A stretch of DNA of 64,000 nucleotides, taken from positions 800,001 through 864,000 of the forward strand of contig OY970332.1 in NCBI GenBank assembly GCA_963717435.1, read 5' to 3'. The notes beneath the pieces were generated by a model, which searched no databases, was not told where the DNA came from, and was given only the letters and a program-made list of their open reading frames with translations. Position numbers and translations under genes: made by a program. Positions 1 to 64,000 of this stretch are shown here, in pieces; within the stretch, counting starts at the first letter, position 1; every line of letters starts with the position of its first letter. Origin of the DNA: an uncultured bacterium. Its GTDB lineage: Bacteria; Babelota; Babeliae; Babelales; Babelaceae.

Positions 1-141
1 GAGCATATTAAGATGAAATACAAAACTCTGGTCGACAGTTTTGCATATCTCAAAAATAATACAGACGTTCAAGATAAACTTTACGAAATTATTATATCGA
101 TATTAAACGAGGCATACCAAACCATATCCCAGAATTTTTAG
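1..141 (+). CDS. 3' end of a hypothetical protein (partial, runs off window start)
   Basis: Frame 1 is open from base 1 (EHIKMKYKTL...) to TAG at 139-141; convergent with gltX. Confidence 0.5.
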   Translation, partial: EHIKMKYKTLVDSFAYLKNNTDVQDKLYEIIISILNEAYQTISQNF

Positions 142-146
142 GACCC

Positions 147-233
147 ATCCCTCGATACACCCAGGCTACGCTAAAGCTTCCGACTTCGCCAAGGCTTCGA
201 CGGACGCGACGCCGGGCACTCGGGACGAGCGGG
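147..233 (-). repeat. Palindromic element (type A) with two small hairpin modules (type B) nested inside
   Basis: ATCCCTCGATAC...CACTCGGGACGAGCGG is the reverse complement of the element ends; interior holds GGCTACGCTAAAGCTTC and CCGACTTCGCCAAGGCTTCGACGG. Confidence 0.9.
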
Positions 234-276
234 TGTGTAGAATTAACTGAGATTGGCTTTAAAACTTAACTGGATT

Positions 277-1716
277 TTAGAGAATAGATAATATTCTTTC
301 AGTTGCTTCTTGGGTTCCCAACATACTAATAAGATCTTTTATGCTCGGCCCATTTTCGATGCCCATTAAAGATATTCTTAGTATCCCGTAAAGATTACTC
401 TTACTGGCAAGATTTTTTTGCTTGCACGTAGCTTGTAGGTTATTAATAAATAACTGCGGGTTATTAATAGAGCCAGATTTCAGCTCAGCTTTTATTATAT
501 CTTTGAATTCTGAGATATTTAGCTTCTCTAAATTTTCTTTAATATCTTGGGTGATTTTTGGACGCTCAAAATAGAAAGCCAGCCTGTCAGCTGCTTCAAC
601 CAGCGTGAACAGTTCACTGTGAACAAATTTAAGTAGACTCTCAAGTTGATCTTCTGTCAGATTTTTTGCAGACGCAAATCTGTTTTCTATAAACGGTCTT
701 GTTCTTACTGCTAGCTCTTTTATATCAAGAAGTTTTAGCCAGCTATGGTTAACCCAGCGTAGCTTTTCAAGATCGTACCGTATTTTACTAGTTGAAGCGA
801 TCTCTTCAAAATTAAGCTCTTTTGATAGCCCTTCAAGATTCATGATCTCTTTTTTGAACGATCCGCCAATAATTGCAAGATAGTTGCATATAGCTTCAGG
901 TATGAACCCTGAATTTTTAAGATCATCAAGCGAAAAGCCGAAGTCTCTCTTGGATAGCTTTTTGCCCTCATGATTTATAATTATGGGCAGGTGCCAAAAA
1001 ACTGGGATAGGGGCGTTAAAGGCCTCGTATAGTGCAACTTGTCCTGCAGTGTTTGTAAGATGGTCCTCACCTCTGAATATATGGGATATTTTCATCACCA
1101 TATCGTCCACGAAGTTGGCAAACATAAATGTAAAACTGCCATCTTGCCGGGTTAGGGCAAAGTCTGAAAAATGGCTAAGATCAAAACTCATGTTCTTGTG
1201 GCCAAGATCAAAAAAGTTAACTTTTTTTGTTGAGTCTAACTTGAAGCGCCAAATAAACGGCATATTTTTTGCCAAATTTTCTTCTATTTTCTCTTTTGGC
1301 AGATTAAGACAGGTACGGTCATACTTTGGGGGTAGCTTTAAAGCTAGTTGGCGCTGTCTCTTTCTTTCAAGCTCTTCTTGGGTGCAGAAGCATCTATAAA
1401 CCAGATTTTTAGTTTTTAAAATCTCAAGATGGGTTTTGTATATCTCTGTCCGTTCAGATTGGTAATATGGCCCATACTTTTCTGCTCTACCCGGTCCCTC
1501 ATCAAACTCAAGATGCAGCCAGGAAAGATCGGCCATAATTTTATTTGCTCGAGGGTCGACATTGCGCTGTTCGTCCGTATCTTCTATGCGTAAAATGAAC
1601 GTGCCATTTTTCTGCTTTGCAAATAGATAATTGATTAAGGCTGCCCTTACATTACCCAGATGCATAACCCCAGTTGGTGAAGGGGCAAAGCGTACGCGTA
1701 TAGAACTATTATTCAT
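277..1716 (-). CDS. gltX: Glutamate--tRNA ligase
   Basis: RVRFAPSPTG, HLGN (HIGH-like), LRIEDTD, RGEDH, KLSKR (KMSKS-like); start placed at second Met of the ORF. Confidence 0.97.
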   Translation of the reverse strand: MNNSSIRVRFAPSPTGVMHLGNVRAALINYLFAKQKNGTFILRIEDTDEQRNVDPRANKIMADLSWLHLEFDEGPGRAEKYGPYYQSERTEIYKTHLEILKTKNLVYRCFCTQEELERKRQRQLALKLPPKYDRTCLNLPKEKIEENLAKNMPFIWRFKLDSTKKVNFFDLGHKNMSFDLSHFSDFALTRQDGSFTFMFANFVDDMVMKISHIFRGEDHLTNTAGQVALYEAFNAPIPVFWHLPIIINHEGKKLSKRDFGFSLDDLKNSGFIPEAICNYLAIIGGSFKKEIMNLEGLSKELNFEEIASTSKIRYDLEKLRWVNHSWLKLLDIKELAVRTRPFIENRFASAKNLTEDQLESLLKFVHSELFTLVEAADRLAFYFERPKITQDIKENLEKLNISEFKDIIKAELKSGSINNPQLFINNLQATCKQKNLASKSNLYGILRISLMGIENGPSIKDLISMLGTQEATERILSIL

Positions 1717-1863
1717 CGCAAATCCTGTCAAATCCTGAACTATTTTTTAATTTAAAAAACTGACTTTAGCTTTAATATACTACAAAAAAGTTATCTTTGA
1801 CATATGTAAATTAATTTTGTTAGGGTTATCGCAAAAAGGAACTCTTTAAAAAAGGAGAATAGT

Positions 1864-2142
1864 ATGAATAAGTGTGTACGAATAACCTGCAGTCTTTCAA
1901 AATTTAATGCAAAGATCCCTCCCGAGATACAGAAATATGCCAAAAAATATATTGTTGAGGGATTTGTTCAGGTCGCTCCTGAACAGCTCCAGATAACAGC
2001 CTGCGGCCTTAAAGATAACGTAGATTTGTTTGTCGATATTATACACAAGATCTGTGTTCAGGACCCGGAAAAAGATCTTCTTGAGGTTGAGCCATTTTTG
2101 AAGGACAAAGATTACCGGGGTATATTTAGAATAATAGAGTAA
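1864..2142 (+). CDS. Acylphosphatase-fold protein, apparently degenerate
   Basis: 92 aa; AcyP-like pattern (A..Y.VEGFVQ...QITACG...VDLFV...F.II) without the GxVQGVxFR loop; AGGAG RBS. Confidence 0.55.
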   Translation: MNKCVRITCSLSKFNAKIPPEIQKYAKKYIVEGFVQVAPEQLQITACGLKDNVDLFVDIIHKICVQDPEKDLLEVEPFLKDKDYRGIFRIIE

Positions 2143-2220
2143 TTTTGCTTATATTTCCCCCAAGAAATTATTAAATAGTTATGCTATAATAACTCTGTTT
2201 AGTGGTTTTTTGGGGGGACA

Positions 2221-5200
2221 GTGAGACTTATTAGCTTTATCACAAGATATATTAAATTTTTTTGGGTTCTTGTCTTTACCAGTTTTTTAAGTTTTTTAAT
2301 TAACGCTTCCGGTTTTGATATAGATTTGAATTTGGATTGGCAAAAAATCGGGTCGATTTTGGATACAAAATTGCCAGATAAATTTCTGCTTTCAAGTTTT
2401 GATTTAGAATCTGATTTGTCTATAGACAATTTTGAAAAAAACTTGCTGTTTGATTTTGAGATTGGCAAAACTCTGTCGCGTGACAAAATTAAATTTGTGT
2501 TGCTAAATTTGCGAAAAAAGAGCCGATTTGAGTCTGTTAGAGTTGAGCTTGAAGAATTAAAACCCAACAACTATAAACTATTTTTAAGACTAAAAAGTTT
2601 TTGGATATTCTCCAAAGTTAAAATAAAAACCAGAATCTCAGATAAAAACAGATATTTGCAGAGCTATCTTTTAAAGTTTGGCGAAAAATTTGATAAAGAA
2701 AAGCATCAGCATTCTGTAGAAAAAATAAAAAGTGAGCTGCAAGCTGACGGCTACTTGGGCGCCAATGTAATAGACGAAATAAAACTTGATGAAGCAAGAA
2801 AAACTGTTTCTGTTAATTTGACATTAGAAAACTTGAAAAAGTTTGTTATAAATAGTTTCGATATTAAAATTACTTCAACAAGTGGCGAATTTGAAGATAA
2901 AAATCTGCTGCATAGTAAGCTTTTAAAAATTGCCAATTCTGATCTTAATAATAGTTACTATAACAAAGCTGTTATAGATAAATTTGCTCAAACAGTTAAA
3001 AATTATTTATTTAAACACGGCTATTTTGTAGGCAAGATAGGCTTTCAAAATTTTATCGATTATAAAAATCATAAAGTAAAAACTGATTTCTCTGTAGAAC
3101 TTGCCTATAAGAAAAAGCTTATCTTTTTTGGTAACCATTTTTTTGATAATAATCAGTTGATTTCTGAATTAGTAGTTTTTGGTCAGTCTGCGCTTTTAAT
3201 GCCCGCCTCTATGCTTGTTGACCAACTTGAGACTTTATATAAAAAACGGGGATTTTGGGACATCAAGATAGATTACAGGGACGAGCAGGGTTCTTATTAT
3301 TTTGTTATTAACGAGGGTTGTAGGGCAAAGATAGATTGCGTTGAGATTATTGGTGCAAGTCTTGATAGCAAGCTTGATAATAAGCTTGAAAATAATTATC
3401 AAGAGTTAATTAACAGTTGTTTTGGTGAGCTAACAAAATCTAAATTTTTTGATTCCCAAACATTAAAGCAGTCGTTAGATAAGCTCAAAAATAGATACAT
3501 GCAAGATGGTTTTTGGGATTTTTCAGTTATTGAACAAAAATTTGTGTCTGTTAATTCAGAAAGTAATTTAGAAAGTAATTCAAAAAATAGCCCCGAAAAT
3601 AATTCGGGAAATTACAAACTTATTTTGCAAATAGAAGAGGGTCCGCAAAGACTTCTTGGGCAAGTAGAAATAGAACGTTTTCCGGAACTATTGCAAATGG
3701 GACCATTTGCAGATTTTTATCAACTAAAAACAGCTGTCCCGTTTAATATTAATATTATAAAAGAGCAGCGGGATTATATCTCTAATTATTTAAAACAAAA
3801 CGGTTATATTTACACTTATTGTAACCCGGAATTTGTTCAAGATAATAATACTAATAATAATTCGGGCTTATTAAAGCTTGTTTGGAAAATCGTTGGCGAA
3901 ACTAAACCGGTCAGGTTTGGAAAAACAATAATCCAAACCAATTCGAAGGTTCCAACAGAAATTATAATGCGTGAGCTTGATTATAAAGAAGGGCAAATTT
4001 GGAGCAAAGAGAAGCTTGAGCGTTCTTTGAAAAATTTAAAAAATTTATCGATGTTTGAATATGTTACTTTGGCCCCATCAGAATTTAACAAAGCCGAAGA
4101 GAATAAAGACATAATATTAAAAGCGCTGTCAGACGACCCGTTTGAGATCAGAACGCGTATCGGGTTTCAGCTTGTTAGTAATAATCTTATAATTTTTAAT
4201 GGCGGGTATAGTTACAAACTTGGTGGTAGCTTGCTATGGAAAAACCCGTTTAATCGAGCAGATATATTAAGAGTTGACGCAGATTTTTCTAGATATAAAT
4301 CAGATGTTGTTGCCGCTTATGAAGTTCCCTGGATTTTTGGCTCATCGATAAGAACAACTTTTAAGGGTTATCGATCACGATATGATCAGCCATTTGTTTT
4401 TGGCTCACCGCAAATTTTATATAAAGCTTCTCAAGAGGGAATTTTGGTTGAGTTGAATAAAAATTTTAGCCATTGCGATTTTGTCTCTAATTTTGGTTTT
4501 GAATTTATGAAAATTAGCGATCTTTCACGTACGCTCGCAGCTTTTATAGACTACTGCCCAATACTTGTCGATTGCAGGATCCCGTATCTGTTTTTTGAGC
4601 CATCTATTTTTATCGACCATCTTGATAATAAATTAGAGCCGTCGCATGGCAGTTTAACTGTTATGTCTTCAAAACTTATGGGCGCACCACATTTGCCTAG
4701 ATCTTACTTTTTTAAAATATTATTTGAACGATCAAATTTTTACCCAATATTAAGTAATATCTCTAATAATATAGTCGGTGCGTTTAGGTTGCGCTTTGGC
4801 TATATTTTTAACCCAGAGTTTAGCAATATTAACCCGATAGAAAGATTTTATCTTGGCGGTGCTTATTCAGTTAGAGGCTACGAACAAGATAAGGCCCCGC
4901 CTGTAAATTTCACGAAACTATCTCCAACTGGTCAACCTGAATGTATTGTTCAGCTTGGCGGAAAAGCGATGGTTAATATTAACACAGAGCTTAGATTCCC
5001 GATTTACCAATCTTTTTCTGGGGTTGTTTTTAATGATATCGGCGCACTTGCCCAAGATAAAATTACAGATATTATCACAAGTAATTTTGTCGGTTCTACT
5101 GGTTTTGGGCTTCGTTATAACACACCTGTAGGCGCACTTAGATTTGATCTTGGATTTAAATGGAAAAAACGCTTTGTTGGCGACTCGCCATATGCATGGT

Positions 5201-5226
5201 TCTTGACGCTTGGAGAAGCGTTTTAA
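2221..5226 (+). CDS. Omp85 family (BamA/TamA-like) outer membrane protein with POTRA domains
   Basis: ERFYLGGAYSVRGY motif, GFGLRYNTPVGALRFDLG, terminal Phe; N-terminal signal and POTRA-like repeats. Confidence 0.92.
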   Translation: MRLISFITRYIKFFWVLVFTSFLSFLINASGFDIDLNLDWQKIGSILDTKLPDKFLLSSFDLESDLSIDNFEKNLLFDFEIGKTLSRDKIKFVLLNLRKKSRFESVRVELEELKPNNYKLFLRLKSFWIFSKVKIKTRISDKNRYLQSYLLKFGEKFDKEKHQHSVEKIKSELQADGYLGANVIDEIKLDEARKTVSVNLTLENLKKFVINSFDIKITSTSGEFEDKNLLHSKLLKIANSDLNNSYYNKAVIDKFAQTVKNYLFKHGYFVGKIGFQNFIDYKNHKVKTDFSVELAYKKKLIFFGNHFFDNNQLISELVVFGQSALLMPASMLVDQLETLYKKRGFWDIKIDYRDEQGSYYFVINEGCRAKIDCVEIIGASLDSKLDNKLENNYQELINSCFGELTKSKFFDSQTLKQSLDKLKNRYMQDGFWDFSVIEQKFVSVNSESNLESNSKNSPENNSGNYKLILQIEEGPQRLLGQVEIERFPELLQMGPFADFYQLKTAVPFNINIIKEQRDYISNYLKQNGYIYTYCNPEFVQDNNTNNNSGLLKLVWKIVGETKPVRFGKTIIQTNSKVPTEIIMRELDYKEGQIWSKEKLERSLKNLKNLSMFEYVTLAPSEFNKAEENKDIILKALSDDPFEIRTRIGFQLVSNNLIIFNGGYSYKLGGSLLWKNPFNRADILRVDADFSRYKSDVVAAYEVPWIFGSSIRTTFKGYRSRYDQPFVFGSPQILYKASQEGILVELNKNFSHCDFVSNFGFEFMKISDLSRTLAAFIDYCPILVDCRIPYLFFEPSIFIDHLDNKLEPSHGSLTVMSSKLMGAPHLPRSYFFKILFERSNFYPILSNISNNIVGAFRLRFGYIFNPEFSNINPIERFYLGGAYSVRGYEQDKAPPVNFTKLSPTGQPECIVQLGGKAMVNINTELRFPIYQSFSGVVFNDIGALAQDKITDIITSNFVGSTGFGLRYNTPVGALRFDLGFKWKKRFVGDSPYAWFLTLGEAF

Positions 5227-5328
5227 TTAAAACACTTCTAATTAAAAAAATTGATAAATTTAAGAAAAAGTTGATACTAGAGTAAATTTATTTTTGCTTG
5301 TTTCTAATAATTAATTCGGGAGAAGTTT

Positions 5329-6624
5329 GTGTTTTTGTTATTATTTTTTTCACTAATTAGCACTTTTTGTCAAAATTTAATTAGCGCAAATCCGGATATA
5401 TATAACTATCCCGGAGGCAATGGGAATTTGGGTTTTGGCGGGTATTATAATACAAGTTTTAAAACTGGAAATCTGTTGGCATATAGAATAGGTACAGATC
5501 AAGGTAGCTTTATTTATCTGACACGTTTTTCCAATGGCTCTGCGCAAAATGTATTACAGGTTCCGGGTAGTAATCTTGGTTATGACGGCCCATACAACTG
5601 GTGGAAAATTAGAGATGACGGAAAACTTTTTGCGTGTAACATGCTACAAGATAATTCGATTGCTGTTTTTGAAACCAGTCAGGGCAAGCAAATTATAAAT
5701 TTGCCGTCATACCAAAATAACTACAATTCTTATTTGCATTTTGATAAAACTGGACGATATATTTACAGCTTGGTTGGCAACGATTTTTATGATAGTAGCA
5801 TAACAGGCGGTGTGATATGGGATCTTAAGCAGCAAAATCTTCCCAGATATTTTAAGTACCAAGATTCGCCCTATGTTCAGAATACAAAATACTGGAGAGT
5901 GATGCCCAAGTTTGTCAAAGCACCGGATGGCTCCTCAAGATTATTAACGTGCTATCAAAACTTGATCTATATTTACAACTGTGAAACTGGCGCTGTGATT
6001 TCTGCCACTCAAGTTGACGGAATTATTTATGAGCTATCTTATGACACACAAAATAATCGTATTCTTGTTGCTTTAAGTAAACCAGATACTGCTGAATATT
6101 TTCCAGAAATACAAGACTGGTGGGGTCAAGATAAATTTAGAATTTTAAGCTTCGATATAGATTTAAAGTCGCAAAAAATTTTATCGGGTTGGAGCGTTCA
6201 GTGCAAAGGGATATGCTTTGGTGAAGATGGAAGCCGATTGGCTGTAAAATTTGCAGGAGCTGATCCGGTTAAATCTCCGGGCCTTATTAATTTATATAAA
6301 ATAGACGGCGACAAAATTATTGACGGGCCGATTTTATATCATCCGGGCCCGTATAAGAATTATGGTGATCGCCCATATGAAGCGTTAATGTTCAAATTTA
6401 ATGAATCTGGAAGTAGATTAATTTCCAATACCAACTTTTGGTATAATGTCACGCTTGAATCACAAACTGTAATATTATGGGAGACAGGCACCGGTCAAGT
6501 TATACAAAAGATAACACATGGCGACTTTGGTGCCGACTTTGAAGATGTCTGTTACTCAGAAGATGAATTCGGAGGATCGATAGTGCTTATGGGCTATTTT
6601 CAATTTGGCGTATGGGATATATAA
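5329..6624 (+). CDS. Secreted WD40-like beta-propeller protein (copy 1)
   Basis: Signal peptide; repeated blades ending in VFET/IWDL/IYNC/LWET/VWDI. Confidence 0.8.
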   Translation: MFLLLFFSLISTFCQNLISANPDIYNYPGGNGNLGFGGYYNTSFKTGNLLAYRIGTDQGSFIYLTRFSNGSAQNVLQVPGSNLGYDGPYNWWKIRDDGKLFACNMLQDNSIAVFETSQGKQIINLPSYQNNYNSYLHFDKTGRYIYSLVGNDFYDSSITGGVIWDLKQQNLPRYFKYQDSPYVQNTKYWRVMPKFVKAPDGSSRLLTCYQNLIYIYNCETGAVISATQVDGIIYELSYDTQNNRILVALSKPDTAEYFPEIQDWWGQDKFRILSFDIDLKSQKILSGWSVQCKGICFGEDGSRLAVKFAGADPVKSPGLINLYKIDGDKIIDGPILYHPGPYKNYGDRPYEALMFKFNESGSRLISNTNFWYNVTLESQTVILWETGTGQVIQKITHGDFGADFEDVCYSEDEFGGSIVLMGYFQFGVWDI

Positions 6625-6652
6625 AATTTGTTAATTAATTCAGGAGCGAATT

Positions 6653-7982
6653 ATGGTTTTCTTATTACTTTTTTCACTAATTACTGTTTTTTGCCAAAAT
6701 TTAATTTCCAAAGAAACCCCGCTTAAATATTCTCAAGTTAACGCAAATCCGGATATATATGACTATCCTGGAGGCAAAGGGAATAGTTTTTTTGGCGGCT
6801 ATTATACGTCAAGTTTCAAAACTGGAAACCTTTTGGCCTATAGAGTGGGGACAGATAAAGGTGGCTTTATTTATTTGACACGTTTTGCCAATGGCTCTGC
6901 GCAAAATGTATTGCAGGTTCCGGCTAGTAATCTTTCTTATAACGGCGAATATAACTGGTGGAAAATTAGAGATGACGGAGCTCTTTTTGCCAGCAACATG
7001 TTACAAGATAATTCGATTAGTGTTTTTGAAACTGGTCAGGGCAAGCAGATTTTAAATTTTCCGTCATACGAAAATAGCTGCAATTCTTATTTGCATTTTG
7101 ATAAAACTGGGCGATATATTTACAGCTTGGTTCAAAAACTTTTACGATAGTTACATATATGGTGGGGTGATATGGGATCTTCAGCAACAAAACCCTCCCA
7201 GATATTTTAAGTACCAAGATTCGCCCTATGTTCAGAATACAAAATACTGGAGAGTGATGCCCAAATTCATCGAAGCACCGGATGGCTCTCCAAGATTATT
7301 AACATGCTATCAGAACTTGATCTATATTTACAACTGTGAAACTGGCCTAACAATTTCTGCTACTCAAGTTGACGGAATTGTTTATGGATTATCTTATGAC
7401 ACACAAAATAATCGTATTCTTGTTGCTTTAAGTAAACCAGATACTGCTGAATATTTTCCAGAAATACAAGACTGGTGGGGTCAAGATAAATTTAGAATTT
7501 TAAGCTTCGATATAGATTTAAAGTCGCAAAAAATTTTATCGGGTTGGAGCGTTCAGTGCAAAGGGATATGCTTTGGTGAAGATGGAAGCCGATTGGCTGT
7601 AAAATTCGAAGGGGACGATCTAATTAAATCTCCGGGCATTATTAATTTATATAAAATAGACGGCGACAAAATTAGTGATGGGCCGATTTTATATCATCCG
7701 GGACCGTATAATAATTATATTGAGTTGGAATACCAAGCACTAATTTTCAAATTTAATGAATCCGGAAGTAGATTAATTTCCAACAGCAACTTTGAGTATG
7801 CCCCATGGATGAATCGGGACCAAACTGTGATGTTATGGGAGACAGATACCGGTCAAGTTATAGAAAATATAACACATGGCGACTTTGGTTATGACTTTAA
7901 TGACGTCTGTTATTCGGAAGATGAATTTGGGGGATCGATAGTTCTTATGGGCTATGAAAACTTTGGTGTATGGGATATATAA
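6653..7982 (+). pseudogene. Secreted beta-propeller paralog (copy 2) split by a frameshift near 7133-7143
   Basis: ORFs 6653..7150 and 7098..7982 together align end to end with copy 1; 7 nt (CAAAAAC) replace 9 nt (GGCAACGAT). Confidence 0.8.
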
Positions 7983-8070
7983 AATTTATTTGTAATTTTG
8001 TTGTTTTGCTTAGCGAAAAAAATAATACTTGCTGGTTTGTTTATTGCTATTACTAAATCGGGAGAGAGTT

Positions 8071-9507
8071 ATGTTCTTGCCGTTATTATTTTTACTAGTT
8101 AATAGTTTATATTCTATGGAGCTACCGGAACAGGCGGCGCAGGATAAGTTGGAGAAGTTCTCAGTGGCAGTTTTGCCATCAAAAGTTAAAAGCTTAAAAA
8201 AGTGCGCAAGTGAAGCTGTCATGCGCGATCTTTTTTCCACTGTTAAAAGAAAAGAAAGACAAGAAAAAATAAATAAAATTATGCCAGATCTTTTTGAGAG
8301 TTTGCTTGATGCCCTTCCCGAGGCGATAAATATTAATCTGCTTCCAAGACTTTGGTATTGGTCAAGATCAAGGCCGGCAACCCTGAAAATCGGCCCGCAT
8401 GACAAAAACGTGATACTTAGCCCTTGTGGGAATTATATATGTTACCGTGAAGATTCTGTATTTAAAGAATTGGTTGTAATAAATCGCAAGGGAAAAAAAG
8501 TTTTATCCGAAATTCTGATACATCCATGGCAAATATCAAGTTTCGCCTTCAGCCCATGCGGCAAATATTTGGCCGTTGCGCAGGGCAACCGGGTTGATAT
8601 TTATGATATTGAGACCCCATTTAACACCGTAAAATTTATCCATAAAGATAATTCTGGTTTTATAGTTAATTGCTGCTGGAGTCCCTGTGGTAAATATATA
8701 CTGACTATGTTTTGCCCAAATAGAAATACGGTATATTATGATAAGCCGCTGGTTTTGTGGGATCTGGAATCTGGAGATACCAAATATTTTAAACATAACG
8801 GCGTACCCAATCTTATATGCTTTAGTCGAGAAGAAAAATATTTGCTCACACATGTTCAAGGCAAAATATTGTTTTGGGATATGAAAACTGGTAATAATAT
8901 TTTTCAACTACCAGTTTATGGTCAAATAAAAACCTTTTTTTTAAGTTCAGATAATAAATATCTTGTTCTGTTGACCAACTTTTCTCCAGCACTTTATGGC
9001 CTCAACAGATCCGAAATATTACTTTATGATACTCAAGATTTTAAGCAGCCCCCATCGGTTTTCAGATCTTTTGATAAACAAATACATAGTGGTTCGGTTC
9101 GCGAAAATTCGGATCAGTTATTTATTAAATTTGAAGGCTCTCCAAGTGAGCTTCTTTTATTGAATTTAAATGGCAACATGTCGACTATTAAGCACGAAAA
9201 GGATGCAGGTTTTTTTCCAAGCAGATCGGGAAGATTACTGATTATCGCAAAAAATAATAAGGCGACCATATGGGACTGTGCATCTGGAAAAAGATGTTTT
9301 TCTCTAAAATTTAAATATCCGATTAACAATATTAATTTTGATTTTGACGGCACCATACTTTTGTCGACAGATCGGAGTATATCGCTTATCCCCACCCCTG
9401 AGGCTTTTTTAAGTAAAAAAGGGCTGATTGAGCCTGGCGGATTAGAAAAGTTTTTGAACGATTATTGTCGTCGCAAGCCCCAAAATACTGGCAAAAAGTT
9501 GGATTAA
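8071..9507 (+). CDS. Secreted WD40-repeat protein
   Basis: Repeated SPCGKY/LWD/FWD/IWD blades; signal peptide ending LYS-ME; ATG at 8071 after GGAGAG. Confidence 0.85.
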   Translation: MFLPLLFLLVNSLYSMELPEQAAQDKLEKFSVAVLPSKVKSLKKCASEAVMRDLFSTVKRKERQEKINKIMPDLFESLLDALPEAININLLPRLWYWSRSRPATLKIGPHDKNVILSPCGNYICYREDSVFKELVVINRKGKKVLSEILIHPWQISSFAFSPCGKYLAVAQGNRVDIYDIETPFNTVKFIHKDNSGFIVNCCWSPCGKYILTMFCPNRNTVYYDKPLVLWDLESGDTKYFKHNGVPNLICFSREEKYLLTHVQGKILFWDMKTGNNIFQLPVYGQIKTFFLSSDNKYLVLLTNFSPALYGLNRSEILLYDTQDFKQPPSVFRSFDKQIHSGSVRENSDQLFIKFEGSPSELLLLNLNGNMSTIKHEKDAGFFPSRSGRLLIIAKNNKATIWDCASGKRCFSLKFKYPINNINFDFDGTILLSTDRSISLIPTPEAFLSKKGLIEPGGLEKFLNDYCRRKPQNTGKKLD

Positions 9508-9612
9508 ATTAGATTTTAAGCATTTGGGCAATTTTCAAAAAACAGTATTTAGTGTAATATTAATCTAGTTTTAGGTAATAATAGTTTAATAATTTATTTA
9601 AGAAAAAATATT

Positions 9613-10317
9613 ATGAAAAACACAGATCACTTGACGCACGATTTAATGGGCCATGCCCATGAGGCCCATGGCCATAATGACCACTCACTTAAAGAAGAGC
9701 TTGTAACCCATTTGCCATATGCTATATTCTCTGTTGCTTTTGGGTTAATTCTATTAACTTTATTGAGCTATTTTTCTCTTTCAAACACCAATGCAAAAAG
9801 TTTCAAAACGGGCTACATGATGCTGTTTCACAGCTTTCACTTTTTGCATGTGTTATTCGCATCTACCGGTACAGTTTTAACTTTCTTGAGATTTTCAAAT
9901 AACAGATTTAAAGCCGTTATTGTTGGAACAATATCCCCAGTTATATTTTGTATTTTATCCGATATTTTCTTGCCATATATCGGTGGCATGATCTTGGGAC
10001 AAGCTATGCACCTGCATATCTGCTTTGTTAGTGAATGGGTTAATGTTCTGCCATTTTTAGTTGTTGGAATATTAAATGGCTTTTTGCTAGCTTCACATTA
10101 TTCTGAGTTTGGCAGAATATTCTCTGTCGGCTCCCATTTTGCCCATATCTTAATCAGTTCACTTGCTTCGCTATTTTATATGGTTTCCCATGGCTTTATT
10201 AATTGGCAACCACAAATGGGGCTCGTGTTTATTGTTTTAATTCTTGCTGTACTTTTACCTTGCACACTCTCTGACGTTGTTGTGCCTATGTACTTTGCTG
10301 GAAATAAAAAGAAATAG
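9613..10317 (+). CDS. Integral membrane protein with His-rich N-terminus (possible metal transport)
   Basis: About 7 hydrophobic segments; HAHEAHGHNDH N-terminus; intramembrane His (HSFHFLH, HFAH). Confidence 0.7.
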   Translation: MKNTDHLTHDLMGHAHEAHGHNDHSLKEELVTHLPYAIFSVAFGLILLTLLSYFSLSNTNAKSFKTGYMMLFHSFHFLHVLFASTGTVLTFLRFSNNRFKAVIVGTISPVIFCILSDIFLPYIGGMILGQAMHLHICFVSEWVNVLPFLVVGILNGFLLASHYSEFGRIFSVGSHFAHILISSLASLFYMVSHGFINWQPQMGLVFIVLILAVLLPCTLSDVVVPMYFAGNKKK

Positions 10318-10333
10318 TCTGAGAGATTATATT

Positions 10334-10464
10334 AAATTAATTTTTTATGGTTCGATACACCCGTCACCTGATCCCGCGCTCGCCCTGAGTGTTTTTCGAA
10401 CGTAGTGAGAAAAATGTATCGAAGGGTGCCGGGCACTCACCACGAGCGGGTAAAAAATTAATTT
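10334..10464. repeat. Composite nested palindromic element, copy 1
   Basis: 14-bp inverted flanks 10334-10347/10451-10464; outer type A (-) 10347-10449 encloses inner type A (+) 10377-10427. Confidence 0.92.
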
Positions 10465-10473
10465 TCGTGAACC

Positions 10474-11214
10474 CTAGTCTAGAAGCAGCTTGTTAACTAC
10501 ATCGTTGGTGGCTATCAAAATTGCAATAACTAATATTGTTAGTATTGAGTAGGTGGCCACCATGCATTTTAGCACACGCGCGTCTTTTTTGTTCTTTATC
10601 TCTAAGCTATTTATCTTGTCTTCTATTCTTGTTAATGTATTGCGCAGGTTTTCGGGTGATTCCATTAACTCAAGTTTAGGGTTACCTTTTTCGGGGTCAT
10701 ATTCTGGCCCATAGTTTAATATTTTTCTTGAAAGAACTTCCGTTCTTAGCTCATTAATGTTTGTCATAATGTGCCTGAATATATGTAAAAAAAGTACCCT
10801 TAAAGTTTCGTCTTTGTTGAGTATCTCGTTAAGTTCTGTGATTTTTAGCTCAAGAAACTTTTTTTGTTTGGCTTTCAGCTCACGTGCTTTTGCCCTATCA
10901 TAAATGTCATTGGGATTATTATTATTATTATCTTGATTACTTTGCGCTTTTAAATTTGCATTACTTCCGACCATAACATAGTTATGATTTACTTGCTCCT
11001 GAGATCTCCTTGGACCAAAATCTTCATTATAAAGTTCTGCCATTTTTTCCAATATTTTATTTTCATTGGCAGGATTATTGTGTTGTAACACTTCAACAAG
11101 ATTTGTTTCCGTATTTTTATGCGTATTACTGTTATAGCTGTTGTTGTTATTTTCCATTGATAATAGTGTCACAAAATTTATAAAAAAAATTATATAAAAA
11201 TTTTTAATACACAT
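10474..11214 (-). CDS. Hypothetical secreted protein, Asn-rich, coiled coil, C-terminal TM helix
   Basis: Signal peptide ending LLS-ME; hydrophobic C-terminal segment. Confidence 0.75.
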   Translation of the reverse strand: MCIKNFYIIFFINFVTLLSMENNNNSYNSNTHKNTETNLVEVLQHNNPANENKILEKMAELYNEDFGPRRSQEQVNHNYVMVGSNANLKAQSNQDNNNNNPNDIYDRAKARELKAKQKKFLELKITELNEILNKDETLRVLFLHIFRHIMTNINELRTEVLSRKILNYGPEYDPEKGNPKLELMESPENLRNTLTRIEDKINSLEIKNKKDARVLKCMVATYSILTILVIAILIATNDVVNKLLLD

Positions 11215-11427
11215 TTTAGTTTCGCCCCAATTTTATAACCAACTTTCTCCCAATAACAGTTTTATACTTTTAGCTTACAAATTTTTATTATTAATAAAGA
11301 AGAACTTTGTAACAAAAATTTACAAGTTCAAGATTGACAGGTTTCTGATATTAAAATAGAACTATCCAGGTCGACCAAATTAAAATCGACAAAATAAAAT
11401 CAACTTAAAAAAATTAAGAGTAGTACT

Positions 11428-13263
11428 ATGAGTATCAAAACAAGTATAAAAACATTTTTCAGTTTCCAGCTATTATTGATCTTCCCCAATTATATATTTG
11501 CACGTGAAATGCGAACCCCGTTAGATTTGCGTATCGGGCCAATACATTATCCGGTTTGGAACAAAGAAAGATATGAGAGCTGCTGTTTTGATTTAGACCT
11601 ATGGGCAGGGGGATATAACCGTGTTGCAAGTAATGGATATGACAAGCATGGCTGGCGGTGCCAGGTCCCACTTTCAACAATACAGTTTAATTTGCCAGTT
11701 TTTACCATGGCGCAAACGTTCCAGAATAATACCGTTTCAGCTTATTCACAAAATCCATGGATATCTGTTTCGACCATAAACCCCAATTTTACTTACAAAG
11801 AAAAAGGTATAATGGCCGGCCTAATTATTGGAACCCGTCCAGGAGCCTGCGGAAATTTTAGAATCGGTATGCGTGCCAGAATCCCATATAGGGTTGTTGA
11901 TGCCCAACGTGTGGACTCAGATTCTTGTTGTCCACTTGAAGGTGAAACTCTAAAAGATGTGCGTAGATTGGGCAACGACTTAATACCTGCAATTGACCCT
12001 TCAACCGGGGCTGCTGAAGCTGAGCCACTAAATGGCAGCTTTGCTTATAGATTCGATTTTGTAAGCGCGCTTCTTATAAATTACCCTAATGGAACCCCTG
12101 AAATAAATTTTAAAAATACTGATGTGCTAAGTCATATTACCGCCGCAAATAATACAGTTTCTCCGGTAGTTTTTGAAGATATAACCGACGCTGGTGTTGT
12201 CAATTCAACCCAACCAATAGAGGGCAATCCAGTTAATTTTATAGTTCGCGATAATGGCACGGCACCTGAACACCCATACGCAGCATTTGCCTCGACAACT
12301 TACGGCGCTTATCCTGGCCAGGGCGTTGATCAGCAACCATTTTTAAATGGCGACGGAACTGGCGGCGTAAATAACGGACGTGTAAGAATGAGCCAAAACA
12401 ACGACTACACTGTTCTTGGAAACACGACATCTGCCCAAGCAAGACTTTGGATGGTTCCAACTGCCTACATAGATAATACAAATGTTGCGCATGTTGGTGA
12501 TACTGCACAAGCAATTGCAAATACTATAGAGCAGATAATACCTGGGATTGACCCTTCTATTTTAACTTTTTTCTATCAAAATAATCTCGATTTTTCATCA
12601 CAAAATAATAAGGGTGTTGGCGACTTGGACACAGAATATTACGTCGCTTACGATTTTGATGAAAGATTTTGGGGTGAATTAAATTTTGGGATAATTTTCC
12701 CAACTGCACGACAAATAAAAGAGCCTAAGAAAATATTTCTTTTTGCTCTGGGCAATAACGGCCATATGGAACTTAGATTGGGAACACAGGGCGGTTATGA
12801 TGTTTTCGATTGGTTCAAGTTTGATTTCGATGCCTATTATTCTTTTGTGCTAAATAGAACAGAGCCGATACTTGCATCTTTTATGGGGGCCAGTGTAAAA
12901 AATCTTGGGCCGCAAGTTGATGCAAAGATCCATTGGGGATATTTTTGGGGCCATGTGAATTTTACTTTTTTGGAACCATGCTCAAAATATGTTGGGTTTA
13001 ATTTGGGCTACGAACTTTATGCAAAGCAAAGGGACAAAATCTGTTTTTGTCGTTCTACTATGCCAGATTATCTGGGCAATTATGCAACCCTTAACCCATA
13101 TCTCGCGGCAGAAAGAACAAACGTGACTGCGCAAAAAGTTAGAGTCGAAGTTTTCTCCGATACCAGACTTTTTGATATTTATGGCGGTTGGTCAAAAGTT
13201 TTTGCGGGCAAGAACGCCATGGATGAGATTGAATGGTACCTGGGCTTTGGGCTAAAATTTTAA
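11428..13263 (+). CDS. Putative outer-membrane beta-barrel surface protein
   Basis: Signal peptide; alternating aromatic strands; C-terminus WYLGFGLKF fits a beta-signal; central N/G/T-rich insertion. Confidence 0.7.
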   Translation: MSIKTSIKTFFSFQLLLIFPNYIFAREMRTPLDLRIGPIHYPVWNKERYESCCFDLDLWAGGYNRVASNGYDKHGWRCQVPLSTIQFNLPVFTMAQTFQNNTVSAYSQNPWISVSTINPNFTYKEKGIMAGLIIGTRPGACGNFRIGMRARIPYRVVDAQRVDSDSCCPLEGETLKDVRRLGNDLIPAIDPSTGAAEAEPLNGSFAYRFDFVSALLINYPNGTPEINFKNTDVLSHITAANNTVSPVVFEDITDAGVVNSTQPIEGNPVNFIVRDNGTAPEHPYAAFASTTYGAYPGQGVDQQPFLNGDGTGGVNNGRVRMSQNNDYTVLGNTTSAQARLWMVPTAYIDNTNVAHVGDTAQAIANTIEQIIPGIDPSILTFFYQNNLDFSSQNNKGVGDLDTEYYVAYDFDERFWGELNFGIIFPTARQIKEPKKIFLFALGNNGHMELRLGTQGGYDVFDWFKFDFDAYYSFVLNRTEPILASFMGASVKNLGPQVDAKIHWGYFWGHVNFTFLEPCSKYVGFNLGYELYAKQRDKICFCRSTMPDYLGNYATLNPYLAAERTNVTAQKVRVEVFSDTRLFDIYGGWSKVFAGKNAMDEIEWYLGFGLKF

Positions 13264-13356
13264 AAGTAATTGAGCTTGAGTTTTTGGGCAGTTAATTTAC
13301 AATCAATATAAAACTTTATAAAACTTTTTTTTTATTTAACCCTGAATTTTGAAATC

Positions 13357-15300
13357 ATGCCTGAAAAAAATAAATTTTACGTTACAACCCCAATATATTA
13401 CGTCACGGCCAAACCCCATTTGGGATCGCTATACTCAACATTGCTTGCAGATGTTGCTGCAAGATGGGCAAAACTGTCTGGCAAAAAAACTTTCTTTTTA
13501 ACAGGTACTGATGAGCATGGGCAGAAGGTTGCTGCTGCTGCAGAAAAAGCGGGTAAATCACCTAAAGAGTTTGTGGATAGTTTTATACCAAGTTATAAAA
13601 AAATCTGGCAAGAATATGGCATAAATTATAACCATTTTATAAGAACAACAGATCCGGAGCATATCAGTGCGGTTCAAAAATGGATCGCAGATTTGCTCAA
13701 AAAAGACGAAATATATAAATCTGTTTATCGTGGTTGGTATTGCGTATCTGATGAGACTTTCGTCGCAGAGATTCATGATAGCGTGACGCCGCAAGAAGCG
13801 CCGCTATGTCCGTCTTGCCAACGAAAAACTATCGAAGTTTCTGAAGATTCTTATTTTTTTAGACTTTCAAAATATCAAGATAAATTATTAGAGTTTTACA
13901 AAAACAATCCTGATTTTATTACTCCAAAAGAGAGACTTAACGAGGTTATAAGTTTTGTTAAAGAGGGTCTTAAAGACCTAAGTATTTCTCGAACAACAGT
14001 TAAGTGGGGGATCCCATTTCCGGGTGATCCTGAGCACACTGTATACGTTTGGGCCGATGCCCTTAACAATTATATAACTGCTATAGGTTACGGTCAGCCA
14101 CATAGAAAAGACGAATTTGAATTTTTTTGGCCAGCAGATCTGCATGTCTTGGGTAAAGATATAGTCAGATTTCATGCCGTATTTTGGCCAGCCTTTTTGA
14201 TGGCCGCAGATCTTGCGATGCCCAAGAAATTGTTGGTTCATGGCTGGATCAAAGTTGGCGAGCAAAAAATGTCCAAATCTTTGGGCAACGCTATAGATCC
14301 TGAAGAGATTTTCAAAAAATATGGCCCTGATCCAGTGAGATATTATTTAACCAGACATATGGCCATAACCCAAGATTCTGAATTTTCAATACCTGACTTG
14401 GAACAAAAAGTAAGTTCTGAACTTGCAAATGATTTAGGGAACTTGCTCAATAGAACCTCGGCTTTGGCGCAGAAAAATAATTTAGAATATATAAATAGCC
14501 CGCGCATCTGGTCGGTCGATTCTTTGGAACTTAGAAATCAGTTTTGGGACGTTTTGGAGCAGTTTGAACTTGATATGCAGGACTGCTTTTATAACAGGGC
14601 GCTAAATAATCTTTGGAGATATATTAATCTGGTTAACGCATATTTTCACAAGCATGAGCCCTGGAAATTGGCAAAATCTAATCCAGAATTATTTCATGAG
14701 GTTATGGCTGCAACATGTAACAGTTTGCACTGTATAGCGATATTACTGCTTCCGGTTATGCCCCATAAGATGGAAGATCTGCTTGAGTCTATTGGCATAG
14801 AATTAGATTTTAATAAAAATATAATTGCTCAACTTGAAGATGATAATTGGGAAAAGCAGTTTAAGATTACCCCAATTGCGCCGCTTTTTGAAAAAATTGA
14901 ACTTAAAGAAGAGAATTTAAATTCTGGGAATAAGATGCAAGAAAATATCGAAAATAAAGAAACTTTAAAAAATTATATAACTATAGACGACTTTTTAAAA
15001 GTTGAGTTGCTTGTTGGTACTATAAAACAGTGCGAAGAAATTGCGGGCTCGGATAAGCTGCTTAAACTTCAAGTAGACTTTGGGCCATCTGGGATAAAGC
15101 AAATATTATCGGGCATTAAAAAGTCTTTCGCGCCTGAAGATTTAATTAACAAACAAGCTGTATTTGTGTTTAATCTTGCACCTCGAACAATGATGAAACT
15201 TGAATCCAACGGCATGTTGTTAACAGCGGGAACTCCTGATGGAAAACTGTCTTTGGTATCACCTGCAGTTATGGTTGAAAACGGAACAAGATTAAAATAA
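13357..15300 (+). CDS. metG: Methionine--tRNA ligase with C-terminal tRNA-binding OB domain
   Basis: FYVTTPIYY, HLG, GTDEHG, YVWADAL, KMSKS; C-terminal ITIDDFLKVELLVG domain. Confidence 0.97.
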   Translation: MPEKNKFYVTTPIYYVTAKPHLGSLYSTLLADVAARWAKLSGKKTFFLTGTDEHGQKVAAAAEKAGKSPKEFVDSFIPSYKKIWQEYGINYNHFIRTTDPEHISAVQKWIADLLKKDEIYKSVYRGWYCVSDETFVAEIHDSVTPQEAPLCPSCQRKTIEVSEDSYFFRLSKYQDKLLEFYKNNPDFITPKERLNEVISFVKEGLKDLSISRTTVKWGIPFPGDPEHTVYVWADALNNYITAIGYGQPHRKDEFEFFWPADLHVLGKDIVRFHAVFWPAFLMAADLAMPKKLLVHGWIKVGEQKMSKSLGNAIDPEEIFKKYGPDPVRYYLTRHMAITQDSEFSIPDLEQKVSSELANDLGNLLNRTSALAQKNNLEYINSPRIWSVDSLELRNQFWDVLEQFELDMQDCFYNRALNNLWRYINLVNAYFHKHEPWKLAKSNPELFHEVMAATCNSLHCIAILLLPVMPHKMEDLLESIGIELDFNKNIIAQLEDDNWEKQFKITPIAPLFEKIELKEENLNSGNKMQENIENKETLKNYITIDDFLKVELLVGTIKQCEEIAGSDKLLKLQVDFGPSGIKQILSGIKKSFAPEDLINKQAVFVFNLAPRTMMKLESNGMLLTAGTPDGKLSLVSPAVMVENGTRLK

Positions 15301-15308
15301 CTTTAGAA

Positions 15309-15438
15309 AAATTAATTTTTTATGGTTCGATACACCCGTCACCCAATCCCGCGCTCGCCCTGAGTGTTCTTCGAAGCTTGGCGAAGAAGAATGTATCGAA
15401 GGGTGCCGGGCACTCACCACGAGCGGGTAAAAAATTAA
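15309..15438. repeat. Composite nested palindromic element, copy 2
   Basis: Near-identical to 10334-10464; outer type A (-) 15322-15426, inner type A (+) 15352-15404, different innermost hairpin. Confidence 0.92.
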
Positions 15439-15458
15439 AATACTTTTAGAAAAAATTT

Positions 15459-17537
15459 GTGATTTTAAATAAAATTTATAACAAATTTAAGATTATTGGA
15501 TTAAAGCGAACGTGTGAGCTTGTAAAAAACAAGTTTGCCAGTTCGCTTTTTTTGTTCTTAAACAGAAGACGGGCAAAAATAACCCGTTATATGGGCAAAA
15601 CTGCAAATTACAGTTGGCCGGAAGTCTCGAGTAAATTAAAATTTGATAAAGATTTTGAAAAATTCTGGGAAAATTTTTGCAACAAAAAATCTTATATTAA
15701 TTTTAATAATTTTTTAGAAACTTTAATAACTGATTATAATCTTGATAATCAGGCAAGCATCCCAGATAAAAACTGTGTTAAACTTCTTCAAGAATTCTCT
15801 TCCCCGCTCGTCCCGAGTGTTCTTCGTAGCTTTAGCGTAGAAGAATGTATCGAGGGATCGAGTAAACCCAAGTGGCACTATGATCTTAACGGGTTTTATT
15901 TTGACGCAAATATTTTTTATAAAGACATAAAAATACAAGCTAATATTGGGGAAAATATCGGGCCGGATATCAGAACACTGTGGGAAAAAAACAGATTTAA
16001 TAATATTTTTTTTCTGGGCATAAATAATTCACCGGACAAATTTTTCAGTGACATAAAAGACTGGATAGATAAGAACCCATATTTATATGGGCCCAATTGG
16101 GTTTGCCCGATGGAAGTAGGAATCAGGTCGGTTAACTGGGTTTTGGGCTTTATGTTTTTTAAAGACATAAAATTTGGTGAGCCAAAACAGAAATTTGAGT
16201 TTTGGGAAAAATTTATCTGCTCACTTTATGACCACATGATTTTTATAGAACAAAATTGGGAAATTTATGATACACGAACAAATAACCATTATTTGTCAGA
16301 TCTACTGGGGTATTATTACTTATTAATATTTTTTGATAGTTTAGGCGCAAAAAATTTAAAATCTAAAATTATTTGGGTAAAAAAAGAGTTTTTAAAAGAG
16401 CTTGATAAGCAGATATTACCCGACGGCTCTAGTTACGAGGGCTCGACGGCTTATCATAATTTAATTTGTGAAATAGTTTATTATTTTAAAATTTTAAGTG
16501 ATCAAGAAGAGTTAAAAAATAATTATAATAAATTACTCGACCAAAAATTTAAAAATATGTGCCAATTTGCAAGTTATTTTTATCTTCAGGACCCTAAAGT
16601 TAAAATACCGAAGCAACTTACGCCGCTCGTCCCGAGTGTTCTACGAAGCTCAAAGAGCGAAGTAGAATGTATCGAGGGATGGCGGGGGCAAAATTTTGTG
16701 ACAATAGGCGATAACGACTCGGGCAAAATTGTCGCGGGCCTGCCTGAAAAATTTTTTAAAGTTACTAAATTTGATAACTTGCCCGAAATTGCGCACTTTA
16801 AGGATTTTGGAGTATCTGTTTATAAATCACCGAATATACACATAACTTTGCGCCATCATGCATATAATAAATTACAACCAAGTGCTCATTTCCATAACGA
16901 TTTTTTAAGTATCACGTTAGCAATAAACAATATTCCGGTTATTATCGATCCTGGTTCTTATGTTTATACCGCTTCAAGTTATTGGCGAAATTATTTTCGC
17001 AGCGCTGAATCCCATAATGGGTTTTATATTAAAAATTTAGAACCTGTCAAACTCGATAATTACAATCTTTTTGCTCCCGATATTCCCGAAAAAATTCTAG
17101 AAAATAATAGTCTAAAAAATAATAATGGCATTAAAAAATCGATAGTGTCTAGTCACGAGCTTTATAAAAATCTGGGCCTAAGAGCGGCAAGAAAAATTGA
17201 ATTAGAAAATTTAAATAAAAATATAATTGTCACAGATTCCTGGGATAGTATTTGGGAGAATATTAATAAAACAAACTTAGAAAATCTTGAGAATCTTACA
17301 ACTGTCTGGAGCTTGATTTTGCACCCAGATATTAAAGCAATAAAGCGGACAGATAAGTCTTGGGATCTTTTTTACAACAATATTAAACTTGCGAACATAA
17401 GCTCCAAAGATCTTGATTTTGAAGCAGATTCCTCATGGGCAAGTTTTGTTTATGGCGAAAAAATCGCTGCAACCAGATTAGCCGCGCAAAGCAGCTTGAA
17501 ATTAAAAAATTATGGCTGGCAGATAACTATTTTTTAA
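15459..17537 (+). CDS. Heparinase II/III (alginate-lyase-like) family protein carrying two in-frame palindromic inserts
   Basis: WH.D, WEKNRF, NW.CPMEVGIRS.NW, NNHYLSDLLG, DGSSYEGSTAYH, IGDNDSG, H.HND.LS, IDPGSYVY, FRS..SHN. Confidence 0.88.
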   Translation: MILNKIYNKFKIIGLKRTCELVKNKFASSLFLFLNRRRAKITRYMGKTANYSWPEVSSKLKFDKDFEKFWENFCNKKSYINFNNFLETLITDYNLDNQASIPDKNCVKLLQEFSSPLVPSVLRSFSVEECIEGSSKPKWHYDLNGFYFDANIFYKDIKIQANIGENIGPDIRTLWEKNRFNNIFFLGINNSPDKFFSDIKDWIDKNPYLYGPNWVCPMEVGIRSVNWVLGFMFFKDIKFGEPKQKFEFWEKFICSLYDHMIFIEQNWEIYDTRTNNHYLSDLLGYYYLLIFFDSLGAKNLKSKIIWVKKEFLKELDKQILPDGSSYEGSTAYHNLICEIVYYFKILSDQEELKNNYNKLLDQKFKNMCQFASYFYLQDPKVKIPKQLTPLVPSVLRSSKSEVECIEGWRGQNFVTIGDNDSGKIVAGLPEKFFKVTKFDNLPEIAHFKDFGVSVYKSPNIHITLRHHAYNKLQPSAHFHNDFLSITLAINNIPVIIDPGSYVYTASSYWRNYFRSAESHNGFYIKNLEPVKLDNYNLFAPDIPEKILENNSLKNNNGIKKSIVSSHELYKNLGLRAARKIELENLNKNIIVTDSWDSIWENINKTNLENLENLTTVWSLILHPDIKAIKRTDKSWDLFYNNIKLANISSKDLDFEADSSWASFVYGEKIAATRLAAQSSLKLKNYGWQITIF
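15804..15858 (+). repeat. Type A palindromic element, intragenic and in-frame (PLVPSVLRSFSVEECIEG)
   Basis: CCGCTCGTCCCGAGTG-TTCTTCGTAGCTTTAGCGTAGAAGAA-TGTATCGAGGGAT. Confidence 0.95.
16623..16680 (+). repeat. Type A palindromic element, intragenic and in-frame (PLVPSVLRSSKSEVECIEG)
   Basis: CCGCTCGTCCCGAGTG-TTCTACGAAGCTCAAAGAGCGAAGTAGAA-TGTATCGAGGGAT. Confidence 0.95.
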
Positions 17538-17626
17538 CTTTGTTTCTATATTCTTGATATTTCATATTTATTTTAGCCAAAATTGTTTTGATATTAAATT
17601 TAAAAAAAATTTAACTGGGACCAACT

Positions 17627-19243
17627 ATGAAAAGTAAAAAAAATAATCTTATTGTCTTAATTATTATGCAGCTTCTTTTCCAAATAAACTGCTTAGGGAT
17701 GGAAAATATTTATATTAACAAAGCAAATGAACTGGCCAAGAAAATCTTTGGTGTATTTGATCCGGAATCAAAGATAAATTTAAAAGATTTCGGTTCTTAT
17801 GAGTCCAAGGAACTTAGAGAATGGGTCGAGTTATTATCCAAAATAGCTGCCATGCGTGTTAATGTTAAGACCCAGGACCTTAAATGCTTGCTTATAGACC
17901 CAATTAATGAGGATCGTTGTTCAAGGGTCGCAACTAAAGAGAATAAAGACACCCAAATTTTAACGATTTATGATCTGAATCAGGCACTTTTTGTCATGTT
18001 AAAAGACTTGTTTGGTTTAAGGACATCTGAACAAATTAAATACAACTTAAAACTTCTTGATTATATAACGAACTTTTCAAGCGACCTTAAAAAGATTAGT
18101 AATTTTTTAAAATCAATTAAGCTCCAAGATTCTGGTACAGATGAACCGCTCAAGAAGATAATTGAAAATCTAATAAAAATTTACGAGGCGATACTTGATA
18201 AAATTAGGATAGATTTTGGGCCCAGCGGTCAAAAACTGATTAAAGCGACTGATGAAGCTTATGAATTCGTGTTTGCGAAATCTGGAGTGAATGAAAAATT
18301 TAATGATTTGCAAAAAGCATCTTGGAAAAATCTAGTAATAAATATACAAAGACTGGTGTTTGTCTCAGGAGTTGAAAGCCTTATTTGTGTAGCTCAAAAT
18401 CCAAGCACAAGATGTAAAACAAAAGATGGAAAAGATATTTATACCATTTTCGATTTATCTGTAAATTTCATCACAGGATCTGATGAATTATCTGCATTGT
18501 ATAAAAGAGAAGGTGCCAACGCTCACGATACATACAAGAAAATCTATGACTCATCTGAGCGCGGTATCAATCAAATTGAAACAATAATTAAAGAAGCAAA
18601 AATTAGTAATAATATATTTGGTCAAAGCGCAAAAAATGTTCTTGAAAACTTAATGAAAAAATTTAGGTTGCTCTTGCAAAAGCTTGAAGTGGATTTTGGC
18701 TACTCAAAAGATTCGGTAATAAAATCTATAGATACCAAAATAAAAGAAATATTTGCAGGTGATTTGTCTGTGTTTCCAGGGAACGCTGCTCAAGTGAACA
18801 GAAATAAATCATGGGACGAGCTATTATATAAAGTTGGTTTGTTTATAAAAGCTTCAGATCCCGATGATAGCTCTAATATTTATGAGGGAAACGTTTATGT
18901 GAAAGTAAAAGGCGGGAGGCAGGTTAGGCAAGCTAATGTAAAAGAACGTCTGGCCTCAATCTTTGATTTTATGAGCATATCGACGGATAAAAGAGGGTGT
19001 TTTGGTGATCCAACGCAAGTCTGTTCGACTGAGCCGCTTAAATATTTTGATGAGCATATTTACAAAACAATTGCCACCAACTTGGCTCAGGCAAAAAAGC
19101 TTATTAATGATATTTCCTTTAGCATCAGAACGAAGCCACGAGAAGCAAAAGCAGTTTTGGAACATCTGGTGAAAAAAATGGATGGCGTTGTTGCCAAATT
19201 TAAATCTGATTGGGAAAAATATTTAAAGAGTATTAAGAAATAA
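17627..19243 (+). CDS. Secreted helical protein with three ~160-170 aa internal repeats
   Basis: Signal peptide ending CLG-ME; repeats end ...ENLIK...KIRIDFG / ...ENLMK...KLEVDFG / ...EHLVK...KFKSDW. Confidence 0.8.
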   Translation: MKSKKNNLIVLIIMQLLFQINCLGMENIYINKANELAKKIFGVFDPESKINLKDFGSYESKELREWVELLSKIAAMRVNVKTQDLKCLLIDPINEDRCSRVATKENKDTQILTIYDLNQALFVMLKDLFGLRTSEQIKYNLKLLDYITNFSSDLKKISNFLKSIKLQDSGTDEPLKKIIENLIKIYEAILDKIRIDFGPSGQKLIKATDEAYEFVFAKSGVNEKFNDLQKASWKNLVINIQRLVFVSGVESLICVAQNPSTRCKTKDGKDIYTIFDLSVNFITGSDELSALYKREGANAHDTYKKIYDSSERGINQIETIIKEAKISNNIFGQSAKNVLENLMKKFRLLLQKLEVDFGYSKDSVIKSIDTKIKEIFAGDLSVFPGNAAQVNRNKSWDELLYKVGLFIKASDPDDSSNIYEGNVYVKVKGGRQVRQANVKERLASIFDFMSISTDKRGCFGDPTQVCSTEPLKYFDEHIYKTIATNLAQAKKLINDISFSIRTKPREAKAVLEHLVKKMDGVVAKFKSDWEKYLKSIKK

Positions 19244-19356
19244 TATTACTATTGAACCGGAATAATCAAAGAAGTTAAAAACAAGGGGAGTGATAAATAG
19301 ATTGGCGTGCTTTATAGAGATTAATTGTATAAAATTTTAAAAAAAGGGTAGTTAAT

Positions 19357-19971
19357 ATGCAAAGTTTAAAGATATTAAATTTAAATTCGAAGCTAAAATT
19401 TTTAATTTTGACTTTTTTGGCGCCGATTAGTTTGTTGGCTGCAAGTGATAATGAGTTACAACAAAAGCTAAAAACTCTGATGGACAAGATCGAAAATCCA
19501 AATGGCGAATTTAACGCAATATTTGGTGGAAATCTGATTGATAATTTAAACAAGAAGAATAGAGACGCTAAATACGACTCGATTACTAAACTTTTTACAG
19601 AAATTTCTAACTTTGTGTCCTATTCGGGTTCAAAAGAATTGCCGTTTCTTATACAGGGGATTGATCGCGTTCTCCTGAACGTAATTGATAGAATTGTTCT
19701 AACAAATGATAATGAGAATCAGTTGTCTGCACTAACAAAATCCAAATTTGTCGAGCTTATTATTAAACCGTTAAAAGCTGAGATTGCCAGCGCTAAAAAG
19801 CAGGTTGATGACGTTTATACATTTAGAGAAGGGCCGAGAGCTGCCAAAAAGCTTTTGCTGCTTTTGATTAACAAAATGGATGAGGTTGTTGAAAAATATA
19901 GTCAAGATTGGCAAGATAAATTGCGACTTTGGACTCGTAATGAACCTGGCGAAAAAGTGCGGCGTAGTTAA
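19357..19971 (+). CDS. Secreted helical protein, single-unit paralog of the upstream gene
   Basis: AKK...PRAAKKLL...KMDEVVEKYSQDW matches repeat 3 of 17627..19243. Confidence 0.8.
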   Translation: MQSLKILNLNSKLKFLILTFLAPISLLAASDNELQQKLKTLMDKIENPNGEFNAIFGGNLIDNLNKKNRDAKYDSITKLFTEISNFVSYSGSKELPFLIQGIDRVLLNVIDRIVLTNDNENQLSALTKSKFVELIIKPLKAEIASAKKQVDDVYTFREGPRAAKKLLLLLINKMDEVVEKYSQDWQDKLRLWTRNEPGEKVRRS

Positions 19972-19993
19972 TAGTTTTTAATTATTTAAAACA

Positions 19994-20026
19994 AACAAGA
20001 GCGGGATTTTAAATCTCGCTCTTGTT
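19994..20026. terminator. Probable bidirectional intrinsic terminator
   Basis: AACAAGAGCGGGAT / ATCTCGCTCTTGTT hairpin between convergent genes. Confidence 0.75.
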
Positions 20027-20074
20027 ATTGTTTAAGAAATTTAATACTTAAGAAATTTTAGGTTTGTTTGGTTT

Positions 20075-22351
20075 TTAGTTAACTTCACTTGCGTCAAAGT
20101 CTATATTCTCTTGCTCTGTTTTATACCCGCAGTCTTTGTTTGGACAAACAAGCATAGCAGTGCCATCTTTTTCTTCTTTTTTAAGTAAATAGGGCGACTT
20201 GCACTCAGGACATTCAACTTCTTCTATTTCACCAGAGATAGAGAACTTACACTTAGGATAATTTGAACAGCCCCAGAATTTTTTGCCTTTCCACGAACGT
20301 TCAATAACATCGCCAGTTCCACAAGAAGGGCACTTGAATTTCGCTTTTTTAACGTAAATATATTTACACTCTGGATAACCCGAGCAAGCTATAAACGGCC
20401 CAAATCTCCCGACAACTTGTCTTAAATTCTTGCCGCAGTTGGGACATGTTTCTTCAAGAAGCTTTGGCTTTTGCGCTTCTATTAAAACAATTTCACCATC
20501 TTCTTTGCGCTCAAAGTTGCTTGTAAAATCACACTCTGGAAATCCTGAACAACCTAAAAATGGTCCCGATTTTCCAAATCTAATTGCAAGTTTATGTTTT
20601 TTGCACTTAGGGCAAGTAATATCTGTTGGTTCAGCAACACGTTTGTTGCCGTCATGCCCTCTAAATGCTGCAAGATCTGTTTCAAATGTTTTATGAAAGT
20701 CTCGTAACAGTTTATCTCTTTCAAGCTCACCTGAAGCGATTTTATCCAGATCCTCTTCCATGGTTGCTGTAAAACCGATATCCATTATTTTTGGTAAATT
20801 TGTTACTAAGCTTTTTGTTACCGCCATGCCAAGTTCTGTTGGCACAAATCTTTTTTTATTATCTAGAGTGGTATACGCACGGGCCTGAATAGTTTTTAAA
20901 ATAGTTGCATAAGTTGATGGACGGCCGATACGCTCTTTTTCCATCTCTTTGACAAGCGACGCTTCTGTATATCTTGGAGGTGGCTGCGTAAAATGCTGCT
21001 TAGGAGTAGTTTTTTCTAAACTTAATTTATCGTTTTCTTTTATATCTTTTGGAATTAAAGAAGCTTTTTCTTCTTGATCCTCTGCATCTTGGTAGATTTT
21101 CAAGAAGCCATCAAATATTAAAGTAGAACCGGTTACTTTAAACACAAATTGACCGCCGGTAATTGTAACCTGTCGCTGAGCATATTCAGCCGGTTTCATT
21201 TGACTTGCAACAAATCTGTTCCAAATTAATGTATAAAGCTTTGCCGTGTCAGGCTCTAAGTGTGAACGTATTTTTTCAGGCGATAAGTTTACGTCTATGG
21301 GTCTTATTGCTTCATGGGCATCTTGAGCTTTGTCTTTTGAATATATATTAGACTTGCCCGGCAAATAGTTGTCGCCATACTCTTTTTTAATAAAAGTTCT
21401 TGATGCTTTTAGCGCAGTATCTGCGATTCTTAAGGAGTCGGTACGCATGTAAGTTATAAGAGCAACAGGCGTTGATGAATCTTCTAACGGCACGCCTTCA
21501 TATAGTTTTTGGGCGATCTGCATAGTTTTTTGAACTGAAAAACCAAGCTGATTATAGGCCGCTTGCTGCATGCTACTTGTCATAAACGGTGCAGCAGGAT
21601 TTTTTAATCTTTTTGAATCTTTTATAGTTTCTATAGAATATTCATGGCCTGAAAGTTTATTAATTACTTCTTGGGCCTGTTTTTCGTTTTTTAAATCTAT
21701 TTTTTTCTTATTTATAGTTGCAAGTTGAGCAGAGATATTATTCTTTCCATCAGAGAATACACCTTCTATGGACCAAGATTCTTCCGGTTTAAAAACTCTT
21801 ATTGCATCTTCTCTATCAACTATAAGTCTTAATGCAACAGACTGAACTCTTCCTGCTGATAGCCCCTTGGCAATTTTTTGCCATAATATAGGAGATACTT
21901 CATAACCCACCCATCTGTCCAACACTCTTCGTGCCTGCTGGGCGTTAACCTTTTTTATGTCTATATTTCCCGGGTGATCTATCGCATCAAGAATCGCTGT
22001 GCTTGTGATTTCGTTAAAAGTTATTCTATGAATCTTGCTTTTGTCTTTAACAACTTTTTGAATCTCATTTGCTACGTGCCACGCTATAATTTCACCCTCA
22101 CGATCTGGATCGGGCGCTAGATAAATTTCATCAGAAGTAGAAGCTTCTTTGCAGATATCAGCTATAACTTTATCTTTGTCATCCAAAGTAACATAATCTA
22201 TATTAATTGAGCCGTTTATTGTTATTCCAAGCTCTTTTTTGGGCAGATCTTTTATGTGCCCGACAGTGGACATGATTTTAAATTGTTTGCCTAAAAACTT
22301 TGATATAGTTTTTATTTTCGCAGGAGATTCGACAATAAGTAATTTTTTCAT
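20075..22351 (-). CDS. topA: DNA topoisomerase I with C-terminal zinc ribbons
   Basis: LIVESPAK, DPDREGE, SAGRVQS, ITYMRTD, AHEAIRP; four CxxC ribbons. Confidence 0.97.
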   Translation of the reverse strand: MKKLLIVESPAKIKTISKFLGKQFKIMSTVGHIKDLPKKELGITINGSINIDYVTLDDKDKVIADICKEASTSDEIYLAPDPDREGEIIAWHVANEIQKVVKDKSKIHRITFNEITSTAILDAIDHPGNIDIKKVNAQQARRVLDRWVGYEVSPILWQKIAKGLSAGRVQSVALRLIVDREDAIRVFKPEESWSIEGVFSDGKNNISAQLATINKKKIDLKNEKQAQEVINKLSGHEYSIETIKDSKRLKNPAAPFMTSSMQQAAYNQLGFSVQKTMQIAQKLYEGVPLEDSSTPVALITYMRTDSLRIADTALKASRTFIKKEYGDNYLPGKSNIYSKDKAQDAHEAIRPIDVNLSPEKIRSHLEPDTAKLYTLIWNRFVASQMKPAEYAQRQVTITGGQFVFKVTGSTLIFDGFLKIYQDAEDQEEKASLIPKDIKENDKLSLEKTTPKQHFTQPPPRYTEASLVKEMEKERIGRPSTYATILKTIQARAYTTLDNKKRFVPTELGMAVTKSLVTNLPKIMDIGFTATMEEDLDKIASGELERDKLLRDFHKTFETDLAAFRGHDGNKRVAEPTDITCPKCKKHKLAIRFGKSGPFLGCSGFPECDFTSNFERKEDGEIVLIEAQKPKLLEETCPNCGKNLRQVVGRFGPFIACSGYPECKYIYVKKAKFKCPSCGTGDVIERSWKGKKFWGCSNYPKCKFSISGEIEEVECPECKSPYLLKKEEKDGTAMLVCPNKDCGYKTEQENIDFDASEVN

Positions 22352-22497
22352 AATTCCACTTTTAAGCTAAATAACCTAACCCATTCAAGATAGATTTTAA
22401 CTAAGTTATTTACAAAAAGTCAAATCTTTGGGAAAAAATATTTTATACTGTATCTGTATATTAAGATAAAAATAATGCAGAGATGTTATTAATATTA

Positions 22498-23121
22498 TTA
22501 ATCTTTTATAGCTTTGCTATAAAATTCTGCTTCTGATCTTGGATTTTGTGCCAGAACGATGGGCTTGCTGATTATTATAGCATGGGGGCCTATGGCCAAT
22601 ATATCGTTTATAGATTCACGTGTTATATTTGTTGAAATAAATATAGGCAGTTTTGTGTTGCCGCGAACCATCTCCCATCTATCAAAAAAGCTAAGTTGAT
22701 CCTCTTCGTCTGATGGCTTATGAAATAGTACCGCATCGACGCCCAAACTTTGTGCCTCAAGTGCAGATTGTCCCAATGAGCTTGAGTCTAGAAGATCCAA
22801 TATTATTTTTTTGCCTAGAATATGCGCTTGGGTGCATGCAACATGAATTACATTTTTTCCGGCTCCTGCCATCACTGTTATCCAGTCGGCTCCTGCGGAC
22901 GCGAATATCGTTACCGCGTCTTTGCCCCTGTCGGCAATTTTTGCGTCGGCAAGTATTGTTTTTTGTGGGAACTCATCCCTAAATCGTTTTATGGCCTGTT
23001 CGCCATATTTGTATATTAATAAAGATCCAATTTCTAATATATCTGCGTAGTCTGCAATTTCTTTGGCGACTGTTATTGCCTGATCAAGATCTGTACAATC
23101 GAAAGCGACTTGTAATTTCAT
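22498..23121 (-). CDS. 3-hexulose-6-phosphate synthase-like protein (OMPDC/HUMPS family)
   Basis: MKLQVAFD, LEIG, DAKIAD (DxKxxD), AGADWITV. Confidence 0.82.
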   Translation of the reverse strand: MKLQVAFDCTDLDQAITVAKEIADYADILEIGSLLIYKYGEQAIKRFRDEFPQKTILADAKIADRGKDAVTIFASAGADWITVMAGAGKNVIHVACTQAHILGKKIILDLLDSSSLGQSALEAQSLGVDAVLFHKPSDEEDQLSFFDRWEMVRGNTKLPIFISTNITRESINDILAIGPHAIIISKPIVLAQNPRSEAEFYSKAIKD

Positions 23122-23148
23122 AGTTCTATGTTCCTTAAATATTTCAGG

Positions 23149-23871
23149 TTAAATAACTATTTCTTGATAGCCCTGCGCATCAAATTTATACTCAGATTTA
23201 ATTGGTGAAAAGTACCTTTTTACTTTAAAGAATTTTACGGCATTTAAGGCTGTTGATATCCCTTGTTTTGCATAGATATCTGGTAGCTCCAAGTTTGGAT
23301 CGTCATTGGATTCAAAGTGGCCGGTTGGTATATATATATAACTTGGTTTTGAAGAAATTAATAGTATGTCAGCGGGTAAATTTGGACCAGTTATGTTTTT
23401 TTCTGATACGTTCCAAAAATATTTTTTAGTTCTTTTATCAAATACTTTGTCGAATTTATACCACCTTGCGTCTTCTGGTTTTGATAGTGCAAAATGGTGA
23501 ATAGTGTTTGAGGTCATAAAAACCGGCTTAATATTTTGGGAAACAACAATATTAACTGTATTAGATTTTGTTTTTCTTAAAAATTTTATTTGGCCGTTAA
23601 TATCAGAAATAGAAAAATTACCCATATAAGAAACAAATATGCCGGTATTATATAGCTCTTTAAACATGTTCTTTGTTATCGAGTGAGTAGTTTTTCCCGG
23701 GATCTTAAGTTTTTTTGATACTTTTTCTCCAGATTTAAGATCTTGTCCAAAATATGGCCTTATAAAAAAAGTTAAAAGTTGGTTATTAGCTTGTTGTGGA
23801 AAACTTATTTTTATATTTAGTAAACTAATTATCGTTACCTTAATTGCAACCAAAATAATCTTTTTCTTCAT
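23149..23871 (-). CDS. Hypothetical exported protein
   Basis: Long ORF; MKKKIILVAI signal-like N-terminus. Confidence 0.7.
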   Translation of the reverse strand: MKKKIILVAIKVTIISLLNIKISFPQQANNQLLTFFIRPYFGQDLKSGEKVSKKLKIPGKTTHSITKNMFKELYNTGIFVSYMGNFSISDINGQIKFLRKTKSNTVNIVVSQNIKPVFMTSNTIHHFALSKPEDARWYKFDKVFDKRTKKYFWNVSEKNITGPNLPADILLISSKPSYIYIPTGHFESNDDPNLELPDIYAKQGISTALNAVKFFKVKRYFSPIKSEYKFDAQGYQEIVI

Positions 23872-23982
23872 ATTTTTTCCTACTGTTTTACACTTATCAA
23901 GACTTAAGCACAAAGCTTAAGTACAAAAACACTGTACCAAACTTAACAAACAAAAGTCTATGCTATGGGTGGGGTTACTAAA

Positions 23983-24630
23983 ATGATAAATAAATCTGAG
24001 ATGAATTCAGCTGAAATTTTAAATGTATGGGCAGAGTTCCAGAAACAATTTGAGCTTTCAGATGACCAACTTTCAAAGTTTCAATTATATTTTGACATGT
24101 TGATTGCCAATAACGAACTTTTTAATATTACAGCAATAACGGGACTGCGCGAGGTTGTAAAAGATCATTTTGCAGATTCGCTATATATATCTAATTTTAT
24201 AGATTTTCAAAATATTAAATCTATTTGTGATGTTGGATCAGGTGGAGGATTCCCGGGAATTCCACTTAAAATCAAATATCCCCATTTAGAAGTTTGCTTG
24301 ATAGAGGTGACTGGAAAAAAGATTGCTTTTTTGCGCAATGTGATACAGAATTTGGGTCTAGATAAAACACAAATTTATACTAACGACTGGAAAACATTCT
24401 TGAGAAAAACCGATTTTAATATAGATCTATTCTGTTCAAGAGCTTCTTTGCAACCTGAAGACTTGGTTAGGGTTTTTAGCCCTGCATTTAACTATAGTAA
24501 TTCTCGTCTTGTATATTGGGCATCTAAGTTATATGTTCCAGGGGAAAAAGTAATAAAATATTTGGAAAAAACTGAAGAATATAAAATAGGTAATAAAGCC
24601 AGAAAATTAGTTTTCTTTAAAAAAGATTAG
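23983..24630 (+). CDS. rsmG: 16S rRNA m7G527 methyltransferase
   Basis: N..FNITAI, HFADSL, DVGSGGGFPGIPLKI, KKIAFL, SRA. Confidence 0.92.
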   Translation: MINKSEMNSAEILNVWAEFQKQFELSDDQLSKFQLYFDMLIANNELFNITAITGLREVVKDHFADSLYISNFIDFQNIKSICDVGSGGGFPGIPLKIKYPHLEVCLIEVTGKKIAFLRNVIQNLGLDKTQIYTNDWKTFLRKTDFNIDLFCSRASLQPEDLVRVFSPAFNYSNSRLVYWASKLYVPGEKVIKYLEKTEEYKIGNKARKLVFFKKD

Positions 24631-24639
24631 AGAGGCAAC

Positions 24640-26040
24640 ATGAAAAAACCTTTATTTTTAAGTTATATTTCGGGAGTTCAGGACCATCTTGAACAAGGTC
24701 AAAGTTATCCAAAAATATTAAAATATTTCGTTCCTGAACTAGTTACCGCAACAGTATTTTTATTCTGTACGTCGATATTTGATAGTTATTTTATAGCCCA
24801 TCTTAAATCTACTTCTTTGACCGCAACGCAGGGGGTCACAACTTCTTTGTTGCATGCGATTATCAAACTGTCTGAGGGGTTATTGGTCGGGGCCGTTGTT
24901 ATTTGCGGTCAGTATAACGGGATTCAAGACTACAAAAAAGTTGGTAAAGCTCTGTCTAACGTTTTTTGGCTAACGGTAATTTTTGGCGCGACTATCGGGA
25001 GCTTTTTATATTTTTGTGCTTATTATATTTATTATTTTTATGGGGTTACTCCAAAAATGATAACCCTGGGCATGCCATTATTAAAACTTAGAGCTATAAG
25101 TATATTCTTGATGTGCATATTTTTCGGGTTTGTAGGTTTTCTGCGTGGAATTAAGAACACTTATGTCCCGATGGTAATCTCTATCGTGGGCGGTATATTC
25201 TTTGTTTTTATAGATTATGCACTTATTTTTGGTTGTTATGGTCTGCCTGAATGCGGAATTTTAGGTTCTGCCATGGCGTCGATAATACAGTATGTTGTTA
25301 TGCTAATTGCTGTGTTTTTGTATATTATTTTTGATAAAGAAAATCGAAAATTTGGAATCGAATTTTTTTCTCGTCCATCACTTAGCATGATGAAAAGTTT
25401 ATTACTTGTAAGCTGGCCCGTGATGATAGATAAAGTTACTTTGTCTCTGGCCCATGTCTGGCTGGGATTCAGACTTGCTCCTATGGGCAAATACGCGCTT
25501 GCAAGTTTTAGTGCCATAAAAGATATTGAGCGAGTTGCAATTCTGCCCGCTTTGGCCTGCGCCCAGGTGATAACATTTTTGGTCAGCAACGACTATAAGA
25601 TTCAAAACTGGGAGAGCATAAAAGTTAATATAAAAAAAGTGATTTTTATAGCAACCATACTGGTCTGCGCAATACTACTGGCAATCTCTTATAACCCAAC
25701 TTATTTTGTAAGATTTTTCGATCATAAGGGGTCGTTTACAGAGTTATCTGTCAAAGTCCTTCCTATAATCAGTGTACTTGTGTTTTTTGATTTGCTACAA
25801 TTGATTCTGTCCGGCTCTTTACGAGGCGCGGCTGACGTTAAATATGTGATGAATGTAAGGCTCGGGGTTTGTATACTATTTTTCATGCCACTTTCTTATT
25901 TTCTTTCAGGTATTAACTGGTCCAGTCCTATAACAAATTTTTTAGCTGTTTATGGGACACTTTATATTTCAAATGCCATAATGTCTTTATTTTATATACA
26001 GAGATTTCGTGGCGGTGGCTGGAAAAAACAGACTGTTTAA
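24640..26040 (+). CDS. MATE family efflux transporter
   Basis: About 12 TM helices; GQYNG, GFLRGIKNT..PM, LIFG..GLP..GI.GSAMAS, LRGAAD. Confidence 0.9.
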   Translation: MKKPLFLSYISGVQDHLEQGQSYPKILKYFVPELVTATVFLFCTSIFDSYFIAHLKSTSLTATQGVTTSLLHAIIKLSEGLLVGAVVICGQYNGIQDYKKVGKALSNVFWLTVIFGATIGSFLYFCAYYIYYFYGVTPKMITLGMPLLKLRAISIFLMCIFFGFVGFLRGIKNTYVPMVISIVGGIFFVFIDYALIFGCYGLPECGILGSAMASIIQYVVMLIAVFLYIIFDKENRKFGIEFFSRPSLSMMKSLLLVSWPVMIDKVTLSLAHVWLGFRLAPMGKYALASFSAIKDIERVAILPALACAQVITFLVSNDYKIQNWESIKVNIKKVIFIATILVCAILLAISYNPTYFVRFFDHKGSFTELSVKVLPIISVLVFFDLLQLILSGSLRGAADVKYVMNVRLGVCILFFMPLSYFLSGINWSSPITNFLAVYGTLYISNAIMSLFYIQRFRGGGWKKQTV

Positions 26041-26068
26041 TTGATATGTTTTTGAAAGAATTAAATCG

Positions 26069-26362
26069 ATGTCATTAATTACAAAAGATGAAATTTTAAA
26101 GCTAGCTAAAATTTCACAAATAGCGATAACTGAACAAGAGATTGAAAAAGTTCAGAACGAGATTGAGCCGATTTTACAATATGCTTCTATTTTAAAAGAT
26201 GTTGCGCAGGGTAAAAAAACTGATGGTTTTGAATTCAAAAACAAAAATGTAACTCGCCCTGATGTTATTGCAAGAACAGATTCTGAGATTATCATCTCAC
26301 GTGCACCACTTGCACAGGATAACTTCTTTGTAGTGCCGGCTATAATAAAACAAAATGAGTAA
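26069..26362 (+). CDS. gatC: Asp/Glu-tRNA amidotransferase subunit C
   Basis: ITKDEILKLAKIS...RPD...AP....FFVVPAI; directly upstream of gatA. Confidence 0.9.
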   Translation: MSLITKDEILKLAKISQIAITEQEIEKVQNEIEPILQYASILKDVAQGKKTDGFEFKNKNVTRPDVIARTDSEIIISRAPLAQDNFFVVPAIIKQNE

Positions 26363-26374
26363 TTTGGGGCGTAT

Positions 26375-27817
26375 ATGAACAACTTAGCATTTAAAAGTAT
26401 AAAAGAGCTTAGAGAAAAATTAGTAAAAAAAGAGATAAGTTCCAAAGAGTTATTGGACCTGTTTATTTCAAGATTTAAAAAATTTGATAAGCAGCTAAAT
26501 TCTGCTATCGAAATATTTCCAACAGATTCGATAAAATTTGAAAACGAAACGGGAGCCCTTTCAGGTATTCCAGGCCTAATAAAAGATAATATTTGCCAGC
26601 AAGATAGAATAACATCTGCAAGTTCAAAAATATTAAGTAATTACAGCGCTTCTTACGACGCAACCGTAACAAAAAGAATTAAGAATTCAGGGGCCGTTTC
26701 TATTGGCCGCGCAAATTGCGATGAGTTTGCAATGGGAAGCTCAAATGAAACTTCTTATTATGGAAAAGTTTATAATCCATGGGATATTTCACGAGCACCC
26801 GGTGGTTCAAGCGGTGGCTCAGCAGCAGCAGTCGCGGCTGGTTTGGTTCCGTGGTCATTTGGATCAGAAACAGGTGGTTCAATAAGATTGCCGGCGATGT
26901 TTTGTGGTATTGTTGGTTCCAAGCCAACTTATGGTCTTGTTTCTCGTTATGGACTACTTGCTTACGGTTCATCACTGGATCAAGTTGGTGTCTTTACAAG
27001 AACTGTTTACGATAACGCTCTGGTTCTTTCTCAAATAGCGGGGCAAGACAAGCAAGATTCAACAACTTTGTCTGTATCTGCGCAGGATTACACAAAAAAT
27101 TTAACTGGTAAAATTAAATCGGGCATGACCATAGCAGTTATCGATAATGCCCTTAATGCTGAGGGTATGGAACCAGAAATAGCACAAATATTGGAATCAG
27201 CTTTAAAAGATTTAGAAAAACTTGGCGCTAAAATTAAAAGAATTAAGCTGCCAACTATGGAATATGGCGCAGCGGTTTATTTTATGATAAGCCGAGCTGA
27301 AGCAGCATCAAATCTATCAAGATTTGACGGTGTAAAATATGGTTATCGCAGCAAGAACGCAGAGACACTTTCGGATATGTATTCAAATACAAGAGAAGAG
27401 GGTTTTGGGGACGTTGTTAAGTTGCGAATATTAATCGGTAACTATGTTCTTTCTGTTGGACACGCCGATGCTTTTTATGAAAGTGCCCGTACTGTTCAGG
27501 CTATGATGCGACAAGAATTTTTGGAGGCATTCAAAGAATGTGATCTTTTGTTTGCACCTGTCGCCCCAATTCCTGCATTTAAATTTGGTGCATTTAAGAA
27601 TAACTTAGCTTTAGACTTAATGGATTACTTTACATGTCCTGCTAATTTGATCGGAATTCCGGCGCTTTCAGTTCCGTGTGGGTTCACAAAAGAGAATCTT
27701 CCTGTTGGGTTCCAGCTTATGGGGCCGCATCTGTCTGAAGATTTAATTTTCCAGACCGCGCACGCTTATGAACTTGTTAACGAATGGTATAATAAGATCC
27801 CGCAAGACTTTGTTTAA
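26375..27817 (+). CDS. gatA: Asp/Glu-tRNA amidotransferase subunit A
   Basis: [46 protein letters not shown]. Confidence 0.96.
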
Positions 27818-27853
27818 GTTTTATAAAATTAAACTACAGAGTAATTCCCAACA

Positions 27854-27904
27854 GCCGCTCGCCCCGAGTGAAATTCCGTAGGAATTTAGTATCGAGGGGT
27901 CGGC
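27854..27904 (+). repeat. Type A palindromic element downstream of gatA
   Basis: GCCGCTCGCCCCGAGTG-AAATTCCGTAGGAATTT-AGTATCGAGGGGTCGGC. Confidence 0.9.
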
Positions 27905-27939
27905 ATAGCGTGAGATTCGTAATAAATCTAATATAATTA

Positions 27940-27969
27940 ATAAACCCGGAAAGAAAAACCCGGGTTTAT
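27940..27969 (+). terminator. Probable intrinsic terminator of the rsmG-MATE-gatCA unit
   Basis: ATAAACCCGG / CCGGGTTTAT 10-bp stem followed by a T-rich tract. Confidence 0.6.
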
Positions 27970-28068
27970 CTGTTTGAAAATTTAATAAGTCTATTATTGA
28001 TTTCTATTTGAAAAATATAATATCTTGATCTTGAGTAACTGTCGTGTGCAAAAACGTTAGGGGGAGTT

Positions 28069-28899
28069 GTGCAAGACAAGACAAGCTTACTAACAAGATT
28101 TTTTTTGATATTTACTATTTTTTTCTCTGCTCAACCAGAAGGGGACAATCGGGAGAGCAGGTGCAAAAAAATATTTACGCCAAAATATTTCAATAGAGGG
28201 CTTCATACAGTCTTGGATGATGCCTTTGGTGTTGTGGGCAATTTATTTTGTAGGGACACCCTAAAAATAATTACAGGCGCCCTGCCAATCTATCTACTTT
28301 CAAGAATGCAAGACGAGCGGATCCAAAGATCTTTTTTTTACGACAGAAAGCATCACAAGAATTTGTGCGAGCACCACTCTTTCTTTTATCATCTTGCAGA
28401 TGAAGGGGTAGCGATTCCATTTAGTGCTGCTTTAGGCGCATTTTTGTTTTCAAAAAATTGTGATTTGCATACCACTTCACGTGTTTTTTTAATATCACTA
28501 CCAATTACATGGGCGACACGATCAGCTATGAAGGAGATAAAAGTTGATTGCTGCTTGCGACCTTGGAACCAACATTTTAGTAGCAAACACAGGTCTTTCG
28601 GAGGGTTCCCTTCTGGGCATATGCTTGAAATGGCATACATGACAACTCTATATGGAATTAGATTTGGACCAAAATGGGGCGTGCCGCTTGGGCTCTATAG
28701 CGCGTTTATATTTTCTGAATTTTTAGTTTGTAACAGGCACTATTTATCACAACTTGTTGCAGGTACCGCACTTGGCGTTGCATTTGCATATTCTGCTAAC
28801 AAAACTATTGAAAGGGACTTAAAGAAAAACAGCTGGGATTTTGATGTTTCTTGCGATCGCTGCGGCAACCCAAACTTAAAAGTCTGTTATAAGTTTTAA
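28069..28899 (+). CDS. PAP2 family membrane phosphatase
   Basis: K......RP, FPSGH, RH..S motifs. Confidence 0.85.
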   Translation: MQDKTSLLTRFFLIFTIFFSAQPEGDNRESRCKKIFTPKYFNRGLHTVLDDAFGVVGNLFCRDTLKIITGALPIYLLSRMQDERIQRSFFYDRKHHKNLCEHHSFFYHLADEGVAIPFSAALGAFLFSKNCDLHTTSRVFLISLPITWATRSAMKEIKVDCCLRPWNQHFSSKHRSFGGFPSGHMLEMAYMTTLYGIRFGPKWGVPLGLYSAFIFSEFLVCNRHYLSQLVAGTALGVAFAYSANKTIERDLKKNSWDFDVSCDRCGNPNLKVCYKF

Positions 28900-28953
28900 G
28901 CTTGTTTTGTGCTTATCTGACCCAGTTCTAATGCGATACTGCTAATTTGCAGA

Positions 28954-29430
28954 TTAAGTATTGTGCTTTTCTTCAAACATATTGGTCGTAAAGCTGCTCG
29001 TCAAAATACCAACTTTAATTTTAATATTTTTGCTATCGGGTGAAATTTTACAATTTCCGGGAACATATTTGCCATGTTCGCCAGATATACTATCTAATTT
29101 AGTTAGAGAGAATGGTTTCTTTGAAATTGTGCCAGTTAAACTTGAAAAAAATTTGTCTTCTGAATAATTGATAAGATAAACATATATATCAGGAAACTCT
29201 TGGCTATCAGCAACTACGGCAATCGCGTATTTTCCATTTGGGGCCTTCACTATTTCTATGACGTTATTAAGTACTGTTGTTTTTGACCATAATTTAAGTT
29301 CGTTTTGGTCAGTTGAAAATAAAACGTGATCTTCGGTTTTAGATATAATATTTTCAGGATATTCCATAGAGAAAATATTATGCTGCGCAAGATTAAATAT
29401 AACTAAGATTTGTAAAAATAATTTGCTCAT
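28954..29430 (-). CDS. Small secreted protein (tandem paralog B)
   Basis: Signal ending IFS-ME; LKLW...PNGKYAIA...CKIS...IKIK shared with neighbour. Confidence 0.75.
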   Translation of the reverse strand: MSKLFLQILVIFNLAQHNIFSMEYPENIISKTEDHVLFSTDQNELKLWSKTTVLNNVIEIVKAPNGKYAIAVVADSQEFPDIYVYLINYSEDKFFSSLTGTISKKPFSLTKLDSISGEHGKYVPGNCKISPDSKNIKIKVGILTSSFTTNMFEEKHNT

Positions 29431-29438
29431 GTTCTTCC

Positions 29439-29936
29439 CTACTCGATTATGTCTACGCTAAACGTTGTCCTAAAGTATCCAAAAGTCTTTACCTTGATAA
29501 TTCTGCCATTCTCACTTATCTTGCAACTACCCAAATCATACCAACCTATAGTGTATATTAAGTTTGTTGAAAATTCTTCGACATCCAATATACCTGGATG
29601 AAATCGTGAGTGCATTTTACATTTTGCAAAGCTGATAAGATAAAACAATGCTTTGGGATATTTTATATCTTTTTCATCAATAGTTATGGCAATGGCATAT
29701 TTTTTATTTGGTGATTCTATTAATTCTTTAACTTCTCCAATTAAATTTGATACGTGCCATAATTTCAAATTATTGTCGTCATCCAAAAATAAGATATTTT
29801 TGATCCCATTTTTTTCTATTACAATTCTCTTTTCGTTTTTCTTGTCCTCTTCTTGATCTTGAGCAGCATCCATAGAAAAAATGTTTAAGTTTGTAAGATT
29901 TAATAAAAATAATGCTTGTAAAAATAATTTGTTCAT
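29439..29936 (-). CDS. Small secreted protein (tandem paralog A)
   Basis: Signal ending IFS-MD; LKLW...PNKKYAIA...CKIS...IKVK. Confidence 0.75.
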   Translation of the reverse strand: MNKLFLQALFLLNLTNLNIFSMDAAQDQEEDKKNEKRIVIEKNGIKNILFLDDDNNLKLWHVSNLIGEVKELIESPNKKYAIAITIDEKDIKYPKALFYLISFAKCKMHSRFHPGILDVEEFSTNLIYTIGWYDLGSCKISENGRIIKVKTFGYFRTTFSVDIIE

Positions 29937-30067
29937 GATCTTCCCAATTAATTTAATAATTAATAAATAAACATAAAATTAAGATTTTAAGTAATTTTAT
30001 CCTGTGCTATTTTATACATGAATTTTAAATTTATAAACAAAAAAAATGATTAAAATTGGGTGCGCCT

Positions 30068-30574
30068 ATGACAAAACAAGAGCGATTTGACAGAAACTTT
30101 TTACGCGTGGCTTGGACAACTGCGTTGAGCTTGTCAAAAGACCCACTAACGCAAGTTGGCGCGGTGATAGTATCAGAAGATTCACGACAAGTAAGTCTTG
30201 GTTATAACGGATTTTCTGCAGGAGTTGCCGAGCCTGAATCAAGATGGGCGCGGCCAGAAAAATATTCTTGGGTAATTCATGCAGAGATGAACGCTGTCAT
30301 GAACACTCCATTTGATACAAAAGGTTGTACGCTTTATTGCACGCACCAGCCATGTCACAGATGCATAGTTCACTTGGTTAATACCGGAATTAAAAAAATA
30401 GTTTATTATACGCCAAAGTCTGACGAGAGACCTGATATATTTCAAGAGATTTCTATGCTTTTTGATCAAGTTTATTGCATAGATTATGACGAAGTTGTTG
30501 AGAATCTAAAATCTATGTATCAAGTTGATCCTGTTAGATTTGTTGGGAAGATTTCCAGAGAAAAAAATATATAA
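30068..30574 (+). CDS. dCMP deaminase family protein
   Basis: SKDP.TQVGAVIV, GYNG, HAEMNA, PCHRC zinc motif. Confidence 0.92.
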   Translation: MTKQERFDRNFLRVAWTTALSLSKDPLTQVGAVIVSEDSRQVSLGYNGFSAGVAEPESRWARPEKYSWVIHAEMNAVMNTPFDTKGCTLYCTHQPCHRCIVHLVNTGIKKIVYYTPKSDERPDIFQEISMLFDQVYCIDYDEVVENLKSMYQVDPVRFVGKISREKNI

Positions 30575-30579
30575 ACCCA

Positions 30580-30634
30580 CCGCTCGTCCCGAGTGTTTTT
30601 CGTAGCGCAAGCGAAGAAAAACGTATCGAGGGAT
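30580..30634 (+). repeat. Type A palindromic element (left member of inverted doublet)
   Basis: CCGCTCGTCCCGAGTG-TTTTTCGTAGCGCAAGCGAAGAAAAA-CGTATCGAGGGAT. Confidence 0.92.
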
Positions 30635-30694
30635 GGCGGTAAACACTAATATTATATAATAATTTATATATTTTTATAATTGCAAAAAATGCTC

Positions 30695-30748
30695 ATCCCT
30701 CGATACAATCACCTTCACTACGTTTCGGTGATCACTCGGGACGAGCGG
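30695..30748 (-). repeat. Type A palindromic element (right member of inverted doublet)
   Basis: ATCCCTCGATACA-ATCACCTTCACTACGTTTCGGTGAT-CACTCGGGACGAGCGG. Confidence 0.92.
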
Positions 30749-30803
30749 TTTTGCTTACGTATACAATTTATGTAAAATTCCACAGAATCTAATTATCAAA
30801 AAT

Positions 30804-31616
30804 TTAATTTTGCTTTAGGCCGAAAATCTTGTAGCAGTTGTTTGTGGTGACTGTTGAAATAGTTTGCAAATCTAGTCCAAGCAGTTCTCCAACAAAATTT
30901 GCTATAGTGACTATCTCTTTTGGGTGATTAACCTGCCCGCGGATGTTTTGGGGCGGCAAAAACGGCGCGTCGGTTTCAAGAACAATATTTTCAACTCCGA
31001 CAGATTTGACGACGTCACGTAATATATTATTTTTCGGATAAGTTATTGTTCCGCCAATTCCTAAAACAAAACCCATATTTATAGCATCTTGCGCAAAGCC
31101 AAGATCTTCAGAGAAGCAGTGAATTACGCCACGTAATTTGGTGTCTTTAAACTGTTCAAGATGTTTCAGGACATCGTCACCTGCGTCACGTGTGTGAATA
31201 GAGAGTGCAAGATTGTGCTCCAAAGCTAACTCTATTTGTGCTTTAAATGCATCTATTTGCAAGTTTTTGCTATATTCTGGATAGTGATAATCTAACCCAG
31301 TTTCGCCTATAGCCACGATTTTGTGGCCAACTTGTTCAAGATATTTTTCCAGCTCTTTCAGTTCTTTGTGCCAGTCTTTGGTGCAATCGTTTGGATGAAT
31401 GCCTATAGACGCAAAAACATTTGCAAATAAATTGGCAAGCTCTATACTATTGAGACTTTCTATAAAACTTGTCCCGATATTAATTATTTTTTTAACCCCG
31501 CAGTTTCCTGCCTCGGTTATTATATTATTTGCTTGCTGAAAATTTTCTTGATTTAATCTGACATCAAAAGCCTTTTTGACAATCATATTAATGTGACAAT
31601 GTGTATCTACTAGCAT
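30804..31616 (-). CDS. tatD: TatD family DNase
   Basis: DTHCH, GIHP, AIGETGLDY, IHTRDA, IHCFS, LETDAPFL. Confidence 0.95.
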   Translation of the reverse strand: MLVDTHCHINMIVKKAFDVRLNQENFQQANNIITEAGNCGVKKIINIGTSFIESLNSIELANLFANVFASIGIHPNDCTKDWHKELKELEKYLEQVGHKIVAIGETGLDYHYPEYSKNLQIDAFKAQIELALEHNLALSIHTRDAGDDVLKHLEQFKDTKLRGVIHCFSEDLGFAQDAINMGFVLGIGGTITYPKNNILRDVVKSVGVENIVLETDAPFLPPQNIRGQVNHPKEIVTIANFVGELLGLDLQTISTVTTNNCYKIFGLKQN

Positions 31617-31764
31617 CTATGCCCCAAAATAAACGTTTTTTTGATTTCAAAAGTTGACAAACTCATAAATAGAATTACGCTATTTTGAAAATCAAGCAAG
31701 TAAAATATGCATCTTTCAAGCGGTGCATAAAACCTTATTAACCCATAAGTATAGGAGTCTTTCA

Positions 31765-32046
31765 ATGAATAAGACTGAATTAATCAATGCGCTGTCTGAA
31801 GAAACTACCTTCAGCAAAAAAGATATCTCTAGAGTTCTAGACAGCTTTGCGCGTATTTTAGAGCGTACCTTGAGAAAAGGTGACAAATTGCAATGGTCAG
31901 GATTTGGTACTTTCTCAGTATCTCGCCGTCCAGCTCGTGACGGAATCAATCCTGCAACAAAACAAAAGATCAGATTGAGCGAAACATTTGTTCCTAAATT
32001 CAAAGCTGGTAAAAACTTGAAAGAGTCTGTACGAGCTTCTAGGTAA
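31765..32046 (+). CDS. hup: HU family DNA-binding protein
   Basis: MNKTELI, GFGTF, R.GINPAT, PKFKAGK.LK; AGGAG RBS before ATG 31765. Confidence 0.95.
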   Translation: MNKTELINALSEETTFSKKDISRVLDSFARILERTLRKGDKLQWSGFGTFSVSRRPARDGINPATKQKIRLSETFVPKFKAGKNLKESVRASR

Positions 32047-32077
32047 ATAGTTTTTAAAAGTAATAAGCTTTTATCCT

Positions 32078-32104
32078 AATAATGGGCCGCATAGGCCCAT
32101 TATT
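32078..32104. terminator. Bidirectional intrinsic terminator
   Basis: AATAATGGGCC-GCATA-GGCCCATTATT between convergent genes. Confidence 0.8.
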
Positions 32105-32128
32105 TGTTGCTCATTTTTTTATAGTCAA

Positions 32129-32602
32129 TTAGTTAGCTGCGCTTGTCTGTTCAGCGGTAGCCGTTGTGTCATTCTTTTTTCCAAGCGGTAGACTAGATTT
32201 CGGGACCAACTTTGGTGTTGATGACGTTAGTGCGCTTGCTGCTGCAGGTCGTACGTTGGTAATTACTTGTGTTGTTATACCGCCCTTGCCATCATTTTGT
32301 ATGTGAAGATCCAGAATTATTGGACTAAGACAGCCCAACTGCAGTGGCTGTGATATTGGATTCCCTGAACTGTCTTTGACGGGATTGCCCGAATCGTCCA
32401 GTTTCGAAATTGAAATTGCGCCTCCGCAAATTGTCTGCTTAGCTAAAGTGGTTTTTTTGAAGGACCTGATAGCAAAAAGTTGTTTCCCAAAACTTGTCGT
32501 TATTATCATGACATTAAAATCTGAGTCGTTAAAAATATTATATTGTCCAGATTGGATGCCCATATTTGTAGCAATAAATATGTAAAAAATATATTTTTTC
32601 AT
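32129..32602 (-). CDS. Small secreted beta-rich protein (tandem paralog)
   Basis: Signal peptide; ICG...L.C..P..LDL.I.NDG.GGI shared with neighbour; Ser/Thr/Ala tail. Confidence 0.75.
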   Translation of the reverse strand: MKKYIFYIFIATNMGIQSGQYNIFNDSDFNVMIITTSFGKQLFAIRSFKKTTLAKQTICGGAISISKLDDSGNPVKDSSGNPISQPLQLGCLSPIILDLHIQNDGKGGITTQVITNVRPAAASALTSSTPKLVPKSSLPLGKKNDTTATAEQTSAAN

Positions 32603-32633
32603 AGCTTTCCCTTCTAATAATAATTAAAAATAA

Positions 32634-33053
32634 TCAAATATTAATACTCAGCTTGTTTTGAAGTTGTTTAAGCAGCTCTATAATTTTTTTGTAGTTATTT
32701 ATTTTGGCCCTGTTTTCAAAAGATACAGAAGCTGAAATTCCACCATTGCCGTCATTTATTATGGTCAAATCCAGTGTTCTTGGATCCATGCAGTTTAGTG
32801 ATAGTGCTAATTTTGAATTTGTTACAGTTCCGCCCATCGCCTGAACTGTAACATTGCCGCAAATCTGTTTTTTTATTAGCACAGAGTTTGAAAATAGAGT
32901 TATTACTTGCGGTACGGGCTTGTCGCAATTAATTGTTATAGTGTAGTTTGACCAGTTATTTATATTGAATAACACTGCTTTCAGATTAAAATTTGCGCTT
33001 ATTAATGCCAATAATATATATCTTGCTAGCCCGTGGTTTATGTAATTTTTCAT
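32634..33053 (-). CDS. Small secreted beta-rich protein (tandem paralog)
   Basis: Signal peptide; KQICG...LNCMDPRTLDLTIINDGNGGI. Confidence 0.75.
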   Translation of the reverse strand: MKNYINHGLARYILLALISANFNLKAVLFNINNWSNYTITINCDKPVPQVITLFSNSVLIKKQICGNVTVQAMGGTVTNSKLALSLNCMDPRTLDLTIINDGNGGISASVSFENRAKINNYKKIIELLKQLQNKLSINI

Positions 33054-33300
33054 ATAACCCCTTCCCAAATTGTTTTTAACTGTTTTTAAGCTGGTTCTAA
33101 GCTTGAAGCTAAGAGTTTATACTCTTTATCTATATTTCATCAAAACAGCAGGGAGTTAGTAAACAGTTTTTATATTTGGCAGTTCAGATTCTGTCACTTT
33201 AAAAAAAATAGATTTACCTGTATTATTACTGTGTACACTTAATTTTTTATTTAAAATTATATAAATAAGATATTTTGAAAGATAACTTGAAAGATAACTA

Positions 33301-34530
33301 ATGATAGACCTGAATGCGCTACGTGAAAATCCGGCCAAAACTATCGCCAGCATAAAACGCAAGGACCCTGAGTTCGATGCGGAAAAGCTTGCGTCTTTAG
33401 ATCAGGAATTGCGACATCTTAAGGTAGAAATCGAGAGCCTGCGCAACCAGAAAAATGAACTTGCAAAGCTTGGCAAATCTGGCGTTACTGAACAGTTAAG
33501 GGAACAATCTAAGCATATTAGTTCAAGCTTGAAAGACAAAGAAGCTGCTCTTGAGAAAATTGAACAAGATTTCAAAAATCTATATTTGATGTGCCCCAAC
33601 GTCCCATTTGACGACGTTCCAAATGGAAACAAAGAATCTAATAAAGTTGTAAAAGAAGTTGGGAAAAAGCCAGAATTTAAGTTTGAGCCTAAAAATCATG
33701 TCGAGTTGGGAAAAGAATTGGGCTGGTTTGATTTTGAAGCTGCGTCTCGTATGACCGGAAGCAACTTTGCCCTATATAAAGGCGAAGGGGTAAAGCTTGT
33801 ATATTCTCTTATGTTGTTTATGCTAAAAAATAATATAAGACATGGATACGAGCCAATCTTGCCTCCATATTTAGTAAACGAGAAGTCTTTAGAGTCAGCA
33901 AGTAATTTCCCAAGATTTAAAGATGCTGTTTATGAAATTGAAAAAGACAGTTTATACTTGACTCCAACAGCAGAAGTTAATCTTACAAATATATATAGGG
34001 ATCACATATTTGCGGCTTCAGATCTGCCGGTAAGAATGACGGCTTGGACAAGTTGTTTCAGACGTGAAGCAGGAACTTACGGTTCTTCAGAACGGGGCTT
34101 GATTAGAATCCATCAGTTTGAAAAAGTTGAACTTTATGCCATTACTGAACCGGAAAAGTCTGCCGCTGAACTCGATCGCATGATAGCTTGCGCAGAAGAA
34201 ATATTAAATAAATTGGGACTTCACTACAGAATTAGTTTATTGGCTGCCCAAGACTGCTCTTTTGCATCTGCAAAAACATATGACATTGAGGTCTGGATGC
34301 CTGGCCAAAAGGCTTATTATGAAGTTTCTTCTTCAAGTAATTGCACAGATTTTCAAGCAAGAAGAGCCGCTATTAGATTTAAGCATGATGCAAATTCTAA
34401 GCCCCATTTGGTTAATACTCTAAATGCTTCTTCACTTGCACTGCCAAGATTAATGGTTGCACTTATGGAAACTTATCAACAGGAAGATGGGACCATAGCT
34501 ATCCCAGATATTTTAAAAACTATATTTTAA
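33301..34530 (+). CDS. serS: Serine--tRNA ligase
   Basis: N-terminal coiled coil; YLTPTAEV, CFRREAG, RGLIRIHQFEKVE, EVSSSSNCTDFQARR. Confidence 0.97.
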   Translation: MIDLNALRENPAKTIASIKRKDPEFDAEKLASLDQELRHLKVEIESLRNQKNELAKLGKSGVTEQLREQSKHISSSLKDKEAALEKIEQDFKNLYLMCPNVPFDDVPNGNKESNKVVKEVGKKPEFKFEPKNHVELGKELGWFDFEAASRMTGSNFALYKGEGVKLVYSLMLFMLKNNIRHGYEPILPPYLVNEKSLESASNFPRFKDAVYEIEKDSLYLTPTAEVNLTNIYRDHIFAASDLPVRMTAWTSCFRREAGTYGSSERGLIRIHQFEKVELYAITEPEKSAAELDRMIACAEEILNKLGLHYRISLLAAQDCSFASAKTYDIEVWMPGQKAYYEVSSSSNCTDFQARRAAIRFKHDANSKPHLVNTLNASSLALPRLMVALMETYQQEDGTIAIPDILKTIF

Positions 34531-34547
34531 TTTAAATTTTTATTTTC

Positions 34548-35417
34548 ATGATAAAAAAAGAGCTTCTTGAAAAAGTTAAACATATAGAGATTCAAACCAA
34601 GCGGGTACTTTCGGGATTTATGTCTGGGGATTATAGAACCAAGACACGAGGATTCGGATTTGATTTTGATCAACTGCGAGACTATGTTCAGGGCGATGAC
34701 GTTAGATTTATTGACTGGAAAAGTTCTGCCCGCATGGGAAAAACTTTGGTTCGGCAGTATCTTGAAGATAAAAATAGATCGATATTTGTAATGCTTGATA
34801 TCTCAGGATCAACTTTTTTTGCTGATAAAAAAGATTTTATGGCCCAAATTGGATCTGTTTTATCACTTGCAGGTTTCTATAATAAAGATAATGTTGGCCT
34901 AATTTTATTTAGTAACAAAATTTTAAAATTTATACCTGCTCGTGCAGGCAGGCAGCATGTGTTAAAAATTATAGAAGAGATATTTGAGTTTGAAAGTGAA
35001 ACTGACTCGAAATTAACTAATTTGACTGATATATCCCAAGTTATAAAAGAGACTATGGGAAGACTTAAAAATAATAGTGTTGTTTTTTTGATATCAGATT
35101 TTTGGGATCAGGATTATCAAGATTCACTAAAAGTATTTTCAAAGCACCACGACGTGATAGCTATCTCTTGTTATAAGTTTATAGAGAAAGCTTTGCCCAA
35201 GGTTGGCATTTTGGAGTTTGAAGATTTGGAAAGTTCTTCTAAGTCTGTTTTAAATTTAAACTCGGGTGGCGCTAAGCGAGTTAATATTTTTTTGAAAAAT
35301 TTTAGAGAAGATTTTGTAAAGTTTTGCAAACAAAACTCTATCGATGTTTTAGAAATAAATAACGACCACGATGTAATTAATAAATTAATAGAGCTGTTTC
35401 AAAAAAGAATAAAATAA
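34548..35417 (+). CDS. DUF58 family vWA-like protein
   Basis: G.DFDQLRDYVQGDDVRFIDWKSSAR, DISGS, ISDF. Confidence 0.9.
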   Translation: MIKKELLEKVKHIEIQTKRVLSGFMSGDYRTKTRGFGFDFDQLRDYVQGDDVRFIDWKSSARMGKTLVRQYLEDKNRSIFVMLDISGSTFFADKKDFMAQIGSVLSLAGFYNKDNVGLILFSNKILKFIPARAGRQHVLKIIEEIFEFESETDSKLTNLTDISQVIKETMGRLKNNSVVFLISDFWDQDYQDSLKVFSKHHDVIAISCYKFIEKALPKVGILEFEDLESSSKSVLNLNSGGAKRVNIFLKNFREDFVKFCKQNSIDVLEINNDHDVINKLIELFQKRIK

Positions 35418-35419
35418 TT

Positions 35420-36016
35420 ATGCTTAATAATCCCAATAATATTAATATAGAAGATATTTATGACATTATTGAAAAGCCCGCAGCAGTAAATTACAGATTT
35501 TTATTTGCTGCAATATTTGCTTTTGTTGTGCTAATTATAGTTATATTTTTTATTGTCAGAAAATATTTAAAACACGAAAAAAATTCGCCAGAGAATTTAG
35601 CAATAAAAAACTTAAAAGCTTTAAAAATAGAAAAATATTTTCAAGAAAACAGATCCAGTTATTTATATGCAGAGATTTCAAAAATTATAAAAAACTATTT
35701 TTCACAAAAAACTGGAATAAATTTTTTGAGCATGAGCGACGAGGAGTTTGTTAAATATTTGCAAGATGTTATATCAAGTGGGGATAGTTCTATTTTAGAA
35801 TCACAAGCGCCGGCAGGTACTAAAATTGATACAAGTATCAGCGGCTTTATTGATAAAAATAATTTAGATATGTTAATAAAATTAATTTCTAATTTTCAGA
35901 AAGTTAAGTTTGCTCGCCATGGAGTGGAAGAATCACAAGTGTCCGATGACATTTCTAAAATTATAGCAGTTTTATTGATCACAAACAAAGACAAAAATAA
36001 AATCACAAAAGACTAG
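35420..36016 (+). CDS. Single-TM protein of Bat/MoxR-type operons
   Basis: DIYDI, TM helix, A...LK.L...Y..IS.IIK.Y, M..EE, VKFA pattern; follows DUF58 gene. Confidence 0.65.
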   Translation: MLNNPNNINIEDIYDIIEKPAAVNYRFLFAAIFAFVVLIIVIFFIVRKYLKHEKNSPENLAIKNLKALKIEKYFQENRSSYLYAEISKIIKNYFSQKTGINFLSMSDEEFVKYLQDVISSGDSSILESQAPAGTKIDTSISGFIDKNNLDMLIKLISNFQKVKFARHGVEESQVSDDISKIIAVLLITNKDKNKITKD

Positions 36017-36025
36017 GGACAAAAT

Positions 36026-37177
36026 TTGAATTTTGATAGCACGGCGATTGTAAAGTCGCTATATATACATTGGCCATTTTGTCCATATAGATGCCATTTT
36101 TGCCCATTTGTTGCATTGGCGGGTCAAGATGAATTTATGGGGGTCTATCATAAAGCGCTTTGCAAAGAGATTCTGGATTTTGGAGAATCTGAAATTACAA
36201 AAACTCCTATAAGTACGGTCTTTTTGGGCGGGGGCACGCCAAGTACCATGCCAAATGAGATGCTACTTGACATGTCTGGTATACTTAATAATGTCTTCAC
36301 TTTTGAAGACGATGCCGAAATTACCATCGAGGTAAATCCGGGAACAGTTAAACCTGGCCAATTGGAAGTTTGGCAATCAGCAGGGATCAATAGATTGAGT
36401 ATAGGGGTACAGAGTCTTAATAATCAGGTTTTGAAAAAACTAAATAGGCATCAGAACGCTGCTGATGTTTTTGCTTTATTGGATAGTGCAAAAAATATAT
36501 TCGATAATTTATCGATAGACTTAATTGTTGGGTTGCCCGGAGTCTCTTCTGATGACTGGAAAGAAACTTTAAAAACTGTTGTGACGCTGCCCATTAAACA
36601 TATTTCTATATATTTTTTAACTGTTCATGAAGACACGCCATTATATTTTGGCGTTAAGCAAAAAAAGATACTATTGCCACAAGATAATCAGATAGTTGAT
36701 CTGTATTATTGGTCAATCGACTATCTAGGGCAGAATGGCTTTTTGCAATATGAGATTTCAAATTTTGCAAAGCCGGGTTATGAATCGAGACATAATTCTG
36801 CTTATTGGAACAGACTCCCGTATAAAGCATTTGGCCTGGGCGCATGTTCTTTTGATGGTAACTCAAGATTTCAAAACGAAAAGAATCTTACAAAATATAT
36901 GGACGGTATAAATAATTTAAATGGAGCCATTAGCTTTTCTGAAAAACTTACCCAAGAGCAGGTTTGGGTTGAGAAATTGATGCTGGGATTGAGAAAGATT
37001 TCTGGCATGAAACTGGCCGATATGCTTGACGGACTTGATTTTGAAAAGCGCGAGCAATTTTTGGGCAAGCTTGATTTCTTACAAAAAGAGAATCTTCTGT
37101 TGGTTCAAGATTGTGTAGTTAAATTAACAAAACCCGGTCTTTCACTGGAAAATGAAATTGTTTTAAGACTTATTTAG
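36026..37177 (+). CDS. hemW: Radical SAM heme chaperone (HemN-like)
   Basis: LYIHWPFCPYRCHFC, GGGTPS, EVNP, GINRLSIGVQS, YEISNF, HNSAYW. Confidence 0.9.
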   Translation: MNFDSTAIVKSLYIHWPFCPYRCHFCPFVALAGQDEFMGVYHKALCKEILDFGESEITKTPISTVFLGGGTPSTMPNEMLLDMSGILNNVFTFEDDAEITIEVNPGTVKPGQLEVWQSAGINRLSIGVQSLNNQVLKKLNRHQNAADVFALLDSAKNIFDNLSIDLIVGLPGVSSDDWKETLKTVVTLPIKHISIYFLTVHEDTPLYFGVKQKKILLPQDNQIVDLYYWSIDYLGQNGFLQYEISNFAKPGYESRHNSAYWNRLPYKAFGLGACSFDGNSRFQNEKNLTKYMDGINNLNGAISFSEKLTQEQVWVEKLMLGLRKISGMKLADMLDGLDFEKREQFLGKLDFLQKENLLLVQDCVVKLTKPGLSLENEIVLRLI

Positions 37178-37210
37178 TAAATCGAAAATTTTTTACGAAA
37201 GGTATCAATT

Positions 37211-37672
37211 ATGGCAAAACATGTTGGGGCTAAACTTCCTGAAGATTTAATAGAAGTTTTAAAAAAAATGCAAACAGTTGCCGTTTTGGCAACATTTTCT
37301 GAAGCCGGTCTGCCGCATACAACTCCTATACAATGCATTTATGCAAAGGGTTCAGAAAGTATTTTAATGACCATACATAAAGAACATACTGGCTACCATA
37401 ATATGGTCTGGCAGAAAAAGGTTATGATCTGCTTTCTTGATGCACAAAATGTTGCTTATAGCGTCTTGGGCCGTGCTGGTGTTGTTAGAGCGCCATCATT
37501 GGTACATCCATTAATGAACGTTGTAAGAATAGATATTATTGATATCAAGAGCGATCGTTCAGTTCTTACCAAAGTTGATTCAGGTGTTCGTTGGAGCTAT
37601 ACTTCAGCAGAAGCGCAAGAGTTAACAGAAAGTCTGATGGACGAGCTTAAGGAGCTTGCGCGTACTTTATAA
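37211..37672 (+). CDS. Pyridoxamine 5'-phosphate oxidase-like split-barrel protein
   Basis: VAVLAT...G.PHTTPI...N......V....G.A pattern. Confidence 0.7.
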   Translation: MAKHVGAKLPEDLIEVLKKMQTVAVLATFSEAGLPHTTPIQCIYAKGSESILMTIHKEHTGYHNMVWQKKVMICFLDAQNVAYSVLGRAGVVRAPSLVHPLMNVVRIDIIDIKSDRSVLTKVDSGVRWSYTSAEAQELTESLMDELKELARTL

Positions 37673-37689
37673 TTTTTTATGGGTGAATT

Positions 37690-38694
37690 ATGAAAAAACT
37701 ATCTAAAATAAAGATTATCGCGCCAGCAGCTCTATTAGGTATTAATATTTGGGGTTTAACTAGTTTAGAAAAAAATAAACAAGAAAATATTGATACAAAT
37801 ATTGGCGATAAAAATTTTAGTTCCCGAGAATCGGAGGCTGACTCATCTGAAGATTCAGGTATAGATAACGTTGATGAACAGGATAGTGGCAACTGGTACG
37901 AAAAAAGAATTTTGCTAAAGAAAGCTGGCCCAAAAAGAGCAAAAATTAGCAAAAAAGTTGCTGCCCTAACACACGGAGCCAGTGCGTTTATAGAAAAACG
38001 TAACGCCGAAGAAGCTATGGTAAAGCAAGAGCTTTTAGATTTCGGTTTCACGGTTACATACCTTGATGAACAAATAAATAATTTATCTAAAGAGATAGAC
38101 GAGACCCGCAAAAAAGAGGGCCTTAACGAACAAGAACGCTCCGCGCTTGATGAAGTCGTAAAAGATAAAGCTGATTTGGATCAGCTAAAATCTGACGTAG
38201 ATTTGATTTCTCAACTTGATGGTTCTGTCGGGAAAGCAATTGAAAAGCTAATGCAGCAGATAGAGGTCGCATCTGGTTACGAACAAAAAGCTCTTGAACT
38301 TTATGACGCGATCGCAGATGTTTTGGATGACAAAAAAGCAAAAAGTTATTATCTACAAATCGAAACATTACTTGATAATGTCGAAGCAATAGAGCGCTAT
38401 ATTAATACGCAGTTTTCAAGCTATATAGATAGCTCAATTAATACAATTAAAGAGTCTATAGAAAAAGTAAAAACTTCAACAAAAACTTTGCAAGAACGTG
38501 GTCTTATTGTAACAAAGCAGTTTGAAGAGGCACAAAAAGCTGAGCAAGAAAGAATTGCAAAAGAAAAAGCTGCAAAGAAAGCTGTTGCAAGCAAGAGCTG
38601 GTTCTCAGGCGTTACAGATTTTATGATGCAAATTTTCAGTTGGGTAGCTTACCCGTTTGTGTGGCTCTATTCGCTTATATTCGGCTCAAAATAA
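37690..38694 (+). CDS. Exported coiled-coil protein with C-terminal amphipathic anchor
   Basis: Signal-like N-terminus, heptad-rich body, aromatic C-terminal helix. Confidence 0.75.
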   Translation: MKKLSKIKIIAPAALLGINIWGLTSLEKNKQENIDTNIGDKNFSSRESEADSSEDSGIDNVDEQDSGNWYEKRILLKKAGPKRAKISKKVAALTHGASAFIEKRNAEEAMVKQELLDFGFTVTYLDEQINNLSKEIDETRKKEGLNEQERSALDEVVKDKADLDQLKSDVDLISQLDGSVGKAIEKLMQQIEVASGYEQKALELYDAIADVLDDKKAKSYYLQIETLLDNVEAIERYINTQFSSYIDSSINTIKESIEKVKTSTKTLQERGLIVTKQFEEAQKAEQERIAKEKAAKKAVASKSWFSGVTDFMMQIFSWVAYPFVWLYSLIFGSK

Positions 38695-38757
38695 TTTGTA
38701 AGACTAAGCTAATTCTGTTAGAATTTGCGTAGTATATTTTGAGTATATTTGAACAGC

Positions 38758-38844
38758 GCGGAAGTGGTGAAATTGGCAGACACGCAGCTTTGAGGGGGCT
38801 GTGGGAGTAATCCTGTAAGAGTTCGAGTCTCTTCTTCCGCACCA
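38758..38844 (+). tRNA. tRNA-Leu(GAG)
   Basis: Acceptor GCGGAAG/CTTCCGC + ACCA; anticodon loop TT-GAG-GG; long variable arm; GTTCGAGT. Confidence 0.95.
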
Positions 38845-38873
38845 GTCATTTCTCCAGAAATGACTGGCAGGCC
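38842..38873 (+). repeat. Hairpin starting at the tRNA-Leu CCA (type B-like)
   Basis: CCAGTCATTTCT-CC-AGAAATGACTGG-CAGGCC. Confidence 0.7.
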
Positions 38874-38955
38874 ACCTTCTTTAATAGTTTAAATTTAATA
38901 TAATAAAAAATTGATAGCAAAGAGCGCAGTTATGATTTCATAAGTAAGGTATTTT

Positions 38956-39459
38956 ATGAAAATAATTCGATTTATATTAGCAGGCATATTGTTTCAAGGT
39001 TTTGTGCAAGCTCAGCAAATTATTTCGCCAGAAGATTTGGATCAAATCAGTTATACATTGGGCAATTTCGTTGAAGGTATAAATAAAAAAGACTATGAAA
39101 AGATGCGTCAGGCCTTTACAAAAGATGATGCCAAACTTATCTCTGCTGTTCAACAAAAAGCTATGAGCCTCACATTATATGGACTTGCACTCAAATCTGG
39201 TGAATGTTGGCAGGAAATTGAGCCTGGCAAAAAAGTTAGATTTAATTGTATTTATAAAGAAGAGAGTCCATGCACTAAGATTTCTGGCCTTTCAACATAT
39301 TTTGTGTTTGAAAAGAGTGGCGATCGTTGGTTTATTGTTGATACTGATTTTCATAAGGAAATTTTATTTTTCACATGGCCATGGATTTTATTTTGGGCGA
39401 TCCTGGTGTTGGGGATGATCTTTTTTGGGTTGTGGAGGCTAAATCGTAATAAAAAATGA
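38956..39459 (+). CDS. Exported protein (NTF2-like pattern) with C-terminal TM anchor
   Basis: Signal peptide; F.EGIN.KDY..M...F and FEK.GDRWFI; C-terminal TM. Confidence 0.7.
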   Translation: MKIIRFILAGILFQGFVQAQQIISPEDLDQISYTLGNFVEGINKKDYEKMRQAFTKDDAKLISAVQQKAMSLTLYGLALKSGECWQEIEPGKKVRFNCIYKEESPCTKISGLSTYFVFEKSGDRWFIVDTDFHKEILFFTWPWILFWAILVLGMIFFGLWRLNRNKK

Positions 39460-39544
39460 GAAAATATCATGAAATATAATTAAAGTAAAAACTTTACTGT
39501 TATCTTCTAAAGTTCTAGTCGCCAGTATAATAAAATATGTCATA

Positions 39545-39584
39545 AAATAAATATCCCCTGGAAAAATGCAGGGGATATTTATTT
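39545..39584. terminator. Bidirectional intrinsic terminator
   Basis: 16-bp inverted repeat AAATAAATATCCCCTG / CAGGGGATATTTATTT between convergent genes. Confidence 0.8.
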
Positions 39585-40544
39585 CTTTAGCTCTTTCTTA
39601 AATATAGCATCTAGATCTAGTGGGTGGGCTATTAATTTATAATTGGCTTCGTTATGATTCTCTATTTCGCCAAGACTTACCATTTCATTTGTGCAACTTA
39701 TATTATTTTCGATATCTTTTAGAAGCTTATCAATAATTGGGGAAGTTTTTCTTTGTTGTGCAAGATCATCATTTATTATGTAACTTTCTTCGATATAGCC
39801 CCATTTTGATATAAGATGTGCAGCAACATTTGTACTATGGGAATACCCAAGAGCAACAATTATGGTTTTTTGCTTATATTTTCTAAAAAATCTATTAATT
39901 GCATTTTTGACCTGATTATCAATCTCGTCGTTCAAGGTGCTATGTATCGCTATACTTCTATCATCAGGATTATAAAAGTAATTATTCTTATTTATGGGCA
40001 CAAATTTTTTAACTTTAAAATCACCAAATAGCATACGTCCAATTCCACTCATCGGGCTTGGACCAACACGATAACTGAAGTTTTTGTATTTTTTTTCTTC
40101 CCCAATTTTTCTTGCAATATATCCCCACCATTTAGAATGTGTTGCTCCAATTGGTAAGTTCAGTTCGGCCATTTCAACACTCCACCAATCTTCGTCTATC
40201 AAAGATATTCTATTTGTTTTTACTATATTAATTAGATCGTTCTGTTGTTTTATCAAATTGGGTAAATTATTTCGTAGAAGATCTATTTTTTTATTAATTT
40301 CATCAACTTTGTAGGCATATAATTTAAGGTGATTTGTACCTTTTTTATCTATAATATTTTCGATTTCAGCACAAATTTTACTTGTTAAATTAGCATCAGC
40401 TTCTATGGTTGCATGTAGGTCATACAGCACGTATACAACATTATTTGATCTGGTTTGACGCAATTTTTTTAACGCAAAAAAATCTGCTTTAAGAGATAAA
40501 TTGGCTAAATTTATGAGTAGTAAGAATTTTAAGTTGTTTTTCAT
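39579..40544 (-). CDS. Hypothetical secreted protein
   Basis: Signal peptide; VLYDLH near N-terminus and IVALGYSH near C-terminus suggest a metal-binding fold. Confidence 0.7.
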   Translation of the reverse strand: MKNNLKFLLLINLANLSLKADFFALKKLRQTRSNNVVYVLYDLHATIEADANLTSKICAEIENIIDKKGTNHLKLYAYKVDEINKKIDLLRNNLPNLIKQQNDLINIVKTNRISLIDEDWWSVEMAELNLPIGATHSKWWGYIARKIGEEKKYKNFSYRVGPSPMSGIGRMLFGDFKVKKFVPINKNNYFYNPDDRSIAIHSTLNDEIDNQVKNAINRFFRKYKQKTIIVALGYSHSTNVAAHLISKWGYIEESYIINDDLAQQRKTSPIIDKLLKDIENNISCTNEMVSLGEIENHNEANYKLIAHPLDLDAIFKKELKK

Positions 40545-40604
40545 ATTTCCCCTTTTGCCATTAACAAATTTTTTTTAATAGCCTACAAACTCTAATGTAT
40601 CAAA

Positions 40605-41282
40605 TCAATAAATAATTATTGAACCAATCTTTCTATTGTGTAAATCATATTTATTATTGAGAAGATTAAATAACAGCGGCCAAGGTTTATGATAAATTTC
40701 ACCAATATATTCTGCATCAAAAATTTCATTGCTCGCGAGCATAAAAGCTAATTCCATAATAAGATAAGAAGAAGCTATTCCGCATGCTTTTTCAAGATCA
40801 ATTGTTTTTTTGATTCGATCTTTCAAAATTGATTTGACTGCTTCATTAACGTCTTCATAAAATTCATTATTGGTCACATAGAGGTTGTTTAAATACTGTT
40901 TTTGTTGTTGATATGCTGGGTTGTTTTCTATATCACATTCCCAGTTAATTATCTTTATGTGTTGCGTATTTTGACTCGCGTTTAAGAGATCAATACTATA
41001 ACTACAACGATTATACAGATTTTTTCCTTTTGATAGCGCTTCTTTTTTGGCTTGCTGGGTGGTATAACCTAATGCTTCAAACGTGGAAATAGTAGGATAG
41101 TCTGGAATTACTATAATAATCCGTGCAAATAAGGGACCAGTCACTGTGAGTAATTCTACTATTTTTTCCCTGGTAAAGTAGCTATTATTAAGGCTCATGC
41201 CAATAACAACAGTCCCTTTATTTTCCAGAATGCGATAGCCAATTGTATATGATTTACCTATCAAATCTCTTTTAATTTCCAA
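40605..41282 (-). CDS. tRNA-dependent cyclodipeptide synthase (NYH-type)
   Basis: IGMSLNNSYF (GxSxxNxYF), ALGY, YLIMEL (YxxxE), IYHKPWP; 225 aa. Confidence 0.88.
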   Translation of the reverse strand: MEIKRDLIGKSYTIGYRILENKGTVVIGMSLNNSYFTREKIVELLTVTGPLFARIIIVIPDYPTISTFEALGYTTQQAKKEALSKGKNLYNRCSYSIDLLNASQNTQHIKIINWECDIENNPAYQQQKQYLNNLYVTNNEFYEDVNEAVKSILKDRIKKTIDLEKACGIASSYLIMELAFMLASNEIFDAEYIGEIYHKPWPLLFNLLNNKYDLHNRKIGSIIIY

Positions 41283-41594
41283 ATTACCCCCAAATTTTGG
41301 CCAAAATTGCCATAATTCCTAATCTTTTTTAGGCTTTGCACCTAGAAAATGTAATAAAAATATTCTTATAACTAATATATGTTTTCTAATTGGCATTATT
41401 TATTTTACCGATATCTTGAATATTGTAAAGACTAAAATGGCGAATATCTGAGGTATAGGAATTCCAATTCAGTATCACCTTGGCGGCAAAAAAACTTCCA
41501 AATACTACGTTTGTAGAGTAAACTAGATAAAAAATATTGACTATCCGATCAAATATTGTTTTTTGTAACAAAAGAAAGAACTATAAGAATAAAC

Positions 41595-42293
41595 ATGAAC
41601 TATTTTAAAATTTTCTCGATTCTAATTTTATTTACACTGTTTTTGAATAATGATTATTCCATGGAGATTGAGAAGTCAAAGTTGGATGAGGAATTTATAT
41701 CTGATTTGAAGCTGCCCTTAGATCAAGAAGATCCATTAAATCTTGAAAATTTGAAAAGTGATTTAAAATTAGGTTCCAACCCTAATCTAATTACTAAAGG
41801 AACATTTGGCTCGAATCTTACTATATTAGATATAGCAGTATCAGATTTAAGAAATTTGGAACTAGTAAAATTATTGTTAAAATCTGGAGCTAATCCTAAT
41901 CTTATTTCTCCCTCCAAAAAATTTACTCCTTTAGATAATGCTTTATATAAAATGCTTACATATGTAAATCAAGATATTTTTGAAGTCTCTAATCAAGATA
42001 TAGTAGCAAATATGAATAATCTGATTGATATAGCTACTGTTTTATTGGAGCATAGTGCGAACCCCAGGATTAGCCAATATAAAACTTATTCTGCTATGAT
42101 ATTTGCAGATCCAGCTAAAGTAGCCAGAAGCTTTTATGATAATGGAATGTGGGATAGCTTTGAACTTCTGGATAAAGTCGTGAACCGATTAGAAGATCTC
42201 ATGAAAGATGAGCACCTTGAGGTTCTAAAGTATTTAGAATTTAAATCTAAACTAGACAATCTGGAAAAATTAATGTTAGAAGCTACTAAATAG
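41595..42293 (+). CDS. Secreted ankyrin-repeat protein
   Basis: LELVKLLLKSGANPN, TPLDNAL, LLEHSANP; signal ending DYS-ME. Confidence 0.85.
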   Translation: MNYFKIFSILILFTLFLNNDYSMEIEKSKLDEEFISDLKLPLDQEDPLNLENLKSDLKLGSNPNLITKGTFGSNLTILDIAVSDLRNLELVKLLLKSGANPNLISPSKKFTPLDNALYKMLTYVNQDIFEVSNQDIVANMNNLIDIATVLLEHSANPRISQYKTYSAMIFADPAKVARSFYDNGMWDSFELLDKVVNRLEDLMKDEHLEVLKYLEFKSKLDNLEKLMLEATK

Positions 42294-42360
42294 AATAAAA
42301 GATTTATCACATTAAAAATCTATCTTAAAGTACAGCGCCCCTAATTTAAAAGGGATAATT

Positions 42361-43386
42361 ATGAAAATATTAAAAAAAACACTTTCTTTGTTGTTTGCGT
42401 TTGCCATATTAATGACAATAGTTTTTATTAATCTTTATCTAAATAAAATTAGTTTTAATCCAATCTCAGAAGATGCACAGAAAAATTCTTTCCTTATTTT
42501 GTTTGCCATTTTATTTATTGTTTTTTTATTAAAAGATTTTCGCAAGCATATTTCTTTATATAACAAGCAAAGAAGAAGTTTATCTGAACGCCGCCTCTCA
42601 TCCATGATTTATGTCGGGAAAGCATGGGTGATATCATCTTTGTTATCAATTATAATTTTTAGTGTTTTTATTGGTCTTTTTAAATTATTTATCTCTTTCA
42701 CTACAGGATGCGATAATAATGTTGGTTCAAGAAAACAAGAAGCAATAACTCTAGTACATAAAGAAATAAAAGAAGAAACTCCAAGTTTGGATCTTAACTG
42801 CCAATATCCTGAATTTGAAAATGGCCCCGAAGAATTGAATGAGCAAATTAAAAAATACATAGATGATAATGTTACATCGGCTAGGGAAGGTGCTAAGGAA
42901 ATTTATCAAGAATATCAAGATGAGATAGCCTCAGACCCCGACCCGTATTTAATTCGTTGCAATGATGGAGGATCTTCGCTTGAAATTGATTATAAAATCA
43001 TACAGTTAAACAAAGAATATATCAGCTTAAGGTTTTTTAGTATTTTTTGTTGCTCTGGCGCAGCCCATCCGGCAACGGAATGGAAAAGTTTTAACTATGA
43101 CCTCAAAAAGAAAAAATTCTTCACGCTTCGAGAATTTTTTAATGATGATTCCTCTTTTTTATTTAAGCTTTGCGATCTTTGCAAGAAAGAAGTAAGAAAG
43201 GCGGGCAATTCAAGCTATACAGATGAATTCGAAAGAGATGGTACCATAATGGGATGGGATACTATTGATAGTGGTTGGAAAAAATTTGAAGCATTTACGC
43301 TTACAGATGACGTAATTAATTTATACTTTGACTGGGGAGCTTGGCATGGTGTTGAATTTGTTCTATTGCGTAAAGATATAATATAA
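42361..43386 (+). CDS. Membrane protein with PdaC/RsiV-like (DUF4163/DUF3298) domain
   Basis: Three N-terminal TM helices; YP......LN..I, YISL.F, GAAHP, SFNYDL...L..FF. Confidence 0.75.
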   Translation: MKILKKTLSLLFAFAILMTIVFINLYLNKISFNPISEDAQKNSFLILFAILFIVFLLKDFRKHISLYNKQRRSLSERRLSSMIYVGKAWVISSLLSIIIFSVFIGLFKLFISFTTGCDNNVGSRKQEAITLVHKEIKEETPSLDLNCQYPEFENGPEELNEQIKKYIDDNVTSAREGAKEIYQEYQDEIASDPDPYLIRCNDGGSSLEIDYKIIQLNKEYISLRFFSIFCCSGAAHPATEWKSFNYDLKKKKFFTLREFFNDDSSFLFKLCDLCKKEVRKAGNSSYTDEFERDGTIMGWDTIDSGWKKFEAFTLTDDVINLYFDWGAWHGVEFVLLRKDII

Positions 43387-43414
43387 GAAGATCTAATTTA
43401 AGGGATTAATTAAT

Positions 43415-43732
43415 ATGATAACTTTAAACAATCAAAATCTTGAACAGGTCGTAGAAAAATCTACAAAGCCAGTAATTATTGACGTTTTTGCCACTTGGTG
43501 CGGTCCCTGCAAATATATGGCCCCAATTCTTGATGAATTAGAAGAAGAACTTGGAGATAAATACACTTTTGCTAAGTTCAATGTTGAAGAGTCAAGAGAT
43601 TTGGCAATAAAATATGGAGTTACTTCATTTCCAACTTTTATTTTTATTAAAGATAATAAAGTAATAGGTAAAGTTATTGGTGCTAGGTCAAAAGAGGATT
43701 TTCAAGATAAAATTGAATTATACTTTGCGTAA
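43415..43732 (+). CDS. trxA: Thioredoxin
   Basis: ATWCGPCK, 105 aa. Confidence 0.93.
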   Translation: MITLNNQNLEQVVEKSTKPVIIDVFATWCGPCKYMAPILDELEEELGDKYTFAKFNVEESRDLAIKYGVTSFPTFIFIKDNKVIGKVIGARSKEDFQDKIELYFA

Positions 43733-43743
43733 AATTTAATTAG

Positions 43744-43761
43744 GGGAGAAAATTTTCTCCC
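43744..43761. terminator. Probable terminator hairpin between convergent genes
   Basis: GGGAGAA-AATT-TTCTCCC followed by a T-rich tract. Confidence 0.55.
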
Positions 43762-43762
43762 T

Positions 43763-44683
43763 TCAATTTTTTTTAGATGGAAAGAATCCTAATCCATTTA
43801 GAATAAGATCCAAATTTTGAATCGCTTGTAAGCTTCTTTTATAAAAGCTGATTTGGTCTGGATTAGTTATATTAAATTTTCTAAGAAACTCTTCTACGTT
43901 CGAGAATTTTATAACCAGCGTATGATAAAATAGTTTGAAATTAGGCGCGGATTTATTTGTTTCTACAATCTTTCCAGAATTGTACAGCTTTATACTCTCT
44001 TGAAATTCATCTATTAACTTTTGCATTAGTTTGGAATTTTTGATTTCAACATGTTTTTTTTCATATGCTTTAAGTTTTCTTTTGCTAAACGAATTCATGG
44101 GCGTATAGTATTCAATCGCCCAGATATTATAAATATCCCCCAATTTGTCAGCCATATTTATGATATCTTTTTGTTCTGACGTCAAATTGTCCAAAGTATA
44201 TAAGAAAACCGGGTGCAAGTCATAAGTCTTAAGAATAGCAAAGTAACCGTAATTGTTTATGGTTAGAGATTCTGCTGATATTATCAAATCTTTATCTCCA
44301 AGTAGACCCATGTTTTTTAACCTAATAAATTGATCTTTTGTATCTATTTCTAGATCTTTGAATAGTTGGTCTTTATCAGAAAGCTTATTTTTTAAAATAT
44401 TCGCAAAAGTTAATACAGGTTCAGATATCTTGATATTGATATTTAAAACTCTATTTTCTTTATAATTATTATATACAGCCAAGTCGCCTTCAAGTGCACA
44501 TTTAAGCTGCTTATAGTCATCAGAGTTCTTAAGAGTTTCTATATCGGAAGCATCAGCGGTCTTAAAGCACTTTAAAAAAGCTTTATAAGCCTTATCAGCC
44601 AATTCAGGCATCTTGCTATTATCCAAAGCAGAAATCGGTAAACTTAGGGCTATTGTTATAGCCAGAAACAGGTTGTTTTTCAT
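43763..44683 (-). CDS. Hypothetical secreted protein
   Basis: Signal peptide MKNNLFLAITIALSLPISA; helical, possibly two internal repeats. Confidence 0.7.
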   Translation of the reverse strand: MKNNLFLAITIALSLPISALDNSKMPELADKAYKAFLKCFKTADASDIETLKNSDDYKQLKCALEGDLAVYNNYKENRVLNINIKISEPVLTFANILKNKLSDKDQLFKDLEIDTKDQFIRLKNMGLLGDKDLIISAESLTINNYGYFAILKTYDLHPVFLYTLDNLTSEQKDIINMADKLGDIYNIWAIEYYTPMNSFSKRKLKAYEKKHVEIKNSKLMQKLIDEFQESIKLYNSGKIVETNKSAPNFKLFYHTLVIKFSNVEEFLRKFNITNPDQISFYKRSLQAIQNLDLILNGLGFFPSKKN

Positions 44684-44941
44684 ATTTTTCTCCACTTAAT
44701 TAAAATTACAGGTTAAATCAGGTTGATTTTCCTAAAAACCCCCTATCTTTAACTCTTATTATAATAGTACCAATATCTGTATTCTATGTAAAAAGCCCTC
44801 CAGTTTAGAAAGGTCACAGAGGATTAACAACAGGGAGATTCAGTCTCATATATATGAACCAGGACGGGCGGTTTTGTTTTTATGATTTTTTGGTAAAATT
44901 AATATTAATAGTTAAAATAGCCTAAAAATAGAGGTAAATTC

Positions 44942-46420
44942 ATGAATTTTTTATCAAAAATCAACTTTAAAAAGTTGTTGTATATAGTTTTAGTCTTAAA
45001 TTCGACATTTTTAGTAAACCTAAAATCTGATATTCAATCCAAAGTTGTTAATTTTTCAGTAGGCCAAGACATGACTGCTGATGAGACTTTTACTGGAGCA
45101 GAAGCAATCAATCTATCTGTAGGTGAGACCTTAAGGGGCTCAGGAAACTTTAGGGCGCCAGTTATTGATATTACAGCCAAAAAGTTTGAGTTTACAGGTA
45201 CAATCCATTGTGACAATGTATGCAATATTACAACCCAAGAACCATTTAATGAAAAAATGTTTAAAAGATCTGGTAAGGGGAAATTTATAATCAAAGCAGA
45301 CCCAAATCTTGATCTTAATGGGTCAAATAAAGACTTTTCAAACTTACTTAGTCCAGTTGCAATGCCAACCTCAAAACCATATATTCCCAATATTCCTAAG
45401 ATCGACCCCTATGTTTCCAAAGAATTTGATTTTAACGGGTCAACATTTACCTTCAATGGTCAAGGCAACATAGATATAGCAAGTGCTATAGAAACGGGAA
45501 GTCTTGAAGAAGTTAATATGCTTTTAGAGAAAAATCAGGATATTAAAAATAATAAGCAGTCGCTTAATATTTTTATGGGAATGGCGGGTGTTTATGGGCA
45601 CATTAATATTGCCCAAGAATTTATAAAACTAGGAGCTGATGTTGATACCAAAGATACTTGGGGCAACTCATATATGCTTATGAGTGTTATAAGGAAACAA
45701 GCTAATCTTGTTGAACTGTTAGTTAAATCAGGGGCTAATCCGAATGTTGAAAACAGAATGGGGGTACCAGTACTAATATTAGCAGTAATGGAAGGAGACT
45801 TAGAAACAATTAAAGTTCTTGTTGAGTCACCTAAAATCCTTATAGATGCCAAAGACAATCTTGGGCAAACTGCCTTAATGCATGCTTCACATAAAAATTT
45901 CACCCAAATTGTTGATATTTTATTAACTGGGGGCGCAGATCCAGATATGAAAACTTATTTCGGCATTACCGCGTTAGATATAGCTATAGATAAAAGGCAT
46001 TATGAGGTTGAAAAGCTAATCAACGAATATAAGAGAATTAAAGACGAAAAAATCTCTTCTGAAAAAAGAGCTAAAGATCGTAAGCTACTTCTTGAAAAAT
46101 CAAAAGAAAATCTTGAAGCGGAATCCTATCTTCATAAAGAAAAACTTGATCAAGCTAGAGATGTTTCAGCCTTATATTCAGGTTTAAAAAAAGTGGGAAT
46201 AGGTGGAATATCTTTGGTTCTTTCGTATTTTGCATTTAAAAAGGGCGACACCAATATGAAATTTTATGCTGCCGGTGCATCAATTATATCCGCGGGTTTG
46301 ATAGCTTTATCTTTTCATGATTTTTCTAATTGGTTAAATCCTCGACATACAGAAAAGTATGAAGAGCTTCTATTGAAAATTAAGAAAATTGATCAAGATT
46401 TAGCAAAGTTGGAGAAATAG
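44942..46420 (+). CDS. Secreted ankyrin-repeat protein with C-terminal TM hairpin
   Basis: About 6 ankyrin repeats (GADVD, GANPN, GQTALMHA, GITALDIA); two hydrophobic helices near C-terminus. Confidence 0.88.
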   Translation: MNFLSKINFKKLLYIVLVLNSTFLVNLKSDIQSKVVNFSVGQDMTADETFTGAEAINLSVGETLRGSGNFRAPVIDITAKKFEFTGTIHCDNVCNITTQEPFNEKMFKRSGKGKFIIKADPNLDLNGSNKDFSNLLSPVAMPTSKPYIPNIPKIDPYVSKEFDFNGSTFTFNGQGNIDIASAIETGSLEEVNMLLEKNQDIKNNKQSLNIFMGMAGVYGHINIAQEFIKLGADVDTKDTWGNSYMLMSVIRKQANLVELLVKSGANPNVENRMGVPVLILAVMEGDLETIKVLVESPKILIDAKDNLGQTALMHASHKNFTQIVDILLTGGADPDMKTYFGITALDIAIDKRHYEVEKLINEYKRIKDEKISSEKRAKDRKLLLEKSKENLEAESYLHKEKLDQARDVSALYSGLKKVGIGGISLVLSYFAFKKGDTNMKFYAAGASIISAGLIALSFHDFSNWLNPRHTEKYEELLLKIKKIDQDLAKLEK

Positions 46421-46426
46421 AAAATA

Positions 46427-47407
46427 ATGAATTTTAACGAAGGTACAAAATTATTAATTTTATTTGTTTTAATTTTATTTATTGGAATTAAAATAAAAGA
46501 TTCTTTTAAATTTACTAGATGTACAACTTCTCACATTACTTCATCTTCTCCAATAATTACACTTAAAATATCAACTGACATTTCAAAAGAAAGTGTAATT
46601 AAGCTTTTCAAACAAGGATTTAATGTCAATGCTATATACGATGGTGGAACGACATTATTATATCAAGCAGTTGGTCAAAATGATTTAGAATTAGTTAAGT
46701 TTTTAATTAATAATGGTGCGGGTGTAAATATGCCTTGTGCTGATGGATCAACTCCTTTAGCAGGCAGTGCATTTTGGGGATATTATAAAATTTGTGAGCT
46801 ATTATTAGAAAATCAAGCAGAGGTTGACAAAAGACCATCTACTGGCTCAACTCCTCTTTTAATAGCAGCTTCTTTGGGACATAAAGATATATGTGAGCTT
46901 TTATTAAAATATGGAGCTAACCCAAATGAAGGGGATAAAAATGGTGAGCCACCAATTATATCAGCCACAATTAAGGGCCATATAGATATATGTAAATTAT
47001 TAATAAAGTATAAAGCTGATATTAATAAATCATTACCCACAGGAGAGACCGCTTTATGGTTTGCTTGCTTATGCAGGCACAATGATATAGCTAAACTGTT
47101 AATAGAAAATGATATACATGTAAATAAAACGGGCAAAGATAATTCAACCCCTTTATTTGTAGCCGTTCAAACGGGCAATGAATATCTTTGTGATCTTTTA
47201 ATAAAGCATAAAGCAGATGTTAATAAGCCTATAAACAATGGACAAACACCTTTGCTTATGGCTGCTTACAAGGGTTATTATAATATTTGCAAAATGCTAT
47301 TAGAAGCCGGCGCCAATGTTAAAATGGGTTTTCAAGGTAAGCTACCAATTGACTATGCAAGAGAAAATAATCATTCAAAAATTGTTAAATTACTTAATAA
47401 TAGATAA
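46427..47407 (+). CDS. Ankyrin-repeat protein
   Basis: About 8 canonical G.TPL..A...G...IC.LLL..GA.VN repeats; N-terminal TM/signal. Confidence 0.93.
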   Translation: MNFNEGTKLLILFVLILFIGIKIKDSFKFTRCTTSHITSSSPIITLKISTDISKESVIKLFKQGFNVNAIYDGGTTLLYQAVGQNDLELVKFLINNGAGVNMPCADGSTPLAGSAFWGYYKICELLLENQAEVDKRPSTGSTPLLIAASLGHKDICELLLKYGANPNEGDKNGEPPIISATIKGHIDICKLLIKYKADINKSLPTGETALWFACLCRHNDIAKLLIENDIHVNKTGKDNSTPLFVAVQTGNEYLCDLLIKHKADVNKPINNGQTPLLMAAYKGYYNICKMLLEAGANVKMGFQGKLPIDYARENNHSKIVKLLNNR

Positions 47408-47463
47408 AATTTATTAAGTTTAATTTATTCATATCTAGAGAATAATTTTAATAAGGCATTTCT

Positions 47464-48009
47464 ATGATTAGCAATAACAAAAAAATCTATTTCGCTGGGC
47501 CATTATTTAATAACGCTGAACTTGAGTTCAATGTAAAATTAACTGAGAAGTTGGAAAACTTGGGTTATGAAGTTTTTTTGCCGCAAAGAGATGGAATTGA
47601 GAATAAGTATCTGGATGAAATGGGGCAAGTCAAAGTTGAAGTTACTCGACCTCATATCACAATAGATCAAAGAGAGGCTGCAATATTTGCCATAGATAGA
47701 GATAAAGTATTTGAAGCAGATATTTTCTTATTTATTCTAGATGGACGAATTCCTGATGAAGGCGCTTGCCTTGAACTTGGTTTAGCTTATACACAAAGAT
47801 ATTTTGGTCATGCTAAAAATAAGATTCTGATTGGATTGCATACTGATGCAAGGGCCGCTTTTATTTCAAGTAAAATTAATTGCATGGTTTCTGTTCCATT
47901 AGATAAAATTTTTTCAAACACACCAGATCTTTTAGATTTTTTTAAAGATTTAAATCAAAATCAGTTTTTAAATATTAACCCAAGTAAGATAAATAATTTA
48001 AGTTTATAA
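47464..48009 (+). CDS. Nucleoside 2-deoxyribosyltransferase family protein
   Basis: KIYFAGPLF, VFLPQ, D....AD, DG..PDEG..LELG.AY, N.M. Confidence 0.88.
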   Translation: MISNNKKIYFAGPLFNNAELEFNVKLTEKLENLGYEVFLPQRDGIENKYLDEMGQVKVEVTRPHITIDQREAAIFAIDRDKVFEADIFLFILDGRIPDEGACLELGLAYTQRYFGHAKNKILIGLHTDARAAFISSKINCMVSVPLDKIFSNTPDLLDFFKDLNQNQFLNINPSKINNLSL

Positions 48010-48010
48010 A

Positions 48011-48850
48011 ATGAAAATAATTAAATTAAGTTGTTTAAGCTTGTTTTTATCTACGCATGTTTGGGCAAATAAGATGTTAATTGATGTTATAAAAAAAAGT
48101 AAAAACCCATTAAGCTATGATCTTGGCATTAAAATAATTCCAAGCAAGGTTAATGATTCAAAAATTATGATATGTTGCCATGGATATGGGCATAATAATA
48201 AAATTGCAGATGTTATAAATTCTTATAAAGTTGTTAAAGACAACTTAGTCTCTTTTAATTTTCCTGACTTTAATATCACAGATGAATCTGACCATAATAA
48301 ATCTTGTTTTGGTAGCATCAATGAGATTTTGCCACTTTTATATGTAATAAAACTTTGTGTGATTGAAGGCAAGCAAAGTACTATTAATCTTTATGGTTTT
48401 TCTGCTGGTGGCGGCGCGATAATTAATTTATTGGCTATTTTAAATCAAGATACTTTTGATAAAAAACTTCAAGAAATTGGTATAAATAGTGCTGAAAAAA
48501 GATTAATAATTGATGCTCTTCAAGCGGGAAATATAATATTAGATTGCCCCTTAAAATCCATGGACGAAATCATAGCTTTTCGTGGGGATTGGATAGGTTT
48601 TAAAATTGTGGCCCAAAGATATGTTATTAATAATATGCGCCCAATTGATAATATTAAAAAATTGGCTGGCTTAAAATTAAATATATTACTTCATTTTCAA
48701 AATCCAGATGAAATATTGAGCAACAGAGATGATGAACTATTTATTGACGAGCTTAAGAAAGTTAACAAAAATACAAAAGTTGTTATAGCATCAGAAGGTG
48801 GTCATAATGTATTTCACAAAAAATTGTGGGAAGCTTACAGATGTTTTTAA
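48011..48850 (+). CDS. Secreted alpha/beta hydrolase
   Basis: HGYG, GFSAGG nucleophile elbow, DEI, GGHN. Confidence 0.85.
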   Translation: MKIIKLSCLSLFLSTHVWANKMLIDVIKKSKNPLSYDLGIKIIPSKVNDSKIMICCHGYGHNNKIADVINSYKVVKDNLVSFNFPDFNITDESDHNKSCFGSINEILPLLYVIKLCVIEGKQSTINLYGFSAGGGAIINLLAILNQDTFDKKLQEIGINSAEKRLIIDALQAGNIILDCPLKSMDEIIAFRGDWIGFKIVAQRYVINNMRPIDNIKKLAGLKLNILLHFQNPDEILSNRDDELFIDELKKVNKNTKVVIASEGGHNVFHKKLWEAYRCF

Positions 48851-48873
48851 TTTTTTATAATTTTGGAGATAAT

Positions 48874-49251
48874 ATGAAATTTAAGCTAGCTTTATTTGCA
48901 TCTTTTACTTTATTTTTAACAATAAGGAATTCTTATTGTATGGAGAGCAGTTATGACAAAAAGGCTTTAAAAGTATTTAAAGAAGTAGATGAAATAAAAG
49001 CTCTAATGGAAAAAAACGTTGCTAATCTGCGTCCCGTTGAAGAAATACTTGCTGAAAATGATGAAGACCGCTTTGAAAGAGATGCTAAAGAATTTCTGAA
49101 CAAAATGAAAGTGCTTGTTAAGGTTATGGAGGTTATGGAAGAGCACACAGCTCGAGAAGAAAATAGTGTCGCGCCTGACAAAAAAGAAAGAGTAAAAAAT
49201 AATAGTTTATTGTCAAAATTACGGGCTAAGAATTATATATTTAAGGATTAA
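48874..49251 (+). CDS. Small secreted helical protein
   Basis: GGAG RBS before ATG 48874; signal ending SYC-ME. Confidence 0.7.
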   Translation: MKFKLALFASFTLFLTIRNSYCMESSYDKKALKVFKEVDEIKALMEKNVANLRPVEEILAENDEDRFERDAKEFLNKMKVLVKVMEVMEEHTAREENSVAPDKKERVKNNSLLSKLRAKNYIFKD

Positions 49252-49254
49252 TTT

Positions 49255-49764
49255 TTATAGCAATAATGTTTTAATCCGCCCAATATTAGTTCCATTAGTA
49301 GATACCTCAAAAAAATATTTTAACTGCCAAGCTTGAGTCTTCTTTGCTTGGAGATTATCAACTATATCCCATGGTGGATATACTCTCATTGCTCTTTTTC
49401 CACCAACTCCATCTTTTGATAGAATATCTTTCTCATACAAAACATTTTTTGGAAAGACAAACTGACCAAATTTTTCTCCATCACGAACGCTTACAACTAG
49501 TAAATCAAATTGATCTGATAAGTCATATGGCTCAATTGGCCCACTTGAACTGCGCTTGTAAAAAGTAACAAATTGTCCAATTTTAGTTGGAGTAATTTTT
49601 GCTACTCTAAATTTTATAATTTTTTTATCGAGCGCAAATGTGCAGGCGGCATAGTCTTGACTTTCTGTATCTTTAACTAAGTTTTTAAATACTAATCCGG
49701 CAGGCTCATAAACCAGTTTTTGAATTTCAATAAGATCTGGATGGATATCAAAAGCGTTTTTCAT
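49255..49764 (-). CDS. MepB family protein
   Basis: FRVAKITPTKIGQFVT.YKR, GQFVFPK, GKRAMRVYPPW, AKKTQAWQL.YF. Confidence 0.9.
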   Translation of the reverse strand: MKNAFDIHPDLIEIQKLVYEPAGLVFKNLVKDTESQDYAACTFALDKKIIKFRVAKITPTKIGQFVTFYKRSSSGPIEPYDLSDQFDLLVVSVRDGEKFGQFVFPKNVLYEKDILSKDGVGGKRAMRVYPPWDIVDNLQAKKTQAWQLKYFFEVSTNGTNIGRIKTLLL

Positions 49765-50284
49765 ATTCTTCTTCTAATAAAATGTCTTCGATAGCCATTT
49801 GTTTACAACACATTAGCTTGCGCACACTTTCAGTTGCTTCTTGAACTTTTTGCAAATTCTCTTTGGTCCATAAGTTGCCCTTGGCCCATTGCATTATTGG
49901 GTCTACTGATTTAATTTTTTTACCGAATTGTTTCATCCAAACATAATTGGGAAATAGCCAAATATGAAAATGTGACGTGTCTTCTTCTTGTATAATATAA
50001 ACGGTTTCAACATCCAGGGCCTCTCGCATGCTTTTTCTGACTTTATATAAAAACTCTATAAAATCTTTTCTTTCATCACATGTAAATTCATCAATGCTCT
50101 GAATATGTCGTTTTGAGGAAATTATAATAAATCCTATTATGGGAACAGAATAGTCTTGCTGCGCTGAAAAATATTCTGTAGAAGCAATTGTTCCACCAAT
50201 AGTTTCGATTTCGCCACCCATTAACGCACAACTTATACAATCAATAATTCTATTATTAATTTGATTATTTTTATCTTTATGCAC
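49748..50284 (-). CDS. HIT family protein
   Basis: CISC, PIIGF.II.SKRH, HFHIWLFP. Confidence 0.82.
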   Translation of the reverse strand: MHKDKNNQINNRIIDCISCALMGGEIETIGGTIASTEYFSAQQDYSVPIIGFIIISSKRHIQSIDEFTCDERKDFIEFLYKVRKSMREALDVETVYIIQEEDTSHFHIWLFPNYVWMKQFGKKIKSVDPIMQWAKGNLWTKENLQKVQEATESVRKLMCCKQMAIEDILLEEEYEKRF

Positions 50285-50826
50285 TAAAAACTCCTAACAT
50301 ATCCCAGGTAACATGTAGAATCATAATTGTTTTTTATATAATTTGATTTATCAAAAACTAACTTATCTTCTATGAACCCTGATTTCAAGCAAAGCTCTTG
50401 GTGATGAGTATTGGCATATCTCACCATAATAATAACTTGTTTAATATTGGGGAATTTTTGTCTTACAAAATCTATATATTTATTACGAATTTCGAGCTCA
50501 ATATTTTTATATTCTAGATTTACTGGCAAAGTTCTAATTAAAACTTGTTCAGGATTTTCTAATAAATTAAAAGTCGAAAAACCCACAGGTTTGCTATTTA
50601 TATAAGCTAAAATTGCATGTAAGTTTTCTTGGTTTTTAAGAGCCTGTTCTGTCGAATTAAAAATTTTTTCTAAATAAGCTGCTGTATCACTTTTAATTTG
50701 TAGATTCTCTGAGGTTTTATCTTTATAAAGATCCAAAAAATAGTTCATAAAAATATCGCGACAGATTTTTATTTTTTCTGAACCAAGATCTGATTTAGTT
50801 ATTTCATGAATTTTCAAAAGTGTCAT
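50284..50826 (-). CDS. GNAT-like hypothetical protein
   Basis: LAYINSKPVGF, V..EY, N......LKSGF pattern. Confidence 0.6.
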   Translation of the reverse strand: MTLLKIHEITKSDLGSEKIKICRDIFMNYFLDLYKDKTSENLQIKSDTAAYLEKIFNSTEQALKNQENLHAILAYINSKPVGFSTFNLLENPEQVLIRTLPVNLEYKNIELEIRNKYIDFVRQKFPNIKQVIIMVRYANTHHQELCLKSGFIEDKLVFDKSNYIKNNYDSTCYLGYVRSF

Positions 50827-50966
50827 AATTTAAGTCTTAAACTTTATTCAAGCGTATATTCATTTGTTGATTTTAAAAACAACTAACTTTCTGTATTATA
50901 TATATAGCCGCTAAATTGTAAATTTAGATAAGAGTTAGTATCAATTAACAACAAGAAAGTTTATTC

Positions 50967-51248
50967 ATGAACCACAAGAATTTTATTTTAATGACTTTGC
51001 TGTTTGGTTTTAATTTAATCTCGGCTGTTAGGCCATCTTTGAAGGATGTAGAGAAAAATTGGAAATCTCCCCAAGCTGTGGATGATTACTGTGAAAAGAA
51101 AAATCTTAAGTCGAAAAACTTGGAAGTTGTCGTACTTTTGGCTTGTCTCCAAGTTTATGCCACATGTAATGCACAAAAAGAATTTGATGAGATTGCTGAA
51201 ATGTTAGATAAAGCACTTGGTGAAGCTTGGCATGATTTTTCTAAATAA
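50967..51248 (+). CDS. Small secreted Cys-containing protein
   Basis: Signal peptide; 93 aa. Confidence 0.6.
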   Translation: MNHKNFILMTLLFGFNLISAVRPSLKDVEKNWKSPQAVDDYCEKKNLKSKNLEVVVLLACLQVYATCNAQKEFDEIAEMLDKALGEAWHDFSK

Positions 51249-51285
51249 CTTTTTAAAATTATTTTTTAGGGGATTATCTGCCAAT

Positions 51286-51966
51286 ATGGAAAACTATAAA
51301 ATTATCGATCTTACCCATAAAGTTCATCCCGATATTCCAACCTGGGATCTTACATGTGGTTATTATGTTAAAACCATGCGTGACTATAAGCATTGTCCTG
51401 GTGAATTTAAATTTAGATCACAGGCCTTGGATATTCGTGCAAGTGCGGGAACGCACATAGATTCGCCTGCCCATTGTTTTGAGGGAGCCCGTGACGTAAG
51501 TGACATATCTATCAAAGAGCTAATCTGCCAATGTGTTGTAATTAATGTTTCAGATAAAGCTCATGAAAAATATAAAGTTTCTGTTGAAGATATCGAAAAC
51601 TTTGAAAAAAATTACGGGATTATTAAGCCAAGAACTTTTGTGTTAGTTAATACTGGCTGGTCAAAATTCTGGAACGATCCTGCAAAATATCATAACAATC
51701 TTAGATTCCCAAGTGTATCTGCCCAAGCTGCAGAACTTCTTTTAAAAAGAAATATCGCAGGACTAGGCATAGATACCTTATCTCCTGATTGCGATGAAAA
51801 AGGGTCATTTGTGCATAAAATATTGCTGGGCGCTGATAAATTTATTATTGAAAATGTGGCCAACCCACAAGAGGTGCCAGAGTTTGGAGCAGAGATATTA
51901 ATAATGCCGCTTAATGTTCAAGGCGCAGCAGAATCTCCAATTCGTTTAGTTGGAATAGTTAAATGA
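51286..51966 (+). CDS. Cyclase family (kynurenine formamidase-like) metal hydrolase
   Basis: IIDLTH, GTHIDSPAH, TGW, GIDTLSPD, H..LL...IIEN, SPIR. Confidence 0.88.
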   Translation: MENYKIIDLTHKVHPDIPTWDLTCGYYVKTMRDYKHCPGEFKFRSQALDIRASAGTHIDSPAHCFEGARDVSDISIKELICQCVVINVSDKAHEKYKVSVEDIENFEKNYGIIKPRTFVLVNTGWSKFWNDPAKYHNNLRFPSVSAQAAELLLKRNIAGLGIDTLSPDCDEKGSFVHKILLGADKFIIENVANPQEVPEFGAEILIMPLNVQGAAESPIRLVGIVK

Positions 51967-52125
51967 CAAATATTTTTACAAGTATAGATTTGCCAACTAT
52001 AACAACTTTTTGGGATATATTCAGGTTAAATATTTTGTAAAATAAATATAAATGCGATATTATTGTGTCTAGATGTGTTAACTAGTAAGAGCCAATATTT
52101 TTAAAACATTAAAAAGGATCTTTGT

Positions 52126-53712
52126 ATGGCAGTCTCTTTTCGTAAATTTGTTCCAGCAAGCATGCTTTTTTGGGTGCTAATAACTTTTGTCGGTGCTTTT
52201 TATGTGTACAACATAAAAAAGTACGTCTCTTTCGGGATAGATCTCGTTGGGGGTATGTATCTAACTTTAGAAGTTGATGTTGATAAAGCGGTAGAAAGCG
52301 AACTTCTTGATGAAGCGCGTAACTTACAGGCCAAATTAGAAAAAGATGGGATCTTAGTTCAGGGTAACGTAAGAATTGAAAATGAGCAGGCCATTTTGAC
52401 ATTCGCAGATTCTGCACAAGCGTTATCTGTTTACCAAAAATATGGCTCTTCAAAATCTGATGTAACTTTTTCAACAAAAGATGACCAAGTGATTATTTCT
52501 TTGTCTCAGCCATTAGTTGAAAGAATAAAAAGAGAAGCAGTAGAGGGTAATATTAGAGTTCTTCATGCAAGACTTGATGAATTTTCTGTAGCAGAAATTC
52601 CAATCGCGTCAGCAGGAACAAATAGAATTGTTATCGAACTTCCAGATGTTAAAGATCAGGATCAAGCAAAAGCAAGAATTGGCAAAGCGGCTTTACTTGA
52701 ACTTAAAGTTGTTGAAGATGCCGGATATAGTGAACAAGAATTGATAGAAAAATTTGGCGGAGTTTTACCTGAGGGCATGATCATATTGCCAGGCAAAGCT
52801 ACATCAAGACGTGGTGTTGATACTTACTATCTTGTGCCGAAATATACAGATTTAACTGGCAGACTTTTAAAAGATGCAAAAGTTGGTCTGTCTGATAGGG
52901 CTCTTGGCGTTCAACATGGTGTTAATATTACATTTAACACAGAAGGCGCTGATAGATTTTATGATATGACAAGAAAAAATGTTGGCAAGCCGATCGCTAT
53001 AATAATCGATGGTGTTGTAATATCTGCTCCTCGCGTAAGCGAACCGATAAAAGAGGGCAGCGCCATAATTACTTTTGGCGACCAAAGTTCTTCAGCTGAA
53101 TCGATTATGAAAGAGGCGCAAGATCTTGCAAATATGCTAAAATCAGGAGCATTTGTTGCGCCTGTAAAATTTGCCGAAGAACGTGTTATTGGTTCTTCAC
53201 TTGGGCAAGAATCTGTCTATAAGGGCTTCTTATCATGCTCTATATCTTTGTTGTTATTGTTCTTATTTAGCGTTATTTTCTATAAAACTGCTGGAATATT
53301 GGCGTTTATTGTGCTATTATATAACCTGCTTTTGATCTTGTTGGGCTTAATTTGGTTAAGAGCGACTTTGACAATGCCTGGTATAGCCGGAATGGTTCTA
53401 ACAATCGGTATGGCGATAGACTCCTCGGTACTTATATTTGAACGTATAAGAGAGGAACTTGGAGCCGGTGTTTCGATGCGTAAAGCTGTTGATACAGGCT
53501 TTAAAGATGCCATGGTTGTAATTCTAGATTCAAATATGACCCACTTTTTAGTTGGTGCAGTTTTATATCTATTAGGATCAGGCCCGATACAAGGCTTTGC
53601 GATAACCCTAATGCTTGGTATCGTATCGACGCTAACAACAGGTATTTTGTTATTAAGAACATTATTTAATTTTGCTCTTGATACATTAAAATTTGATAAA
53701 ATTAGTATATAA
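52126..53712 (+). CDS. secD: Protein translocase subunit SecD
   Basis: GIDLVGG, RI.IELP, AIIIDG.VISAP, LKSGA, TLTMPGIAG..LTIGMAIDS.VLIFERIREE. Confidence 0.95.
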   Translation: MAVSFRKFVPASMLFWVLITFVGAFYVYNIKKYVSFGIDLVGGMYLTLEVDVDKAVESELLDEARNLQAKLEKDGILVQGNVRIENEQAILTFADSAQALSVYQKYGSSKSDVTFSTKDDQVIISLSQPLVERIKREAVEGNIRVLHARLDEFSVAEIPIASAGTNRIVIELPDVKDQDQAKARIGKAALLELKVVEDAGYSEQELIEKFGGVLPEGMIILPGKATSRRGVDTYYLVPKYTDLTGRLLKDAKVGLSDRALGVQHGVNITFNTEGADRFYDMTRKNVGKPIAIIIDGVVISAPRVSEPIKEGSAIITFGDQSSSAESIMKEAQDLANMLKSGAFVAPVKFAEERVIGSSLGQESVYKGFLSCSISLLLLFLFSVIFYKTAGILAFIVLLYNLLLILLGLIWLRATLTMPGIAGMVLTIGMAIDSSVLIFERIREELGAGVSMRKAVDTGFKDAMVVILDSNMTHFLVGAVLYLLGSGPIQGFAITLMLGIVSTLTTGILLLRTLFNFALDTLKFDKISI

Positions 53713-53720
53713 AATTAAGT

Positions 53721-53797
53721 GGCGACGTAGCTCAGTTGGTTAGAGCGGCAGAATCATAATCTGTAGGTCCTGGGTTCGAATCCCCGCGTCGCCACCA
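53721..53797 (+). tRNA. tRNA with CAT anticodon, most likely elongator tRNA-Met
   Basis: GGCGACG/CGTCGCC + ACCA; loop AT-CAT-AA; paired 1:72 excludes initiator; Ile2 not fully excluded. Confidence 0.92.
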
Positions 53798-53848
53798 GTC
53801 TTCGCTTATCCGGGCCTTCCGGCTCGGCAAGCTACGCCTGGCGCAGCC
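53795..53848 (+). repeat. Type B hairpin starting at the tRNA-Met CCA, with an inner hairpin
   Basis: CCAGT-CTTCGCTT-AT[CCGGGCC-TTCC-GGCTCGG]C-AAGCTACG-CCTGG-CGCAGCC. Confidence 0.78.
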
Positions 53849-53882
53849 AGTTTTTTAAATGAAATTAACATAGAGCAAGACA

Positions 53883-53911
53883 GCCCGAAGAAGCCGTAGG
53901 CGCAGACGGGC
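53883..53911 (-). repeat. Degenerate type B hairpin in opposite orientation
   Basis: GCCCG-AAGAAGCCGTAGGCGCAGA-CGGGC. Confidence 0.55.
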
Positions 53912-54000
53912 ACTAAATAAGATCTAGAAAATTTTATATGGCCAGGAAGTTAATTTTGTATAAAAATATCTTAATTTAATAACGAAAGTAATTCTTGTTC

Positions 54001-54594
54001 ATGTTACCCGCTAAAATTAATTTTCCAACGGCTCTAACTCTGCTTCGCCTATTACTTTCTACGACAATTCTTCCAATAATTTTAGTCTTATTTTTGCCCT
54101 ATAATATTTTGGGGATTAATTTACTTCTTGCAGCTTTTTTTGCGCTTATCAGCTTTACAGATTTCTTGGACGGATATCTTGCAAGAAAACTTAATCAAGA
54201 AACTGATTTTGGAAAAATACTGGATCCGATCGCAGATAAGTTTTTACTTTATGCAACTCTTCTTTCTCTTGTTTATATCCACAAAATATATTTTTATTTT
54301 GCAGTGATATTAATTGGTCGCGAATTTTTTATCGCAGGACTGCGTGAGGCGGGCGGGTATATGGGAATAAAAATTCCAGTTTCTTATTTTGGAAAACTAA
54401 AAACTACTTTGCAAAATATTTTTTTAATACTAGCTATAGCTAATCCATATCAAGATTTGGGATTTTCAAGTCTGTTTAATATATCCCAGTGGGCATTTAT
54501 GTGGTTGGCAATTCTGACTTCTTTAATTTCTGCGTATATTTATTATAATGGTTTCGTAGAAAATTATTCTGTGCTTAAAAAAAAGGGTGACTAA
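54001..54594 (+). CDS. pgsA: CDP-diacylglycerol--glycerol-3-phosphate 3-phosphatidyltransferase
   Basis: TDFLDGYLAR...TDFGKILDPIADK, GRE...GLR, GKLKT. Confidence 0.93.
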   Translation: MLPAKINFPTALTLLRLLLSTTILPIILVLFLPYNILGINLLLAAFFALISFTDFLDGYLARKLNQETDFGKILDPIADKFLLYATLLSLVYIHKIYFYFAVILIGREFFIAGLREAGGYMGIKIPVSYFGKLKTTLQNIFLILAIANPYQDLGFSSLFNISQWAFMWLAILTSLISAYIYYNGFVENYSVLKKKGD

Positions 54595-56317
54595 TTTGAA
54601 GTTTATAGAACTAGCGAAACTGTTTTCAGAAATCGAAGAAACTAGTTCTCGCAATATCATAACACAAAAATTAGCAGATTTTTTTTCAAAGTGCTCATCA
54701 ACAGAAGCACAAATAATAACCTATTTATCTCTTGGAACATTAAGACCTCCGTATATAAAAATGCAGTTTAATCTTGCTGAAAAAACTGTAAAAAAAATTG
54801 TGGCAAGAGTTCTTGAAAAATCTATAGACTGGGTTGATGAGAAGCTTAAAGAGACGGGTGATTTGGGAGAGTTATTAAGGTCTCGTGAGAACAATAAATC
54901 GTCCTGCGAATTATCTATTACTGAAGTTTATAAAAAACTCGAAGAGCTGGAACTAATTTCTGGTGAGGGCTCAGTAGAAATCAGATCAGAGAGACTTTAT
55001 GATATTTTAAATTCTGTTGATAATTTATCTGCAGTATATATTGTCAAAATTGTTCTTGCCAAGCTACGCCTAGGCTTTTCTGATATGACAATCATAGACG
55101 CACTTTCTTGGATGGTTTCAGCTTCAAAGAAGTTTAGTGGAAGAATCGAAGGCGCGTATAACGTTTGCGCTGATCTTGGCCTGATAGCCTATACTATAAA
55201 AGAAGACGGGATCGAAGGTCTAGATTCTATCAAGCCGCAATTGGGAATCCCGATAAGACCTGCCGCTGCAGAAAGACTTCCAACGCCATCAGCAATTATT
55301 GAAAAGCTTGGTGATTGCATCGCACAGCCCAAACTTGATGGTTTCAGGTTGCAGGTACATATAAAAAAAATCCCCAATAGCAACAAACATGAGGTCTGGT
55401 TTTTTTCAAGAAACTTAATAGACATGTCAGATATGTTTCCAGATCTTGTTGAAGATTTGAAAGATCTTAATGTTGAAAATGTTATCTTTGAAGGGGAAGC
55501 AATAGGCTACGATGAGCAAACAGGAAGCTTTGCACCATTTCAGGAGACTGTAAAAAGGAAAAGAAAACATGACATTGAAGAATTTGCTTCAAGCTTGCCC
55601 CTAAAATTATTTGTATTTGATATTTTATATTTAAATGGCAAATCTCTTATGAATTTGACACATAGCCAGCGAAGAGAAATAGCCGTAAATTTGTTTAAGA
55701 ATAATAAAAATCAAAAAGTTTCTGTAATCGAAGAGAAAAAAATAACTACGGCAGAGCAACTTGAAAAATATTTCCTAGAAAATATATCTGCCGGATTAGA
55801 AGGGTTGGTTGTAAAAAAACCTGACTCGATTTATCAGCCGGGCAAAAGAAATTTTAATTGGATAAAACTAAAACGTCATGAGAAGGGCCATCTAGAAGAT
55901 ACTATCGATGCAGTTGTCTTGGGCTACTATAATGGTCACGGCAAGCGCGCAACTTTCGGAATAGGTGCTTTTTTGGTTGGAATTTATGATCCCAAAAATG
56001 ACAACTTTTTGACGGTTGCAAAAATCGGCACGGGCCTTAAAGACGAAGGCTGGGTAGAACTTAAATCTAAGTGCGACAGAATAATAACTAAAAATAAGCC
56101 ACATAATGTCGATTGCCCAACAGCTCTTTATCCAGATACCTGGGTTGACCCAGAAATTGTGGTTGTAGTACGCGCTGATGAGATAACAAAGTCGCCGCTA
56201 CATTCTAGTGGACTTGCATTAAGATTTCCAAGATTTGTTTCTTACTCTATTGATAAGTCGCCAACACAGGCTACAAGCTTGCACGAACTTAAGAGACTCT
56301 TTGAGGACCAAAAATAG
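54587..56317 (+). CDS. ATP-dependent DNA ligase with N-terminal DNA-binding domain (Cdc9/archaeal type)
   Basis: PKLDGFR (KxDG), FEGE, FDIL, EGLVVK, WIKLK, LRFPRF; N-terminal GDLG and LRLG. Confidence 0.93.
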   Translation: MTNLKFIELAKLFSEIEETSSRNIITQKLADFFSKCSSTEAQIITYLSLGTLRPPYIKMQFNLAEKTVKKIVARVLEKSIDWVDEKLKETGDLGELLRSRENNKSSCELSITEVYKKLEELELISGEGSVEIRSERLYDILNSVDNLSAVYIVKIVLAKLRLGFSDMTIIDALSWMVSASKKFSGRIEGAYNVCADLGLIAYTIKEDGIEGLDSIKPQLGIPIRPAAAERLPTPSAIIEKLGDCIAQPKLDGFRLQVHIKKIPNSNKHEVWFFSRNLIDMSDMFPDLVEDLKDLNVENVIFEGEAIGYDEQTGSFAPFQETVKRKRKHDIEEFASSLPLKLFVFDILYLNGKSLMNLTHSQRREIAVNLFKNNKNQKVSVIEEKKITTAEQLEKYFLENISAGLEGLVVKKPDSIYQPGKRNFNWIKLKRHEKGHLEDTIDAVVLGYYNGHGKRATFGIGAFLVGIYDPKNDNFLTVAKIGTGLKDEGWVELKSKCDRIITKNKPHNVDCPTALYPDTWVDPEIVVVVRADEITKSPLHSSGLALRFPRFVSYSIDKSPTQATSLHELKRLFEDQK

Positions 56318-56328
56318 TTTCAAAATTA

Positions 56329-56466
56329 AGATTCATACCTGGTGGTAAGGGCAGTCATATTAAATTGAAGAAAAAAGATTGTCCAACGATTATAATTCCC
56401 AATCACAAAGAATTGTCAAAAGGCTTGGAGCACGCTTTGATGAAGCTTTTAGAAGCTCAAAAATAA
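56329..56466 (+). pseudogene. hicA: 5'-truncated hicA toxin remnant (absent from ORF track)
   Basis: Translates RFIPGGKGSHIKLKKKDCPTIIIPNHKELSKGLEHALMKLLEAQK*; no ATG/GTG/TTG between upstream TGA (56302) and the GSH motif. Confidence 0.8.
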
Positions 56467-56476
56467 AGGTCAAACT

Positions 56477-56908
56477 ATGCTATATCACTTTAAGATTTAT
56501 AAAGAAGGCAAAGGTTATTGGGCTCAATGTATTGAGCTTGAAGGATGCTTTACTCAAGCTGATACAAAGGAAGAATTATTTTTGAATATGCAAGAAGCTC
56601 TAAATCTTTATGTCGAAGAACGATCAAATTCCAAGGATCTCGCTGCATTACCTGACAAAAATATAAAAATTACTAGAAATATTGTAAAGGTTCCATTAGC
56701 GCCTCAAGTTGCCTTTTCTTTTCTTGTCAGGTATTGGCGCCTCAAGTATGGGTGGACACAAAAAGAAGCCGCAAAAAAAATGGGTTTTGAAAATCTATAT
56801 AGCTATCAAAGATTAGAAGCCAAAAGATGCAATCCAAATTTGGAGATTATAAGTTTAGTTAAGAAAATTTACCCCGAATTTTCTGTGGATTTGGCTTTAC
56901 ATGTTTAG
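56477..56908 (+). CDS. hicB: HicB family antitoxin with C-terminal Xre HTH
   Basis: GYWAQC.ELEGCFTQADT.EE...N.QEAL; R...GWTQKEAAKKMG...YQRLE...NP. Confidence 0.88.
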   Translation: MLYHFKIYKEGKGYWAQCIELEGCFTQADTKEELFLNMQEALNLYVEERSNSKDLAALPDKNIKITRNIVKVPLAPQVAFSFLVRYWRLKYGWTQKEAAKKMGFENLYSYQRLEAKRCNPNLEIISLVKKIYPEFSVDLALHV

Positions 56909-57358
56909 AAAAATTTTTCTTTGCTAAGAATGTTGTCCTGAAAAATATTTATAATTCGATTTAAAAATAATTTTTTTTAAATTTTAAAATATTTTAAAAT
57001 TATACTTGCTTTTGGTTTCTAGTTTTTTAGTAAACTGTAGTTAAGCATACTGAAGCTGTTGAGTCACTTTAAAAAGGGTGAGTAGTTGTGGTACATCTTC
57101 AAGTTGATCGAGTTCTTCTGAATTCTGGTTTTTTGTTTTCTATTCCAAAGAAATATTTTTCTTCTCCAATTTTGTTCATGCCCGTGTTTAAATATTTTAA
57201 ATATGTACTAATATTTTCTCCCCTTAAAAATTATACCAATCTGTGCGTGGGACAGTCTGGGAAATACGGGAGTTTGGAGCGAATAATAAAAAAATACTAT
57301 TTTGAAAGTTTCACGATAAAACTTGTTGGGTACTTTTTTGTTAATCAGAAAGGTAAGA

Positions 57359-58759
57359 ATGGCTGCAGAAAAAATTTACGTTCTTGACACTAATGTCTTG
57401 ATTCATGATCCTCAATCTATATTCAGTTTTGAAGGGGCGCACGTTGCAATTCCTATTATGGTTCTGGAAGAATTGGATCACTTTAAGGCGGAAAATACGC
57501 AACGTGGAAGAAATACTCGCGAAACTGTAAGAATTTTGGACATGTTGCGCGAAAAGGGATCATTAAAAGAGGGCGTTAAGCTTGATAATGGCGGAACATT
57601 TAAAATAATCTTCCCAGAAGCTGGTATTAAGATTCCAGATTATTTAAAGCCAGATCTTATGGACAATTCGATATTAATGACAGCGATGTCTTTGAAAAGC
57701 AAGGGCTACGATGTCAGATTTATTTCTAAAGATATTAACGCGCGTGTAAAAGCTGATACGCTTGGATTACAAACGGCAGACTATCTTACAGATAATGTAT
57801 CCAAAGATCAGTTTTTTAAGGGCTGGATAACCATTCAGGTTCCTGCTGTTCAACTAAAAAAAGAATACCCTGATGATCTTGAAACTTTGCAAAAAGATTA
57901 TAAATTAACTCCTAACGAATTTATTATTCTTGAAAGCAAAAATAATCCGTATAATTATGCTCTATTTAGATATTTAAGTAACGGACAGTTTAAGCGTGTG
58001 CATGCTCCACATTTAAGATGGCCGTTCCAGGCGCGAAACGTTCAGCAGTTGATGGCTCTTGATCTATTATTGGACGATAGCGTCCAGTTTGTCTCTCTTC
58101 TTGGTGGAGCTGGTACCGGTAAAACTTTTTTAACTTTACTTGGTGCATTACACAAAGTTTTGATAGAGCACTCTTATGAGAAAATTTTAATATCAAGACC
58201 GGTTATTCCATTAGGACCGGATATTGGCTATCTTCCCGGTGACGTTCAGGAAAAGTTACATAGCTGGATGCAACCAATATATGACAACATGGATCTAATA
58301 ATTCACACCGCCAATGCAACTCCACACGGAACAGGGGAACCGCGACAACCAGAAAATGGCAAATTCAAAAAAAATAAATATAAGAAATTTCAACGTGAAG
58401 GCGTTGAAGGGCAGCCGCATATGTCCACACTTTACGATCTTATCAAACAGGGCAAAGTGAGTCTTGAAGCTATAACTTATATGCGTGGTAGATCGATTCC
58501 ATATCAGTTTATTTTTATTGACGAAGTGCAAAACTTAACCCCGCATGAAGTAAAAACTATAGTGAGCCGTGTCGGTGAGGGCAGTAAAATAGTACTTGCT
58601 GGAGATCCGTTCCAAATAGATTCGCCATATTTAGATTTTGCAAGTAATGGACTTGTTGTAACTGGAACCAAATTTTCAGGTCAGCCGCTATTTGGGACTG
58701 TGTTCATGGAAATTAGTGAACGTAGCGAACTTAGTAAGCTTGCCGCGGAGCTTTTGTAA
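57359..58759 (+). CDS. PIN-domain PhoH family ATPase
   Basis: YVLDTNVL (PIN), GGAGTGKT, GYLPG, YMRGRS, IDEVQNLT, GDPFQID, ERSELS. Confidence 0.92.
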   Translation: MAAEKIYVLDTNVLIHDPQSIFSFEGAHVAIPIMVLEELDHFKAENTQRGRNTRETVRILDMLREKGSLKEGVKLDNGGTFKIIFPEAGIKIPDYLKPDLMDNSILMTAMSLKSKGYDVRFISKDINARVKADTLGLQTADYLTDNVSKDQFFKGWITIQVPAVQLKKEYPDDLETLQKDYKLTPNEFIILESKNNPYNYALFRYLSNGQFKRVHAPHLRWPFQARNVQQLMALDLLLDDSVQFVSLLGGAGTGKTFLTLLGALHKVLIEHSYEKILISRPVIPLGPDIGYLPGDVQEKLHSWMQPIYDNMDLIIHTANATPHGTGEPRQPENGKFKKNKYKKFQREGVEGQPHMSTLYDLIKQGKVSLEAITYMRGRSIPYQFIFIDEVQNLTPHEVKTIVSRVGEGSKIVLAGDPFQIDSPYLDFASNGLVVTGTKFSGQPLFGTVFMEISERSELSKLAAELL

Positions 58760-61700
58760 TAATATTAACTTTTGGATTTAGTTGTTCACGATCCAATAAT
58801 TCAAGAAGCTCAAGATTTATTGCTACCCTTGTGTTTGCATTAAGCTTGAGCTTCTTTCCATTTTCATAAAATATTATTGAAAGCGGTGTATTTCCTTTAG
58901 AAAAATAACTATTTATTTGCTTTAAGTTATCTTCTCCTGATTTGCTGTCATCTATTTCTATTGTTAAAGAACTAAACTGTGAATTGTCAAATATCGTATC
59001 TGCGGGGATCAAATCCTGCGCTTTAAGTTTGCAATTCTCAGATGAACTTTCATCAACGTTGCCAGTGACAATAAAAACCGTGTGCTGTGGTATCAAGCTT
59101 TCTACGCGTGAAAATAATTTTGGAAAAATTATAATTTCAGCTTTGGTTTGTGCGTCTTCAAGTTGCATGAATGCCATGCGGTCACCTTTTTTAGTTGTCA
59201 CAACTTTGCTGCTCTTTACTGCGCCAAGACAGACAATAGTTTCTTGTCCCGATATTTTTACGGCTTCCTGAAACTTGATTGGCTGCAGCCACTTAATATG
59301 CTTTGTGTAATAGTCTAATGGCTGGGAACTTACATAAAGTCCCATAACTTCTTTTTCTTTTTCCAATTTTAATTTATCGGGCCAATCAGGAATATCTTGG
59401 AACATATAATCTTCTTCTATCCCGTCTTTTGAGTTGTTTGAACTAGTTTCAAACAGCCCCATCTGTCCAGTTAATAGAGACTTTTTATATTCTGCAGCTT
59501 TTTCAATTATCTTTGGTAACTCTTCAGTTTTTTGTGCGCGATTACCAGAAAGTGAATCGAGCGCACCTGCTGCTATCAAATTTTCAAACACGCGTTTGTT
59601 GCATGTTCGCAAGTCTATTCTTTTTGCAAGATCCAAAATGTTTTTGAATTTAGTTTTGCTACTTCTCTCATGTATAATATTTTCAAGCGCAGCAAGACCC
59701 ACGTTCTTAATGCCCAATAACCCGAATCTTATTTTTTCATCAACAACGCTAAAATTTATCTCTGAGTTATTAATATCTGGTGGAAGTATTTCTATCCCCA
59801 TCTCTTTTGCTTCGCTGACATAAAATGCCATCTGTTCAGCAGCAGTGGATTCAAGTGATATCAGGCATGCCATAAATTCAGCTTTAAAGTTAGCTTTCAA
59901 ATACGCAGTCTGATAAGCGATAAGCGCATACGCGGCCGAGTGAGATTTGTTAAAACCGTAACCGGCAAAATATGCCATCAAGTCAAAAAGCTCTATAGAT
60001 TTTTTTTCATCAAAAGATAAGTTTTTCGCTTTTGTGACAAAAATATCTTTCTGTTTTGCCATCTCTTCGGCTTTTTTCTTACCCATAGCTCGGCGCAAGA
60101 TATCAGCTTCTCCAAGAGAATATCCGCCTATCTTTGAAGCAATTTTCATAACCTGTTCTTGATAAACAATAACACCGTAAGTTTCTAATAATATTTCTTG
60201 AAGCTCAGGGAAAATATATTCTATTTTTTGTCGCCCATTTTTTCGTTCGATAAAATCGTCAACCATTCCAGAGCCTAGTGGCCCCGGTCTGTATAGTGCG
60301 TTAACAGCTATTATATCTTCAAAATATGCAGGTTGCAGTCTTCGCAAAACATCTTTGATCCCTTCAGATTCTAACTGGAACACGCCAGATGTTTGCCCCT
60401 TGCATAAAAGCTCAAACGTTTTTGGATCGTCTAATGGAATCTTGTTAATATCAAGTTTTTTTCCAATTTTTTTCTCTATTAAATCGAGAGTTTTCTTTAC
60501 TATAGTTAAGTTTTTTAGACCAAGAAAATCCATTTTTAAGTAGCCCAGATACTCAAGCTCGGTCATAGCATATTGTGTAACCAGGTCCGTCGTTTTTGGT
60601 GGAATATAAATAGGTAAAACGTCACTTATAGGTTCCGGTGAAATAACAATTCCGGCAGCATGCTTTGAAGCGTGTCTTGTTATTCCCTCGAGGCGAAAAG
60701 CTAAATCAAAAACTTTTGCTACAGTTTGATTGTTTTTGATAAGTTCTTGCAATCTTGGCTCAGTTTCTATGGACTCTTTTAAAGTTATTTTTAACTGATC
60801 CGGAACAAGTTCTGTAATAGAATTTGAATCTTCAAATGGTAGCCCCAAAACTCTGGCCACGTCTTTGATAACCCCCTTGGCCATCATTGTCCCGAATGTA
60901 ATAATTTGGCAAACTTTGTCGTGCCCATATTTTTGGCGCACATATTCTATTACCTTATCACGTCCTTCAATACAGAAATCTATATCTATATCTGGCATGG
61001 TTATACGTTCTGGGTTTAAAAATCTTTCAAAAAGCAGATTATATTTTATTGGGTCTATATCTGTTATCTGCAACGACCAAGCTACTAAAGACCCAGCAGC
61101 AGAACCACGTCCCGGCCCCACAGGCACATCGTTGTTTTTTGCCCACTGAATAAAATCACTAACTACTAAAAAGTATCCGACAAAACCCATTTTGCAGATT
61201 AGATCTATTTCGATTTCTAATCTATTTTTATAATTTTCTAATAACTCTTTGGGAAATCTTTCGTCACTTAATAACTTTTCAAGGCCATCGCGACAAAGTT
61301 TTGAAAAATAACTATTTTCATCAAAACCTTCTGGGATATCAAATACGGGGAAAAATAACTTACCCGTTTCAAATTTAAAGTCGCACATGTCGGCAATTTT
61401 GCCAGAGTTCCAAACAGCTTCTTCATGCTCTTTAAATAGCTCAAGCATCTCTTGTTCGGTGCGCATATAAGCTCTGCAGTCACCAAATGTAAATCTATCA
61501 GGATCTGTGATTTTGTGATGTGTCTGAATAGACAACATAACTTCATGCGCTTCACGATCGTCTATAGATGTGTAATGACAATCGCCAGCTGCAACAAGAT
61601 TAATATCTCTTTCTTTGCTGATCTTAAATAATTTTTCATTTAATATTTTTTGTTCTTCTTGATCCGCGGGCTGAACTTCTAGATAAAATCTATCGCGACC

Positions 61701-62195
61701 AAATACCCGCAAGAACCAGTCTATTTTTTTGTTTGCTTCGGCATAGTCATCTGCCATAAGCAAACTTGGGATATGTCCACCAAGACAGGCAGTTGTAATT
61801 ATTAAACCTTCAGCATGTTTTTCTAGTATTTCGTAATCTATTCTGGGCTTAAAATAAAAACCTTCTTGATAAGCAAAAGAGATTAATTTACAAAGATTTT
61901 TGTAACCTGTTTTATTTTGAACAATTATTATTAAGTGATGATATTTGTTTTGGACATCTTTTACTTTTGCATTTTCCGTAAAATACATTTCGATGCCAAG
62001 GACGGGTTTAATGCCAGCTTTTTGGGCCTGTTGAAAAAACTTTACTGCACCAAAGATATTACCGTGATCTGATATTGCAAGCGCTTTTAATTTATTTTCT
62101 TTTCCAAAATTTATTAGCTTGTCGATCGTAATCGCGCCATCAAGTAGTGAAAAATCTGTGTGTAAATGTAAATGCGTAAAATGCTTTTCTGACAT
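58731..62195 (-). CDS. dnaE: DNA polymerase III alpha subunit
   Basis: HLHLHTDFSLLDG (PHP), GPGRGSAAGS, FERFLNPER..MPDIDIDF, YGFNKSH. Confidence 0.97.
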   Translation of the reverse strand: MSEKHFTHLHLHTDFSLLDGAITIDKLINFGKENKLKALAISDHGNIFGAVKFFQQAQKAGIKPVLGIEMYFTENAKVKDVQNKYHHLIIIVQNKTGYKNLCKLISFAYQEGFYFKPRIDYEILEKHAEGLIITTACLGGHIPSLLMADDYAEANKKIDWFLRVFGRDRFYLEVQPADQEEQKILNEKLFKISKERDINLVAAGDCHYTSIDDREAHEVMLSIQTHHKITDPDRFTFGDCRAYMRTEQEMLELFKEHEEAVWNSGKIADMCDFKFETGKLFFPVFDIPEGFDENSYFSKLCRDGLEKLLSDERFPKELLENYKNRLEIEIDLICKMGFVGYFLVVSDFIQWAKNNDVPVGPGRGSAAGSLVAWSLQITDIDPIKYNLLFERFLNPERITMPDIDIDFCIEGRDKVIEYVRQKYGHDKVCQIITFGTMMAKGVIKDVARVLGLPFEDSNSITELVPDQLKITLKESIETEPRLQELIKNNQTVAKVFDLAFRLEGITRHASKHAAGIVISPEPISDVLPIYIPPKTTDLVTQYAMTELEYLGYLKMDFLGLKNLTIVKKTLDLIEKKIGKKLDINKIPLDDPKTFELLCKGQTSGVFQLESEGIKDVLRRLQPAYFEDIIAVNALYRPGPLGSGMVDDFIERKNGRQKIEYIFPELQEILLETYGVIVYQEQVMKIASKIGGYSLGEADILRRAMGKKKAEEMAKQKDIFVTKAKNLSFDEKKSIELFDLMAYFAGYGFNKSHSAAYALIAYQTAYLKANFKAEFMACLISLESTAAEQMAFYVSEAKEMGIEILPPDINNSEINFSVVDEKIRFGLLGIKNVGLAALENIIHERSSKTKFKNILDLAKRIDLRTCNKRVFENLIAAGALDSLSGNRAQKTEELPKIIEKAAEYKKSLLTGQMGLFETSSNNSKDGIEEDYMFQDIPDWPDKLKLEKEKEVMGLYVSSQPLDYYTKHIKWLQPIKFQEAVKISGQETIVCLGAVKSSKVVTTKKGDRMAFMQLEDAQTKAEIIIFPKLFSRVESLIPQHTVFIVTGNVDESSSENCKLKAQDLIPADTIFDNSQFSSLTIEIDDSKSGEDNLKQINSYFSKGNTPLSIIFYENGKKLKLNANTRVAINLELLELLDREQLNPKVNIITKAPRQAY

Positions 62196-62347
62196 ATTTT
62201 AAGTTAATTTATATTTCTTGTATTAAAATTAAATTTAAATTTTATATCTATTTAATATACCAGAAAAAACAGGCTTTACACATACAAGTTTTTTTTATAA
62301 TCCTGACAACAGTGTTGGCAGAATAACCGCCAGATTCAACAATAGAA

Positions 62348-62731
62348 TTAAAGCTGGGTTTTTGTTTTTACAAATTCGAATATTTTTTTTGCTTGATTAA
62401 AATTAACATGCGCTGTTGTTACATCAGGCATTATATAGTAACTATCGGGGTATCGGGCCCTGGTGGCGTATGGATTTAAATCCGCGGCATCCATTAGGAT
62501 TTCTTCAAAATCGCCGTCAAGCTCTATGCAAAGATGAACCAGCTCGACAAGATCATGTATTCTTCTAAGTGGCTTATCTTTGTATATTAAAAAAGCTTTA
62601 ATCGCTTTTTCGGCACATTGCTGAGTATGATAAAGTGCAGGCCCTAAAATTATTTCTTCATTGAAGAGCATAAGTTTTGCGGCTTTCAAATCGTCTTCAG
62701 CAAATGACAACCACTCTTTATGCCTTTGCAT
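62348..62731 (-). CDS. HEPN domain protein (SacI/SACS-like class)
   Basis: WL..A.DDL..A, YH.QQ.AEKAIKA, HDL..L, L.PYA..ARYP; likely start MQRH at 62731 overlapping the MNT stop. Confidence 0.88.
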   Translation of the reverse strand: MQRHKEWLSFAEDDLKAAKLMLFNEEIILGPALYHTQQCAEKAIKAFLIYKDKPLRRIHDLVELVHLCIELDGDFEEILMDAADLNPYATRARYPDSYYIMPDVTTAHVNFNQAKKIFEFVKTKTQL

Positions 62732-63038
62732 AAATTCTTTTGCCTTTATACTTAATTTTGTGATAAAGGCTGGTTTTATCTTGAGAATCTCTATCAAATT
62801 CTTCTTTAGTTATAACCCAGAGATCTTTAGAAACTCTCGTATTTATCAGAGCTTTATGACCATCTACTAGTTCATGATACTTATCTTTTGTATAATGATC
62901 CAAAACAATTAGTAAATCTAAATCACTATCTTCATCTGGATTTCCCCAGGCATAAGATCCAAAAAGATATATCTCTAATGGATTATAAGTTTTAATAAGC
63001 TTGTTTTTTACTTCTTCTATAATATTTTTATTTATCAT
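62718..63038 (-). CDS. Minimal nucleotidyltransferase (MNT) domain protein
   Basis: IYLFGSYAWG....DSDLDLLIV, 106 aa. Confidence 0.9.
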   Translation of the reverse strand: MINKNIIEEVKNKLIKTYNPLEIYLFGSYAWGNPDEDSDLDLLIVLDHYTKDKYHELVDGHKALINTRVSKDLWVITKEEFDRDSQDKTSLYHKIKYKGKRIYAKA

Positions 63039-63106
63039 CTATCACCTATGAGTTATTTTTGCATGTTTTAAATCTATAAAATTAAATTTTATGAAATAAA
63101 TAATTT

Positions 63107-64000
63107 CTACCAGCCGCCTCCACCGCCACCGCCTCCTCCTCCACCAGAAGATCCACCACCGCCTGATCCAGAAGAGCTGCCGGGGCTGCTTGTTGAAGAA
63201 GAAATTTGGCTTGAAAGTGAGCTTGATAAGTTGCTTGAAAAACTATCAGCTGGAAAAATTACTCCAGCAGGCAATCCTGAATACCAAACAGGATTATATT
63301 CGTGATCCTGTTTTTTTAATTGCTCAAATATTGGCGCGAATTTTTTTGCCCATTCTTTTTCTACGCCAAGAGCAATTGCATATGGTAAATATTTTTCATA
63401 AAGTTCAGGATTTTTAGTTGGGGGCGTGCCAATAACTTTAAGTCTGTCTTCTTCGGTTGTTTGCAAGAATAATTTAAAGCCCATAATCTCTTGCATGGTT
63501 TTTATGCCATCTTGCGTGTACCCGCGTAAAAGATGACCAAAAATAGAGCATAAACACATGTTTATAATACCAATTATAAATGGGATTAAGACGCCCTCAA
63601 GATTTATAAATAAAGATATTAAATAAGTAGATATAGTAATTGCCCATAGTGGCGCGGTTTTACCCGTATTATTTTCAAAGTAATCTAAGCTATAATTTTT
63701 ATATAATATTTCTTGGTAGATATTAACTGTTGTACTTAAATACTCTGATTGGGATTTTGAAATTTTTATAGAATTTGAGTTTCGGAACAATCTTCTAAAT
63801 ATTCTATAATATTCTTGAGATTTATATTTATTTTCTTCAAGATCTTTAACTTTTACTAAAGTATAGGCCCCAGAAAACCAGCCGGGTTCAAATTTTATTT
63901 TTAAATATCCAGCAACTGCAAGTTCGACTATTAAAGCAGCAAAAGATTTCGAATCGTATTTTTTTCTATAAATATATCTTACGGCTCCCGCTGATAAATT
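63107..64000 (-). CDS. DUF2207 family membrane protein (partial, runs off window end)
   Basis: Frame stays open to base 64000 (LSAGAVRY...LIVELAVAGYLKI); YEKYLPYAIALGV..W, Ser/Gly tail ending GGGGW. Confidence 0.9.
   Translation of the reverse strand, partial: NLSAGAVRYIYRKKYDSKSFAALIVELAVAGYLKIKFEPGWFSGAYTLVKVKDLEENKYKSQEYYRIFRRLFRNSNSIKISKSQSEYLSTTVNIYQEILYKNYSLDYFENNTGKTAPLWAITISTYLISLFINLEGVLIPFIIGIINMCLCSIFGHLLRGYTQDGIKTMQEIMGFKLFLQTTEEDRLKVIGTPPTKNPELYEKYLPYAIALGVEKEWAKKFAPIFEQLKKQDHEYNPVWYSGLPAGVIFPADSFSSNLSSSLSSQISSSTSSPGSSSGSGGGGSSGGGGGGGGGGGW

Follow-up and report, generated by a model that had tools for sequence, protein, structure and literature searches.

Structure-conserving hairpin repeats in an uncultured bacterium and their likely tie to a small GIY-YIG nuclease gene

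The window analyzed here is a 64-kb stretch of DNA (C1:800001-864000) from a 1.198-Mb genome that consists of the single contig C1 and is 88.8% complete by markers. It contains ten copies of a palindromic element, two of which lie within one open reading frame:

147..233, minus strand: element of the TCCC/GGGA type with a compound inner hairpin, 44 bp 3' of gltX
10347..10449, minus strand: outer element of the TGGT/ACCA type, its inner arm being a whole inverted element; between convergent ORFs
10377..10427, plus strand: nested element of the CCCT/AGGG type, inside 10347..10449
15322..15426, minus strand: outer element of the TGGT/ACCA type, a nested composite 3' of metG
15352..15404, plus strand: nested element of the CCCT/AGGG type, inside 15322..15426
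15459..17537, plus strand: heparinase II/III-like ORF, host of the in-frame copies at 15804 and 16623
15804..15858, plus strand: element in frame within the heparinase II/III-like ORF, where the surrounding region is variable and exceeds that of orthologues by 7-17 aa
16623..16680, plus strand: element in frame within the same ORF, missing from 3/3 orthologues
27855..27900, plus strand: element of the CCCC/GGGG type with a simple inner hairpin and a C-GTA-G triloop, 3' of gatA
30580..30634, plus strand: element of the TCCC/GGGA type, left half of a tail-to-tail dimer between the convergent genes for a deaminase and tatD
30695..30748, minus strand: element of the TCCC/GGGA type, right half of the dimer with 30580..30634

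All ten copies had been described in a sequence-only reading of this DNA, and each was confirmed at its coordinates and on its strand, with the outer and inner stems assigned there; they are the only matches in the window to the left motif GCTCG-N4-GAGTG, to which a search allowing one mismatch adds none. Because the copies at 10377 and 15352 sit inside those at 10347 and 15322, the ten copies occupy eight places. The intergenic copies adjoin the 3' ends of genes, as that reading had observed, and the element at 10347..10449 is flanked by AT-rich palindromic arms. The dimer at 30580/30695 has the same orientation as a pair of copies outside the window (C1:1066025-1066468) that surrounds a GIY-YIG gene.

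A strict scan of the full genome identified 104 left arms, with the right arm present in 100; when GCTCA was allowed, 107 full copies were found, while each of three order-3 Markov genomes used as controls contained 0 full elements. At least 5 further copies, which carry an extra hairpin within the left arm, lie beyond this set. Since the inner part is not alignable, stem pairing was tallied directly, copy by copy, instead of with a covariance model. The outer 4-mers are perfectly complementary in 95 of the 107 copies (shuffled pairing: mean 35.8, maximum 50, in 10,000 shuffles), so that the perfect covariation claimed for this stem holds for the ten window copies but not genome-wide, where 12 of 107 copies have a mismatch, among them a CCCT/ATGG subfamily that has been amplified; moreover, the perfect stems fall into only 7 distinct sequence types and thus represent few independent covariation events. 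The reported lack of copies in the accessory block at 39-52 kb is real but carries no information, and exclusion from this block is not significant, as 472 of 1186 13-kb windows genome-wide are likewise empty. Rfam, at its gathering threshold, returned no family match to the elements, the sole match in the window being a tRNA.

The element is about 55 bp long. Its fixed parts are, in order, a 5' tag (CGCTCR), the N4 stem, GA opposite GA, a G-C pair and a bulge (TG opposite TGTAT), and innermost lies a variable hairpin, the inner part spanning 10-77 nt. The tag reads CGCTCR in 102 of 103 non-nested copies, and conservation begins abruptly with the tag and tapers off over about 5 nt past the 3' stem. 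Outer and inner module types combine freely among copies, and correction to perfect pairs is never seen in the GA/GA tandem, which would form sheared G-A pairs, in the bulge or in the tag. Of 100 simple copies, 86 have an inner core with G as its first base and A as its last, and 0 have T..C. Plain GNA triloops are present in 15 copies and GNA/GNA internal loops in 48; the tagged strand has 135 occurrences of C-GNA-G and the opposite strand 26, and loops of the RNA type are rare (C-GNRA-G, 4; UUCG, 1). According to the available text of PMC3201870, a C:G closing pair gives d(GNA) loops exceptional stability in DNA. The elements show no strand bias relative to transcription (17 vs 19) or to replication (55 vs 52). 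Together, the C-GNA-G motifs and the lack of orientation bias suggest that the element works as a strand-specific structure in single-stranded DNA. The tagged strand is favored when folded with DNA parameters, and with RNA parameters too (99/100), so that folding energy alone cannot choose between the two. Among dimers, tail-to-tail arrangements outnumber head-to-head ones 11 to 5.

By rough ORF calls, and with dimers counted twice, 27 of 75 intergenic copies lie in convergent gaps, a class that accounts for 79 of the 646 gaps of at least 60 bp. Of the 107 copies, 29 are intragenic, on both strands (17 vs 12) and in all frames, and their hosts include recR, mnmG, gpsA, valS, murB, murD, miaA, glmM and the transketolase gene. 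In RecR, MnmG and GpsA, the insert is missing from all of the aligned family orthologues (13/13 each); these inserts, at 24-34 aa, are longer than the 19-aa element.

The sequence-only reading had placed the mobilizer of the family outside the window, naming a flanked RAYT/Y1 or GIY-YIG gene as what to look for. A candidate of the latter kind does lie outside: one of five GIY-YIG matches in the genome, C1:1066108-1066392, is bracketed by two copies in inverted orientation, at distances of 30 bp on the upstream and 24 bp on the downstream side, with tags pointing outward. The RAYT/HUH enzyme, however, found no counterpart, as neither PF01797 (Y1/RAYT) nor DUF559 has a match in this 88.8%-complete genome. 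The product of the bracketed gene, taken from the second ATG, is a stand-alone protein of 94 aa (PF01541, E 1.3e-16) that keeps Y7, Y17, R27, H31 and E64; a single-sequence structure model shows a GIY-YIG-like order of elements (pLDDT 67), and the best sequence matches among solved structures are 1zg2 and 1ywl (E ~1e-14). None of the remaining GIY-YIG matches, two of which follow tRNA genes, adjoins an element, and the 2 other small GIY-YIG genes that are intact have no GA core beside them. The genome also encodes ComEC, DprA and a ComF-like gene.

The arrangement recurs at homologues. After removal of 10 duplicate and 5 weak rows, 49 distinct homologue loci remained, which span Babelota, Chloroflexota, Alphaproteobacteria, Bacteroidota, Zixibacteria and Ignavibacteria. 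At 39 of them an N4-GAG...TCGA-N4' core lies within 200 bp, tag away from the gene, on at least one side, and at 26 on both sides. The exact TG..TA subtype accounts for 18 of the 49, the center at other loci being CTTG/CCTG, CGNAG, GA..TC or GG..AG; 9 loci additionally carry copies in the opposite orientation, and at 10 the pattern search found no core in the expected one. The TG..TA subtype was missing from the 5 non-Babelota genomes or records checked. Within Babelota, the strict element pattern occurs in 103 of 261 genomes (reversed-pattern control: 2 matches in total). It is present in 59 of 79 genomes that encode the nuclease clade (membership cut, E < 1e-18) versus 44 of 182 that do not, and at 20 or more copies in 22 of 79 versus 7 of 182, although these counts overstate significance because related genomes are not independent. 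The 20 of 79 genomes with the nuclease and no element are a count for the TG..TA subtype only. The nuclease is patchily distributed, often multi-copy and sometimes broken. A search of viral contigs with the nuclease query found no relative, and none of the 80 listed viral pattern loci (at least 120 in all) has a complementary stem, so that these are chance matches usable as a negative control; plasmid sequences gave no match to the element.

Comparison of orthologous loci revealed empty sites not only in the three proteins named above but also at the trmH-permease junction of another genus. This junction holds the nuclease cassette in genomes G252 and G250, only the hairpins in G248, and nothing but 11-40 bp in G253, G255 and G251. 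A second cassette, in G253, has no counterpart in G254 and G256; an imperfect 19-nt duplicate of a gene end marks its boundary. Over 400 kb compared between G252 and G253, a strict copy is present in only one genome at 11 of 148 orthologous junctions and in both at 0 of 148, with about four of the "empty" partner junctions holding variant hairpins. No fixed target-site duplication exceeded the null among 66 singletons, and flank duplication rose above the 99th percentile of the null in only 4 of 86 clusters, one dimer having a near-perfect 45-nt flank duplication. As the nearest relatives are just 70-80% identical, insertion junctions are known only approximately; four sequencing runs yielded short low-depth pieces, among which no joint was seen. 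Insertion would appear to be imprecise, adding flanking bases without a fixed target duplication. These data support the earlier suggestion of a non-autonomous, structure-conserving family similar to REP and RPE, with empty orthologous sites.

The repeats are real, and such comparisons of genomes indicate that they are mobile and tied to the GIY-YIG nuclease. How they spread can be proposed with moderate confidence: the repeats would be gene-less relatives of the cassette ends, the nuclease nicking beside the folded tagged strand and host repair inserting the product. Specifically, the nuclease would recognize the tagged strand, folded as single-stranded DNA, through the fixed parts (the tag CGCTCG, the 4-bp stem of variable sequence, the GA/GA tandem and the TG...TGTA bulge) and nick beside the hairpin, presumably on the 5' side of the tag, as the analogy with SsnA suggests; host recombination or repair would then paste hairpins, together with some flanking DNA, into new sites. 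As the inner hairpin would be free of recognition, it may be swapped, extended or replaced by a whole element. The single-stranded substrate could arise from replication or from DNA uptake, and since ComEC and DprA are encoded, incoming single-stranded DNA is a possible substrate. Copies would persist where they do no harm, both 3' of genes and, in frame, within parts of proteins that tolerate insertions. Cleavage by this nuclease, and its causal role in spreading, are suggested by the Neisseria analogy; to our knowledge, no GIY-YIG transposase has been established.

Other explanations account for parts of these data. The repeats could be domesticated restriction marks that spread passively by recombination while the nuclease tunes transformation, as has been demonstrated for SsnA/NTS in Neisseria meningitidis, where incoming single-stranded DNA is cut at the hairpins (PMC11893778, available text). 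ComEC and DprA would serve such a role, and the free combination of outer and inner modules is expected of gene conversion; however, the cassette turns over at orthologous sites and is multi-copy or broken, like selfish elements, and 29 copies sit within ORFs, recR, mnmG, valS and murB among them, so that we regard this as an unlikely full account. It is compatible with insertion started by the nuclease, the two not being mutually exclusive. Alternatively, the enrichment in convergent gaps and the better folding of the tagged strand with RNA parameters would suit terminators or mRNA stabilizers 3' of genes, the link to the nuclease being a historical leftover. Given the lack of orientation bias to transcription, GNA triloops in place of GNRA or UUCG tetraloops, ORF copies on both strands, sites that differ between species and the lack of an Rfam match, a function as RNA seems very unlikely.

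It is also conceivable that another or lost enzyme, HUH/RAYT or otherwise, spreads the repeats, with the GIY-YIG gene as captured cargo and covariation arising through template-switch correction. The 44 genomes with the element and no detected clade member could be read in this way, and all four stem bases change as blocks, as template switching might yield. Yet this genome has no Y1 or DUF559 match, members of one gene family lie between hairpins of different subtypes in several phyla, and the GA/GA tandem, bulge and tag escape any correction to perfect pairs, which makes such an enzyme highly improbable. The proposal of nuclease-started insertion can, more tentatively, be taken further. It is possible, though we lean against it, that a second cross-phylum GIY-YIG lineage, distinct from both Ssn and YhbQ/YazA, autonomously drives a minimal mobile element of about 450 bp, reading the tag and the sheared G-A fold of single-stranded DNA and ignoring the inner hairpin, so that the repeat grows recursively and enters essential proteins. 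If true, this would provide a non-HUH mobilizer for tagged repeats of the REP/RPE type and a new programmable cutter of single-stranded DNA. Independently of this, matched filled, hairpin-only and empty alleles are now available for a hairpin-nuclease cassette, the enzyme and its putative substrate form a one-to-one pair in which 107 natural variants already map fixed and free positions, and the nuclease, which lies outside the characterized clade, is directly testable with oligonucleotides.

With REP/REPIN-RAYT systems, the family shares a gene placed between inverted hairpins, dimers that lack a gene, and a logic of single-stranded DNA, but unlike these IS200/IS605-type HUH systems it has no Y1 transposase match and no GTAG end; unlike classical MITEs and insertion sequences, it leaves no fixed target-site duplication. 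The closest REPs are the CGTC-tagged ones, for which, in the available text of Di Nocera et al. 2013 (PMC3733652), no transposase was found and the mobilizer of non-GTAG REPs was left open; for the present repeats, the nuclease described here is a candidate partner enzyme. Like our element, these have an unpaired tag at one end, dimers, sites 3' of genes, intragenic copies and no RAYT, and related nuclease loci bear YGTCA-tagged versions of the GA core. The two differ, going by the same text, in the terminal tag (CGTC/TGTC/CCTC versus CGCTCG here), in the stem (8-9 bp with a 4-5 nt loop, versus 4 bp followed by GA/GA and a bulge) and in the prevailing dimer, mostly head-to-head in CGTC REPs while tail-to-tail leads here; their consensus sequences are given in Fig. 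2 of that paper and could include a related one. As in the RPE of Rickettsia (PMC10969869, available text), palindromic repeats lie in frame within unrelated housekeeping genes of a host-dependent bacterium, and our in-frame copies in conserved genes are likewise missing from orthologues. RPE, however, are about 150 bp long versus about 55 bp here, and, unlike RPE, our repeats use several frames and both strands and have a candidate enzyme. They thus extend RPE-style peptide insertion, in about 25 proteins, to a second host-dependent lineage.

The family had not been recognized as a named one, and for the exact motif this still holds: a literature search covering text rather than figures, and mostly papers outside subscription, returned none that deals with the motif or with Babelota repeats of this sort, and a term search of the available text of the Chromulinavorax paper (PMC6561590) found no mention of palindromes. 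The combination of gene and hairpins, in contrast, is the published Ssn/NTS layout. In the available text of Chenal et al. 2025 (PMC11893778), the 94-aa SsnA of N. meningitidis, a member of CDD cd10448, cuts single-stranded DNA upstream of gene-flanking NTS hairpins and requires Y6, Y17 and E64, and the mobility of hairpin-ssn-hairpin units is given as a hypothesis only; in that of the Minerva preprint, SsnA loci serve only as a benchmark. Both systems have a single-domain GIY-YIG gene of about 94 aa between two oriented hairpins with tags away from the gene, the catalytic Tyr, Tyr and Glu (Y7, Y17 and E64 here), at least 100 dispersed copies, and a 5' tag followed by an N4 stem that is often TCCC/GGGA.

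The resemblance ends at the details. Where NTS have a short continuous stem, the hairpin described here is long, built from modules, and contains a GA/GA tandem and a bulge, and 29 of 107 copies are intragenic versus 2% for NTS (PMC11893778, available text). The published degenerate SRM motif matches 0 of 107 copies and 0 of 49 homologue flanks, with one chance match elsewhere, and the pattern does match at loci L035, L132, L138 and L141. The 94-aa protein shares 39% identity with an SRM-flanked Azospirillum homologue, whose genome belongs to the defining set of Chenal et al., so that it would fail their 60% identity cut, and it would probably pass their cut of E < 1e-10 (E 1.5e-13 to L138); the C-terminal W..LIE..NP.W motif of the SRM-flanked group is absent from it. 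In a 27-row tree, which leaves out L042, L136, L026 and L036, the protein falls outside an SRM-flanked proxy clade (support 99/92), a small one of 5 members, 4 of them SRM-flanked and L139 placed by sequence, that does not include N. meningitidis SsnA itself; nucleases flanked by the GA core or by hairpins do not form one supported clade (2 changes). YhbQ/YazA (UPF0213), 30-43% identical to the 94-aa protein, form a separate 5-member clade that excludes it in the same tree (97/98), and the hairpin core is beside 0 of 5 YhbQ/YazA-like genes. Judged by motif and phylogeny, the nuclease and its repeats thus appear to represent a sister version of the Ssn nuclease/repeat system, one that does not carry the SRM motif and stands outside the SRM-flanked proxy clade.

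The hairpin elements are nested recursively, and some copies carry an additional hairpin in the left arm; elements or their nuclease cassettes are also found beside duplicated flanking sequence:

C1:395948, 469611, 477126, 509297 and 882093 of the genome under study (G000), copies with the extra hairpin between the N4 stem and GAGTG
C1:193700-193980 of the same genome, tail-to-tail element dimer between a near-perfect 45-nt direct duplication
L056:1190-2040, nuclease cassette of a genome of another Babelota genus (G253), edged by an imperfect copy, 19 nt long, of the adjacent gene's 3' end

Both sides of the TGGT/ACCA-type copies, at window positions 10335-10462 and 15308-15440 and at other such copies genome-wide, carry AT-rich arms resembling AAAATTAATTTT. 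As these arms are self-complementary and directly repeated at once, they could represent either a further stem outside the element or a palindromic target that was duplicated.

GIY-YIG genes were also found at the following loci:

L002:1501-1740, L003:1501-1749 and L005:1501-1640, three further small genes of a different type from the cassette nuclease
L135:320-810, Methylobacterium homologue of that nuclease between GA-core hairpins

Two of the three small genes lie immediately 3' of tRNA genes and hairpins, one is interrupted by a stop, and no element adjoins any of them. In the Methylobacterium locus, the upstream GA-core hairpin is reversed, its tag pointing toward the gene.

Other features were noted in the window:

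39582-51966, low-GC block that encodes a cyclodipeptide synthase, a nucleoside deoxyribosyltransferase and proteins with ankyrin repeats, and that includes a MepB-like gene
53721-53900, tRNA with GC-rich hairpins on its 3' side
54587-56317, ATP-dependent DNA ligase

The tRNA-linked hairpins are of a GNA-rich style related to that of the element, but lack its arms; similar modules also occur 3' of other tRNA genes. The ligase combines N-terminal, adenylation and C-terminal domains, an arrangement commoner in archaea and eukaryotes.

Follow-up and report, generated by a model that had tools for sequence, protein, structure and literature searches.

A 64-kb stretch of Babelaceae DNA, hereafter the window, carries two elements of about 130 bp, el1 and el2, that raise the question of how two copies of one sequence can share an outer shell and differ in an inner core. 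The original prediction was that a MITE-like composite had moved as one unit, and that its core was then swapped by recombination at the hairpin tip. Here we describe the repeat from which both elements are built, compare the divergence of shell and core, relate the repeat to its counterparts in other genomes, and weigh the explanations.

Results

Type A is a covarying hairpin repeat

Both elements consist of a structured repeat of ~55 nt, type A, in which conserved arms (CCGCTCG-YCCY-GAGTG ... YGTATCGA-RGGR) surround a variable hairpin, P2. The unit comprises an optional outer helix (CCGC/GCGG); a 4-bp helix, P1 (YCCY/RGGR); an asymmetric, strictly conserved internal loop with GAGTG on the 5′ side and YGTATCGA on the 3′ side; and P2, usually capped by a mini-hairpin of the C(GNA)G type. 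Alignment of 74 distinct units (alignment A2), tested against 500 shuffles and slid controls, revealed strong covariation in both P1 and P2: paired cells reached 95.4% vs. 72.5% in the shuffles and 35-59% in the slid controls, and none of the 500 shuffles attained the observed covariation. The outer pair of P1 is C-G in 46 units, U-A in 24 and U-G in 4, and the inner pair is U-A in 64 and C-G in 10, with no mismatch at either position; the closing pair is G-U in 48 of the 74 units and G-C in 24. Doubly compensated versions of P1 also occur (TGGT/ACCA in the outer units of the composites, TGCT/AGCA in loci L022 and L044).

Triloops end 58 of the 97 distinct simple P2 hairpins, and on the unit strand they are of the GNA type in 33 cases vs. 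one case of the complement, C(TTC)G; GNRA tetraloops number four among the same 97 hairpins. The triloop asymmetry favours folding of the unit as DNA on a single strand. Mismatches in P2 stems show no strand bias (13 G-T vs. 8 A-C).

Known RNA classes do not account for the unit. A search of the whole window against Rfam 15 at gathering score gave a single match, a tRNA, and permissive E-values for el1 and five loci gave chance matches or long-hairpin miRNA look-alikes. Hammerhead, twister, kink-turn and tRNA-like structures were rejected, as their defining core sequences are absent from the units as read. An intrinsic terminator was likewise rejected on reading el1 and el2, in both of which the hairpin has a T-run on its 5′ side and an A-run on its 3′ side, whichever strand is read.

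Units and composites in the window

The arm pattern matches ten times in the window vs. 0.02 expected, and the gapped pattern seven times vs. 0.00 expected; chance is therefore excluded for the type A units. A generalised short-form pattern, which is blind to any P2 containing TCGA (el1 and el2 included), added no further units in the window. The features are as follows.

10334..10464, no strand assigned: composite el1, with AT-rich inverted ends at 10334-10347 / 10451-10464
10348-10359 and 10434-10450, minus strand: arms of the el1 outer unit, with outer P2 stem CCCGTCACC / GGTGCCGGG at 10360-10368 / 10425-10433
10369-10372: el1 junction, TGAT
10373-10427, plus strand: el1 inner unit, with P2 hairpin at 10392-10414
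15309..15438, no strand assigned: composite el2, laid out as el1, with ends at 15309-15322 / 15428-15438
15323-15334 and 15411-15427, minus strand: arms of the el2 outer unit, with outer stem at 15335-15343 / 15402-15410
15344-15347: el2 junction, CAAT
15348-15404, plus strand: el2 inner unit, with P2 hairpin at 15367-15391
147..232, minus strand: type A unit with a 57-nt P2 bearing two tandem tip modules, directly 3′ of the gltX stop codon
15804..15858, plus strand: type A unit, 54 nt in frame (PLVPSVLRSFSVEECIEG) within a heparinase II/III-like gene
16623..16680, plus strand: type A unit, 57 nt in frame (PLVPSVLRSSKSEVECIEG) within the heparinase II/III-like gene
27855..27900, plus strand: type A unit with a short P2 (AAATTCCGTAGGAATTT) and a C(GTA)G tip, downstream of gatA
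30580..30634, plus strand: type A unit downstream of a deaminase gene, left half of an ordinary inverted doublet
30695..30748, minus strand: type A unit downstream of tatD, right half of the doublet with 30580..30634; its tip is el1-like

Nine of the ten window units are sense to the adjacent gene (p = 0.02), and most lie right after a stop codon. The outer unit of el2 is antisense to both of its neighbouring genes. The two in-frame insertions in the heparinase II/III-like gene (18 and 19 codons) are missing in all 12 aligned homologues, which speaks for mobility of the unit.

In each composite, P1 of the minus-strand outer unit (TGGTTCGATACA ... CACTCACCACGAGCGGG) is flipped to TGGT/ACCA, and its P2 loop holds a complete plus-strand unit (GCGCTCGCCCTGAGTG ... 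TGTATCGAAGGGT); this nesting thus places one complete unit on each DNA strand in the smallest possible space. Pattern matches place the inner units at 10376-10427 and 15351-15404, and outer arms at 10434-10449 and 15411-15426 on the minus strand. With the covariance model built here, the inner units score 55.5 (el1) and 54.1 (el2) bits; the outer units reach only 10.3 and 10.0 bits (E ~1), because their 4-bp helix has the flipped sequence and the inner unit interrupts them. El1 and el2 have the same inner arms, with a P1 of type CCCT/AGGG that occurs in none of the six solitary window units. The AT-rich inverted ends are also common to both (AAATTAATTTTTTA / TAAAAAATTAA(TTT); MAFFT alignment, repeat families D7 and D8) and make up terminal inverted repeats of 14 nt / 11-14 nt on the two copies. 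The arm pattern and the covariance model found only these two composites in the 64-kb window, and no empty shell. In a check for target-site duplications, the flanks of el2 showed an imperfect direct repeat (CTTTAGAAAAA / CTTTTAGAAAAAA) and those of el1 showed none.

The core has changed faster than the shell

Outside the innermost hairpin, 105 positions could be compared between el1 and el2, and two of them differ (CCTGAT vs. CCCAAT), both in the junction beside the inner unit; the 128 nt that the elements have in common with these two differences include a non-conserved stem and the AT-rich ends. The innermost hairpins, TTTTTCGAACGTAGTGAGAAAAA and TTCTTCGAAGCTTGGCGAAGAAGAA, align in 18 of 25 columns and are separated by five substitutions and two one-base indels. 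The contrast between core (7/25) and shell (2/105) is significant (Fisher p = 1.2e-4), and at the shell rate ~0.5 changes would be expected in the core instead of seven (Poisson 7e-7). The anticipated pair of elements with one shell and two cores, and the faster change of the core, are therefore borne out. The idea that the cores were swapped fares less evenly: they do differ far more than the shell, but rather than unrelated modules they are variants, still alignable, of a single hairpin design, in which a 6-bp stem is joined to a GAA-type internal loop and tipped by a mini-hairpin. Among their differences is one compensated change of a stem pair (T-A to C-G). The five substitutions and two indels suffice to link the cores, which is part of what had been named as counting against the original prediction.

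The tips have relatives elsewhere in the window. The el1 tip is similar to that of unit 30695-30748 and the el2 tip to that of unit 147-232, whose tandem modules resemble the el2 tip and the tip of unit 15804..15858, respectively; indeed, the el2 hairpin is nearer to that of the neighbouring unit 15804..15858 (22/26) than to that of el1 (18/25). Tip modules are thus held in common by units whose stems differ. An exact donor for either core was not found in the 64-kb window.

The family in other genomes and an associated nuclease gene

A scan of genome contigs placed the type A family at no fewer than 108 loci (at least 37 assemblies), mainly of Dependentiae. Among the matches listed, 52 of 100 loci, by hand count, have an opposite-strand partner within ~100 nt, and the spacers of these doublets show no conservation, so that what is conserved appears to be the single unit rather than the doublet. 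A crude test of gene orientation on 137 upstream flanks of the listed matches gave 31 sense, 23 antisense and 68 ambiguous, and therefore no clear orientation bias among them. Types of P2 in other genomes are often well conserved, with differing spacers, among the listed matches; P2 is therefore not hypervariable in general.

Nesting within the P2 loop recurs both in the same orientation (L005, L077, L097, L033 and L004) and in the opposite one (L022, L044, L069 and others), and L042 holds a solitary unit of the TGGT/ACCA type with a simple P2. Assembly CAVXAT contains four nested composites with inverted termini of their own (L044, L079, L052 and L098), which share one shell; the core of L098 is different, and arm insertions common to L052 and L098 are missing in L044 and L079, so that relationships by shell and by core disagree. 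Together with the 128 nt that el1 and el2 have in common, these nested copies uphold the proposal that the composite was copied as one unit.

Intact ORFs of 95-97 aa for a GIY-YIG nuclease lie between or beside units at L044, L071, L022 and L059, and such unit-adjacent ORFs match PF01541 with E values of 4e-20 to 8.5e-16. Decayed copies are present at L019 (two stops) and L003 (a 21-aa remnant between the units of a doublet); altogether, a gene or remnant occurs at 6 of the 108 loci, in 4 assemblies, among the matches listed. A Sphingomonas plasmid (L109) encodes a relative that is 61.7% identical and carries five short-form units within 5.2 kb (P1 GGCT/AGCC in four, CCCT/AGGG in one); in the four assemblies and this plasmid, the unit-flanked single-domain gene spans 95-106 aa. 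The PDB entries nearest to the nuclease are UPF0213 proteins, and an NCBIfam search gave no informative match. In the 64-kb window itself, neither tblastn nor Pfam on its 62 ORFs found a GIY-YIG gene. A blastn search of one unit against plasmids gave no match. Our literature search found no description of palindromic repeats like type A in Dependentiae: the sole match of unit-derived strings in paper texts was an unrelated primer, and the main text of the Dependentiae genome papers searched contained none of the repeat-related words looked for.

Discussion

Palindromic elements are a familiar feature of bacterial genomes. REP/BIME and REPIN sequences are imperfect palindromes of short length that lie mostly between genes, as a rule in inverted pairs and also in mosaic clusters, and repeats of this class flank a single-copy gene for a RAYT (Y1) transposase. 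Type A resembles them in its common inverted doublets, of which the window pair 30580(+) / 30695(-) is an example. It differs from them in that its partner gene encodes a GIY-YIG protein rather than a Y1 transposase (no Y1 transposase was found among the 62 window ORFs), in that it lacks a 5′ GTAG head, and in that its arms are conserved from phylum to phylum, unlike REP sequences, which are specific to their lineages. The small palindromic elements of Rickettsia (RPE), an intracellular bacterium, described by Ogata et al. in 2000, reportedly lie in frame in protein-coding genes and are translated. The window insertions are similar in being small repeats in frame in coding genes; going by description, type A is set apart from RPE by another sequence, another host phylum and about half the length. 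The composites share with MITEs their shortness, non-coding nature, inverted ends and copying as a unit, and the doublet at L003 with its nuclease remnant resembles an internally deleted element. However, a target-site duplication is seen imperfectly and at el2 alone. The gene related to the repeats encodes a nuclease without known integration activity rather than a transposase; MITE-like is therefore the wrong frame, and the composites are better described as REP/BIME-like or Ssn-like hairpin repeats.

The Ssn system offers the closer parallel. In the portions of Chenal et al. (2025, Nat Commun, PMC11893778) drawn on here, a single-domain GIY-YIG gene lies between NTS/SRM repeats; the Ssn nucleases cut in a strand-specific manner and act on ssDNA only, RNA and dsDNA not being cut; they are, according to the authors, the first site-specific ssDNA endonucleases described; and their recognition sites known so far are simple hairpins. 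REP/BIME and RAYT are raised in the Discussion of the same paper (PMC11893778). Type A is like the SRM, as presented in those portions, in occurring as hundreds of short hairpins whose flanks are conserved, oriented and not palindromic, in flanking a ~95-aa single-domain GIY-YIG gene (for type A, in related loci only) and in an enrichment in host-associated bacteria (PMC11893778). There is also a partial sequence echo: the window units read TC-R-T-CCCG ... GGGAT, compared with TCATTCCCG ... GGGAATC for the NTS and TCATCCCG ... GGGATC for a Wolbachia oligonucleotide (PMC11893778). On the other hand, the SRM motif as given there, HGTCWY..RNCYNB, has no match in the window, one in 86,791 bases of listed loci and none in L109, and type A is therefore not the described repeat (PMC11893778). 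Its unit is about twice as long as the SRM of those portions, contains an asymmetric internal loop that is conserved as well as a further hairpin that varies, and occurs nested and in frame within genes. The survey table of the paper, as far as used here, records 0 SRM and no ssnA for one Dependentiae genome, that of Babela massiliensis, and lists a homologue in cd10448, the Ssn clade, with an SRM enrichment of only 0.76 for the species of the Sphingomonas-plasmid relative (PMC11893778).

On balance, we favour the reading that el1 and el2 represent one nested inverted doublet in two copies, made of strand-specific ssDNA hairpin repeats of an Ssn-like system; the doublet was probably copied whole and then overwritten at its tip. 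The mechanism that we propose draws on the related loci and on the Ssn/NTS system as described in the portions cited (PMC11893778). Where DNA is transiently single-stranded, a small single-domain GIY-YIG nuclease whose gene lies elsewhere in the genome would bind the unit folded on one of the strands and place a nick next to it. Such nicks, or the stalling of replication at the hairpins, could drive copying between units with common arms as well as short-patch gene conversion or template switching. The whole 128-nt composite would have been copied recently, and the inner P2 tip overwritten later from other units. Recombination targeted to the hairpin tip, which the original prediction read from the pair, is an inference. 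In a bolder reading, which we put forward tentatively, type A would be a previously undescribed, cross-phylum class of 'aptamer-like' ssDNA repeats, whose units propagate themselves and exchange tips through Ssn-like nicking, and the composite would be an evolved site that combines two strands in one; the units would then colonise intergenic DNA, the hairpin loops of other units and, in frame, coding genes.

Other histories could give rise to the same pair. That no exchange took place, and that the innermost hairpin of a young shell simply mutates faster through slippage, exposed-loop damage and compensatory stem changes, seems to us unlikely: the alignable cores, with their compensated pair and two single-base indels, do look like stepwise hairpin change, but the seven core changes against about half a change expected, the likeness of the tips to tips on units with other stems, and the frequent conservation of P2 in other genomes where the adjacent spacer is not conserved all argue against it. 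It is improbable, too, that two copies of an empty outer unit each received a different plus-strand unit by independent insertion into the P2 loop, with the loop as a preferred target. Recurrent P2-loop nesting in both orientations, the solitary unit at L042 and the restriction of the shell differences to the junction beside the inner unit would all fit such insertions; the identical inner arms, of a P1 type foreign to the solitary window units, and the lack of an empty shell in the window would not.

We give little credence to the possibility that the units are structured RNAs selected in transcripts for 3′-end stability, processing or protein binding, with the composite serving convergent transcripts. 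The sense orientation of the window units and their places after stop codons, the covariation, the conserved internal loop and the G-U or G-C closing pair are what an RNA role has in its favour. Against it stand the failure of Rfam to match the units at gathering or permissive thresholds, the predominance of GNA triloops over GNRA tetraloops, the in-frame units inside a coding gene, the lack of a clear orientation bias among the listed loci, the antisense position of the el2 outer unit, and the activity of the flanked nuclease family, reported in the portions cited as directed at ssDNA and not RNA (PMC11893778).

If the proposed link between type A and an Ssn-like nuclease is correct, a second and more elaborate class of sites, in which a covarying helix and an invariant internal loop are combined with a hairpin that can be exchanged freely, would widen the recognition repertoire of these enzymes, and would explain genomes that have the nuclease without enrichment of the published SRM motif. 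Nested copies with a fast-changing tip provide a testable case of short-patch exchange among dispersed hairpin repeats. For the Dependentiae, a phylum known almost solely through metagenomes, our work reveals an abundant repeat that breaks into genes in frame and makes annotation and assembly more difficult; it may also be a marker of recombination hot spots.

Two composites with one shell and different cores

The original prediction placed composite elements at 10334-10464 (el1) and 15309-15438 (el2), and the sequence read at both places shows these coordinates to be correct. Each composite is a minus-strand outer unit holding a complete plus-strand inner unit in its P2 loop; both are type A units, ~55-nt structured repeats with conserved arms, a 4-bp helix (P1) and a variable hairpin (P2). 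We refer to the innermost hairpin as the core and to everything outside it as the shell. The elements are alignable along 128 nt, from AAATTAATTTTTTA to TAAAAAATTAA (alignment; also repeat families D7 and D8).

Parts of composites el1 and el2, in order
Part 1: AT-rich end
Part 2: TGGTTCGATACA
Part 3: stem strand of 9 nt, CCCGTCACC
Part 4: 4-nt junction, TGAT or CAAT
Part 5: CCCGCGCTCGCCCTGAGTG
Part 6: innermost hairpin
Part 7: TGTATCGAAGG
Part 8: GTGCCGGG, which with the preceding G makes the second stem strand, GGTGCCGGG
Part 9: CACTCACCACGAGCGGG
Part 10: second AT-rich end

The predicted pattern of one shell with different cores is confirmed: the shells differ at 2/105 positions, whereas the innermost hairpins (23 and 25 nt) differ at 7/25, with 18/25 columns alike, five substitutions and two one-base indels, one compensated stem pair being among the differences. 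Core and shell thus diverge significantly unequally (Fisher p = 1.2e-4; a Poisson expectation at the shell rate gives 7e-7). On either side of el2 stands an imperfect direct repeat, CTTTAGAAAAA / CTTTTAGAAAAAA (15297-15310 and 15442-15457), which could be a target-site duplication or a chance match in AT-rich DNA; no comparable direct repeat brackets el1.

P1 of the type A unit varies in sequence and stays paired

The type A unit reads CCGCTCG-YCCY-GAGTG, a variable hairpin and YGTATCGA-RGGR, often with T-N-GCGG next. The window holds 10 arm matches (0.02 expected) and seven matches to the full gapped pattern (0 expected). A covariance model trained on 74 units from other genomes, scanned with filters off, returned seven units at 52-56 bits, also picked up the long-core unit 147-232, matched the outer unit of each composite weakly, and gave no further convincing unit in the whole window.

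In the 74-unit alignment, the outer P1 pair is C-G in 46, U-A in 24 and U-G in 4 units, and the inner pair U-A in 64 and C-G in 10, with no mismatch at either; the outer pair is a real test of covariation because the search pattern left the third-position letter on the 3' side free. P2 covaries at 6/7 pairs. Overall, 95.4% of alignment cells are paired vs. 72.5% after shuffling, the observed score was reached by 0/500 shuffles, and a slid-partner control gave 35-59%. In both window composites the outer unit retains its arms, with P1 altered on both strands to TGGT/ACCA; P1 is TGCT/AGCA in units of L022 and L044 (L-numbers denote loci of other genomes with the type A pattern) and GGCT/AGCC in Sphingomonas short forms. 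On this comparison, P1 is conserved as a helix, not as a sequence.

Spread and nesting across genomes

A gapped-pattern scan of 185,579 species genomes yielded at least 108 type A loci in at least 37 assemblies (counted by accession prefix). Among the loci listed, labels are mostly Dependentiae, Babeliales or TM6, or unlabelled MAGs; others are Dehalococcoidia, Myxococcota, Nevskia, Solimonas, Gallionella, Sphingopyxis and Pseudomonadota, and some non-Dependentiae-labelled loci lie on 1.8-3.7 Mb contigs with GC-rich flanks. The window's own proteins have their nearest relatives in Babeliales and Dependentiae (~40% identity).

An opposite-strand partner lies within ~100 nt in 52/100 listed loci (covariance model, hand count); the spacers of these doublets are unconserved, and P2 types are often conserved. 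A same-orientation unit is nested in another unit's P2 loop in L005, L077, L097, L033 and L004, and the opposite-orientation nesting of the window recurs in L044, L079, L052, L098, L006, L069, L022 and others. TGGT/ACCA outer arms are common to the window, L044, L079 and L069, with outer stems and flanks quite unlike. Given this recurrence, nesting is a feature of the repeat family and no accident of the window's genome. The composites of L044, L079, L052, L098, L006 and L022 lie within a larger element with inverted termini ATACCATTC ... GAATGGTAT.

Mosaic cores

Hairpin stems and tips combine mosaically among the aligned window units: el1 has its stem in common with unit 30580 and its tip with unit 30695-30748, and el2 has its stem in common with unit 15804, 400 bp off, and its tip with unit 147-232, which has two tandem tips. 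Compared as whole hairpins, el2 is nearer to unit 15804 (22/26) than to el1 (18/25). The CAVXAT assembly has four composite copies with a common shell: the cores of L044 and L052 are identical, that of L079 is two bases off and that of L098 is unrelated, and two arm insertions are common to L052 and L098 and absent in L044 and L079. In this assembly shell and core histories disagree: the insertions group L052 with L098 and the cores do not. The mosaic and this disagreement support, short of proof, tip replacement by conversion or template switching; the tip would be replaced via short-patch conversion or template switching through the identical GAGTG and TGTATCGA segments. Stepwise change of the core instead of exchange is possible, and the window holds no exact donor of either core.

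L052, L098 and L006 (~340-520 in each) carry two more GC-rich hairpin modules in both outer-unit arms, one between GGTTCGA and TACA and another between CACTCACCAC and GAGCGGG; these are possibly a second tiny mobile hairpin. One has the CGAAGCCTTGGCGAAG module, also present in window unit 147-232, and the el2 tip CGAAGCTTGGCGAAG equals that module save one base.

Evidence of movement, and proposed folding as DNA

The heparinase II/III-like gene at 15591-17537 contains two type A units in one reading frame (18 and 19 codons), both absent from 12/12 aligned Dependentiae homologues; these in-frame units offer evidence of unit movement. Rickettsia palindromic elements are inserted in frame within protein-coding genes, behaviour that the heparinase-gene units match.

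Rfam gave no match for type A units in the whole window or in permissive searches of el1 and five loci. Triloops cap 58 of the 97 distinct simple P2 hairpins, 33/58 of these being G-N-A, mostly with a C-G closing pair; there is a single case of the complementary C(TTC)G, and there are four GNRA tetraloops. Because d(C-GNA-G) is a classic, very stable DNA mini-hairpin, the loops point to one particular DNA strand as the one that folds. Folded thermodynamically as DNA, the composites form long hairpins on either strand (z = -2.6 to -3.8) in which the outer arm pairs with the inner 5' arm, as in any inverted doublet; unit fold and doublet fold are predicted to be competing structures. In the window, 9/10 units are sense to the adjacent gene, most starting no more than 60 nt from a stop codon; a crude test on the loci of other genomes revealed no clear orientation bias.

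An associated GIY-YIG gene

A 97-aa ORF sits between the units of L044. By tblastn, relatives, intact or decayed, occur in 6/108 listed loci from 4 assemblies: the ORF is intact in L044, L071, L022 and L059, the L019 copy has two stops, and L003 retains a 21-aa N-terminal remnant within a doublet spacer. A domain search shows each of the four intact ORFs to encode a single-domain GIY-YIG protein, with UPF0213 proteins as nearest solved structures. We estimate, rather than compute, that this association in ~800-nt loci is far above chance. A relative on a Sphingomonas parapaucimobilis plasmid (61.7% identical) lies amid five short-form units, CGTTCR-P1-GAGCGAAGTCGA-P1', within 5.2 kb. The window has no such gene (tblastn; Pfam on ORFs).

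In L022 and L044, the larger element's composite adjoins the GIY-YIG gene. In the plasmid locus, L109, two short-form units upstream of the gene (2364-2448) make a 28-nt perfect inverted repeat with a 31-nt spacer, and another lies inside its 3' end (2781-2800).

Other features of the window

Three tandem paralogous ORFs (5308-8124; period ~1355 nt; 61-89% identical per repeat segment, D1-D4) had no match in Pfam or NCBIfam. HEPN and nucleotidyltransferase ORFs overlap at 62348-63038 (minus strand), a pairing typical of toxin-antitoxin-like modules. This small, host-dependent genome also encodes a cyclodipeptide synthase homologue (40605-41282, minus strand; PF16715, E 2.4e-30), adjacent to several ankyrin-repeat genes (41556-47407).

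Discussion

The composites are best read as nested units of a repeat family that is REP-like and Ssn-like and would fold as ssDNA hairpins, rather than as a MITE with a private cassette system. The original reading holds in part: copying of the composite as a unit stood, as did a core changing faster than point mutation would permit, subject to the stepwise alternative.

According to Chenal et al. 2025 (PMC11893778), SsnA is a 94-aa GIY-YIG protein that binds the NTS hairpin repeat solely as ssDNA, on one strand, and cuts a few bases upstream, RNA and dsDNA not being acted on; the repeats typically flank ssnA, a layout likened there to REP/RAYT. Type A units fall outside that paper's degenerate repeat motif, which has 0 hits in the window, one in the 86,791 bases of the listed loci and 0 in L109. 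Its table gives Babela massiliensis as lacking both repeat and ssnA, and lists for the plasmid relative's Sphingomonas species a cd10448 homologue with the motif only 0.76-fold, i.e. unenriched (PMC11893778), as would be expected if the Sphingomonas nuclease serves another repeat. The literature searched gave no description of type A sequences or Dependentiae repeats.

The repeat family is a more interesting result than the composites: it joins a conserved, cross-phylum two-helix design, in-frame insertions and a nuclease association that lies beyond the published SRM motif.

Follow-up and report, generated by a model that had tools for sequence, protein, structure and literature searches.

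In-frame insertions of a nuclease-associated hairpin repeat in a heparinase II/III-family gene and other genes of a Babeliales bacterium

How does a single intact enzyme gene come to hold the same palindrome twice, in one orientation and in frame? The question is raised by a gene at 15459..17537 (+ strand) of the window analysed here, a stretch of 64,000 nucleotides from the 1.2-Mb genome of an uncultured member of the Babeliales (Dependentiae). Its intact ORF encodes 692 aa from a GTG start (the database form of the protein starts at M45 and has 648 aa) and belongs to the heparinase II/III-like family, as both Pfam domains exceed their gathering cut-offs: Hepar_II_III_N at residues 197-378 (E 2.2e-9, 37.6 bits against a cut-off of 22) and Hepar_II_III_C at residues 442-630 (E 2.1e-17, 63.9 bits against 24). 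The profile of an alignment of heparinase homologs (A1) also matched the heparinase III structures 5jmd and 4mmh. We put at about 0.8 the probability that both segments derive from a dispersed hairpin element with a GIY-YIG partner, of which they would be gene-less copies, surviving in this gene as independent in-frame insertions.

Copy 1 lies at 15804..15860 (+; covariance-model span 15799-15866), where codons 116-133 (15804-15857) encode PLVPSVLRSFSVEECIEG, and copy 2 at 16623..16682 (+; covariance-model span 16618-16688), where codons 389-407 (16623-16679) encode PLVPSVLRSSKSEVECIEG. Position, orientation, frame and both peptides are exactly those of the original prediction, which had also placed the copies just before two conserved motifs: the ECIEG of copy 1 is followed five residues downstream by WHYD (the WH.D motif), and the copy 2 peptide, which falls in the stretch linking the N and C domains, is followed eight residues downstream by IGDNDSG. 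Both alternative forward frames of copy 1 contain TAG, again as foreseen. The left-arm pattern of the repeat has four matches in the window (0.01 expected) and the right-arm pattern six (0.07 expected), counts so far above expectation that the repeat occurs there more often than by chance, and the two copies fold with z scores of -3.80 and -4.49, respectively. Their inner hairpins are unlike (TTCTTCGTAGC..GCGTAGAAGAA versus TTCTACGAAGCTC..GAGCGAAGTAGAA), and they are 78.8% identical to each other, compared with 90.6% and 89.4% to their nearest copies elsewhere; since each is nearer to a distant copy than to its neighbour in the same gene, the insertions were independent, as had been proposed.

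Small metagenome contigs of other studies read across the two junctions of insert 1, showing that this insertion is not an artefact of assembly: contig X4 (record 22) covers 15704-15854 with 0 differences and contig X1 (record 4) covers 15800-15985 with nine, and a strain about 5% diverged has the same insert. Short contigs from four DNA read runs yielded neither an empty-site joint nor a piece covering the whole stretch. The composite copy announced directly upstream of the gene is a nested pair at ~15335-15430, with metG on its other side, in which the outer copy, on the - strand (P2 TGGT/ACCA), encloses an inner + strand copy (15352-15406) in its apical part; the composite taken whole has no significant fold (z -1.08, with 30 of 200 shuffles folding equally well). 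The suggestion that the locus is an insertion hotspot is weak, as it is one of four clusters of at least three copies within 1.5 kb, where random placement gives a mean of 1.03 and a maximum of 5.

Comparison with homologs indicates sequence gained by the gene. Both segments fall in columns that are gapped in all 23 aligned heparinase homologs, and in the larger comparison (all 120 listed homologs aligned) 119 of 119 have no residue opposite insert 2. The span of insert 1 faces five residues in 109 of the 119, and insert 1 amounts to a net gain of ~13 aa. When the heparinase protein was used as a tblastn query against 47 other gene-bearing genomes, it was mostly found in two pieces, split around query residues 330-366. 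In an AlphaFold2 model the two longest low-confidence segments (pLDDT <50; residues 55-91 and 346-368 in the 648-aa numbering) overlap the inserts (72-89 and 345-363), although low pLDDT would be expected there in any case because no aligned homolog covers them. The model thus fits a loop or linker position for both inserts, in line with the location thought plausible beforehand, and both are presumably translated, to judge from their intact frames, as surface loops.

Could the inserts instead be the debris of a decaying gene? The sole groEL found here is split over at least four frames, which points to assembly indel errors or to decaying genes, and the genome is reduced, of the amoeba-parasite type, with a marker completeness of 88.8%. 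Decay of the heparinase-family gene is nevertheless highly improbable: the ORF is intact over 692 aa, both Pfam domains score above their cut-offs, 71 of 71 family-invariant columns in a 24-sequence alignment are retained, AlphaFold2 gives a confident model of the rest of the protein (pTM 0.83), and insert 1 recurs in the diverged strain.

The two segments belong to a large family. A regular-expression scan of the genome first defined 94 copies of a hairpin repeat of ~56-62 nt, and nhmmer (E<=1e-3) raised the number to at least 117. In 93 pairs of copies with cores at least 93% identical, the match between flanks ends within 1-5 nt of the core, with no direct repeats noticed that would mark a target duplication. 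Many copies are arranged as inverted doublets and about eight form composite nested units. The window holds several forms: a doublet between convergent genes (30581..30636, +, and 30693..30747, -, the latter with an ATCACC-type inner stem), the inner copy of another intergenic composite unit (10377..10429, +), a short intergenic copy of 47 nt that lies downstream of an amidase gene (27856..27902, +) and a long intergenic variant of 87 nt whose inner region is extended (145..231, -). The invariant blocks GCTC, GAGTG and GTATCGA separate stems that vary yet remain complementary, with compensatory changes in 10 of 12 RNAalifold pairs (51 copies). The copies show no replication-strand bias (49 of 94 on the leading strand).

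Such strong covariation around invariant internal-loop bases might also be expected of a motif that works in the transcript, whether a hairpin that stabilises mRNA or resembles a terminator, or an RNA that binds a protein and has a kink-turn-like internal loop, its presence in ORFs being incidental. We read the sequence of the loop as one in which tandem G.A pairs and a 3-nt bulge could be drawn, and intergenic copies gather at the 3' ends of genes: 29 of 63 lie between convergent genes and six in divergent gaps, against a genome-wide background of 179 convergent gaps among 1169 intergenic ones. However, orientation with respect to the adjacent gene end is unbiased (42 sense, 39 antisense), copies within ORFs occur in both orientations relative to the host gene (19 same, 12 opposite), and Rfam has no family at E<=1 over 15200-16800. 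Moreover, a nuclease gene framed by inverted copies, described below, suggests recognition at the DNA level, and the comparable Ssn system of site-specific single-stranded DNA nucleases with NTS/SRM hairpin repeats is described as not binding RNA (Chenal et al. 2025, PMC11893778). A transcript-level role as the explanation of the family is therefore unlikely.

Many other genes of this genome carry the element as the heparinase gene does. Twenty-nine of the 117 copies are in frame within ORFs of at least 150 aa, with at least 25 aa of ORF on each side, a screen that itself demands an open frame; five of the six frames and both orientations are represented. Besides the heparinase gene, about twenty to 24 ORFs are hosts, and Pfam families were found for 17 of the 20 tested (SufBD, PGI, RecR, PRTase-like, MurB, GpsA, SpoU, MnmG, PMT-like, transketolase-like, AsnB, class-I aaRS, Mur ligase, PGM, GT1, NurA and MiaA). 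The copies lie mostly between Pfam domain envelopes, and residues 146-171 of the MnmG are absent from E. coli MnmG, as residues 135-172 of the RecR are from D. radiodurans RecR. Copies within ORFs show no clear difference in preservation from the others, either by minimum free energy per nt, which is equal, or by median nhmmer score (57.8 versus 46.8, p 0.07), a comparison biased in that 24 of the 51 seed sequences of the model are in-ORF copies.

Inserts of this kind need not reach the protein. The byp elements of some yeast mitochondria are bypassed by the ribosome, and the copies described here, GC-rich and stable hairpins (fold z -3.8 to -4.5) in an AT-rich genome, might likewise be skipped, or be cut out of the mRNA. 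Removal or skipping would make stops and frame shifts tolerable, and some should then be visible; yet the host frame is open at every copy inside a recognisable gene, with the proviso that the screen requires this, and none of 13 tested co-directional gene pairs around intergenic copies proved to be a gene split by the element. That the in-ORF copies go untranslated is thus very unlikely.

What, then, spreads the element? At 1,066,021-1,066,472 of the genome, outside the window, two inverted copies (77.4 and 85.1 bits) frame a gene for a 94-aa GIY-YIG nuclease. No other GIY-YIG gene of the genome is flanked by the element, and no other gene was found framed by copies. Close homologs of the nuclease (E<=1e-18) occur in 34 other genomes; the element is present in 29 of these 34 and absent from five, and is present in 26 of the 106 genomes without such a homolog, a co-occurrence that is correlative and drawn from related genomes that are not independent. 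Among 29 homolog loci, 14 are flanked by the element on both sides, seven on one side and eight on neither, and a Sphingomonadaceae genome has a nuclease gene with the same flanking layout. Pfam assigns the protein to GIY-YIG only, NCBIfam gave nothing above cut-off for three small GIY-YIG proteins, and the best solved relatives are the UPF0213 proteins 1zg2 and 1ywl; the nuclease looks UPF0213-like. The dispersed repeat looks like a version, lacking the gene, of this tiny nuclease-carrying element.

GIY-YIG enzymes cut DNA and do not join it. By analogy with the Ssn/NTS system, the probable target of the candidate nuclease is the hairpin as it folds in single-stranded DNA, next to which it would cut, and this cutting would somehow give rise to hairpin copies at new sites. 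A copy that arrives within a gene would persist only where the frame stays open and the protein can accommodate 15-20 additional residues. In the heparinase gene two independent events would have survived in this way, one in the variable N-terminal region before WH.D and the other in the interdomain linker, which joins the helical N domain to the beta-sandwich C domain.

Other mobile palindromes are known. REP sequences and REPINs are short imperfect palindromes, often inverted doublets, which are extragenic and have a single-copy partner gene framed by repeats. The present element shares the short imperfect palindrome, the inverted doublets and the single-copy, repeat-framed partner gene, as well as a hairpin with a conserved 5' flank, and it might accordingly be a REP or REPIN that owes its mobility to a RAYT (Y1 transposase), or else an ordinary MITE that depends on an IS transposase. 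But a quarter of its copies (29 of 117) are intragenic, unlike REPs, and a six-frame transposase search, which covered PF01797 alone, found 0 matches in this genome while six of 14 control genomes scored. Intragenic MITEs (ERIC, Coxiella QMITE1, Anabaena MITEs) are described as small, non-autonomous and able to make in-frame fusions, but as sporadic, derived from IS transposases, and bearing terminal inverted repeats and target duplications (PMC10969869), neither of which was seen here in the comparison of flanks. On a search that covered PF01797, and with a GIY-YIG nuclease as the sole gene found framed by copies, we regard movement by either kind of transposase as extremely unlikely.

The reading as a gene-less hairpin with a GIY-YIG partner has a parallel in Ssn. 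As Chenal et al. (2025, PMC11893778) describe that system, it shares with ours the layout of a hairpin, a small GIY-YIG gene and an inverted hairpin, the tens to hundreds of gene-less hairpin copies, the conserved flanks with variable stem and loop, and the enrichment in symbionts; the flanks themselves are loosely alike (TCAT/TCGT-CCC ... GGGA-TC). The two differ in that the Babeliales hairpin carries a second stem and, besides, a conserved internal loop that the other lacks, and in that its nuclease is nearest, among solved relatives, to UPF0213 proteins. The published SRM search motif had a single match in this genome, which is not on the element (shuffles gave 0-3), and the NTS consensus had none (PMC11893778). 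Babela massiliensis, the one Dependentiae genome listed in supplementary file 7 of that paper, has 0 SRM and no SsnA homolog, and the main text of the paper nowhere uses the terms 'intragenic' or 'open reading' (PMC11893778). A literature search on GIY-YIG and hairpin repeats since 2025 found only this paper.

The family extends well beyond the present genome, a spread that, like the coding partner, the original prediction had not included. An exact-pattern search in 60 relatives returned this genome (45 matches) and one copy in genome G057; being too strict, it was replaced by the covariance model, which gave hits, with the invariant core unchanged, in 55 of the 140 further Babeliales genomes searched, and also found the family in a few other phyla. 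A scan of contigs with a loose 16-base gapped pattern found at least 120 stretches, and among the 80 loci listed and rescored by the model, 35 matches at E<=0.01 told real copies from chance. In-frame gene insertions were seen in two other genera: genome G032 has in-frame copies in its DnaG gene and in one VanY-like gene, and genome G107 has a 733-aa heparinase ortholog with two element copies, at other sites. The element-like inserts of P0113 and P0118 show peptide resemblance alone, and at P0118-related loci in metagenome contigs 12 pattern matches gave 0 confirmed copies. Our searches of the literature on Dependentiae, Babela massiliensis and TM6 found no description of such repeats in the phylum.

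These results support a dispersed palindromic element that was inserted independently, in frame, in an intact and conserved gene, in a manner analogous to the Rickettsia palindromic elements (RPEs). The latter are described as dispersed palindromes of ~150 bp, found in frame in many unrelated housekeeping genes (Ogata et al. 2000, 2002, via PMC10969869). Both are palindromic repeats placed in frame, with open frames, in unrelated genes of obligate intracellular bacteria, at positions predicted to be compatible with the fold; the expectation of an RPE-like case in another intracellular lineage is borne out by some 24 further ORFs here and by the two other genera. The Babeliales element differs in belonging to another phylum, in being shorter (56-62 nt against ~150 bp, compared by description; PMC10969869), in using five of six frames and both orientations, which leaves no single conserved peptide, and in having a candidate coding partner, the GIY-YIG nuclease. 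We found no literature linking GIY-YIG enzymes to RPEs. Rickettsia is listed among the SRM-rich genomes, and R. felis was used for motif definition (PMC11893778). Tentatively, and as a possibility that we would not press, the in-frame palindromes of intracellular bacteria, perhaps including RPEs, might be the gene-less hairpins of minimal GIY-YIG elements, a pan-bacterial class of tiny mobile DNA (a hairpin pair and a ~94-aa gene) that would spread through single-stranded DNA and would serve as a general source of new loops and linkers in essential proteins.

The contribution of this analysis lies in the many in-frame insertions of a nuclease-associated hairpin. To our knowledge, the colonisation of essential genes by in-frame selfish palindromes has for 25 years been known mainly from Rickettsia, and without a mechanism. 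The Babeliales provide a second, denser case in an unrelated phylum, with 29 in-ORF copies in 1.2 Mb, in enzymes such as MnmG, RecR, MurB and a class-I aminoacyl-tRNA synthetase, and a family that spans the order and reaches other phyla. The candidate recognising enzyme links the biochemistry of hairpin-specific single-stranded DNA nucleases with protein sequence made by repeats, and the insertions themselves form a natural catalogue of sites where conserved enzymes accept loops of 15-20 residues.

The heparinase II/III-family ORF at 15459..17537 (+ strand; 692 aa from GTG), with the Hepar_II_III_N (residues 197-378) and Hepar_II_III_C (442-630) domains each over the Pfam cut-off, contains two copies of a dispersed hairpin element. 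Copy 1 (codons 116-133, 15804-15857, + strand) encodes PLVPSVLRSFSVEECIEG and copy 2 (codons 389-407, 16623-16679, + strand) encodes PLVPSVLRSSKSEVECIEG. They share the DNA motif CCGCTCGTCCCGAGTG - inner hairpin - TGTATCGAGGGA, in identical orientation and identical frame, with different inner hairpins; in copy 1, TAG is met in both remaining forward frames. A nested pair of copies lies directly upstream of the gene (about 15335-15430). One arm pattern matched the window 4 times where 0.01 was expected, the other 6 times where 0.07 was expected, and the folding of the in-gene copies beats 200/200 shuffles (z -3.80 and -4.49); the upstream composite, folded whole, is not better than all shuffles (z -1.08). 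The original observation of one element present twice in this ORF, in shared orientation and frame, is confirmed.

Of 7999 candidates scored in a search with the heparinase protein, 541 relatives reached E<=1e-3; the best 120 of these, mostly unnamed or labelled Babeliales/Dependentiae, are 31-42% identical to it. Both inserts are gap columns in 23/23 aligned homologs, and the window's protein retains 71/71 of the columns invariant in that alignment. When the best 120 of the 541 relatives were aligned, the 19 columns of insert 2 held zero residues in 119/119 homologs. The 18-column span of insert 1 held 5 residues in 109 of the same 119, none in 4, one in 2, and 4, 6, 8 and 14 in one homolog each, so that the net gain there is about 13 aa. 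A six-frame search detected the heparinase gene in 47/140 other genomes of the order, the matches being mostly split around query residues 330-366, the site of insert 2. Both junctions of insert 1 are bridged by short metagenome contigs from other studies (0 differences, and 9 in 186 nt), so the insertion is real and predates the divergence of those strains; these contigs showed no empty site.

The two copies are 78.8% identical, and each has its nearest relative at another place in the genome (90.6%, at 300.5 kb; 89.4%, in a phosphoglucomutase gene at 749.8 kb), so the two insertions were independent. The idea of a hotspot is weak: the three copies within 1.3 kb at this locus form one of 4 such clusters genome-wide (random placement, 1000 trials: mean 1.03, maximum 5), and three genes besides heparinase hold two copies, which points to general clustering rather than to anything special about the heparinase locus. 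An AlphaFold2 model from a 24-sequence alignment (mean pLDDT 76.5, pTM 0.83) has long segments of pLDDT <50 at 55-91 and 346-368, where the inserts occupy 72-89 and 345-363 (numbering of the 648-aa database form, which starts at M45). In this model, insert 2 lies between the last N-domain helix (313-331) and the first C-domain strands (from 400), an inter-domain stretch also skipped in the profile alignment to heparinase III (5jmd). The anticipated placement in loops, or one in a linker, fits both low-pLDDT segments but is not proven by them, as low confidence is expected anyway in columns without homologs.

The window's genome is a single contig of 1,198,203 bp (34.6% GC). Pairing of left and right arms, with up to 3 mismatches per arm, yielded 94 distinct copies in 95 pairings, and an nhmmer profile found 117 copies at E<=1e-3. 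The element has one fixed architecture, with the invariant stretches GCTC, GAGT and GTATCGA and a variable 4-bp stem (TCCC/GGGA, CCCT/AGGG, TGGT/ACCA, TGCC/GGCA, TACT/AGTA); the inner stem of 6-7 bp takes many forms with complementarity kept, RNAalifold predicting 12 pairs with compensatory changes in 10/12. Among 93 copy pairs with cores >=93% identical, the flanks usually diverge 1-5 nt beyond the core, so that the unit is approximately the core itself, and no target duplication was seen at these flanks; in the nested composite type, including the one upstream of heparinase, ~25 nt of flank is common to about 8 copies. Leading-strand copies number 49/94, with no replication-strand bias, and copies after gene ends are oriented without regard to the adjacent gene (42 sense, 39 antisense). 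Intergenic copies favour gene 3' ends: by a rough ORF map (88.7% coding), the 63 copies divide into 29 in convergent, 6 in divergent and 28 in co-directional gaps, against 179, 178 and 812 such gaps genome-wide. Inverted doublets, in which an 'ATCACC'-stem copy and a 'TTTTTCG'- or 'CCCGACG'-stem copy stand 10-55 nt apart, occur at 30581-30747 of the window and at eight similar genome sites; the arrangement is REPIN-like, and most doublets separate convergent genes.

Under a strict screen (ORF >=150 aa, >=25 aa either side of the copy), 29/117 copies lie inside ORFs; a looser screen gave 28 copy-ORF combinations. Pfam families were assigned to 17/20 host ORFs, and none to 3: SufBD, PGI, RecR, a PRTase-like protein, MurB (two copies), GpsA, a SpoU methylase, MnmG, a PMT-like protein (two copies), a transketolase-like protein, asparagine synthase, a class-I aminoacyl-tRNA synthetase (two copies), a Mur ligase, phosphoglucomutase, a GT1 glycosyltransferase, NurA and MiaA. 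MnmG query residues 146-171 stand opposite residues 152 to 154 of the E. coli structure, and RecR residues 135-172 opposite residues 132 to 136 of that of D. radiodurans. Most in-ORF copies fall between or outside Pfam envelopes (GpsA, SpoU, transketolase, AsnB, aaRS, GT1 and both heparinase copies); those in RecR, MnmG, Mur ligase, NurA and MiaA lie within them. Two orientations and 5/6 frames are used, a stop being present in the sixth frame in one copy read. By a biased model, preservation is no worse in in-ORF copies than elsewhere, and 13 co-directional gene pairs with an intergenic copy included no case of one gene split by the element. Outside the window, the sole groEL (Cpn60) copy of this genome (176545-178120, - strand) is divided among at least 4 reading frames; an intact groES and an element copy lie directly upstream of it. 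The cause is either indel errors in the assembly or genuine decay of an essential gene.

The exact pattern, sought among 60 relatives, had 45 matches in the window's genome and 1 in one other. A covariance model, for which 51 copies served as seed, matches 55/140 other genomes within the order (E<=1e-3); the matches span at least 15 of 21 families and retain the invariant bases. Among 18 top-match loci of a genome of a different genus (G032), copies lie in frame in DnaG primase, a VanY-like protein and a Pfam-less 526-aa ORF. Three of 29 heparinase-ortholog loci carry the element by this model (6 matches in total). The 733-aa ortholog of another Babeliales family (G107:C24 535..2736, - strand) holds two in-frame copies at sites unlike those of the window's gene, one in reverse orientation after WH.D, the other within the C domain; in G009, copies flank the heparinase gene. 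Judged by peptide resemblance only, lineage-specific inserts of homologs P0113 and P0118 read like translations of the element. Homologs P0012, P0086 and P0119, from other metagenomes, have lineage-specific inserts in which peptides such as LRSGRTG, FGSAQDKL and RGEPCRTM occur. These inserts resemble translated copies of other GC-rich repeat families, suggesting in-frame insertion of several repeat types in this gene family. One genome per species was scanned with a loose pattern, which gave at least 120 stretches, and 80 listed loci were put to the covariance model. Among these listed matches, copies were confirmed at loci labelled Babeliales, TM6 or Dependentiae, and also in MAGs labelled Myxococcota, Sphingomonadaceae, Allosphingosinicella, Dehalococcoidia and Solimonas, where the hairpin core is kept with compensatory stem changes.

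One of the 5 GIY-YIG matches in the window's genome, a 94-aa ORF at 1,066,108-1,066,389, has a + copy (77.4 bits) on one side and a - copy (85.1 bits) on the other; no flanking copies were found at the other GIY-YIG loci of this genome. This hairpin-GIY-YIG-hairpin unit (1,066,021-1,066,472) sits at the cumulative GC skew maximum (about 1,067 kb; minimum about 499 kb), presumably near the replication terminus. Two more small GIY-YIG genes of a different subtype (79 and 82 aa; 1,023,036-1,023,275 and 413,544-413,792) are without flanking copies of this hairpin, and a third, at 200,267-200,425, is a remnant with an internal TAG. Close homologs of the nuclease (best E<=1e-18) occur in 34/140 other genomes; the element is present in 29 of these 34 versus 26 of the 106 others, kin not being independent in this comparison. 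At 29 homolog loci, copies stand on both sides (+ ... -) in 14, on one side in 7 and on neither in 8. Five element-holding genomes of other phyla all have a match; the closest, in the Sphingomonadaceae genome (51% identity), has copies on both sides, and two other close loci do not. That the element pairs with a small GIY-YIG nuclease gene is well supported but correlative.

The layout of this unit equals the NTS-ssnA-NTS layout of the Ssn system, which is described as resembling an insertion sequence, with SsnA binding the NTS hairpin only as ssDNA, cutting upstream, and the NTS loop dispensable (Chenal et al. 2025, PMC11893778). The main text of that paper does not treat intragenic copies, and its table gives neither SRM nor an SsnA homolog for Babela massiliensis (PMC11893778). 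Membership in the Ssn/SRM system is nevertheless not supported: the SRM search sequence has 1 site in the window's genome (shuffles 0-3), which is not on an element, NTS has 0 sites, and the best solved relatives of the nuclease are UPF0213 proteins (1e-14). With Rickettsia palindromic elements (RPEs), the element shares in-frame insertion behaviour, and differs in size, phylum and frame usage (PMC10969869). The literature searched contained no account of such repeats from Dependentiae, TM6 or Babela and did not connect GIY-YIG with RPEs.

All together, an order-wide hairpin element has made real, independent in-frame insertions in an intact conserved gene and in many others. We infer that it is recognised as ssDNA and, likewise, the way its copies spread; the inserts are probably translated. 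The element joins RPE-like behaviour to an Ssn-like architecture.
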